Source of the DNA: Conidiobolus incongruus B7586
Taxonomy: Eukaryota
NCBI GenBank assembly: GCA_000697335.1
Contig: JNEM01011801.1
Coordinates: forward strand, 1 to 53,060
Direction: 5' to 3'
Length of the DNA: 53,060 nucleotides
Numbering within the stretch: position 1 is the first letter of the stretch; the number at the start of each line of letters is the position of its first letter. The notes beneath the pieces are model-generated. The model made no database searches. It worked only from the letters and a program-made list of their open reading frames with translations, and was not told where the DNA came from. Position numbers and translations under genes: made by a program. This document shows, piece after piece, positions 1 through 53,060 of the stretch.

Positions 1-145
1 ATATATATATATATATATATAATTCAAATAAATAACTTTTATTAATATGAATATTATCTAAGTTTTTATCAATTTATTAATGAAAACAAAATTATTTATT
101 TTATATTAATGATTATTGAAAAAAATAAAAATAACCTGATAAAAC

Positions 146-394
146 TTAATAATAATCATTATATTCTTTATAACCCAAAGGCCCCCATTGATGTCTGTAA
201 AATCCATCATAATAATCATTTCCATGATCGTAGTTATAGTGGTAATAATCTTTGTAATCGTTAGTATCCAGTAATAATCCAAGTGATAGATCTTCAGCTG
301 CTTCTTCGGCATTGGCTACATCAGTGGCAGGGTTTGGCGCAGGATTAGCATATGCAATGGTAAGGACAAAGATGAGCGATTTGAAAGATACCAT
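146..394 (-). CDS. Small secreted Tyr/Asp-rich peptide precursor (family member 1; no dibasic site, contains YRHQWG)
   Basis: 82-aa intronless ORF. It has the MVSFKSLIF signal peptide shared with the other paralogs, then NPAPNPA and an acidic spacer, then a Y/D-rich tail ending YY-stop. Confidence 0.9.
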   Translation of the reverse strand: MVSFKSLIFVLTIAYANPAPNPATDVANAEEAAEDLSLGLLLDTNDYKDYYHYNYDHGNDYYDGFYRHQWGPLGYKEYNDYY

Positions 395-752
395 TATTTT
401 AAATATTATTAGATTAAAATTTGATTGAATTGCTATAACTTGATCCTTAACCTCAGTAATTTATGTCCTTTTAACTTAGGTTTCTGATATAACATGTTAT
501 ATTAACTCCATTCAATCAGTTCTTAGCAACGGATACAGGATTGGAGAGTATTAACGGAGCTGGGCAAATCACCATATTCATAAGAATTATTAATAAATAA
601 TAATTTAATTTTTATCTTTCCAAATTGAGATTAATATTATTAATAAACAAAATTTTAACAAATTTATTTTTAAAAAAATTTTAATATATATTTATTATTA
701 AAGTAAAAGTTTATTACATTTTAAAATAATATTGGTATGTTTATTAATTATT

Positions 753-755
<3 letters not shown>

Positions 756-811
<56 letters not shown>
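756..811. repeat. Compound microsatellite (TAA)n followed by (AT)n
   Basis: Direct reading of the sequence. Similar (AT)n tracts lie at about 1-20, 6796-6824, 20223-20251, 39627-39651, 48453-48476 and 51814-51836. Confidence 0.9.
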
Positions 812-816
<5 letters not shown>

Positions 817-1309
817 GTATGTTAAAAAATTGAGATAGTTATAATATTCCTTTTTTAATCGAAATATTAAAATTGAAATTATAATTGTAATATAATAAAA
901 AAATATTATTATTTAAGATATTAATATTATTATATTTAGTACTTTATTTTTTTACAATTTAATATTTGAATTGATTCTTAATCCTTTACAAATATTATTA
1001 AATTTTAAGGAGATTTAAACCTGGGGAAATTTTGCATAAATTCAGTTAATCAATCTAGGATACTTGGTAGCTAATATTGATTTGGATACACTGTACATAT
1101 TTTACTATAATTTAAAATTATAAGTATAATATTAATGAACAAGGTAAAATTCAAGTTAGTAAGAGAAAATCTTTACATAAAGGAGTACTGAAAGGTAAAT
1201 CAGTAGGATTTTTCAAAAGAAAATGGATTATATAAAAGAAAATGTTTTGATTGAATAAAATTCATAAAACTAATAAATTATTAATATTATCTAATCTAAT
1301 ATAATTACC

Positions 1310-1606
1310 ATGGTCTCTTTCAAATTCCTTAGTTTAGTCATTGCCTCCATCTTGGCCTCGCCCTTACCTGAAGGAGAAACTGCTCAAGCAGCTGAAAACT
1401 TTGGTGTGAATCCGGGATTTAGCTCAGCACCATTTGCACCCCAACAATTTGGCAATTTCTCACCAGGCTTTGGTCAATTCCCCAACGATTTTGGCAATGG
1501 CTATTATGACGATTACTACGATGAAGATTATGATGACTATTTTGATGGTGATGACTACGATGACTATGGCAATTATGATGATTATGATTATAGCGAATAT
1601 TATTAA
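1310..1606 (+). CDS. Small secreted peptide precursor with FG/P-rich block and acidic Tyr/Asp tail
   Basis: 98 aa: MVSFKFLSL signal, then SPLPEGETAQAAEN pro-region, then FG-rich segment, then DDYYDEDYDDY..., ending YY. TATA-like tatataaaag at ~1229. Confidence 0.9.
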   Translation: MVSFKFLSLVIASILASPLPEGETAQAAENFGVNPGFSSAPFAPQQFGNFSPGFGQFPNDFGNGYYDDYYDEDYDDYFDGDDYDDYGNYDDYDYSEYY

Positions 1607-3246
1607 TAGTTTTCAAAATAAGTCCAGGTTAAAGATAGTAAAATCATGATATATAGTGGTTTAATCATATTAATGGACCTAATAATGAATAATAACTCAA
1701 ATATTTTAAAATTAAAATTTTAATAAACAATATTTTAATATAAACATCAATTTACACTTAATCATTTTGTTATATATATTTCAATAACCCGATTCTTAAG
1801 ATGTTTTTATAAATGATGATCCGCAAATTAATGGACAAAAATTGATTAATTCATACCTTATAACCAAATTCAAAAATCAATTATTAAATTGGAAAATGTA
1901 ATATAATCATTTGTATTGATAATATACCCAATCAAATTATTGGAACCTTTTAAAATATTATAAAAATGAGAAAAAAAAATCATAGATTTTAAATTTTTTT
2001 GGTATTATATAAAAAATATTATATATATTAAAAAGATTTAAACAATTAAATTGATTTTCAAATTTATTCAAATCAAATTTATTATTTGAATGGAATAATT
2101 TGTTAATTTATTTGAAAATTTCAATGATTTCAAGGAACTAGCAATATAAACTTAGTTCACCTTATATAATATTAAATATAATATATTTAATATGAGTATT
2201 AAATCCTAAAAAAGAATTTAATTTTTAATTTCAAATCTAAATTAATAAATTAATATAAATAAATCAAATTCATTTTTGTTTAAATAAATATAACATAAAA
2301 CTCACTAAAATTGTGTAATGAATAAAATTGAATTTTGTGTATTATATTTGAATAATCAAGATATCAATTTAAAAATATTTTAAGCATAATTAGTTTATTG
2401 ATGAAATTAGCTGTTTGACAGGATGATTTACTTTATAAAACTCATTATTTTAACCATTCTAAAATTATTTCAATGTCGAATTTGATGAAAATAATACAGT
2501 ATTGCTTTGGCTTATAACAGGGAATATGTGATTGATATTGGTACAATATATGACTCTAATCACTTCAAGACTTCTATCAATAGTATTGTTTAAGAAAAAT
2601 ATTTTTAAAGTTTGAATATATAAAATTATTTAAGGAAATTTTAAAAGGGGAAAATAGGTGTTAAATTAATATTAAAAATAATATAATATATTATAGTATA
2701 TGGGTACTCAATATATTTAGAATCTGAATTTTAAAAATCTTATTTAGACTTGAAATATATTCTATATTTTGAAATATGAAAATATCCCTTATCTATGTAT
2801 AGTTGAAAGCATTGATTTTGTATTACAAGTTATTAATAATTAAAGTTATAATATAACTTGATTTTAATTGAAAAATTATCTATTATTATTTATTATATTC
2901 TTGCTATCGATTTCAAAACCTTAATAATAGTATAAAATCCGAAATTTTGAATTTTAGGATGAAAAAAAAATTGGAGAGAATAATATTAATATAATATAAT
3001 ATAATATAATATAATATAGAATTAACCAATTAAAAAATTAGCAAATTTTGAAATTCAAAATAAAATTTAGCTAAAAGATTGAAAATATTACAAAGAGATA
3101 GACTCAAAATTGAACGTGATAAAGGCTAGTGTATATATTAATGATATCATAAAGAAAACGCTTAGATAATCTTTCAGACTTTGGAACAGAAAGAGAAAGA
3201 ATGCTTCATACTATATCATTAGTTTGTCAATTTAATTTAACAAAAT

Positions 3247-4105
3247 ATTGTTGCAGTTAAGTCCTTCATATTTATCATTTCTACTATTCTTTATCATTGC
3301 TAGGAAGCAATTATGCTGAAGGTGTCTGTAATTTAGAATATAACTATGAACCTATTAGAAACCTTTGTAGACATCAGTTGCTAAAGAATTATGAATATGA
3401 GTTAATTTACCCTAGTTACTGATATCTCAATGTGCAAGGTTTGGATTATTTCGATGGGAAATGATCTGGTCAATCACTCAAGAAACTGCGATTACCACAA
3501 TAAATCGAGAAGTCACATTGGGAACACTCATTTCCTGAACCCGGTGGTTGTGTTCCTTTCTGTCACTGAGCCATTCCTATCCATAAAAATCAACTATGAA
3601 AGCTAATATAAGATTATCACGAATGAACTAATAAACACCTCTCTTTTATCTTCATTTCAAAACTATCCAGTCTCTAAGTTTTTCTCGTAACCCTCACAAA
3701 AGTGTCGAGTCGTGACGAGCGCGAGATAATTACATTACGCAAAGAAGCCAATTTACAGTAAGCCACTTGCACCTCATTTGGTGAACCCCATCAATTTCCT
3801 GTAACTCTGTGGTAACTTGTCGTTTACCACTGGCGATTCCCCGTTTGAGCTCCAAAAGTCGGTTCCCTCCCACAATTACCGTCGTCTATTACAATGATTA
3901 ACAAAATAAATATTACAATTAATACTTTGATAACTACGACTAAGGTCATCACAAAGACTATTGTGATGGCCACCACAATGATTACTACAACGATCAACAC
4001 AATGACTGCTATGATGACAGCCTCAATGGCCGCTACAATGATTTTAACAATGACTATCATAATTACTATGAAAATGCCTATGAGCATTAAAATGATGGTT
4101 ACTAA
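3247..4105 (+). pseudogene. Disrupted paralog of the 4983/25850 Tyr/His/Asp-rich peptide genes
   Basis: ATT GTT GCA GTT AAG TCC TTC ATA TTT ATC ATT (start ATG->ATT). The segment YAEGVCNLEYN..RNLCRHQLLKNY aligns with YAEGDYNMGYN..KNLYRHQLLRHY of 4983. It has stops, a frameshift and a ~440-bp insertion. Its end TAT GAG CAT TAA AAT GAT GGT TAC TAA matches the 4983 end YEHYNDSY*. Confidence 0.85.
3431..3874. mobile_element. GC-richer insertion, probable solo LTR, inside the pseudogene
   Basis: Abrupt composition shift interrupting the paralog. Termini TGTGCAAGG...CCTCCCACA form an imperfect inverted repeat with TG..CA ends. There is no clean TSD; only a CAAT direct repeat overlaps the ends. Confidence 0.6.
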
Positions 4106-4682
4106 TTAGGTATTGCCTTATCTTTTAAATTGTTATTACATTCTTTTCAAAATTTACCACATTAAATTTTATTTTTAAAAAATTTAATTCATAAATAGTA
4201 TTAAATAAATAATTATAATCACTATTTATACTAGTATTCAAAATAAGATATTCAATTTTTAATATATAAATTCAATTTATTGGTGTATTTTGTTATTATA
4301 CAAATTATTAATATTATAGTTGAAATGTGATTTATATTAATAGTTTAAAAATAGTAAGTTTACAATACTATAAAGTTAATTTAACTTGAAATTTAAATAT
4401 AAATTGATAGATTTATTTATAATTCATGTATTGAAATTAATATAAAACTGATTCAAAAATGAAATTATTTATTAATAGTTGATATAATAAATTTAAATTA
4501 TTCAATATTAATCATTGTGAAATAATAAAAAATCTATTACAAATGATAAATAATAATATTTGAAAGAGTATTTTTCAATATTGAGAGCTTAACAGTGAAA
4601 CAACCAAAAAATCAATTTATTTTACCTTATAATTATTGCATGTAATTTAGGAGTAACAAATTCAAAAATCAAAGTATAACCT

Positions 4683-4711
4683 AACTATCAGGAGACAAAA
4701 ATTTGGAGAAA
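4683..4711 (+). promoter_or_regulatory. Conserved upstream element AACTATCAGGAG-N8-9-TTGGAGAAA
   Basis: The identical 12-mer plus TTGGAGAAA lies ~285-300 nt upstream of the ATGs of 4983, 6236 and 26356(-), while surrounding DNA has diverged. Confidence 0.7.
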
Positions 4712-4982
4712 ATATACAAAATTTATGCGAATCAATTGGAGTATTAACTGATTGAAATTTAGCTAATTTAAAATTTGGAAAATTACTTTTCAAATTAGCA
4801 ATTTATCAAATTGTCAACCCCAATTTTTAATTTAAAATTAATACCCTGAATAAATTGGATATTATAAAAAGAAATATAATGATTGGAAGAGTGTTGAGTA
4901 TAAAAGGATGAAGATTGATTAATTTTATAACATCAATTAATTAAATATTCAGTGTAATTTAATCTAATCTAGTCTATTTAAA

Positions 4983-5369
4983 ATGGTTGCTTTTAACTCA
5001 CTCATCTTTATCATTACTACTATTTTGGCCTCTCCATTACCTGAAGCAAACTATGCTGAAGGTGATTACAACATGGGATATAACCACAGGCTTAGTAAAA
5101 ATCTCTATAGGCATCAGTTGCTAAGGCATTATAACTATGATTTAGCTTATCCTCGTCACAGACTTCATAATGGACATTATGGCGATAATTACAACGACTC
5201 ATATAATGACTATGGCAATGTCTACCATAATGGACACTATGATGACTACTACAACGATTATGATAATGACTACTATGACGATTACAGAAATGGTGGCTAC
5301 AATCATCATGCCAATGGTTATTATGATAGTTATGACAACACCTATGAGCATTATAATGATAGTTACTGA
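4983..5369 (+). CDS. Small secreted Tyr/Asn/Asp/His-rich protein
   Basis: 128 aa: MVAFNSLIF signal, SPLPEANYAEGDYN pro-like region, basic LYRHQLLRH segment, Y/N/D/H tail ending in Y. TATA gtataaaagg at ~4898. Confidence 0.9.
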   Translation: MVAFNSLIFIITTILASPLPEANYAEGDYNMGYNHRLSKNLYRHQLLRHYNYDLAYPRHRLHNGHYGDNYNDSYNDYGNVYHNGHYDDYYNDYDNDYYDDYRNGGYNHHANGYYDSYDNTYEHYNDSY

Positions 5370-5940
5370 TTTCTCATTATAGAATAATTTTTCAAGTTTA
5401 TGTCATATTATATATATTAATCAAAATTTATTTTGGATATATTTAATTATATCCAATAAAACAAGTGTTTTCCTTTTAAAAATATAATAATATTTTAATA
5501 AAATATTATTTTTATATAAAATTTATTAGTAATTAAAATTTTATGATTTATAATTTTTATTATTTTAAAATTAAATAATTGTTCCATTAATAAACAGAAT
5601 TTGAATTAAAATATTTTATATTTGGTAAAAATATCAACTCTCTATTCTTAAATTGGTCGTATAAAATGAATATAATTTATAATAAAGCACCTACAAGATT
5701 ATATTAATTATCAAATCAATTCGAATATTGTATATGGTAATATTCTAAGAATAACATAACATTTTTCATTTAACAAATAGTTTTTATGGTTAAAGAATTT
5801 GAGTTAATGAAATAATTTTTATTATGGAACAAGTATTCCAAATAATCACTATCAGAAATACTTAATCATGTAATATATTGGATAATAGGATCATTAATTC
5901 TTTACGCAATGATATCTTACTATCGATCCCAATTACAATC

Positions 5941-5970
5941 AACTATCAGGAGAATACGGAGTTGGAGAAA
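5941..5970 (+). promoter_or_regulatory. Conserved upstream element AACTATCAGGAG...TTGGAGAAA
   Basis: Second copy of the motif at 4683, 295 nt upstream of the 6236 ATG. Confidence 0.7.
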
Positions 5971-6235
5971 TTATGGTTGATTATGGTGCATCAAATTGGA
6001 GCTTAAAACTTTCAAATTTAAATATTTGTCAACCAAATATAGATTTGAAATTTTTTTTTGAAAATCAAAAGGTAGCCTCCAACTTTGAATTTCAATGATA
6101 AACTAAGTAACTTGGAGTTTTACAATCCTATTTTTATTGGTATCAAAACTTACTTAATATATAAATACTAATATAGAATTATTCAATATCATCAAATATT
6201 CATTCTTTAAATTAACCTAGTCTATTATAATCAAT

Positions 6236-6595
6236 ATGGTCGCTATTAAATCTTTTATCTTAATCATCACTGCTGTGTTCGCTGTCCCCGTGCCTGAAGG
6301 AGATGTTGCAGAAGGAAATTATAACCTTGGTTACAATAGTGGACACATTAAAGGTCATCACGGTCACGTAGCTGGATTTCCACATATAAATGGCAATCAT
6401 GGACACCATGGAGATTACTTTAATGATTCTTATAATGACTATTATAACGGACACTATGATGGACACTATAATGACTACCATGATCAATACCATGATGACC
6501 ACCACAGTGACTACTACAATGAACACTATGACCACCATGATAACTACTACGATGACCATCACCATGGTCACAACTATTCCAACGATATTTACTAA
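6236..6595 (+). CDS. Small secreted His/Tyr/Asp-rich protein
   Basis: 119 aa: MVAIKSFIL signal, VPVPEGDVAEGNYNLGYN, GHHGH motifs, H/Y/D/N tail ending in Y. TATA tatataaata at ~6158. Confidence 0.9.
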   Translation: MVAIKSFILIITAVFAVPVPEGDVAEGNYNLGYNSGHIKGHHGHVAGFPHINGNHGHHGDYFNDSYNDYYNGHYDGHYNDYHDQYHDDHHSDYYNEHYDHHDNYYDDHHHGHNYSNDIY

Positions 6596-6792
6596 ATCTA
6601 TATGGTATATTACCATTTCAATCGTAAAGTTAAACCATATATATATATATCGATAAGAATTTGCTTTGAATTAGGCAGTAATATTAACTTCAACATTTAT
6701 CAAACTGATAAATCTTATTTTTAATAAATTAATGCTAATTGAAAATTATAATCTATTAATACTATGAATATAGAAAATAATGACAAAATGTG

Positions 6793-6828
<36 letters not shown>

Positions 6829-6934
6829 TACTTTAAATAATTTTAATATTATTCATGAATCTAAAAAAGCATTATCTTACAAACGAACTGTATCAAATCC
6901 TTTGCCCATTTTAAATTTTATTTTACAATGTTAT

Positions 6935-7264
6935 TGTCACGAGTCAGGTGACTCCCTTTTACCTAAGTAACCTTACATCAACCTAATGATAAAGTCATTT
7001 TCCCCTCACATACCATCTACTACTGCTCTATCTTTTAATTGGCCGATAGTGCAAGTCACCGGAGAATCTCATGAATCACCTTGCCCAACTCACACTATAT
7101 AAAACCCGGAATTAGAGCTATCCTCAGCAGGAAGAGTTCGATCTGGATCCTCCTAGCTATTTGACTTAAACCAATAAACCCCTATCTCCCTACCACTTAC
7201 CTGGAATTCCTCAGATCTCTCTCTTTTACTTGTACTACTCTGGACACAGCTTTCTCAAGACGTG
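6935..7264 (+). mobile_element. Solo-LTR-like element
   Basis: ~330-bp GC-richer block starting TGTCACG and ending ...CGTG (inverted-repeat partner lacking terminal ACA), flanked by TTAT/TTAT. Internal TATA (cactatataaaa) and AATAAA. It shares motif order with the 43422 element. Confidence 0.7.
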
Positions 7265-8045
7265 TTATTGTATTTTAATATATAGTATAAAATAATATAA
7301 GTTAATAAATTAATATCCAAAATTAAACTAAAGATTATTTAATATAAAATATCTTTGATGAATTTTGATATATTTAATAGAATTAGAAAATTATTTAATA
7401 AATTATAACTTATTAATAAGAATTAATCTTTTCACAATTATCTTTAAGTACCTATGACTATATAATCATATTAAATTGTGCTTTAGGTATTGATTTATTG
7501 GTGTTTAATAATTGGAATGAAAGAAAATTTATTTGATAAATTAAAAACTACAGAATCAAAAAAATTGACTAAAACAATAATAAATTATGATATAGCATGA
7601 AAAATGTGGTATTTTATTCAATCAAATATATAATTTGATTTTTGGATAGATTATTATTATTGGATTTTTATGACGTTTGAGATATATTTGCTATATTTTA
7701 AATTAATATTATTATTGTTATTATTGTTATTATTTATATTTAACCAATTACTCAATATTCAAAATTCCACAATCTGATAATTAAGTAGGATTTGAAGTTG
7801 GAGGGATTTGAGTGATCAATTTGGAGTATAAAGAATTTAAAATTTTGAATTACAATAATAAAACGGTAACCTCCACCTTTTAATAGGAGAGTGATAATCT
7901 AATAGAATTGGAGGAATTGCAATATTTCGGATTTTAAAATATGGATTTATTCATATATAAACCTGAAAATAAATACTACAGTTATTATCAATTATCTAAT
8001 CAATATAATCTAATTCACTTTTGAATTTAATCTAATACAATCATT

Positions 8046-8315
8046 ATGGTCGCTTTCAAATCCCTTATCTTCATCATTGCCACAGTTTTCACTTCACCAG
8101 TGCCTGAAGGTGAAGCTGCTGAAGGAACTGACAATCTTGGGTATAACAATTTCTTTGGTCCCCAGCCCTTCACTAACTTTGGCTACGGCGCCGGATTCCC
8201 CTATAATGATTATCATAATGGATTCTTTGGAGGATACAACAACGGCTATTATGACGACCATCACGACGATTACTACGATGATGGCCACTATGACGACTAT
8301 AATGAATACTATTAA
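8046..8315 (+). CDS. Small secreted peptide precursor with FG-rich block and Tyr/Asp tail
   Basis: 89 aa: MVAFKSLIF signal, SPVPEGEAAEGTDNLGYN, FFG motifs, GYYDDHHDDYYDD..EYY end. Similar architecture to 1310. Confidence 0.9.
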   Translation: MVAFKSLIFIIATVFTSPVPEGEAAEGTDNLGYNNFFGPQPFTNFGYGAGFPYNDYHNGFFGGYNNGYYDDHHDDYYDDGHYDDYNEYY

Positions 8316-10105
8316 TTCAAACTTATATAATCATCAGTATGGTATAATTATTCCAATCAAAGTTTAATAAGTTTTTAATAATAACTAATATATTTTTTAA
8401 ATAATAAATCAAAATTCTAATCATTTTACAATATTTATTGATTGGAGAATCTTGATATATTATGAATGATCTTGAATTCATATTTAATAACTGTAATTAA
8501 GACATTTATCAACTAATATTATGTTAATATTCTTAAAAATTGACTTTATAACTATTAATTTAAAAAATTTTAATTATAATATAGAATATTCTTCAAACTT
8601 TTAAAAAAAATCATATTTTTATCACTATGTTATATTTCAAATAATTCACTAATCATAAATAAATAATATAAATCAATTCAAGTAGTTAACATTTATATTA
8701 CATCATTGTTTACAATCCAAACTTTCCGAATAACTTATTATTGTTATAATGCAAAATAAAGTTTTGTAATCGATATTTGAGATTGAATCAAAGAATATAA
8801 TTTGGTATTATAAATATATTATTAAATCAATTCATATCTCCTATATTTGAATAATTTCATAATCAAAATAATCAACGTATAGTATTTAATTCTAGAAATA
8901 TATTTAATTCTTTATAAGAAAGTAATCTGTTCTATTCCAAATTTTCTCATTAAAATCCCTTTAAATTTAACTTTTTGTGGTAATTTTTTAGTGGCAACTG
9001 AAAATTCTCCTGAAATTAAAATGTATTGAATTGTTTAGTCTAATAGTTTTAATCAGAATTTATTATTTGTAAAATAAAAAATTTTAATTCAATTCCGAGT
9101 TTGTGGTTATTATATTTGATTATTAACTAATATTTTTAAAATATAATAATTTTAAAATATTAATATTATCCTCAATTAAGAATAATTAAATAAAAATTCC
9201 AAAAGATATACAATTATTATTCATTATCCGCAGTATAAACAAAAAACCCAACAAATTTAAATTTTCCACTTTTAATTGATATTCCAACTGCTCTATAATT
9301 AAATTTTTCAATCCTGCGCTCTAATACTTTCACTTCGCCAAAATTTGCGAATCGGGAGAAAATTCATAGGGAGGAGGAAAATGTGCATTATTTTATTAAA
9401 TGAAATAGATTATAATCAAAATTTTCTAAATAAATGCTAGTAATTATAGTTAATCTTTAAAGTTTATTGATTAATTCAACATTATTATATAAAAATAAGT
9501 CCAGTCTATAAATTATTATTGTATATTGTTAATATAAGTTATCAACTATTAAAAATCAATGAATTTTGTTAACATCATTCTTACAACTGATTTATAGCAT
9601 TAATAAAAATAGATTTAGTAATTAAGTATAGAACAAATTCATCAATCACAACGTAAAATGATTGATCACTATTCATTCAGAATAGTGTAACTTTTGGGGC
9701 AAAGTATTCCAGTTAAGTGTTTGCTATATTTCAAAGCTCTCTGTAATTTTCTATTAAACAAAATTTAATATGCGTCAAGATTATTATTCCCAGTGAAATA
9801 GCAAGTATGTGCAGTTGATTAGAAATGAGTGTGGAAATTAATACAAGATGCTGAGGGAAGTTCTACTTTCACTAAACTTTTAATTTTTCCAGCACTTTAG
9901 TCTATGAGTTTATTTTTTTTTGTTGAGCAAATATTATCAATTACTATGTTTGGTCAAACAAATTCAATCTAGATGCAGTATAATAATATTTATATTGCTA
10001 TATATGGTAGTATTCCGGTATCCACCCAATTATATTGCGAATTTTTATTGACAATTGAAATAATATTTACGATTTATTAAATTGTTGTGTTTTATATTAA
10101 GTTCT

Positions 10106-10364
10106 GTAAATAAAGACGGTTGTTAGAAAAGTACTCTAAATACGATTTAGTTAATTGATCATTAATCCTGAGTGTCTTAAAAATCACTGTTGAGACATTA
10201 TAGCAGAATATCCAGAAAAAACCTCTCTATCTTTATTACTTTTGGGTTTAAATAGTTGATTCAGTGAATGGTATCCTATAATTATGGACTGACAAAGTCT
10301 GCTTAAATTAGTGATAATATTAGTTTAACTATCAAACCAAGATGGATGGTTAATTTTGAAATAC
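10106..10364 (+). repeat. Dispersed ~260-bp repeat, copy 1 (probable non-autonomous element)
   Basis: Aligns by eye with 23213-23541 (same strand, more diverged) and 50210-50464 (reverse complement, highly similar), e.g. ttgttagaaaagta, gcagaatat(c/t)cagaaaaaa, ggtttaaat. Confidence 0.85.
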
Positions 10365-11185
10365 TACAATATCAATATTCAAATCACTTTTAAAATATCC
10401 AAAATCAACAAATAGTTGTATAAATAATTTTGAAATATCATTAAAAAATATCACGAATAACTGTATAAATTTCAATATTTGAAAAATAATGTTATCGCAT
10501 ATAAATGAATAGTGAAAAACTTGATTATAAAAAATTGACTCACATTAGAAATTCATTAAAATTGTTAAATATTTTTAGTTTTCTAAATAAGAATCTATAG
10601 TTATTTAATAAAAAAGTCTTTGGTAACATTTTGATTTATTATTAAATTTGATATTGCCACAAACCCTTTCAACTTAAATTTGTGTAATGATTTTAATTAA
10701 TCTACTGGGATTAAAACCTCAGATGTAGGTATGTCATAATAATATTTATCAAATATTTTATTGGTATCTAACTTGACAAATTTTCATAATAATTATAAAC
10801 ATCAGTATATTTTTACTTTAAATTATAAATATCACACTTTTAAAAAAACGTGCCATTTGAAAAATTTCACACTTAATAATCAAATTAATCAAATAATTGA
10901 AAATTTTCAAAATTTTTATTAATCACATTAATGGAACTTCTATTAGAATTGACTAGAGTTTTAAAACAAATCAAATATCTTCAACATAAATACCGATACA
11001 CTATAAAATAATCAACATAACTTGAGAAGAACTACATTAACAATTCAATGTTTGCATTTTTCATTCACAATTAAGTGGAATTAATGCAGAACCAATTTTA
11101 AAAGTAAGTTAAAATTTCTGACATTAGTATTAATTCAGTTCAGAATAAAATTTATCATCTGTATATTAAAATATAACTTATCACA

Positions 11186-12242
11186 ATGCTACCACCAAAA
11201 CTTATTAATAATCTTCTAAAAATATTATGTTATTTCATTCTGATAAAACATACAAACCATCAGAATCATTCAAAATGATTAATCAAGTATATGGAGAAGA
11301 TGCTATTATTCCCAGATGTTGGCAAAAATGTTTTATGTGTCTTTGAAATAGTGATCATTATACTAAAGATAAACCACACACAGGTAGAAATATATAAGTA
11401 TTTGATAAAAAAATTAGATATTATAGAGACTCATACTAATTATTCTTGAGAAGAATTTTCAAATAAATCAAATATAAGCTTTGATCAAATATCAAAATAA
11501 TAAAAAAAATAATAAAGTTTAGAAAGTATCAAATTATGTGCCTTATGAATTAATAATATTTAACAAGTCAGGTGCATTGGTATATACTTTTTATTTACAA
11601 AATTTACAAAAAACACCAATTATTTATAAAATTTTATTTCTATTAACCAAACATAGATTATGTTTGATAATACAATCTATAAAAACTATTAGGTAACTAA
11701 AAGAACAAAAGTCAAAAGTCAAGCAAATCTAAATATATATGAAAATTATAATGCTTACTATATATTGGAATTTGAAAGGTATTATATATTATGAATTTAA
11801 AAAATAAATAAAAGATAAATGGAGAATATTATGCTAAAGAAATCTAAAGATTATATAAAGTATTGAAAAACAAAAATCAGAATATTTTTTGAGAAAAGAC
11901 TAAAATATACACAAACACTGATGCTAATATATTATTATCATGATAATACAAAACTACATACACCAGATGAAACCTTACATATTTTGGATTATAATTGATT
12001 TGAACTATTACCACATCTAGCATACTCCCCTAATCTTGCACTTAGTGATTTCTAATTTATAGGCATTTTAACAGGTTTTTTTTAAAATAAAGTTTGTTTT
12101 CAAAAACTTGAACAAATAGAAGATAAATTCTTGAAATTTATTAAAAAAGTAGAAAAAGACTTATAAAAAGGGGATATATGATCAAATTAAAAAATTGGAG
12201 CAAGTTTAAAAGTGTGAAAGCTATTATATATTTAAAGATTAA
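11186..12242 (+). mobile_element. Degenerate mariner (Tc1/mariner) transposase relic
   Basis: Translates, with stops and frameshifts, to INQVYGEDAI..DKPHTGR (HTH/GRP region), VPYEL (WVPHEL), HDNTKLH (HDNARPH) and ELLPHLAYSPNLALSDF (HPPYSPDLAPSDY). TIRs not confidently identified. Confidence 0.9.
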
Positions 12243-12999
12243 AATATTAGTATATATAAATAAATAAAAAATAAAAGTTTAATAAACATAAAAATAATAA
12301 ACTATAAGAATATTATAAATATTTTTTGATCAATTGGTTGACACATTATAATGATATATGATTTTAGTGATCATATTAACTCATTACAATTTGCTACTTT
12401 TGTTCCCCCTTTCCTCATTTGGATGTGAACGAAATTTTGAAAATGATCAATTAAACTTAAAAAACAATTCTAATGTAAACTTTAAAAACCCTTATTACAT
12501 AAAATATTCTAGAATTTCTATTTAGAATTCGAAAATTTGTAAAAAATTTGAAAGTGTGCCTAACAAAGTTTTAAATTGAATCAATTTACAAATTGGTTTA
12601 AGGTATGAATGATAGATTGATGTGATTGGGGCTATTCTAAATGGAGGGTAAGTGATCTGTTGAGGTGTGGTGATATTAAGTTCCAATCATAAGATTCCCT
12701 CATTGGCTACGCTCTCATTATATTTAATAATGTGAAATTGTTGATGCTATAAATTGAAGGGATATCATAATGAATTTATAAAAACTTGTCCATTTGAAAT
12801 AATATTATTAATTGTTTTATTTTTAGTTGTAGTGGTGGACTGTTAGTGTGTTAAATTTAAACTATCAGGAATTCAATTATTGAATCTATCTCCTATAATT
12901 TTATTACTTTTTATTGGGTCAAAACTTAGCTTCTTATCAACTTTTATCTCCTTTTTAAATTTTTTGTATATGAATTTAACAAAACATTCTTGATTCAGT

Positions 13000-13778
13000 A
13001 TGCCAGTTGGTAAATACCTACAAAAGAAACGCTTGGCGAAGTATTCGCAAGGGTATATTCAGTACGAAAAATTAATTCACTATATGAAGGAGGTGATGGA
13101 CCTGGACAAACGCAAATTTAGTCATTTTGCTTTTGATATTATTCCCAACCCCAAGGGTACCGGCTATTTGGTCACTCCTAAAGTTTCCCAAGAAGAAATT
13201 GAAGAGTGTTACTCTAAATTTGTATTGGAATTAAGGCACGAGTTGGATAGGGTCGACTCTTATTTTATCAATTTTGTTAACCAAGTCGAATTGAAGTTGA
13301 ATATTATTAAGAGTGAATTATTTGATAAGGTGAGATTTATTATTATATATTTTTCAAATTATATTGTATTAATGTTTCTATTATTTAGACTTTTAATACT
13401 CACTATTGGACAACTAAAGAAAATAACCAATTTCACTTCCAAAACTTACTCAAAGAGCTTGAAGTCATTAAGAGTATTATTGAAGATTTCAAAACCAACA
13501 TCATACCTATTAATAAGTTCACCCTCATAAAGATCTATGAAAAACAACAATACTTGGTAGGTCAAACTTCTTCCAAGTTGGAAACTTATGACAATGGGAA
13601 AGACTATTTGAATTGGGAGCTTGACACTTGGATGGATCAACCTCTAATTAATCGCTATGTATTTTGCTCCAACGGCTGTGCTATTGTGACCAATTTGTTG
13701 AAAAAGGTGGATTGTTTGATTTCAAAGTGCAGGATCAAGTTTTTGCCCAAGGTCTTGAATGAAGAGTTGATATTTTGA
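13000..13778 (+). CDS. Stand-alone divergent SPX-domain protein (2 exons: 13000-13329, 13389-13778; ~239 aa)
   Basis: N-terminus MPVGKYL..YIQYEKL resembles the SPX MKFGK.L..YIDY..L motif. FVLELRHELDRVDSYF resembles F...L..EL.KV..F, and exon 2 INKFTLIKIYEK resembles LN..GF.KI.KK. GT-AG intron 13330-13388 restores an open frame. Confidence 0.7.
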
Positions 13779-14268
13779 GTAATGCTATTTCATTCCACTT
13801 CCCTCCTCCCTTCCGATCCCTTTATCTTTCATTTCGTTCTCCATTATTCTGTCTATTGATTTGTTCTCCTTTACCCCCCATCTATCATTCCGTCGATTTT
13901 ATCCGTTATCCTATGATTTTTGATTTAATGCTAGCGTTTAGCATTTATCCTTATCTTCTCTCACCACATATTGTATATTAGCTCTACTTATATTAACCTG
14001 ATTATATGATTATTCTATTAGTGTTAACTCAATTAATATTTTATCAATTTAATAAATAATATTTTTAAAATTTAATTTTAATATCTTTGATTCCAATATA
14101 ATTATTGTTAAATAATATTTAATATGATTTCAATATTTTATAAATGATATTTGGATTAAATAATAGTCATTCAATCTATCAAAAATTTATCTAATCACCA
14201 ATTATTATCCAATCATATGTATATAAAATAAAAAACTAATTTATTCATGTCCAATTTAACAACTTTCC

Positions 14269-16187
14269 TTAATGCTTGACACCTTTCTTCAAAAAATCAC
14301 CAAAGAAATTACTCAATTTTTCGGCATTCTCGGGAGCAATAGGTGTATTAGATGAAGATTCGGCAGGTGTCGAAGTAGTTGGTGAAGGTGAGGTACCTTG
14401 ATTTACCGAAGGATTGAGGTTAGCTCCAAATGTCTATAAAACATCATTAGTACTGAAGTAAAAAAACAAATAATGGAAATTTACCTGATTTAAAGAAGGA
14501 GAATGTACTTTGCCGAGGGTACCTACATAATTCAAGTTACCGTTGACTTTGGTGTTGGAAGCATCTGAAGTATTGAGTAAGATATTGAATTGCTCCTGCA
14601 GGAAATCTTGTTCCGGATAAGCTTCGATAGGAGGATCGTGAGATTGTGTTCTCTATTCAAATATTTAGTTTAATCAAAGTAAATTAGAGATAATAGTTTA
14701 CTTGATCCTTAGAAAATGGAATCTTGACAATTGAGCAATAGTATTCATTGATACTCATCATTTCATCAGTATCATCAGCTTGTTCAGGCTCTATATAGGG
14801 CAAATATTTGGATCTTTCGTGACTCAAATCGAATTCCATACCCTGTAATACACCTTCACAGTTGAAAGTATCTCTCAAAACTCGGATCTTGTTCCAACTG
14901 TCCCAACCCGCCGGTACGAACACTTTTTCCCTATCGACGACTTGGGCCTTAAAGTTGTAATTCAATAAATAGTTGGGCAGGATTGAGATATTGTTGGTCG
15001 TTGGGAAGGATTTTGTCAAGAGGTAATTCTTGAGAAGGTTGAGACTGGCTTTGGATTGGTTGGATGTGTAAATGAGAGATGCACCATCTACCAAATTACG
15101 AATTAATTAATTGTAAATATTATTTAATATTGATGAATTTACATTGTAAGCATGTGGTACGTAAAGTTTGTTGAATAAAATCAAATTCTTCTTCTTTGTA
15201 GTTACCCTCCCTTTCGATGACTTTCATTTGATCAGACTGTAGTAATTGTTAATTATATGATTATTGTGATTATATAGTATATGAATTACCTTGGAACAAA
15301 TGACAATAATAGGAATACCCAAATTCATTGTCAAACAACCATTACTCAAAGGTAATAAAACAGAGTGATCTGTAGAGCCGTTAGTATCAGATTTCATGGC
15401 ATTTAACTTCTTTTCAGCAGATGTAGGTTCTTTGAATTCTTGAATTGTTCTCTGTACTAAGAGCAAAATTCATTAAAACCCAATCAAAAATATATTGAAT
15501 ACATCAAAATTACACTTTTCTTTAGCCTCATCAACCAACTGCTTGCCAAGGGTCCAACGATCCTTCTGACCCTCACTTCTAGCATCGCCACCACTCTCTT
15601 GAATGTTATAAACGGCAACCTCCAAGCAGGTGAGCCACTTCTGAAGATTTTGAATAAAATTCCAAGGTTTACTCCAATCCAAAAATATACAAGCTATAGT
15701 AGAAGTATAATTTTTTAAATTTAAACTGAGATTTAACAGGTTGTGAAATTGTTCGTGAGTATCGCTTAATTCAAAAAAATTGAGACGACCGATTGTATCT
15801 AATATTTTTAAATAATTATATATATTTATATATATTAATATAGTAAATTTCAAATGATAATTACCTTCCAATTCGTCTTTTAAATCAACAAAATCGTAAT
15901 TCAATCCCAAATTATTTTTAATTTCGTTATTATCGTCAATTTTAACATAATCTTCATTATTATCATTTTCTTGCTTATCTTTCAAAATATTTTCATGTTT
16001 AAAAAATTCTATCAAACTCGATTTTCCACTATTGGGTTCACCTAAAATCGTTAGAAGTTGAACAATGACTATAAGGGAGAAATTTACCAAGTAATAGGAT
16101 ATTCTTGGTGGGGATAGCTTTGGAAGTAGCTACAGTATTTAAAATATTTGACCAAATCTCTTTGGGTGGTTCTTCAACTTCTGTCAT
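14269..16187 (-). CDS. Dynein light intermediate chain (DLIC family), multi-exon
   Basis: Exons encode EIWSNILNTV..KAIPTKNILLLG, P-loop GEPNSGKSS, LDWSKPWNF, NLGIPIIVICSK, GASLIYTS, VFVPAGWDSWNKI and the C-terminal effector helix KLSNFFGDFLKK. Several short GT-AG introns. Confidence 0.92.
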
Positions 16188-17341
16188 CGTAATTACTTAT
16201 TTAACTGGATGAAATTTGATTAATGTGAATATTAATTTGTTTTAAAATTGAATGGTATTTTACTTAAAAATAAATTAGAAATAATTAATACAAAATTAAA
16301 TGAATTTTATATAGAATAATAATATATTATTATTAATTATTAATTGTTGAATAAATGATTAGATTATTTTTAAGATTAAATAGTACTGTTAATAATATTT
16401 TATTCATCATATTTGTTGTAAGCAATTATTATGGGATAGAGGTTAATTATAATTCAGGATTTAATATTCAATTTGCCGAACAAGTAATTAAAATCAAATT
16501 TAAGTATTAATTAATAATTTGAAATGACATATTATATTATAATGTAAGTTTTTTCTTAAAGAAAGCAAAATCAAAACTATTAATTTAAAATAAATAATTT
16601 TAAAATTTTTATATTTAAAATATTAGATTAATTCAAAATAAGTGTATGAGTTTCAAAATACCAGCCTAATCATAAAAATATATCAAATTGAATATATCAC
16701 AATATGAATTAGATAAACTGTAACCATAGTTTATATCAATTAAGTTATAATAATCAATTTTAAATGCATTAGATATAATATATTCATAAAACTGTTTTTC
16801 CATTTTATTACAAAGTTGAATATATTAAAATTATATTATTATATACTAATAGAAATATTTTGTAATTTAATCCTTCCAAATTTTATTAATTTAGATATCA
16901 AAAGTGTTAAATAAATATATTAAATAATACACCAAGATGGGATATATAAATGAATTGATTATAGTTTTGTAGTTTTGATAAATTTAAAATATCTTATTTT
17001 ACGTATTGAATTTTTTTAAAAAACTGTTTTTAAATTACCATATATTTTTATTTCTATTAGAATATTCACTTTATCCAAAAAAATTCTTTTACAAAGAAAA
17101 TTACATCATCAAAAAATTTGGAGATTTGGAGAAAATTTGATATATTAGGATTTTAATCATTCAATTGGTTTGTATTATAAGGTTGGAGTTGAAGCTTCAA
17201 AACTGTCCAATTCTTAGGCATTATGGAGATTATATTGCGAATCCCAGCTGGTTCTTGCATCTTATTAGTATAAATACCCTGAGGAGTATTGGTAAGTTAT
17301 TCATCAAATCAAGTAATAATCCAATTTAATCAATTACAAAG

Positions 17342-17641
17342 ATGGTTAATTTCAAATCTCTGATCTTCACTTTTGCTTTGGTTGCTGCTGCTCCTGTTAC
17401 AGAATCTGAAAATGCCGAATTAGCAGAACAAGCCGAAGAAAACTTCTTCAACGGTGGTTGGGGTCACAACAACTGGGGAGGCCATCATGGTGGTAACTAT
17501 TACAGACGTCAATGGGGCTGGGGAGGACGCCATGGTGGAAACTACTACAGAAGACAGTGGGGCTGGGGAGGACACCATGGTGGAAACTACTACAGAAGAC
17601 AATGGGGTTGGGGAGGCCACCACGGAGGCAACTATTACTGA
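17342..17641 (+). CDS. KEP-type precursor: QWGWGG(R/H)HGGNYY x3 separated by RR
   Basis: Signal peptide, acidic pro-region ..AEQAEENFF, first unit, then 3 RR-delimited 13-mers. The last unit ends NYY-stop. Confidence 0.93.
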   Translation: MVNFKSLIFTFALVAAAPVTESENAELAEQAEENFFNGGWGHNNWGGHHGGNYYRRQWGWGGRHGGNYYRRQWGWGGHHGGNYYRRQWGWGGHHGGNYY

Positions 17642-18592
17642 ACCATTTTACCAATTTGAATCAACTCGTTTTAATTTTGAAAGTTTAATAAAGATTATAA
17701 TCGAAAGAAATTTAAAATTTATTTTCTAATTATTGAATATAAAACAAAATTATAAGTATTAGCCTAATAAAAAATGTACACTATAAATTTATAATCTGTA
17801 CCATATTACATTATACTCGTCATTGCATATTTAAACTTTTTTTTGAATATTTTGAACAAATAATTAATACAAGTTAAATATAAATAATCCAATTCAATTT
17901 AAAATTAACCAGTTGACAAGTTTTTCAGATACATTATTCAATTAGTTTATAATAATAGTTATAATATATTATTACACAAACTATATATTGAATATCAAAA
18001 TTTTGTATAGTGTATTCAATTAAATTTAAAATAAAAAAATTAATGGACTGAAGAATATTCTAACAACATTGTATCGAATATAAATATTCAATAAATAAAT
18101 CTTAATTTATAGCTTAATTATATGTTATCAGTTCTTATGATAGATCCAAAGTTAAAATCAAATTCAAATAACATTTCAGTTATTGATAATTCTGTTTGAT
18201 TTTATGATTTAAATTGTTAAATTGATATTATCAAATTAATATCACTAAGATTTCCTTTAAAGTTTAACTTAAAAAATATTGAAAATTTAACAGTTATTAT
18301 GAAATATGAAAATATATTATAAAATTAATAAAGATTAAAATTAAAGAAATTGGAATTACGAAATTTGAAAATTTGGAGCAATATGGGGGGAGAATATGGA
18401 ACTAGTAATATAACATTCACACTGAGATGATCCTTGTGTAATGGCATACTCGTTCAAGTATTCAACCCCTTGGCATGTTGGAGATGATGGACTTACCCAG
18501 AGTATTCTATTAATATAAATACACGAATAGTGTCAGTTATTAATATTATCGAATTCAATATAATTTAGTTTTAATACAATACATTAATCAAT

Positions 18593-18865
18593 ATGGTATC
18601 TTTCAAATCTTTCCTCTTCACCCTTGCTTTCGTCGCCGCTTCTCCCGTATCAGAGTCTGAGAATGCCGAATTAGCAGAACAAGCCGAAGAAAACTTCTTC
18701 AACGGTGGTTGGGGTCACAACAACTGGGGAGGCCATCATGGTGGTAATTACTACAGACGTCAATGGGGATGGGGTCACAATGGCTGGGGACATGGCGGAA
18801 ACTACTACAGACGTCAATGGGGATGGGGCCACAACGGATGGGGACATGGTGGCAACTACTACTAA
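18593..18865 (+). CDS. KEP-type precursor: QWGWGHNGWGHGGNYY x2
   Basis: Signal peptide, acidic pro-region, and RR-delimited 16-mers ending NYY-stop. Confidence 0.93.
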   Translation: MVSFKSFLFTLAFVAASPVSESENAELAEQAEENFFNGGWGHNNWGGHHGGNYYRRQWGWGHNGWGHGGNYYRRQWGWGHNGWGHGGNYY

Positions 18866-19843
18866 ACAATCTTATGAATTTCAAGTATTTTTTAATTTTC
18901 AAATTTCAATATTATACCATAATAAATCTAAAAAATTTCTCAATTGTTTTTGTATAGAAAAATATGATAAAAATATAGTATATTCAATTCATCATATTTG
19001 AAAAGTTTTAATAATACTCCAAATAAAAAGTTAGAATTACATAATATTTTTCTAATGAATATTCAATATTTATATTGTTTAAGGATGTTTCAACTTAATT
19101 TCTATATAGCATTTAATATACTGACGTGATTACTATTAATTGTAACAAATAATGATACTAAGTTTTGAAAATGGAAATGTTTGAATATTAATTTATTACA
19201 AGTAATAATTGAAGATTTAAAAGCTGAGATTTAGAACTTAAAATTGATATTTATTAATTTGATAACTAGTTGAAAATTTCAAAATTAATACATAAAATAA
19301 TAAAAGTATTAAATACTATTATATAGTTAATATAATATTGAATTTCTGTATTTTGTATTAAAATATTTTTTAAAATATATATTACTAAATTAAATATCAA
19401 ACTACTTATTTCATTAAACTAATATTGATTGTTTAATTCGGAATTTAAATTATTATCATGCTATTGTTATATCAATATAATTATTACAATTTAGATACAA
19501 ATAATAAAAATGATAGATATTTAAAAATTAATATAATAGCTTGTTATGGTTTAATCTAATTGAGACTGGAAAAAATTTGATATGAAATTAAATCAAAATT
19601 GAACCATAAGATTTAGCAATTAATTGGAGGAATATGGGGGAGAAAGTGAATCTAGTAATGCTTCACATACATTGAGTCGATCATTATGTAAGGACATGCT
19701 TGTTCAAGGCTTCATTCCACTCGACAAGTTGGAGATGATGGACTTACCCAGAGTATTCTATTAATATAAATACACGAATAGTGTCAGTTATTAATATTAT
19801 CGAATTCAATATAATTTAGTTTTAATACAATACATTAATCAAT

Positions 19844-20116
19844 ATGGTATCTTTCAAATCTTTCCTCTTCACCCTTGCTTTCGTCGCCGCTTCTCCCGTA
19901 TCAGAGTCTGAGAATGCCGAATTAGCAGAACAAGCCGAAGAAAACTTCTTCAACGGTGGTTGGGGTCACAACAACTGGGGAGGCCATCATGGTGGTAATT
20001 ACTACAGACGTCAATGGGGATGGGGTCACAATGGCTGGGGACATGGCGGAAACTACTACAGACGTCAATGGGGATGGGGCCACAACGGATGGGGACATGG
20101 TGGTAACTACTATTAA
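19844..20116 (+). CDS. KEP-type precursor, protein identical to 18593
   Basis: Identical 90-aa protein. DNA is identical to the 18593 copy from ~116 nt upstream of the ATG to near the stop. Confidence 0.93.
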   Translation: MVSFKSFLFTLAFVAASPVSESENAELAEQAEENFFNGGWGHNNWGGHHGGNYYRRQWGWGHNGWGHGGNYYRRQWGWGHNGWGHGGNYY

Positions 20117-20215
20117 TTTCATTACTAATCAATTTTTCAAAGGAATTTTAATTTTTTAAATAATAAACCTATTAATTTTGAAACTTAATTGCAAATAAAA
20201 TTCGAAATTTGATAT

Positions 20216-20253
<38 letters not shown>

Positions 20254-21303
20254 CATATCTATATTAAGGTATTAGAAATCTAAAGTAAAAATCAATATTA
20301 ATAATTAGTATGAATACCATTATAGAATTTTTATTTTGATATAATTCAATATTGAATTTCACGAATTTTAATAATTAGAAAATTATGCTGATTATTAATT
20401 AGAAATTAATCAGGATTCATTCATAAAAAACTCACAAGCATTTTAATTAAGAGTTGTATACACTAGTTTTAAAGTAATATTGTTAATTTTATTATCAATA
20501 TTCATTTCAAGTTAAATCTTTCAATCATTATCATGCATTAAGGTTTTTCTCTCAGTGAATTAATTTGACCTTATTTAATTATAATTAGTTAAAATTGTTG
20601 AAAACTAATCATAATATAATTTAGAGAATATCAACTACGATTATTTTTCAATTGGATATCTTTAGGTGATTATCATTTCAATTAACTGAAATCTACTATA
20701 AGATCAATTCAAGAGAGTTTATTTGAAAGTAATTAATATTGTTCAATATAAAATATTGATAATATTTAACTCATGATAAATTACAATTTATATCAATTTT
20801 CTACTTAGTAATTAAAATAAATATTAAAAATTTAATATTTTATTACCATATATTAATCCTTTGATATAAATTCAAAACAACACAACATTAACCTGAGTTA
20901 TTTAAAAATTTTAATTAATAATAATCTTTTGAATAGATTAATGATTTCGAGAATTATTATCAGTTGATGTTTATTGATATATTCAATTGATTCAACTGAG
21001 TTTTGAAATTTTATATTATTTAAATATTAAATTAAAATTTTCCAATTCTTTAATCATTGTTAAATCATTGAAAATTTAGTCCAATAAATTCCTTTTTTAG
21101 ATTGAAATTAAATTGTTTAATTCAAATGACTCAAAAAAAATTATCATAATACTTACAAATTTTAACTAATTTATTAAAATAACCTTATATTGAATTCATC
21201 ATGAACTAATAATGATTAATATATAATTTTTCAATGAATTCATTTTGAGTAATCGATGTCGTATAAATAGTGAGATATTTGAATAATAATTTAATTTGGA
21301 AAA

Positions 21304-22352
21304 ATGTTGTCAAAATTAATCAATAATATTTATAACCATTTTATACCTTTAAATATTGAGCGTAAAGACTTGTCGAATAAAGTCGCTTTGGTTACTGGTG
21401 GGAACGATGGTAAGAAAAGAAATATAGCTTCATTCATTTCAAGCTATTAAATTTTGATAACTCTAGGGGTTGGATTCCAAATAGCCTACCACTTAGCAAC
21501 AATGGGCAGCACTGTCATTATAGCAAGTCGAAATGTTGAAAAATCCGACAAAGCTGTCCAACTCTTGAAACACATGTCCGGTAATCGTGAAATCTTTGCC
21601 GAGCAATTGAATTTGGCGAGTTTGCAAAGTGTCATTGATTTCTCTGAGACGATCCTTGAAAAGTATCCCAGAATTGATATCTTAGTGAACAATGCGGGGA
21701 TCTTGCCCTGGAGCTATGATGTGACTGAGGATGGTTACGAGCGATGCACTCAGATCAATTATTTGGCCCCATTTATTCTGACTTTGAAGATTTTGCCATC
21801 CATTAAGAGAGCTCCTGTGGGTAGGATCGTGTTTGTTGCAAGTGAATGTAAGTTAATTAGATGTCCATATTGCTTTAAATTGATCTAATTTGTTTTTAAG
21901 TTCACTGTTATAATTACTCCTTGAAATTACCTGATGATCTTCGCCCAAGTTCCAAGGATTTTATGGGTCTTAAAACATACTCCAAGACCAAGCTCATGTT
22001 AATTATGTTCAGTAAAGAGTTAGCAAAACAACTATCATCAACCAATATCATCGTTTCATCCTTGGATCCTGGATTGGTTAAAAGCAGTGTTGCATACCGC
22101 CATCTTCCAAATAACTGGTTCGGAAGCATATTCAATTTTTTTGGATCTCTCGGTATGACACTCTTTGGGAGAAGCGCCAGCCAAGGTGCACTGAATGCTG
22201 TGTACTGCGCAACTTCTGAAAATATCGAATCGGGAGCATATTACCAAAGTTGCAAAATTGGAGATCCTAATCCAATTGCAAAGGATGATGCAATGTGTCA
22301 AAAACTTTGGGAAGAAACACTTCAATTACTTGGAATGGATTTGCATGCATAA
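21304..22352 (+). CDS. Short-chain dehydrogenase/reductase, retinol-dehydrogenase/WWOX-like (3 exons: 21304-21409, 21467-21847, 21901-22352)
   Basis: KVALVTGGNDGVG Rossmann motif across intron 1, IDILVNNAG, QINYLAPFILT, catalytic YSKTK, DPGLV and ..KLWEET. Confidence 0.92.
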
Positions 22353-23212
22353 TTCTATCTATTAACTAGTTCTATATTAACTGTATTATGGTTATATTTC
22401 TCAGTATCTAATAAAACTTATATATTTTATTTATCAAACTAATTTCTAAAGTGAATTTCATTTTCAAATAATAGTTCAATTCATACAATGGCCCAATATT
22501 AAAAATTTCTTAAAATAAAATTTGAATCAAAACAAGTTTGAAAAGAATTATAATAGCATTAATTGATAATATTCAAATTCGTATATACTAATATTTATAA
22601 AAAATTTTAGTCATCCAATTGACTAATAAATTTATTTGTTTTATGAAATCAAGATAAGAGTTGAAAAATATATATAAGTATATCCATTATCTAACTAAGA
22701 CTACGCATGTTGAAATTAAATATTTCATTGCAAACATGAGCCAGTGTATTTGTATTTCGATTCAAATAAAAATTAACGCTAATAGCGTTTATGTTATGTA
22801 GTTATTGAGTTATATCTTAAAATGTCTTTTCAATGATTCTAAACTATTATTCTTAATATATATATAATCTATATTTTCAACGTTGATCATGTGAAAACTA
22901 AATATTTACAAACATAAATTGAATTGTTTTAAGTAAATTAAAATTTTATTATAATTGATAGAAATTGGCTATCATATTTTCTTAATTTTTGATAAGGTAG
23001 AATAATATTAATAATTATTATTACACAAATGTTTAAAATTTTATAATAATATTGGGTCTTGTAAATTTTATTGCTAATTGTATTTTTAATTTCATTTATA
23101 GTAATTTTATATTATTATTAAGTCTTTCAAATTTATTGAATATTGATTTTACAAGTTATTATTTTTAAAAACATTAGTATTTTATGCATATGTTTTGTTC
23201 TATAATAAGCTT

Positions 23213-23541
23213 GTAAATAAAGATCGTTGTTAGAAAAGTATTCATAATACAATTTAGTAGCTTATTTATTAATCCTGCGCTTTAAAGTATTGGGATTTTA
23301 TGTCTTAAAGCTGGCTTACTGTTGAGATGTCATAGCAGAATATTCAGAAAAAAGCAACCCACTTCTATCCTGGTCACTTCTAGGTTTAAATTATTGATTA
23401 AGTGAGTGGCATAGGAGTTAGATAATTTCTAATAAAAGGAGCTAAAAAACATCCTTTGTTTATAAACTAACAAAACCACTAAAAATGAGAAAAAGTAAAG
23501 ACTAAACTATCAGATCAAAATAGGCAGGTATTTTTGAAATA
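23213..23541 (+). repeat. Dispersed repeat, copy 2 (diverged, with extra segments)
   Basis: Shares blocks gtaaataaaga..gttgttagaaaagta, ctgttgaga, atagcagaatat and ttttgaaata with 10106-10364. Confidence 0.75.
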
Positions 23542-23929
23542 GCACACTTAGTATTATATATAATGATTTAAATTACTAATTACCATATTTTAATTGATAT
23601 AATTTGCTTTTATTATCAATTAATTTGACTATAATTAATAATAAAAAATTAATACTTTTAAGCTAAATAATGTTTAAAGCTGAATAATAAATAAATAAAA
23701 ATAAATTCATAAAAAATATAATATTTATAACTATTAATTAATATATTTGTTTCATTATAATAAAATATTAATTATGTATTCTTAAAATTAATTACCTTTA
23801 GATTTGAAAAAATCAAAATTTTTTAATTTTTGATTGTTTTAAATATTTTAATAATTTTAAATAATAAAATATATACATAATCAATAAGAAAATAAATAGT
23901 TTTAATTTTTATATATAAAGGCTTTTTTG

Positions 23930-24990
23930 ATGAAAAAATTTTATTAAAATTTATTATTTAATTTAATTATACTTAGACTAAATAATAATTATCAAAAATT
24001 TTATTTTAGTATTAATAAAATTTAACCATAAACCCTTTAAAATTATTTAAAATTTCCAAGTTATTTTTAATAATAAAAAATAATTTAAATTTACTATTGA
24101 TTACTAGGTAAATTATTTTTAAGTAAAAACAAAAGGTATTTAAAACTTAATAAAATTTAAAAAACTAATTTCAACTATCACCTATTTAATTATTAGTAGA
24201 GTTAAAAAATATATTAAAAGATATCTTTCTATTTCAACTAAAAAATCATTAAAATACTTTAATATTAGCTATATAAATATTCTATATATAAAGTTTAGAT
24301 TTAAATTAACTAGTAAAAATATAAAGTGAGTAAATTATAATTTAACTAAAGCTTCAAAAAATAGTAGTAGCTGTTATTAAACTAAACTTATTAAAATATA
24401 ACTAAAGAATAAAACTTCTATAATATATTATTATAATAGATAAATTTCAAGTCCCTTTATATATTTTTTATTAAAATATGAATTAAAAAATTAAATTAAA
24501 TTAAATTAATCTTATCTATAAATTTTTTTAAATAAGAAAATTATTGATATATTATGGTTATTATTGAAATAAACTATAATATTATATATTACCCTTATTT
24601 AATTTTTAAAGGAAAATTAATTAATAATAAATTTTATATTAATTTTTTCAAATAAAATAATATCTAATTAATATTTTTAAGATAATTTAAAAAATAATAT
24701 TATTTTATATATTAATTATAAAATATATAAATTTAACATTGTAAAATATTTTTTAATTAAAAATAAATAGAAAAAAAATACCATTTCTAATATATTTTTT
24801 AGATTATAGCTTATATGATTATAATAGTTTTAAGTAAATAAAAAACTAGCTTAGAAAAAAGAAAATTTCTATAGGAAAATTCAATTAGTATGTAAAATAT
24901 TAAATTTTTATCTTTAGCAAACTTTTAACACTTAAAAAGCATTATATTTATTATAAATACAGTAAAAAGTTATTAATAATAATAAAAAAG
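23930..24990 (+). mobile_element. Hypermutated mariner transposase relic, family 2 copy A (bounds approximate)
   Basis: Colinear with 51860-52920 (e.g. aaccataaaccctttaaaattatttaaaatt). Translates to KNIK*VNYNLTKA (WVPH.LT) and IPFLIYFLDYSLYDY (LPHPPYSPD..P.DY). Confidence 0.75.
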
Positions 24991-25849
24991 AATTAATGTT
25001 ATATTATATATTATTTTTTTTCAATCACAGAAAATTCCCATTATTTAAATTAAAGAATAATATTAACCATTTTATTTTAAATTATAAATTATTAATTGAT
25101 CTATAAATTATACTAAATAAAACAATAATATCATAAATATTCAGATAAAAGTAAATATGATTGAATGTTATCTAATATTATCTGATATTATTGTTTATTG
25201 AAAAAACTTAACAAATACTAGTTTAATAATGTTTTAAAATAAATAATTTGTAAAATCTACATAATATATATTAAAATTGATCGAATATATTATTAAATAA
25301 TTAATGATATACATTTATTTTAATAAGTAAATTTAATATATAAATGATATATATTTTATATAATGATATGATTATTAGATTATTTTATATAATTAATAGG
25401 AATTTATAATATATTAATCATCATTATTCAAAAAGTAAAAATTTGTTATCAAGTTAATATTTGTAAAATATGAATATCATAAATATTTTCATAAAATACC
25501 TATTAATATATAAACAATATATAATATAATATAATATGTTTATTATTATGATTCCAAAATGATTATTTTTTAGAGTATTTATTTAAGATCAATAGAAATT
25601 AATATTAAATATATTGTATTATTTTTTTATGAATTCATTTAACTATGTACGAGATCAAGGGCTATATAAATTTAATACTGGTATTATTAATTTATGATCT
25701 ATCAATTTATTCATATATTGATAACATTGAAGTATTTATTAAAAAAATATTTAATTTATAAATATTAATTAATTGAGGTTCGGAAAAACTATTGATATGC
25801 AATATATAGGATGTGATATCTACTATTGATGTTTGGGATTTAATATGAG

Positions 25850-26356
25850 TCAGTAAGTATCATTAGCATGGTCGTAATCATTATCATGGTAGTGAGCGCT
25901 ATTGTTGTGATTATGGTGGTTGCCGTTGTAATAATCATTATGATGGTCATCATAATAATCATTGTAATGGTCATTGCGGTGGTGGTCGTTATAGTTGACA
26001 TTGTAATGATCGTTATAGTGGTCATTATAATGGCTATTGTAATGGTCATTATAGTGGTTATTATAGTGATCATCATGGTATTCTCCATGGAACCTATTGT
26101 GATGGCCAACCTTATATCCATTATAATGGTCATTATAATAGTCATTGTCATAATCATCATGGTATCCATTATGAAGACCGTGACGAGGATAACCCATTCC
26201 AAATCCATAATTCTTCAATAGCTGGTGTTTAACAAGATTCCTACCATGCCTATGGTCATATCCCCGGTTATAGTCACTGTAAGCATAATCTTTACCAGGT
26301 AATGGCGATCCTACAACAGAAGTAATGATAAAGATAAGAGTTTTCAAAGCGAGCAT
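25850..26356 (-). CDS. Small secreted His/Tyr/Asn/Asp-rich protein with (HYND)n-like tetrapeptide repeats
   Basis: 168 aa: MLALKTLIF signal, SPLP, RNLVKHQLLKNY..YPRHGLHNG (paralogous to 4983), DHYNNHYNDHYNSHYNDHYNDHYN, ending in Y. Confidence 0.9.
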   Translation of the reverse strand: MLALKTLIFIITSVVGSPLPGKDYAYSDYNRGYDHRHGRNLVKHQLLKNYGFGMGYPRHGLHNGYHDDYDNDYYNDHYNGYKVGHHNRFHGEYHDDHYNNHYNDHYNSHYNDHYNDHYNVNYNDHHRNDHYNDYYDDHHNDYYNGNHHNHNNSAHYHDNDYDHANDTY

Positions 26357-26611
26357 TTTAAATAATATAGATTAGTTTATATTTTATTAATTACTAAATT
26401 GATACCTAATAGCAAATTATTAATCATCCTTATATATAAATTTCAGGCAAATATTAAGATTTTAAAATATGGAAAAATTCTTAGAAAATATCATAGTCAA
26501 AGAAATTTATGGATCATCATTTGTCAAGTTATCAACCGAAAATCAAATTTTTAGGAGCGAATTTTCATTGAATTAACGTATTGAATGATATTGATTGAAT
26601 TAGAGTGAAAT

Positions 26612-26641
26612 TTTCTCCAAATTCTAGTACTCCTGATAGTT
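26612..26641 (-). promoter_or_regulatory. Conserved upstream element AACTATCAGGAG...TTGGAGAAA (minus strand)
   Basis: Reverse complement of the 4683/5941 motif, 285 nt upstream of the minus-strand ATG at 26356. Confidence 0.7.
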
Positions 26642-28334
26642 CAATTTGAGTAGATTAAAATGTTAATTCATTGTTAAAGTCAATCAATTAATTGAAATAG
26701 TAAATTGATGAATAACTAATTGAAAATAATACAGTTGATTTTTTAGAGCATTTAAATCAATTTGAATTAATAATTTATAATTATAAATATCCAATTTTCC
26801 TTTGAACTACTATAATACAATTTCAGTTACAATCAATGATAAATAGAATTTAATATCATTAATTTTTTGATATTAACTTGGTATATGAAATATATTTATA
26901 GATAATTCTCTACTGGAATTCACTTATTATAGTATCAATGTTTATTATAATATTTTATGATTTATTTGATTTAATTATAGACTATATTGCAAAAATATCA
27001 ATTAAATAATATTTGTCATATGGTGTCAAATTATCATATTAATGAATTTGATAATAATTGATACCAAATATATAGTAAATTAAATTTACTACACTTGATT
27101 TATAAATGTATCAAATAAAAATAATGATAATTAATATATATTCAATATATTATCATTGGAAATAACATATCAAATAAATTTGTTTATGTACATCTTGATA
27201 ATATATATTACTTTGACAACTGGAAATGTGGAAGGAAATAGGCTTATAATGCTTAAACAGAGAATTAGCAGCTGTAAACAAGTGCTTAACACAAAGTTAT
27301 TCGAAATTAATGATTTTCACCAAATAAGGAGAAAATAATTTACTTTAAATTGGGCTTTTCGAATAAGGTAAATATCTCATGCTGGCCACAGTTCAATACT
27401 TTTTGGGAGTGTTAAGAGTAGACTTAAAGTCAATATACTTTTTGAATGAAGATAATTAGATGATAATCCTATTTTAAATACTACTATTGACTTTTATGGA
27501 TAAGACCAAGTCTCTCAGAAAATGCCAGAAGCAACCAGTTTATAAAGGGGTGACTCCCAAAGTGACTTCTCAAATCAGTGTGGTAATTGTAGTTCTTTGA
27601 GTGATTAACAAGAGTATTCCCTATTAACTTTATCATAATAATAGTTTTATTCTTTAGATTTGATTTAATACAAATGAATCATGGAATTTTAAATCCAAAT
27701 TGTAAATTGATCATTGAAAAGATTAGTGAAGTATTAGTCAAGTAAATATCAATAAACGCTAAATTATAAAAATCAATCAAAATCTTTTTAGTAGTATTAA
27801 ATAATTTCTTTTTCTTTATATATATAATACTTTAATATTAATGAATAATGAAATTTTTTGTAATAAAGGATATTTAATGAAAAACAATTAAAATCAATTG
27901 ATTGATTCAAAGGATGTCAAAGATTAAAAATTTTGTCAATTAAAATTTATTAATCAATATAAAATTGACGTATAAGTTTTAAAGATTATTAAAAAATAAT
28001 TCAATGGAAAGATGAATTTTGATTTTGAACAATATTAGTGCAATAAATTAATCGAATATTATATTATATAATCAGAAATTGAATCAATTGTTTGATATGA
28101 TTTGAAATATAGGTTTTTATTCGTTATATAAATTATAAAATTTGACTGGTCACTTCAATCAAAAAAGAGTACTTGATATTAGTACAATGGTAAGAATCAT
28201 ATATTTCAGAATTTTAATAAATTTTACATCCCATAATTAAAACCCCCCACCTTTTAAATAATAAATATATACTGACAATGGTGACATATACGAAATTGGA
28301 CAAACCTCAAAATCTTAATAATACTTAATAACCA

Positions 28335-30379
28335 ATGAATCGACAACCTCACAAATCACCAGACACTGGCTTAAATAGAAGAATAAGTATCAACAGTCTG
28401 GGAAGTAGACCAAACTCTCAGATTGGTTATAGAAGTAATGATATCAATGATTTAATATTTAATTAGAATTTAATTGTTTAAAATAGGTAGATTAACAGAA
28501 GTGAATAACTTTAGAAAGTTTAGTGTATTAGCCCAAAGGTATTTCTCCAATACAAAAATTGAACGAAAGTTAATTAATTCTAAATTAGTAAGAGACAATC
28601 TACTATCAATGACATAACCATTACTTCGATAGAGACTGAGAGTTTAAAAGACACGAGACCACTAAATCGTAAATCCTATCAAACGCAGTGTATAGGAGAA
28701 TTGATATCATATTTGAAGAGTCAAAACTATATGGTAGACATTCAAAGGAAAGATTTGAATCCTGCTAGTAATAAAGACTTTCAAGATATTTTCAAGTTTT
28801 TATATTCGAAGATTGATAATCAGTACGTATTCAGGAGGAGATTTGAAGAAGAGGTACCGATTTTGCTGAATCAATTGATGTATCCAGGTGCAAGTGCAAT
28901 TAATAAGAGTCACTTGTCTACTGTTGGCACTCAGCACAAATGGCCGACCCTCTTGGGTGTTTTGCACTGGCTCATGCGATTGGCCCAAAGTCTCGAAGCG
29001 ATTGAAGTGTCCAAAGAAACTGAAAATACTGTGACATACGACGATCCCGCATTTAACGACATTGCTTATTGTCAATACGCTCAGCACCGATTCAGCAGCA
29101 CGCTTCAAGGCGTGGATGAAGCCGAAGCTATCGAAAATGCCGAAACTGTCTTGCATAACCTTTTGGATCAAAAATTCGATATTTACGATCAAGAGAATCA
29201 ACAATTGGAAGCGGAAATTGAAGACTTGACTAATCAACTCAACGATGAGAAGGCTAAACCCAATTTGAGGAGCTGTTTGGATCAGTTGAAAACCGAAAGG
29301 GACCGCAGTGAACAATTCAAAAACTACTTAATCAAGAATACAGAGTATAAGCAGCGATACTTACAAGATGAGAAGGATAGGAATATCGAGTACGACAAGT
29401 TAGAGGCGGATATTGCGGATCTGAAGGATCAAGTGGCACATTTGGAGCATACTATTGAGAATCAGGAGCTTTCTCAAGCTGAAATTCAGCATTTGATCAA
29501 TGAGAGAATTAATCTGTTAACTGAGTTGGAAACCCTCAAAATGACTGAAAGAACCCTAGAAGCTGAAATTGAACAGTTGGAGGAGGAGAGAAAGATCAAG
29601 GCTAATGACATCGTTGTCGAATTGAAGCGATACAATCAATTGCTAGTAGACTGCGGTCTAGTTGACGATCAAGACGAACCCATTCAGGTTACACTCGACG
29701 TGAATGCCGAACAACGTGCAAATATGCTCAACTACGAACCTATTAGGGATCTCGAGCCCAAGCTTCATCAATTAATAGAGTCCTACAACCAACGCCAAGT
29801 AGAAACAAAAACACGATCCGTAGAAATTCAGACTGAGATCCAAGCGATGCAGATGGAGTTAGAGGATTTGGAATTCCGCAAGGAGCAAGCGAAGCGCGAG
29901 CTCAAGCAGAAGGAAGATGAGTACAAGGATGAGAAGGAACGTCACGAGAATCAGATGAAGAGTTTGCAGGATCAAATCAATGCAATTCACTTGAAAATGA
30001 AGCAACTTCAGCCTAAGACTAAGGCAGATGTTTTGAGCGCTCAGGGCGAGTTGAATAAGATTAAAAATGAGTAAGTTTTTGCAATTTGTATAAACTAATA
30101 ATGAATTAACCATTTCTCCCCTATAGTGTCGCCAAGCTCCAACGAGAACTGGACTTCCGTCTAACTCACCTCACGAATCAATTCAAGTCGGCGAACGAGC
30201 AGATTCGGTCCCAGAACGACAAGATCAAGCAGAATTTATTGGCTTACAAAACTGCAGTGTCGGAGGAGTGGGAGTACACGAGTCGCCAGGCTGAACGCAT
30301 CAATCAAACCGACGCATTCGAGGATGTCCCCCTCATTACACCGTACAAGAAGAGGAAAATCGAATTGGAATTATCTTAA
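28335..30379 (+). CDS. NDC80: Kinetochore protein Ndc80/HEC1 (exons 28335-28434, 28487-28538, 28589-30070, 30127-30379)
   Basis: Basic N-tail. KDTRPLNRKSYQ..I..LISYL and KDFQDIFKFLY..FEEEVP.LL..LMYP..I.KS.L..VG..H.WP..LG.L.WL form the Ndc80 CH domain, followed by a long coiled coil. Introns restore the frame. Confidence 0.95.
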
Positions 30380-30769
30380 TATCTGCTTGGATTTAATATT
30401 GAATTAACATGAGTTTTTATTTCACCTCCGAGTCGATTACAATTTTTTATAAAAATAAATTTGCTCATTAGTTATTTAGTAATAAATGTTATTACCAATT
30501 ATTAGATTAGATTAATTTTAAAAAATTATTAATTTTGGGATTGTTTTTTTGGAGAAAATATAAAATCATAATAATAATTAATTTAATTATCCCAATATCA
30601 ATAAGCTATCAATGATATTTTAATAATTAAAGTATATAATTTCAGCATAAAACTATAATGAAATAAAATAAAAAATATTAGTACAAAAATTAAATAATCA
30701 CACAATTTTAAAATTAATAATAAATATATATCATTAATATATGGAATATAAATTAATACTCTATTTTAT

Positions 30770-31760
30770 TTTTAAAAACTCTTTATTATACTTTTCACAA
30801 GCTTTTAACACTTAAAAACAATATTTTTATTAAAGATTAAAATTTGATATTTTAAAAACTAATTTTTTTATTGGGTATTAATTTTCCTGTAAATTTATTT
30901 TTTAATTCTTTATAACAATTATAATCATATAGGTTATAATCTAATGAATATACTAGATATATTAATTTTAATTTTAATTTTTTTATACAAAATCTTTTAT
31001 GGTTTTAGCTTTATATATTTTAAAATTATTATATAAAATAATAAATAGTTTTAATTTATAATAAGGATATTAATTATATATCATTTTTTTAAAAAATAAT
31101 ATAATATTTACTCTTAATTAATTTACTTTTAAACTTAAATAAGAACAATATATATTATTATAATCTATTATTATAATTAATATTTATATAATAATAAAAT
31201 ATTTGATTATTAGAATTTATAAAGGGGATTATTTGAATTTAATATTTTTTTTGTTTTTAACTAAAGAACTATATATAAAATTTAAGATTTATTAATTATT
31301 ATAATTTAATATAAAACTTTTGTTTTTGGTTATATCTTATTTAATTTAGTTTTTTTCTAAGCTTTTGCTAAATAATATGGTATTTAATTTATATTTTTAT
31401 CAATTTTACTAAGTTCAAATTTTAAAATAAATATTATATTTTTATAGCTAATATTATATTACTTTAATAATCCTTTAATTATAATAATAAGGTATTATTG
31501 AATATATCTTAAAATTTTATTAATAAATAAATTATATTAATAATAATGATTAATATCATAAATTATGGAATTTTTAAATAAAATCCTTGTTAATTTTAAT
31601 ACAATAAACCTAATAATAAAAAATTATTTTAGATAAAATAATAATTTATAGGTTATTTACAATTGTCAAATAATTTTAAGAGTTTATGATTAAACTTAAT
31701 TATATCAATATAATATATTTTTAATAATCATTAGTTAATTAAATTATAATGAAATTTAAA
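30770..31760 (-). mobile_element. Hypermutated mariner transposase relic, family 2 copy B (bounds approximate)
   Basis: Reverse complement aligns with copies A and D. Minus-strand translation LIYLVYSLDYNLYDY at ~30920-30965. Confidence 0.7.
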
Positions 31761-33850
31761 TTTAAATTTTTAAATCAAAATATTTTAATGAAAAATAATA
31801 ATATATGGATATATATATAATATAAAGATATATCGTTATCTATTTATTTTGTATATCGTTATTCTTTTAAAGGCTATAATAATATGAAAAATAAGAAATT
31901 AAAAGATTTAAAATTTCTTTTTGTTTATAATAATAACCCTAGTGAAATTGGAATTTAATAAAATCAAAAATAATTATATAAATAAATAATTAATAATTTT
32001 ACCAAGGATCAAATCTAAAATCTCTTGATATATATCCAAGCACTTTATTCATTTAGCCATAGAGTCTTACTCTTTATAATACTCAAGAATAATTTTTAAA
32101 AATATTTTAAATTACTTAATAAAGTTGGAATTTTCTGAACCATATAAAATATGAAAATTGGCTATATAGATTTTAGTTTAGTTTTTATAAATTAATTAAT
32201 TTTCAATGATTTACCAATCTTGATTGAAATGTCGTTTTATTTTAAAATATTCAATTATCAGTATTATTACAGATAGTTATTTATTTAATCACTGTAAATA
32301 AAATTATTATTAATATTCAAATTAATATCCTGAAATCTTATTTCAAAAAAGATTTTTCTATTGATAATAATGGTAGTCTCATTGGTAAGATAATGAAAGA
32401 TAATTTTCAATTAAATATTGGCTTTGAACTATATTTCAAAGGTTAGTCATATCTCAAAAATATATAAAGATTTTTAATCAATATCAAGGAGTATATTTAA
32501 TAAATTTTATGTAAGCACTTGATAATTTCCTAATTATTTATAAAAAACTATTAAAAAAGATGATAAATATAATAATAATACACAAAAACAATGATTATGA
32601 TAATACAAGATTGTTACTTATGATAAATCATAGGTATTATATTTATTTTATTTTATCAACAAAATATAGATTAAATATAACCAATTTGTACAAATTTTTT
32701 CTATATTTAAACAATTATAAAAATAGAAGTATAATTTGAATTATAGCTATATTTTATTCAAATAGTAACAAATATAGAGAATAGACATAAATAAAATATT
32801 ATTTACAATATATATCAAGGATAATATAAGCAAATGGCGTTTATTTTACCTTATTCAAAGGTTTAATTTTGTATATAATATCAAATTCCTTTCACAAAAC
32901 TTGTCAAAGACTATTAAATCATAGCCATGGATGGGCTTTACAACCATATCCACAACACTTTTCATATATAAGTCCTTGGGAATTCCAGAATTTTATACTA
33001 TTAGAGAGCCTTATTTGGAAAAACAAATTATTTCTTAATAATATTAATACAAAATTTAATATGGCGATTAAATTTCATATAAAGCACACAAATTACATTA
33101 GGGTTAAATAAGTTTTAAAAGTTTGGAAACATACTATGTCAAATAAACAAAATTTATAGTATATTTATATAAAGATAATTTTATTAAACTTTATTAAATA
33201 AAATTCAAACATAATTGTTAATATTATTTTCAAAAATTTATAACACAATTTAATAATGAAATTCAAAAACAAAAATAATTCAATTTTTAATCAAATTATA
33301 TATTAACATTCTTTTATTTTATTATTAAAATTTTTATCTTGCAATTTTCAATATTTTATTTTTAATTATTTTTAATTAATCGATTATTTATATATCATCA
33401 TTATTAAATGATAATATTTAAATTAAAATATTTAAAAAATAATCTTTAATATATTGAATTTTAATTAAATGAATATTATAACAAATTACCAATTATGTTA
33501 GTTCGATCATTCGGTTAAAATGTTAAGACATATATTTCTAATTTTACAATATCAAATATATTGGACAGTTTATAATCATTAAAGAAATAAAAATTTAATT
33601 ACATTATATTTTTTAGAAATAAATATCAGAATTTAAATCAAAAATGATTAAATATATCCTATTTGATAAAATAATGTTGGAATCATACAAATTGTATGGC
33701 TGTAAAAGAAATATATAGAACTCATCTTACATATTAATTGACAATTGGCTTTTCAGTTCAAATTAATAATTAGAAATTAATACAAATTGTTATGTAGTTA
33801 GAGAATTTATAAGAATTTGAATAATAAAAAAGATAATTATAAAAACCAAT

Positions 33851-35316
33851 TTAAATGAATTTCCACTTTTCGCAGTCTTGACATCCCTCTTCGTAAGAGC
33901 AATAGATGGGATTATCTTCGTCACCATCTGCCCAAGGCTCTAGGATGTTATTGATGACATTTGGAAGTCTATGGTGAATAAGAGAGCTGGACCAGTGCTT
34001 ATTCTTAATGGTGTCGAAAGTGCACTTGAGTCCTGTGTGACATTTGCTATCCATGCCATAGCCTCCGAGGTAGCACAGCGACATTTTCCCATTGCTAATA
34101 AATTCATTTAATAATAAATTTTATAGGAATAAAAGTAAGAACATTACCATGTTCCAGTGTAAATAGGGTCAGCATTATTGCCAATGTGAACTATTGGAGG
34201 ACCGTTGCGAGAATCGTAATCTTTGGTTAAATTCGCCCTCTGTGCATATAATAAATCACCAGGTGCTTCAAATGTGTATGCAGGTAGGTCTGTGGTAAGT
34301 GCCATTAAAGATGCTAGTGCGCCTCCCAGTGAATGTCCGGTGAATGAGATCTTTGATTTGGGATACTTTTGAATGAGGGCGTTATAGATAAGCTATAAAA
34401 AATTAAAAGTTAGCATGTTAATGAGAAAATACAAATAATTAAGATATTACCATAGCTCCGTGATAGTAAGTAGTCTCGCTTACTGCATGTTCCTCCAAAC
34501 AAGATTGCTTACAGATATTGATACCCCTACCACAACTGCAAACAGGTCGCCAATTACCACTAATTGCTCCGCAACAGCACGAGAACATAATGTTATCCTA
34601 TAACATTGTCAATATCAGATTTTTAATTTTTTTTTGAATAATTACCATTTTGCGATCATTTCTACCTATTGGACTCAATAAACTTTTACCAAATCCCAGA
34701 AAGTTGAAAGTAGTACCCTTAATAGCCACAATTAATTTAGTATTGTCTTGGTTGCCAAATACATAGCCACGAATGCGATCTTCATCCCAACCGAAAGAAG
34801 CGTTCTAAATCATTCATTTAACATAAAACATTAGTATTTGATTATAAATATATTTACCACATGCCATCCTGGATCCAAATCCTTCCATGGTTTTTTAGGT
34901 TGAGGATTGTAAGCATGACCTGCCATCTTTGCTAAATTCAAAATTGTCCTACGATGTTCCAAACTCAGATTTGATTCTTTCATTAGCATACTTTTGGAAT
35001 TCTCAAGGGACTTCAGGGTGCTAGAATCTGACCAAATACTCTCCTCATTAATTTTGTATATAGAATTTGCATCACTAATTTGGGTATCAGAATCGTCTAA
35101 TTCCAAAATTGAAAGTATTGAGTTAGAACTTTTTCCAGGTAATTTAGTGACTTTCACGTCTGGTTCGTGATATCCCAACTGAATAATACTCTTAAGTTGA
35201 AATGGCACACTTGCTTCGCCAACTTCAACTTGATTGGGGAAGTGGTACTGTCTGTCACTCGCTACCAATCCCCAATAATTGATTAACCAATTTAAATTAA
35301 ATATTAAATATTTCAT
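33851..35316 (-). CDS. ATG15: Atg15-like autophagy lipase (class 3 lipase), multi-exon
   Basis: LNLAKMAGHAY, FGWDEDRIRGYVF, VAIKGT, DNIMFSCCCG, lipase motif TGHSLGG, TFEAPGD, HIGNNADPIYTG, GGYGMDSKCHTG and C-terminal CQDCEKW. Confidence 0.9.
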
Positions 35317-35857
35317 TCAATTATCAATAATTCTATAACTTTATTCTTTATTTTTTTTAGGATTTTTTTACAAAAATATTTTAAGGAAAAACAAGTCACT
35401 TATCCAAGATTTATTTTATATTTCACATTTATATTAAATTGAGGGAAATTTATTAATTGGATGGATATTATAATAAATTTGTGTGAAATTGATTTGTTAA
35501 ATTTCGATCTTAAGATTTTAGCAATGGTATGATTTCATAATTATTGAATTAATAAATGAATTAATTTTTATGAGTGTTAGTTAGGTTTTAAGAATGAGTG
35601 AGATTTGTTTCAAAATCAATTGAAAAAAATATGTGATGAGAGTTGTGAATAATATATTAATATACAAATATGAAAAATAAAAAAAATAGAATGAAATAAA
35701 AAAATAATTAAAGTATATAATTTTAAAATGAAATAATATTTTATTAATAAAAGAAAATGAATAGATATTATTGAATTATTATCAAACTTATGTGAAAATG
35801 TCTGTAAATTTGGTAATTTTGAATTTTGGTTATTTGCTATTTTGATTTATTAATTAA

Positions 35858-35930
35858 GGTTCCATGGCCAAATGGATAAGGCGCTTGACTACGGATCAAG
35901 AGATTCCAGGTTCGATCCCTGGTGGAATCG
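35858..35930 (+). tRNA. tRNA-Arg (anticodon ACG)
   Basis: GGTTCCA/TGGAATC acceptor stem, D arm with TGG, anticodon arm CTTGA-CT ACG GA-TCAAG, T arm CCAGG-TTCGATC-CCTGG. 73 nt, followed by a T-run Pol III terminator. Confidence 0.97.
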
Positions 35931-37035
35931 TTTTTCCTTTTTGATAATTTTATGCCACTCATTATAATCCATCAAATTCTTTTTAATTTTGACCATTATT
36001 TTAAAAATACTTTGAATTTCAAATCAACTTTAAATTTTCTCTAATGTACTTACTTGTATTATATTTTAAGTTAATCTAACAAGTAATTTACATAATATAT
36101 ATATTTATTCATTTTAAATCATTAATTACAACTTTTTAATATAATACTTGCAATCTTATTCTATATATATATGTCGAGTTTTATGATTCGAGACTTAATT
36201 TTTATAATTTTAAATCGTTTGTTACTATAAGAGGTTAAATTTCGTTATTATATCTTACTACAAAAGATAATGGTTTAGTTGATTCAATAATTTTTGGTTC
36301 AAAATAAAAAAAAATCAAAATATTTCAATAAATTATTTAATTTTATTAAAATGTTTATTATTGTGATATATTTATGTTAATATAAGCACCTTCCAGTAAA
36401 CCTTTTTGTTATTGTAGAATTTGTACTAAAAAGAAAATCAAATGAATGAATCGATAAGCCCAAGTAACAGTTAATAATGTTTGATGTTTTACAGAATATA
36501 TTGCATATATTCAATAATATCGCTTTATAAAAAAACTTTACTAGTACAAATTCGAGCCCAAGAATACTTGATATAATCATGATACATTATATCCAAAGAT
36601 ATTTTTTAAGTTTCTCAACAATTTTATAATTAAAAATTCTATTAAACTTATCAATTTATTATAAATAGAAAAAAAATATATAATAAAAATATTAAATAAT
36701 AAAATAAAAATAATTTTTTTTAGTGGTAATCATTTCTCAATACAGCTTTGAAATTTGATGATTTAATCAATTTTGGGGTAAATTATTAATACAAATTACA
36801 AAAAAATTGAACAATCAGAAATTGGAGCAGATGGGGTATTGTGATAAATTGGTCAATATTCAAGGTGTTAATTTGCAAATTTGTAGATTTTGTTATAATT
36901 GATGTATTGCTTGGATGGAGATAGGGAAGTTCGATTTCTTGTAATGATTGTGATAATATAGTATATAAACACTGAGGTAGACATTGAAATTCAATAACAC
37001 TAATAATAATAATAATAATCAATATATTAATCACA

Positions 37036-37281
37036 ATGGTTTCATTCAAATCCCTTATCTTTATCCTTGGATTTATTGTTGCCGTTCCAGTTTCCGAATC
37101 TGAAAATGCTGAATTGGCCACTGAATCAGAAGAAAACTTCTTCAACAATGGCTGGGGCCTCAATAACTGGGGTCATCACGGTGGTAACTACTACCGACGC
37201 CAATGGGGATGGGGCTTCCCTGGAAACAACTACTATAGAAGACAATGGGGCTGGGGACACCACGGTGGCAATTACTATTAA
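37036..37281 (+). CDS. KEP-type precursor: QWGWGFPGNNYY and QWGWGHHGGNYY
   Basis: Signal peptide, ..ATESEENFF pro-region, and two RR-delimited 12-mers ending NYY-stop. Confidence 0.93.
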   Translation: MVSFKSLIFILGFIVAVPVSESENAELATESEENFFNNGWGLNNWGHHGGNYYRRQWGWGFPGNNYYRRQWGWGHHGGNYY

Positions 37282-38699
37282 ATCAATTTATTTTTTCAAA
37301 CTAAACCTTAATAATTTTTTAATAAAAAATAATGTTATATTTTTAATGTCAAATATATATTATTAAACCTAAATTTTAATCTATAGACTAATGAATATTC
37401 TTTATTAAATAAAAATTATTATAATTCCATCTGTTGTAAATTTCCACTATTTACAGTTCCAAAGATTTTGTTACAGTGAATATTGAAATCTGATTTTGTA
37501 TCATTGAAAGTCATCTTTAGTCTGCAAAAATTAAGATTTAAAGAAATGTTGATCAAAGTAATATGCAAAATAAAGAAACTCCCCCTTATTTCATCAAATT
37601 TTCTTCCCTTTTATATTTTAAGGATTTTTCCATTACTAACTCATTTGTTATCCTTAATATAATAACATCTTTTAATAAGAACACTCATGACCTTGAAATT
37701 CACACACTCAACATCATCTATGCATGTTTATACTGAATATATATCTATAATATGGGTATGACCATAATAATTTATCTGACATGAATATTTTCATGTAAAT
37801 TTTAAGAGATATTACCAACAATTTACTTATATTTCTAAAATTTAAGTAACTATTTTAGATGAATTGGGTTATACAAATAAAGTTAGAATACTTGTATTAG
37901 AATTGTAGATTTTGAGATAAAACTTGGTATTTATAAATACTAAATCATTATTCAAAGCTCACTAGATTATATTTATTTCTCTTATAATATTTTCGATATT
38001 CAATATTTAGTGTTTGCTATAAAAAATCAATAACAATCATTATATTAATATATCTTAATATTTAATGCATTACATATTACAAGGATATTTTAGGTTCATT
38101 TTATAATTCACTTTTATTAAAAATTTCTATTTAATATTATCGGGTTAGAATTTCCGATAAGATAGTATTGATTTATTATTAAAAAAGGATTTATATTTGA
38201 ATAACTTAATACAAATCATTAAAATTATATTAAATTCATAATTTATATCGATTTCACAATCTATAATAGTCAAATAATGCCATTTTTTATTTAAACATAT
38301 AATTTAAAAATATTTTAATGAAGTGATTAAAACTTTGAGTAAAAATAATATGAATGCATTATTATTTTGAATCAAAATAATATATATGGATTATCAATAA
38401 GAATAAATTTCAATAAATAATTTTAAAAATATACTAAATATATTAAATTGGATAGAACTAATGCATTAGTATTGAAAACTTGAATAATTCTGACATATTC
38501 AATGTATACTCCATATAAAATATAAAAATTGTAATCAAATTAATTAACAAAAGGGATAGTCAAAGTTTGATATATCATCATATTATCAATACATTTCAAA
38601 TTAATATTATTCTTACAATACTAGTTAGTAAACTCAAATCCCCAAATATTTTAAGATTCACGATAATTGAAATTGGAGGTGGAATGATAATGCATCGAA

Positions 38700-38791
38700 G
38701 ATGGGGGACTGGAGAATTTAATTTTAGTCAGTAATTAATCATTCATCCAAGCATTTTAATTCAATTGTCAACAAATTTAAGTCACTTGGCA
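38700..38791 (+). promoter_or_regulatory. Conserved upstream module of DWYG-type genes: GATGGGG(G)A(C/T)TGGAGAA ... AAGTCACTTGGCA
   Basis: Related modules at 42253-42344, 43884-43974 and 46758-46848, partially at 36822-36836 and ~45248-45332, each ~130-230 nt upstream of the ATG. Confidence 0.65.
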
Positions 38792-38923
38792 TAATTCGCG
38801 CTAAATTATATAAATTTTAATTTCAAAACAATTATTAAATATAAATAGATGATATATTAATTTGATGCGAAAGATATCAAAAATTGAATTTTATTTGTCT
38901 AATTATATTCATTAATAATCAAA

Positions 38924-39202
38924 ATGGTGTCTTTCAAGTCTTTGATCTTCTCCATTACTTTGGTCGCTGCTGCTCCTGTCTCTGAGTCTCAATCTGCCGA
39001 GTTGACTACCCAGTCTGAAGAAAATTTCCCCAACAATGGATGGGGACATAATAACTGGGGATACCATGGTGATAACTACTACAGACGTGATTGGTATGGA
39101 AACCGTGGCAACAACTACTATAGACGTGATTGGTATGGCCACCATGGTAACAACTATTACAGACGCGATTGGTACGGTAACCATGGAAGCAACTACTACT
39201 AG
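38924..39202 (+). CDS. KEP-type precursor: DWYG(N/H)(R/H)G(N/S)NYY x3
   Basis: Signal peptide, ..TTQSEENFP pro-region, and three RR-delimited 11-mers ending NYY-stop. Confidence 0.93.
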   Translation: MVSFKSLIFSITLVAAAPVSESQSAELTTQSEENFPNNGWGHNNWGYHGDNYYRRDWYGNRGNNYYRRDWYGHHGNNYYRRDWYGNHGSNYY

Positions 39203-40887
39203 ATCAATATAATATATGTGACAATTTTGCATTTTTCAAAAGAATAAATATTTACATTTTATTGGTAATATTTTGATTTTATAAAGAATTTATTTAGTCA
39301 GTTTTTTTAAATTAAATAATTTATTTTTCATATAACGTTGTTTAAAATATATCATAATTTATAACCAGAAACCATAGTATTTTACATATTAAAATTCCAA
39401 TCGCATTATATTTAATTTAATGTTTACCTACATAGTTAGATTTATATTATTCGATATGTTGAATAACATAATGAAAAATATGTTCAATTATTTAATTACA
39501 TATCATTTTAAATTAGATAACATAATTGATATCAAGGATATGCATGTCACCCTTAATACAATATTATTGATAGTAAATTCTTTGATGAATTGGAATCATG
39601 AAAAATAGCCATTTGTAACAGTAGCATATATATATATATATATATATATATTTATTTGTAAGTATATCAGATTATTATATAGAGGAATTGAAAAAGGTTT
39701 TATAGAATGAAGTTATTTATTCAATTTTTAAATAATATATCATAACTTTAATATTCTAATTATTAATAATAATCCTTAGAACATATTGGGATGATCATGA
39801 AAGATATTATAAGTATTATGTAAATTGAATTTGCCAATTGCATAATACATAAAAATTGAAAATAAATCAGAAGCTTGGCATTATTAAAATTTGATATTAA
39901 TTCAAATGATTTAGCCATTGTCACAATTTGTTATATATGAAGATTAAATTCAAATTTAAAATTTTCAACTGAAAAATGATTTTGCATCAGAAATGGTGAT
40001 TGGAAAGTTTTTTGATATTTACGATGATAATTTGAATTAGAAAAAAAACATGAAAGAGAACTAGTTTATAAAAATACATTATAAAAGGATACAAATATAA
40101 TGTAAACAAATACACAACTACCTACCACAAATAATTTCAAACTAAATTGATTGGTTTAAAAATATGATGATCAAAATCAAAACCTAAATATCTGTAAATA
40201 TTCCTTATCAAAATTTGGTTATTAACTAATACTTTAATCGATATATATAGATATGTTTTATTTTATAATAACATCAAATAATAGGTATGTATTTAAAATT
40301 TTTCATTGATTTATTTTATGTATCATATAATAAACTTCATAAGATTATCTTCAAAGATAATATTCATTGATAGAATTTTTTAGATAGGAATTAAACAACC
40401 TAATCAGTCTTGAATCTAATTGGCTAGTTGTTGAGAAATTACTGCTAATGAATAAATTCTGTATTCAATATAATATTGATGCAGTATTTCCTTATAATTA
40501 CATCATTTTAAAAGTATTATATCTATTTTAAATGTTTATAATAAAATTATGGCTCATTTGTATATGAAATATGGCAAATAATTATTGTGTTAAAATGTTG
40601 ATTGAAATTCCGCGCCTTGTTAAAAAAAGTTTGTATAGATTTACGAAGTGTGTTATGAATTTCCTAATTAAGATTTGTTGAGTGATTTTATTCTTGGATG
40701 TAGAATTCATCCAAACATTTTGAATTTTTAATCGAAAAATTGAATCACTGTTACATATTGAATTAAAGAAAATGATTTATAAAATCAATAGAAGAAAAGT
40801 ATAAATATCAGATAATTCCAAGCCATAGAATACATAAAAATATATATATTCAAATCAAATATTTATTTATATCAATCATTGACTAAT

Positions 40888-41190
40888 ATGGTTTCTTTCA
40901 AATCTCTCATCTTTTGCATTGCTTTGGTCGCTGCAACTCCTGATAATGAAGCCCAGTCTGCAGAGGTAACTGGCCAATACCAAGAATACTTCCCCAACTA
41001 TGGATGGAGATACTATAGTAACAACTACCACAGACGTGGTTGGTCTGGTTACCATAGTAATAATTATCACAGACGTGGTTGGTCTGGTTATCATAGTAAC
41101 AATTATCACAGACGCGGTATGTACGGCTACCATGGTAACAACTATCACAGACGTGGTTGGTATGGTTATCACGGAAACAACTACCACTGA
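40888..41190 (+). CDS. KEP-type precursor: G(W/M)(S/Y)GYH(S/G)NNYH x4
   Basis: True start is the ATG at 40888 (MVSFKSLIF). Four RR-delimited 11-mers end in YH, and the last ends YH-stop. Confidence 0.92.
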   Translation: MVSFKSLIFCIALVAATPDNEAQSAEVTGQYQEYFPNYGWRYYSNNYHRRGWSGYHSNNYHRRGWSGYHSNNYHRRGMYGYHGNNYHRRGWYGYHGNNYH

Positions 41191-42470
41191 AAGACCATAT
41201 TATTTAACCATTATTTTTCCATTGTTGTCAATAAATTATTTAAAATTCAGAAAAAAAAATTCTTATTATTAAATTTGAAATATAAAAGAATTTTATTCTA
41301 ATTTTATACTTAAATTTGATATTTTATGCGATTCTTTAATTGAATTTTTAAATCACTATCTCATTCCTAAAATTAATATCCTAACTAGTAATATTGTTAT
41401 GTTTAAATTTTTGAATCAGACTCAATTATATGATTTAATACTTTAATTCAAATATTGCAATTAAAAGATTTTCTCAATAATGCTTTCAATTATTTTAAAT
41501 TATTAATTATGAAATAAAAACTCATAGTTTATGTTGTCAATTTTATTTTCTATATTATAAGATGGTAATTGATTAAAGAAACTCATATAAGGAAACTTGA
41601 CCGTTATTGAATATATTACAAACATCTTCTTATTGACCTAATAAATAAATTTTATTTCCTGAAATAAAAGATCTGAAGATGTGGCTGAAATATTGAATCT
41701 AAATTCTAGTTATGAAAATTTATTCTTCAAATTATTGGAAATAGGAAAAAGCCTAAAATATATAAATCACTGTTATGATATATAAAAAAATCTTTCAATT
41801 AAGTTATCAATCTAATATATATTAAAAGATTTATAGAAATTTAATGGAAATACCATATTTTGTGAATAAATAAATATATAAACAGTTAATTGATATTCAA
41901 CATAAATCTAATATATACCAAATGTTAATAATAAATAATAATATTGAAAATTATCAAATTTAAATATCTCAAGTATTTGGACAAATTCCATATAATCACA
42001 TCAATTTAATTTAATTTTTCATCATTGTGGATCATAGCTAAATATATTTGATGAAAATTGAGATATAATCTACATACTAATTCAATTTGGAGTTTCGAAA
42101 TTTTGGAGAATGCTATAAATTATCAAATTTATCATTTTTCCAGCTTGATTAAAAATGATTTACTATTAAGATATTAAATAATAAAAAAGATATAAATTTT
42201 AAAATATATCTATTTATAATTTTCGTTGGAGACATGTTGGCATTGAATCGAAGATAGGGACCTGGAGAAATTTATTTTTAGTCTGGGATGAAGCATAAAC
42301 CCTTATATTTTAATTTGTTGATAGAAAAATTAAATCACTTGGCAAAATAAGAAGAAAATGTATTTGAAATTGAAATACTTATAGTATTAATAGTGAAAGT
42401 TTTCAAATTGTAAAATGCAATCAAATCACAAATATTTAAATCAAAATTTAGTTTTAATATAATAATAAAA

Positions 42471-42671
42471 ATGATTGCTTTCAAATCTCTCATATTTTCT
42501 ATTGGACTGATCACTGCTGCTCCTGTCTCTGAGTCTCAATCTGCTGAGTTATCTTCCCAATCTGAAGAAAATTTCCCTAACAATGAATGGGGACATAATA
42601 ACTGGGGATACCATTATGATAACTACTACAGACGCGATTGTTATAGTCACCATAGTAACAATTACTATTAA
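42471..42671 (+). CDS. Short divergent KEP-type precursor (single RR; DCYSHHSNNYY), possibly decaying
   Basis: Intact 66-aa ORF with the family signal and pro-region. Core W->C and G->S/D/E substitutions, and no clean TATAAA upstream. Confidence 0.75.
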   Translation: MIAFKSLIFSIGLITAAPVSESQSAELSSQSEENFPNNEWGHNNWGYHYDNYYRRDCYSHHSNNYY

Positions 42672-43421
42672 CTCAATACTGCATGTTAAGAATTAATTAT
42701 CATTTTTTAAATAATAAAATTTTTAATTCCAATATAATATTTTGAATCACTAATCGAATTTATTCTTTCATACAGAATTGTTTCAATATGTAGTACTATT
42801 GGAATTTAAAAATTAATATGTTAATCCTGATAAAATATTATAAATTTTAGATATAGTATTTCATTTTATTTTGAACCTATACTATATGAATGAAAAATAT
42901 TAATAATTAAAAATCAATAAAAGGCTAACAATATACAAATATATTAACTTATAATGAATAGTTAATTCAAAATTATTAGTAATGCTAACAATAATTATAT
43001 ATTCTCGAATTATGTATTAAATAGCCAAATATGATATTTCAATCAATAAGAAATATATTTTTATTTCATTTTTTGATAATACTCTAAATAGATATTGATC
43101 AAAATTTACTTTTGAATCAAAATTAATTATAAATTTCCAACATTATTAATATATGTACTATTGATTGTATAAAATTGAGATATATTTTGTAGATATATAT
43201 TAATAAAAAGCATAAGTGATTAATTACAAATAGTTTATTATTCTGGTATTTTGAAAGATTTTATAATAACCTAAGAAATAGATTTTTATGTGAATCAGGT
43301 GTTTGATTGTATCTATGATGCTTTGTATTAAAATCAAGTTAATTCAAGTGTGATAAATATGGAGAATAACTATGATTACCTCTTAGATATTTTGTGTCTA
43401 AGTAATTATATTAAAATATAT

Positions 43422-43755
43422 TGTCGCGGATCGGGAGGTCCGCTCGCCTTTCAATTTTAACCGTCCGTCAAGATTCCAGATGTAATCCACTCACAAATAT
43501 CAGGAACAACCCTTGCACAATGGAAAATTCCAGACTATAGCAGAAGCTGGAGCCTCAACACATTGGCCAAGGATCAACCACACTATAAAATAGTCACTGG
43601 ACAGATATTTGCTGAGGGATCACTTCGATCAGGGCCAAGCCCTAGATCTTGCTATTTTAATAAAACTCCTCTAAAGTATCTAGTTAGCCATCTTTGGCCC
43701 GTTTCATCGAGCTCACGTGATCTTTATCGCAAGACTACTTCCCAGAAGCCTTGCA
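43422..43755 (+). mobile_element. Solo LTR
   Basis: 334-bp GC-richer block TGTCGCG...TTGCA with TG..CA ends and a 4-bp TSD ATAT on both sides. Internal cactataaaa and aataaa. Confidence 0.85.
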
Positions 43756-44110
43756 ATATTTTAATTCAATAGTATCAAATTGATTTAAAATATTTAGCCA
43801 TGACTATATTATATTTAGATTATAATATCATTGTTTCAAACAAAATTTGTGGTGTTATGGGGAACAGATCGATTTGCTTCGCAGATGGGGATTGGAGAAA
43901 ACATTTTTGGTCTCAAATCAAGCAATTACCCAAATAATTTAATTTTGTTGGTGGAGAAATTAAGTCACTTGGCATATAGTATATTAGTGATAAAGGTATA
44001 TGATATGGCAAGTATGACTAGTATAAATAGTAAGCATTTCCAAATAATAGTCTACATCAAATAATCCATATTTAAATCTAATCTTACTTTCAAATTAATT
44101 AATAATCAAA

Positions 44111-44389
44111 ATGGTGTCTTTCAAGTCTTTGATCTTCTCCATTGCTTTGATCGCTGCTGCTCCTGCCTCTGAGTCTCAATCTGTTGAGCTAACTACCCAG
44201 TCTGAAGAAAATTTCCCTAACAATGGATGGGGACATAATAACTGGGGATACCATGGTGATAACTACTACAGACGTGATTGGTATGGAAACCGTGGCAACA
44301 ACTACTATAGACGTGATTGGTATGGCAACCATGGTAACAACTATTACAGACGCGATTGGTATGGCAATCACGGCAACAACTACTACTAA
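44111..44389 (+). CDS. KEP-type precursor: DWYGNRGNNYY + DWYGNHGNNYY x2
   Basis: Signal peptide, pro-region, and three RR-delimited 11-mers ending NYY-stop. Confidence 0.93.
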   Translation: MVSFKSLIFSIALIAAAPASESQSVELTTQSEENFPNNGWGHNNWGYHGDNYYRRDWYGNRGNNYYRRDWYGNHGNNYYRRDWYGNHGNNYY

Positions 44390-45468
44390 ATCAACATGGC
44401 ATTTTAACAAAATAATTTTGCATATTTTTATCAATATATATCGTAATATAATCTCTAAAGCACTTACATATAACAAAATTCTAAATTTTCGGCTTTTCTG
44501 TCAAATATTTTTCTACTAATTTCTATTTTTCTGAGTTATTTTTAATATTTAAAAGACAGATATAATTAGATATGTTTCGTATAAAACACTATTTGAGTAA
44601 ATATTATTAAATATTACTACGATACATATTTGATATTTCAATATGTATTCAATGTTATTTTTTTTATGAAATTCCATATTACCACTTAAAATTTGAATAT
44701 TATATTACTAATTTTAAAATTATGATCCAAGTCATTATAATTTTGATAAGTATCATAATATTTAGATTAAAAAGATTTTAAATATTAATACACTTAAATA
44801 AATAATAGATTTAGAATAATATAAATAATTTCTTTGCAAGATTATCTTAGATAAACTATTTAATTGTAAATGTAACTTATTGAAAATAATACTTGATTCA
44901 AAATAATGATTCTTTAATAAAAATAATTTTTAAATATTTATTAAGGATTCGTAATATAATCAAGCAATTATAATATCAAATAAAGTATAATAGTTACCAT
45001 ATAATTATTAAAAACTAAACTTGATTTTGTCAAGGTTTTGAATAGAAATAAAATACTATAGCTGAATATTTTATTGAACAACTGTTTTAGAATCAATTTT
45101 AATTACAATAATGAATATTTAGATATTTTTAATGGTGAAAAACTATATTAATTTATATAATTAACTCTAAAAATATCTTTCAATCTAATATCATTTTTAA
45201 AATGAATTGATATATACTCTGGGGGAAATGATGGCAATTCATTGAAAATGGAGAATGGGGTATTTCAAATTTCAAATCATTCAATAACCAAAACCTGTTA
45301 ATTTTGTTGATTGAAAATTTAGATAACTTGGAAAATTACGATCAAATCATGAATATATTAAAAATATAATATAGCGATTAGTATAAATATTGAATGTCTG
45401 CTAGCAATATAAAATATCAAACTATATTCTCAAAACTTATCACAAAATTAAATTAATCAATTATCAAC

Positions 45469-45747
45469 ATGGTATCTTTCAAGTCACTTATCTTCGCTTT
45501 TGCTTTGGTCGCTGCTGCTCCTGTCTCTGAGTCTCAATCTGCTGAGTTAACTACCCAATCTGAAGAAAATTTCCCTAACAATGGATGGGGACATAATAAC
45601 TGGGGATACCATGGTGATAACTACTACAGACGTGATTGGTATGGCAATCATGGCAACAACTATTACAGACGAGATTGGTATGGAAACCATGGCAACAACT
45701 ACTACAGACGTGACTGGTATGGCAATCACGGCAACAACTACTACTAA
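45469..45747 (+). CDS. KEP-type precursor: DWYGNHGNNYY x3
   Basis: Three identical peptide units encoded with synonymous codon variation, ending NYY-stop. Confidence 0.93.
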   Translation: MVSFKSLIFAFALVAAAPVSESQSAELTTQSEENFPNNGWGHNNWGYHGDNYYRRDWYGNHGNNYYRRDWYGNHGNNYYRRDWYGNHGNNYY

Positions 45748-46984
45748 ATTGATATAACATTATTTACCCTTTTTTCCATATATGCATCAATAAAATCAAA
45801 ATTTTCATATTATTTACAACTATCTAGTAGATAAATCTCAAATTCACATAATGATGATATTTTATATTAATATACAAATTCTTATACTGAATTTTAGTGT
45901 ATATAATGCAATAGTGTATAAAATTAAAAGTTGAATTATTACAATTTAATCTATTAAATATTTTTTATAATATTTATGTTCTAAAAACTCTATAAATCAA
46001 ATAGAGATTTAGGTATTAATTTTATTTTTAATTTTCATCATCAGCCTAATATCACATACTTGTTTCCTTTATTAACATTATGAAATTATCTTATTAAATT
46101 ATACTTGATTGTATATCTTTTAATATTCAAAATCTCATTTATTAAGCATAATTACTACTGGATAAATTTACAATATATTAATAATAATAATATATATATA
46201 TATATAATCATAGTGTATTAATACTTATATTAATACTCTGATATTCAAAATAAATTTTGTTGTTTAAATTTGAAAGATTTTATACCTATTTGTAGAAATA
46301 GGAATTTTTTTAATGTGATAAATTGAATGAAAATACATATCAGCCTTAATTGTAAATTAGTTTAATATAAATATTTATATAATGATATGAAATTTTGCTA
46401 AACTAATAGCACTATATTTAAATTTCAAATAACATTTTTAATAAATTAACTTATCTCTTATACTTAAATTTAGAGATATTTTTTATTATAAATATTTATT
46501 AATCTTTAAAATTAATATTTTGCCCATATCTTAATGAATTTCATTTTCAATTTTAACACATTCACTTAATATCAAAGAAATAAAAAATTAAGTAAAAATA
46601 TTTGATCTGAACTTGAAGTTATATTGAATATTTGGTTTACTATAATATCACATTTAATTAAATTATTTACATTAAAATCATATGTAATAAATAATTTCTT
46701 TGTCAACAAGTCTAAATATGAAATTTTATATTGGAGAAAAGATGGATATGCATTGCAGATGGGGACTGGGGAAATTATTTTTAGTTTGAAATCGAGCAAT
46801 TACCCAAATAATTTAATTTTGTTGGTGGAGAAATTAAGTCACTTGGCATATAGTATATTAGTGATAAAGGTATATGATATGGCAAGTATGACTAGTATAA
46901 ATAGTAAGCATTTCCAAATAATAGTCTACATCAAATAATCCATATTTAAATCTAATCTTACTTTCAAATTAATTAATAATCAAA

Positions 46985-47263
46985 ATGGTGTCTTTCAAGT
47001 CTTTGATCTTCTCCATTGCTTTGATCGCTGCTGCTCCTGCCTCTGAGTCTCAATCTGTTGAGCTAACTACCCAGTCTGAAGAAAATTTCCCTAACAATGG
47101 ATGGGGACATAATAACTGGGGATACCATGGTGATAACTACTACAGACGTGATTGGTATGGAAACCGTGGCAACAACTACTATAGACGTGATTGGTATGGC
47201 AACCATGGTAACAACTATTACAGACGCGATTGGTATGGCAACCACGGAAATAACTACTATTAA
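46985..47263 (+). CDS. KEP-type precursor, protein identical to 44111
   Basis: Identical 92-aa protein. DNA is identical to the 44111 copy from ~190 nt upstream to near the stop. Confidence 0.93.
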   Translation: MVSFKSLIFSIALIAAAPASESQSVELTTQSEENFPNNGWGHNNWGYHGDNYYRRDWYGNRGNNYYRRDWYGNHGNNYYRRDWYGNHGNNYY

Positions 47264-48852
47264 AGCAGTATATCATTTTCATCCAACCAATTTTTGCATA
47301 TCCATTGATAATAAAAAATACTGTATAATTTTCAATACTTTTGATATGTTATTTTTATATTATAAATATACATGAACATTTATATTGATATAATATTTCG
47401 ATTTTATCAAAACATAAGCTTGTAAATTGATTAAAAGTGTGATTTTATTGATTAAATATTTCTTTGTTCAGCATTTCTATAATTATAATATAACAAATAA
47501 TCAAAATTATCATTGATTATATTAAAATATAAATTTATTATATTTTAAAAATATTATTTTAATATATAGATATTTTGGTTAGATAGTAATCAGTTTTTAC
47601 TATGGCCTTTATCCAATCAATTTAAAAGTTCACTTGAGTATTTATATTTATACTTCACCAATTTTCAGATAAATATCCAAATTATGTTTATTTTCTTGCC
47701 AGATTTTAGAATATATAAGCCATTTTATATTCTAAATTCGAATATAATAATATACTGCTCTATTACTGAAATTATCATGGATATACCTTGATATTACAAT
47801 TTATTGTGATGAAATTACCATTCAAATTACTAATACTATTTACCTCAATCTACTAAAAATTATTAATATATTAAAAAATTTATATGAGTATTTACAGTTT
47901 TTAAACCCGGGAGTTTCATTGACAAAAAAATAATAGATATTAGTAAATCAATAAAAATAAAATATAAATTATGAATTAAAGAGTTAGGTCATATATTTTT
48001 CAATTAATTTCAATTTTTTAATGTTTGAGAAAAATATTATATTAATTTGATTTGAAAATATACATATGTTCTTTCATCATATTAATATTAAAAATTTTAA
48101 CTACATTTCCATAGACTAAAATTCATTATTAATTTTTTTTTTGAAAATAAAATATCGAATAAAAATAATATGAACAAATTGTTTTATACGAATTAACGCT
48201 TTTCAACTCCATATTTAGATAGTTTTATACATTTTTACGATACAAGAACTAGTTCCAAACTCAAGCTAGGGATTGATTTTTATAAAATAGAGCTGATATT
48301 ATAAAAATTGAAAAATCATAGGTTTGACAATATAATTTTATATTCAACTATATCAACAAATAGATATTTTGATATTACAATTTCATTATGAATTAAGTGA
48401 TTAACAATATCCTTATTGGTGGAATAAATTTTCAATTTATTCATAAATTTAAATATATATATATATATATATATATGATTATCCATGTCAAATTATTTCT
48501 TAAAGCTTACAAAATATCATTTATTAATTTCTAAAAATAGAAACTTGATCTGATCATTTTCTGATTTGATCTTTTTGAAATCACCAAAATATTTATTAAA
48601 ATAAATTGAAGAAATTGATGATGACAAATTAAATCTGATCTGAATTTAAAATTAATTATATATTTAAGACAGAGAGATTGATTCCTATCTTTAATGAAAA
48701 GTAGACATAATATTTTAATGTTATTTATTAGAGAAATAAGCCATTTGGCATACAGTATAATAAATTATATTCTAATAGATTGGGTGAAAGTATCAGTAAT
48801 GTAAATTTGATTTTATTCTTAAACTTGCAATACATCAATCAATAAGGAACTA

Positions 48853-49074
48853 ATGATCGACTTGACACCTTATAATCTATTGATCTTGGTTATTGCTTTG
48901 ACTGCTACGGTTCCAGTTTCTGACTTTCAAAATGGCAAATTAATTTCTCAATTTGAATAAAGATTTCCCGAACAATAGATGGGATTTGGCATCTACTATA
49001 AACGAGATTCGAATGGTAATCATGCCAACATCTACTATAGAAGATAATCGAATTATGCAAATCACAACTTTTAA
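48853..49074 (+). pseudogene. KEP-family pseudogene (DWYG-like)
   Basis: Reads MIDLTPYNLLILVIALTATVPVSDFQNGKLISQFE*RFPEQ*MGFGIYYKRDSNGNHANIYYRR*..., with recognisable signal, pro-region and YY(K/R)R junctions plus in-frame stops. Confidence 0.75.
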
Positions 49075-49905
49075 TAAAAGCAAGGGTTATTAATATATTT
49101 TTACTATTTGTAATAATTAAATTTCAATAACAGCTGCATTTATCATAAATTTATCAATATTAAAATTTTTAAATTTTGAAACTGTGAATTTATAATTACT
49201 AAAAAATTTTCATTTAAATCAAAATATTGACGATGAATTTTATTCTTTTGCTGAATACAATTTTAATAATTTGAAATTAATTAATAAAATCTTGGGAACT
49301 GGTATATTTATTATTTATTATTAAAAATATGAATATTTGAAATTTTCGTATACTTAAATACAGATTAGAATCAAATTAGATTTATTATGAATTTAATTAG
49401 GAGATTTGAATATTTTAAGTTAGAACTAATAAATCAAAGTATTACTTTATTAAAACACAACTGTTTGAAACATCAATTATCAATTTTGACTTAAAAAATC
49501 TAACTGAAATTCGAGAAATTTATAATATCTCAAACAATTTGATAGAAATTAAGATCTTTCTTCATCAAACTAGAAAATAGTTTAAATATTTTGAAAAATT
49601 TAAATAATAATAGTGGCTTTGACTGCTAAGTATCGATACTGACCAAGGTACAGAATTTTAAATTTTATTATTTCCCTAATTTTTTAGAGAAGCTGGAATC
49701 AATCAATGATATAATTCAACAATTTATAGTTAAAATCGAAGTCCCAAGCCAACTGTAAAGCATGAACCTCTTGGCTATGAGCAGAACTAGATTAACTTAT
49801 ATAATCCAAGAACTCGAAGTAACAAAAATACTTATTTAAGAATACTTAATTTTGTGGTCAAACCATTTTATAATATTAACTCAATTTTATTACACAATCG
49901 CTAAA

Positions 49906-50193
49906 ACGGTCTTGTTCAAATATCTTGTCTTCACAATTACACTGGCTGCTGTTGCCTCCATTACAGGCGCAAAAAATACCAAACTTGATGAACACTCTAA
50001 AGGAAGCTACTTTCATGGTGCATGTGGCCACAACAACTGAGACTATCATCATGATAACTACCACAGATGCTGATGAAGTTTGAGAAGTCATCATGACAAT
50101 AGATATTACAGACTTCAGTGAGGGAATGTTAATCACAGGAACTACTAGAGAAGACAATGGGACTAGAGCCATCACTAAGGCAATTACTACTAA
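49906..50193 (+). pseudogene. KEP-family pseudogene (QWGWG-like)
   Basis: ACG (mutated ATG) VLFKYLVFT.., then GHNN*..NYHR..NY*RRQWD*SHH*GNYY*. Several Trp codons have become TGA/TAG. Confidence 0.85.
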
Positions 50194-50209
50194 TTGGTAT
50201 ACTTATGTT

Positions 50210-50464
50210 GTATTTCAAAATTAACCATCCATCTTGGTTCGATAGTTAAACCAATATTATCACTAATTTAAGCAGACTTTGCTAGTCCATAATTATAGGA
50301 TACCATTCACTGAAGCAACTATTTAAACCCAGAAGTGATAAAGATAGAGAGTTTTTTCTGGATATTCTGCTACAATGTCTCAACAGTAAGTTTTAAGTCA
50401 TTCAGGATTAATAATCAATTAACTAAATCGTATTACAAGTACTTTTCTAACAACCCTCTTTATT
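50210..50464 (-). repeat. Dispersed repeat, copy 3 (inverted relative to 10106)
   Basis: Close reverse complement of 10109-10364, starting 17 nt after the pseudogene stop. Confidence 0.85.
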
Positions 50465-51199
50465 CAAAAAACTTTTATAAAACTCAACAATTAGAATCAA
50501 GATAGTTATTTAATAAATTTTTAATCTAATTGATCGATTTATCAATTATGATAAATATAATTAAAATCAAATGTTACTCTTCTCTACATCTGGATTAAGG
50601 AATTGTATATAGTATTAATGCCAAGTACTAAATTATAAATCATCTTAGTTTCTTTAAAATAATATCAAATTTAAGGTTATTTCTTTACAATAATCAAGTA
50701 ATATAAATTTCAACCAAACAAGATGTATGTATATAATTAAGATCTTTTTACTCGATTAATTACAATTTATTTCAAATTATTATTATTATGATAAAAGAAA
50801 TTTAATTATGAATATTCAAGAACATATTTCCTATAATCATAAGATATAGAATTTTAAATGGACTCTCAAAATTTTATAAAGATTATACTAATAGCTACAT
50901 AACTATATGATAAGATTTAATATGATTGTAGTAGTGTTTTTTTGACTCGAATTATAAAGTACACAGTTGCTAGCAAATTTTATCAAAGACCTTATATGTA
51001 TACTTAGTAATAAAAAATATGAAATATTTTTCAATTTGGTCTAAGCTAAATAACTAATTAGAAGTATTCATAAGAAATCATTATTCATTTTAAACAAAAA
51101 TCTTATTACTCTGTATTTTAAATAATGGGAATTTTTTGCAATTAAAAATAAATAAACATTTTGATATATAATATAACAAAATAAATTTATAATATAAAT

Positions 51200-51750
51200 T
51201 TAAAAATTTCCTTTATTATCAATAACTTTTCGCTATATTTTTAGCAAACTTCTAACACCTAAAAAATAACTTTTTTTATTAAAGACTGAAATTTAATATT
51301 TAACAAACCAATTAAATTTTGCTGTAGAAATTTTCTTTCTTATAAGCTAGTTTTATAATTACCTAAAATAATTATAATCACATAAGTTATAATTTAAAGA
51401 ATATAGTAGATATAGTATTTTTTTCTAGTTATTTTTAATTAGAAAGTTTTTTATATCTTTAGATCTATATATTTTATAGTTATTATGTAAAATAATAAGT
51501 TTTCTTATAATATATTAAAAACATTAATTAAAAATTCTTTTATTTAAATAAATAATATAAAACTTATTAATAATTGATTTTTCTTCAAAAATTAAATAAA
51601 AGTAATATATATTATTATAATCTATTATAATAATTAAGTTTTATTTATTAACAGAATATTTATTTAATATAATTTATAAAGGGAATTAATTTAATTTAAT
51701 ATTACTTTAAATTTAAACTAATGGAAAATTTTTTAATTTTTGATTTTTTA
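51200..51750 (-). mobile_element. Hypermutated mariner relic, family 2 copy C (3' half only; bounds approximate)
   Basis: Reverse complement matches ~52380-52920. Minus-strand translation ILYLLYSLNYNLCDY. Confidence 0.75.
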
Positions 51751-51859
51751 ATATTATTATTAATTTTCAGTAAAAAAAATATAGAACAAATAAAAAAAAT
51801 AAATAATTTTAAAATATATATATATATATATATATAATTTATTTCATTAATAAATTAAT

Positions 51860-52920
51860 TTTTTAAAATTAGTTATATAATTTAATTATCCTTAAACTAA
51901 ATAATAATCATCAAAAGGTTTTTATTTTAATATTATAAAAACTTAACCATAAACCCTTTAAAATTATTTAAAATTTACAAATAGCTTTGAATAATAAAGT
52001 ATTATTTAAATTAACTATTTATTATTTGGTAAATTATTTTAAGGTTAAAAAAGAAACTATCTAGAACCTATTAAAATTTAAAAAACTAACTCTAATTATT
52101 ACTTTGTTAATTATTAATAGAGTGAAAAAATATATTAAAAACACCTTTTTATTTTAGTTAAAGAATTATCTAAGCATTTTAATATTAGATTTATAAGTAT
52201 TTTATATATATTAAAGTTTAAACTCAAATTAATAAATAAGAATAAAAAATAAATATCTTATATTTTAACTAAAGCTTAAAAAAAGCTAGAGTATTTATTA
52301 TTAAACAAAACTTACTAAAATATAATTTGAAGCTTAAACTTTTATAATAAATAATTAGAATTAATAAATCTTTAATTTTTATATATAATCCTTTATTAAA
52401 ACACAAATCAAGATGTTAGATTAAGTTAAATTAACCTCCTTTATAAATCTCTTTAAATAAGAATTTTATTAATAAGTTAATATTAATTATTGTAATAGAT
52501 TATAGTAATATATGCTACTTTTATTTAACTCATGATAAAAAGTTAATTAATAGTAAATTTATATTACTTTTTTAAATCAAAGTATTTTTAATTAATATTC
52601 TTAATATAATTTGAGAAAACCTAATATTTTAAATGATAGTTATAAAAATGCATAAATTTAAAGCTATAAAAAACTTTTTAATTTAAAATAACTGGAAAAA
52701 ACTACTATATCTAGTATATTCTTTAAATTATAACCTATGTGATTATAGTTACTTTAGGTAATTAAAAAATTAGCTTATAAGAAAGAAAATATTTATATAA
52801 AAATTTAATTGATTTGTGAAATATCAAATTTTAATCTTTAATAAAAAAGATTATGTTTTAAGTATTAAATCTTTGTTAAAAATATAACAAAAAATTATTA
52901 ATTTTAAAAGAAACTATTAA
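51860..52920 (+). mobile_element. Hypermutated mariner (DD34D) transposase relic, family 2 copy D (bounds approximate)
   Basis: Translation gives KELSKHFNI..ILKFKLKL..KK*ISYILTKA*K (HTH + WVPH.LT), IIRINKSLIFIYNP (IVTGDE.W..YDP) and ILND..WKKLLYLVYSLNYNLCDY. There are 34 residues between the last two Asp after a 1-nt frameshift correction. Confidence 0.8.
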
Positions 52921-53060
52921 TTTTATATTATATATTTATTTTTATATATTATATATTAAGATATTTATTTAATTTGAATTGTAAAAAATTCATATTATTA
53001 AAAATACAAAGTAATATTTTAATTTGTGTTTTAATAAAAGATTATATATAAAGATTTAAG

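What the first reader, a model, noticed from the sequence alone, without database searches (positions are those of the whole stretch)
17342..50193. Large multigene array of Kex2-processed repeat precursors predicted to release a library of xWxG..HG(N/G)NY(Y/H) peptides
Seen: 10 intact genes plus 2 pseudogenes, each with a signal peptide, an acidic spacer ending ..EEN(F) (QEY(F) in 40888) and 1-4 further units separated by RR. In every intact gene the last unit stops at NYY/NYH with no trailing RR, which is exactly the C-terminus Kex2 cleavage plus Kex1 trimming would give the internal units. That argues the RR sites are real processing sites. Predicted products include QWGWGG(H/R)HGGNYY, QWGWGHNGWGHGGNYY, QWGWGFPGNNYY, DWYGN(H/R)GNNYY and GWSGYHSNNYH. 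Established: this architecture defines fungal KEPs (alpha-factor, Ustilago Rep1, Candida Ece1, ustiloxin-type dikaritin precursors). Inference: I do not recognise these cores, and a dozen-gene tandem expansion in an apparently early-diverging fungus may be an undescribed peptide system (RiPP, signal, antimicrobial or surface peptide).
Basis: partly seen in the sequence, partly recalled or inferred. Interest (0 to 1): 0.9.

Follow-up and report, generated by a model that had tools for sequence, protein, structure and literature searches.

The report
Conidiobolus tyrosine-rich Kex2 peptide gene array
A fungus likely related to the insect-killing mould Conidiobolus carries ten intact, sequence-conserved copies of a small gene whose product is predicted to be secreted and cut into short glycine/tyrosine/tryptophan-rich peptides that likely form a sticky surface coat; this kind of precursor is common in fungi and a close relative is already catalogued, but the searches run here found no study of these peptides.

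Summary
Observation confirmed: 10 intact genes and 2 pseudogenes, all on the + strand, but in two blocks (17.3-20.1 and 37.0-50.2 kb) split by housekeeping genes. All 26 RR sites follow NY[YH], and all 10 genes stop at NY[YH] with three different stop codons. The repeats are under purifying selection in this frame (pN/pS 0.04), and relatives swap RR for KR at the same place, as Kex2 sites would. The named relatives are from Conidiobolus coronatus; one, KXN68836 (67% identical), is already listed as a KEP in Umemura 2020 and flagged there as also found by Le Marquer 2019. So this is an uncharacterised KEP family, not an unseen kind. No DUF3328 or tyrosinase was found nearby, and no STE13 dipeptides, so dikaritin and alpha-pheromone readings fail. 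New here: six neighbouring genes look like RR-less, strongly acidic Asp/Tyr/His-rich paralogues. Best guess for function: linear aromatic peptides that self-associate as a surface coat or adhesive (about 40%). Cleavage, expression and function are untested.

The parts
17342..17641 (+). KEP precursor, 99 aa, QWGWG-type, 3 RR sites
   Evidence: 67% identical to C. coronatus KXN68836 over 98 columns
18593..18865 (+). KEP precursor, 90 aa, QWGWG-type with 16-residue cores, 2 RR sites
19844..20116 (+). Recent duplicate of 18593: same protein, 2 silent base changes
37036..37281 (+). KEP precursor, 81 aa, QWGWG-type, 2 RR sites
38924..39202 (+). KEP precursor, 92 aa, DWYG-type, 3 RR sites
40888..41190 (+). 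KEP precursor, 100 aa, divergent type with cores ending NYH, 4 RR sites
42471..42671 (+). Short precursor, 66 aa, 1 RR site, Trp replaced by Cys in its core, no TATA-like box found; possibly decaying
44111..44389 (+). KEP precursor, 92 aa, DWYG-type, 3 RR sites
45469..45747 (+). KEP precursor, 92 aa, DWYG-type, three identical cores with different codons
   Evidence: 60% identical to C. coronatus KXN65018
46985..47263 (+). Recent duplicate of 44111: same protein, 4 silent base changes
48862..49110 (+). Pseudogene of the DWYG group (no ATG, in-frame stops; one site reads KR); end approximate
   Evidence: tblastn E 2e-11; translation and tree
49906..50193 (+). Pseudogene of the QWGWG group (no ATG, in-frame stops)
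   Evidence: tblastn E 2e-16
146..394 (-).
   Evidence: N-terminal profile E 3.6e-6; net charge -10
1310..1606 (+). RR-less acidic Asp/Tyr-rich paralogue, 98 aa; keeps an AENF motif after the spacer
   Evidence: profile E 1e-4; net -20
3247..4103 (+). Broken copy of the 4983-type gene in two pieces (about 3247-3422 and 3959-4103) with about 540 bases between them
4983..5369 (+). RR-less Tyr/Asn/Asp/His-rich paralogue, 128 aa
   Evidence: profile E 3.4e-7; net -11
6236..6595 (+). RR-less His/Tyr/Asp-rich paralogue, 119 aa
   Evidence: profile E 2.7e-5; net -17, 21 His
8046..8315 (+). RR-less Tyr/Gly/Asp-rich paralogue, 89 aa
   Evidence: profile E 2.3e-10; net -14
25850..26356 (-). RR-less His/Asn/Tyr/Asp-rich protein, 168 aa, between the two KEP blocks; paralogue of 4983
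   Evidence: 71% DNA identity to 4983; profile only E 0.11

Best explanation
Ten paralogous genes under purifying selection encode small precursors that are predicted to be secreted and cut by Kex2 and Kex1 into linear 11-16-residue Gly/Tyr/Asn/Trp/His-rich peptides, which likely self-associate into an extracellular surface coat or adhesive on spores or hyphae. Steps: (1) signal peptide removed after about residue 16 (inferred); (2) the disordered precursor stays roughly charge-balanced because the acidic spacer (-4 to -6) offsets the Arg pairs (whole mature chain -2 to +1 in 8 of 10 genes; computed); (3) Kex2 cuts after each RR and Kex1 trims it, stripping the positive charge and giving every unit the same NY[YH] end (inferred from yeast biochemistry); Gln-initiated cores would likely cyclise to pyroglutamate; (4) the near-neutral peptides, one third aromatic and without aliphatic residues, would associate by Tyr/Trp stacking and His-Tyr contacts, perhaps with later Tyr oxidation (inferred by analogy); (5) gene and repeat multiplication raises dose. 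Confidence by step: Kex2/Kex1 processing about 0.85; linear, little-modified products about 0.75; surface-material role about 0.4.
For: Coding and constrained: among 9 distinct DWY-unit DNA sequences pN/pS is 0.04 in this frame and 0.17-11.4 in the other five; both recent duplicate pairs differ only by silent changes (2 and 4). A TATA-like box lies 73-89 bases upstream in 9 of 10 genes; TATAAA occurs in 37 of 442 comparable slots. Dibasic sites: 26 of 26 in one context; relatives P0003 and P0006 and pseudogene 48862 have KR in the same place; P1' is Asp in 13 of 26, matching the acidic preference reported for Kex2 (PMC2515848, passages); yeast Kex2 cuts RR repeats of MiSSP8 in vitro (10.1101/218131, passages); C. 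coronatus is not among the 15 species listed as lacking KEX1, KEX2 or STE13 (PMC6339444 Table S1b). AlphaFold2 gives only a signal helix and no confident fold (mean pLDDT 49). Cores are 25.5% G, 21.3% Y, 18.5% N, 11.8% W, 11.1% H. Squid-beak peptides of Gly/His/Tyr repeats phase-separate through His-Tyr bonds and Tyr stacking (PMC9999432 section 3.4.3). A KEP with a surface-fibril role exists (Rep1; PMC3133707, passages). Six neighbouring RR-less paralogues keep Tyr-rich composition and a C-terminal Tyr (6 of 6) without keeping sequence, as material proteins tend to (own judgement).
Against: No expression, cleavage or assembly data; nothing here measures function. The DWYG core is nearly unchanged in C. 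coronatus and pN/pS is very low, which suits a receptor ligand as well as a material. The cores are short and hydrophilic (GRAVY -1.2 to -2.2), unlike the 34-53-residue amphipathic repellents, and the squid study needed at least two motifs per chain. RR is read as a Kex2 site by rule only; Bader et al. report predicted sites that were not cut. No dibasic site frees the first unit. Six C. cinerea kep knockouts had no phenotype, and the authors favour biotic-interaction roles (PMC9769878). Pairwise pN/pS values are not independent, and the low pLDDT comes from a 9-sequence alignment.
Confidence: 0.4

Rival explanations
1. Same processing, but the linear peptides act on other organisms: Gly/His-rich antimicrobial or metal-binding (Zn/Cu) peptides that defend the substrate or insect cadaver.
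For: 22 of 26 cores carry His; shepherin I, a Gly/His-rich plant peptide, forms antifungal fibrils with Zn(II) (PMC10698721, abstract); weak GRP Pfam hits for 2 of 7 precursors scanned; a 13-member library suits broad targets; Vogt et al. favour biotic roles for KEP peptides.
Against: Cores are not cationic once RR is removed (tail net +1 to -4), 4 of 26 have no His, none has His at position 3; GRP scores 20 and 15.8 bits are under the 30-bit cut-off.
Confidence: 0.2
2. Same processing, but the peptides are signals (developmental, density-sensing or mating cues, or ligands for host receptors), with the constant NY[YH] end as the message and the variable N-terminus as the address.
For: Constant C-terminus in 26 of 26 cores with a variable front, strong purifying selection, near-identical core in another species; peptide signals are known KEP products (PMC7329392 discussion).
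Against: No STE13 dipeptide after any site (0 of 26) and no Gly amidation donor before RR (26 of 26 sites have Y or H there); ten genes and 26 units are more dose than a signal usually needs (judgement); the RR-less paralogues cannot release such ligands.
Confidence: 0.17
3. The RR pairs are there for charge, not cleavage: the uncut cationic repeat protein pairs with the acidic Asp/Tyr/His paralogues to form a complex coacervate or cement.
For: Repeat tails are net +2 to +9 in 9 of 10 genes and the six paralogues -10 to -20; no site frees the first unit; two-charge cements are known in sandcastle worm (PMC9999432, passage).
Against: Tails hold 0 Lys and only 5 unpaired Arg of 57; last units never carry RR; relatives toggle RR and KR only; a disordered RR passing the Golgi is expected to be cut.
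Confidence: 0.1
4. The genes are RiPP precursors whose Tyr/Trp/His cores are cyclised or cross-linked by enzymes encoded elsewhere.
For: Every core has Tyr, the residue needed for dikaritin ring closure, and core lengths match ustiloxin-type repeats (13-14 aa with the site); a secreted tyrosinase group marks Zoopagomycota (PMC9391592, passage).
Against: No DUF3328/UstYa, tyrosinase, P450 or methyltransferase hit in 35 long and 98 short ORF fragments of the window; 0 of 185 Zoopagomycota KEPs have DUF3328 nearby (PMC7329392 Table 1), including all 19 C. coronatus rows. Only 2.9 kb of DNA is visible right of the array.
Confidence: 0.1

Closest known systems
Conidiobolus coronatus KXN68836.1 (CONCODRAFT_18747), stand-alone KEP in Umemura 2020 Table S2, marked as also detected by Le Marquer 2019
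   Same: 67% identical to gene 17342; same signal, EENF spacer and GGNYY-RR repeats. A second C. coronatus protein, KXN65018.1, shares the DWYG cores.
   Different: Cores begin NGGWG, not QWGWG; the database model seems to fuse a second tandem copy (second alignment). Only a catalogue row; no peptide or function reported in the texts searched.
Fungal KEPs in general (Le Marquer 2019, PMC6339444; Umemura 2020, PMC7329392; Vogt 2022, PMC9769878)
   Same: Signal peptide, short repeats, RR sites, last unit without a site; lineage-restricted sequence; duplication within one genome.
   Different: No dibasic site before the first unit; linked to six RR-less acidic paralogues; 4 of 10 genes have fewer than 3 sites and would be missed by the published filter.
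Ustilago maydis Rep1 repellents
   Same: Kex2-released repeat peptides proposed to build a surface layer.
   Different: Repellents are 34-53 aa amphipathic peptides from one 652-aa gene; these are 11-16 aa, hydrophilic and aromatic, from ten genes; no sequence relation found.
Dikaritin precursors (ustiloxin, phomopsin, asperipin-2a)
   Same: Signal peptide, Tyr-containing repeats of similar length, dibasic sites.
   Different: No DUF3328 or tyrosinase gene found nearby; no YxIx-type core.
Laccaria bicolor MiSSP8
   Same: Small disordered secreted protein, RR sites next to Asp-Trp, proposed role in hyphal aggregation.
   Different: Order is DW-RR there and RR-DW here; products are 4-mers; no homology shown.
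Squid His-rich beak peptides and shepherin I (analogues by composition only)
   Same: Gly/His/Tyr-rich short repeats that self-associate, by pH or by Zn.
   Different: Not fungal, not homologous; the GHGxY motif is absent, and these cores add Trp and Asn.

Membership tests
KEP (KEX2-processed repeat protein) | N-terminal ER signal peptide, no other membrane segment | tested here: met
   By proxy, SignalP not available: hydrophobic core at 7-15 in 10 of 10, only helix in the model at 4-15; the 67%-identical relative passed the SignalP-based pipeline.
KEP (KEX2-processed repeat protein) | At least three similar repeats separated by KR/RR/KK sites | tested here: met
   6 of 10 genes have 3 or more RR sites; 9 of 10 have 3 or more units counting the first; 42471 has 2 units.
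KEP (KEX2-processed repeat protein) | Repeats of 8-100 aa covering at least 15% of the protein | tested here: met
   Cores are 11-16 aa; cores after the first RR alone make 17-44% of each protein (lengths).
KEP (KEX2-processed repeat protein) | Actual cleavage by Kex2 and trimming by Kex1 | not testable with these tools
   Indirect only: site context, RR/KR toggling; no genome held to look for KEX2; the relative is not on the list lacking it.
Dikaritin RiPP | DUF3328 (UstYa) oxidase gene clustered with the precursor | tested here: not met
   No hit in 35 + 98 ORF fragments; exons under 42 aa, 72 AT-rich short fragments and DNA beyond the window were not scanned.
Dikaritin RiPP | Tyr in the core | tested here: met
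   26 of 26 cores.
Dikaritin RiPP | Cyclic, modified product | not testable with these tools
   Needs mass spectrometry.
Ascomycete alpha-pheromone precursor | STE13 XA/XP dipeptides after the Kex2 site; MF_alpha profile | tested here: not met
   0 of 26 cores start XA/XP; no MF_alpha hit among 7 precursors scanned.
Rep1-type repellent | 34-53 aa amphipathic peptides | tested here: not met
   11-16 aa, GRAVY -1.2 to -2.2, one Met as the only aliphatic-type residue in 26 cores.
Rep1-type repellent | Amyloid-like fibrils at the hyphal surface | not testable with these tools
   Needs ThT, EM and localisation.
Plant glycine-rich protein family PF07172 | Score above the Pfam cut-off (30 bits) | tested here: not met
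   20 and 15.8 bits for two precursors, none for five.

The most novel reading that the evidence does not exclude
The locus encodes a two-part, hydrophobin-independent fungal glue: Kex2-released neutral Tyr/Trp/His peptides plus uncut acidic Asp/Tyr/His paralogues from the same ancestral gene, condensing on secretion and cured by secreted tyrosinase, a fungal counterpart of squid-beak and marine-adhesive chemistry that would explain how entomophthoralean spores and holdfasts stick.
Probability: 0.15. Interest if true: 0.8.

Novelty: new member of a known kind. Interest (0 to 1): 0.45.

Why it matters
Most KEPs have no known function, and none from an entomophthoralean fungus turned up as studied in the searches run. 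This family gives exact masses for 13 predicted peptides, so cleavage and modification can be tested in one peptidomics run. The mix of cleaved and RR-less paralogues at one locus shows how a KEP may arise from, or give rise to, an uncut Tyr-rich secreted protein. The adhesive of Entomophthora is stated to be undetermined (PMC8588673, passage); if these peptides are a coat or glue they would be candidates for such a material, but no Entomophthora relative was retrieved, so that link is a lead only.

Tried and rejected
Alternative reading frame: the +1 frame reads as Thr-rich repeats, and in metagenomes such NYYRR patterns mostly look like off-frame shadows of other repeats; rejected here because pN/pS is 0.04 in the annotated frame and 7.7 in +1. 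Stop codon as a recent Arg-to-stop accident: rejected, three different stop codons sit at the same place with no repeat remnant behind. No RNA holder listed; no evidence either way. No whole genome held. ESM Atlas: no usable hit for two precursors. PDB by sequence: one hit at E 0.12, judged chance. Longer-protein search: none of 7,995 candidates scored (180-195 aa was covered by no alignment search). P0007 and P0009 were dropped: P0007 is an unrelated long repeat protein, P0009 a 2,627-aa weak hit whose sequence I did not view. C. coronatus KEPs KXN65014/16/17 (type 328) and KXN68835 (type 300) have accessions next to family members, but searches did not retrieve them, so their membership is unproven. 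No fold search was run on the low-confidence model, and no complex prediction was run. Paper searches with no hit: Conidiobolus + Kex2, CONCODRAFT, five-term Tyr-rich search. Le Marquer's Table S2, which holds the KEP sequences, gave no match for two core motifs in the text held and may describe these cores in its online form.

Full report
Check of the observation. The window is 23.8% GC. All lie on the + strand, in two blocks: three genes at 17.3-20.1 kb, and seven genes plus two pseudogenes at 37.0-50.2 kb. Between them lie a short-chain dehydrogenase, Ndc80 and a class 3 lipase; a dynein light intermediate chain gene lies to the left (Pfam). Each precursor has a hydrophobic stretch at residues 7-15, an acidic spacer ending EENF (QEYF in 40888), a first unit of 14-20 residues, and 1-4 further units after RR. 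All 26 RR sites follow NY[YH], and all ten genes stop at NY[YH] with TAA, TGA or TAG. The 26 released cores are 13 distinct 11-16-mers. The pattern is not chance (12 matches against 0 in 100 shuffles; 26 Arg pairs against a shuffled maximum of 13, though paralogues are not independent; one gene alone gives P=0.004).

Are they real genes? Repeats like these can be off-frame shadows of other repeats, as most of the 122 metagenome loci appeared to be. Here the annotated frame is the constrained one: pN/pS is 0.04 among 9 distinct DWY-unit sequences and 0.18 among all 14 distinct 13-codon units, against 0.17-11.4 and 0.35-1.9 in the other five frames. Third codon positions vary in 12 of 13 columns, first and second in 5 of 13 each. 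The two youngest duplicate pairs differ by 2 and 4 bases, all silent. A TATA-like box lies 73-89 bases upstream in 9 of 10 genes. Expression itself could not be tested.

Relatives. Three word-index searches and one full HMMER search returned few family members: P0001, P0003, P0004, P0005, P0006 and P0008. The named ones are all from Conidiobolus coronatus (Entomophthorales): KXN68836.1, in the 90% cluster of P0001, KXN65018.1 and KXN70513.1. The others are unnamed JGI/IMG or Logan records. None of the 9 window proteins looked up is in the collection exactly, so the source is probably a relative rather than that strain (inference). Gene 17342 is 67% identical to KXN68836, whose second half aligns again to spacer plus first unit, as if two tandem genes were merged. 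Gene 45469 is 60% identical to KXN65018, with nearly the same cores. Both main core types therefore appear older than the split of the two fungi; a protein tree groups the DWYG-side genes with P0004 and P0008 (97/97), other branches being weak. In P0003, P0006 and pseudogene 48862 the site reads KR, with Arg kept second, as Kex2 requires (established knowledge; PMC9769878 introduction).

What is already known. KEPs are defined by a signal peptide and three or more repeats between dibasic sites (methods sections of PMC6339444, and PMC7329392). Umemura found 7,878, with Zoopagomycota the richest phylum per strain (185 KEPs, none near DUF3328) and several single-genome expansions. Table S2 there lists 19 for C. 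coronatus, including KXN68836.1 as stand-alone and as also found by Le Marquer. So the family has been caught by two screens but, in the texts searched, not described: neither main text names Conidiobolus, and searches for Conidiobolus with Kex2, for CONCODRAFT and for Tyr-rich secreted peptides of C. coronatus found nothing. The library lacks most subscription papers, and Le Marquer's online sequence table was not visible.

A wider family. A profile of the first 36 residues of the ten precursors, run on all 1,394 stop-to-stop segments of the window, ranks next five small genes at 146-8315 (E 2e-10 to 1e-4), then the two pseudogenes, a broken copy near 3247 (E 0.05) and gene 25850 (E 0.11), before any background segment. 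These six genes have no dibasic site, are net -10 to -20, are 18-24% Tyr in their tails and all end in Tyr. Caveat: the control held no unrelated signal peptides, so part of the score may be general signal-peptide likeness. The simplest reading is one ancestral secreted Tyr-rich gene that gave a cut branch and an uncut branch; the direction is not resolved.

Mechanism. Shown: gene structure, selection, site context, composition. Inferred: secretion; Kex2 cleavage (RR repeats of MiSSP8 are cut in vitro; acidic P1' is favoured, and 13 of 26 sites have Asp there; C. coronatus is not listed as lacking the proteases); pyroglutamate on the 9 Gln-initiated cores (seen for other KEP peptides). The precursor has no confident fold. 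Its acidic spacer roughly cancels its Arg pairs, and removal of RR leaves tails of net +1 to -4. The cores are 88% Gly, Tyr, Asn, Trp and His, with one third aromatic residues. Such peptides resemble, by composition only, squid-beak peptides that condense by His-Tyr bonds and Tyr stacking; Rep1 shows that a KEP can build a surface layer. I therefore favour a self-associating coat or adhesive, at about 0.4. Against it: short hydrophilic cores, strict sequence conservation that also suits a ligand, and no direct data. Rivals are antimicrobial or metal-binding peptides (0.2), signals (0.17), an uncut polycation partnered with the acidic paralogues (0.1) and a RiPP modified in trans (0.1). No DUF3328, tyrosinase or other tailoring enzyme was found in 35 fragments chosen from the 103 frames of 65 codons or more, or in 98 of 170 non-family fragments of 42-64 codons. 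How the first unit is freed is unexplained; the conserved Glu-x-aromatic motif at the spacer end may mark a second protease site, or that unit may stay attached.

Papers as seen: PMC7329392 abstract, passages, discussion, methods, supplement rows; PMC6339444 abstract, passages, methods, supplement 1 rows and part 6; PMC9769878 abstract, introduction, one results section, discussion; PMC9999432 passages and section 3.4.3; PMC2515848, PMC3133707, PMC8588673, PMC9391592 and 10.1101/218131 passages; PMC10698721 abstract. Other papers were seen only as search listings.

Verdict. A real, constrained, lineage-restricted KEP family with an unusually large local expansion and an uncut sister group. It is a new member of a known kind, with a catalogued close relative and no known function. 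Interest 0.45.

Noticed in passing
window 35858-35930 (+): tRNA-Arg(ACG) gene 1.1 kb before the second KEP block; the second Arg of the RR pairs is CGT or CGC in 22 of 26 sites, the codons this tRNA reads. Probably coincidence.
   Followed up: no
window 23639-25062, 30714-31935, 51104-53016: Three related very AT-rich stretches (11-12% GC, 69-75% alike); the last is a long inverted repeat (arms about 600 bases, 83% alike). Likely decayed transposons; raised TpA/ApT (1.0-1.14 against 0.87) hints at C-to-T erosion.
   Followed up: partly
window 10080-10368 and 50206-50492: A 289-base dispersed repeat, 91% alike in opposite orientation, one copy starting right after pseudogene 49906; a weaker copy at 23191-23412.
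   Followed up: no
window 11212-11343 (+): Remnant of a mariner (Mos1-type) transposase HTH domain, E 1e-5.
   Followed up: no
window 3454-3886 and 27215-27624: A 430-base repeat (66% alike, inverted) that lies between the two pieces of the broken 4983-type gene.
   Followed up: no
window 13000-13981 (+): Intron-containing gene whose start recalls an SPX domain (recalled, no call supports it; Pfam gave no such hit).
   Followed up: partly
window 14434-16200 (-), 21451-22352 (+), 28584-30379 (+), 33851-35316 (-): Housekeeping genes: dynein light intermediate chain, short-chain dehydrogenase, Ndc80, class 3 lipase (Atg15-like by recall).
   Followed up: partly
C. coronatus record KXN68836.1 (P0002): The public gene model seems to join one precursor to part of a second tandem copy; the 102-aa form P0001 looks like the true single gene.
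   Followed up: partly
L003, L024: Metagenome ORFs of 167 aa with seven Cys-containing NYHRR repeats; no signal peptide seen and no profile match to this family.
   Followed up: no
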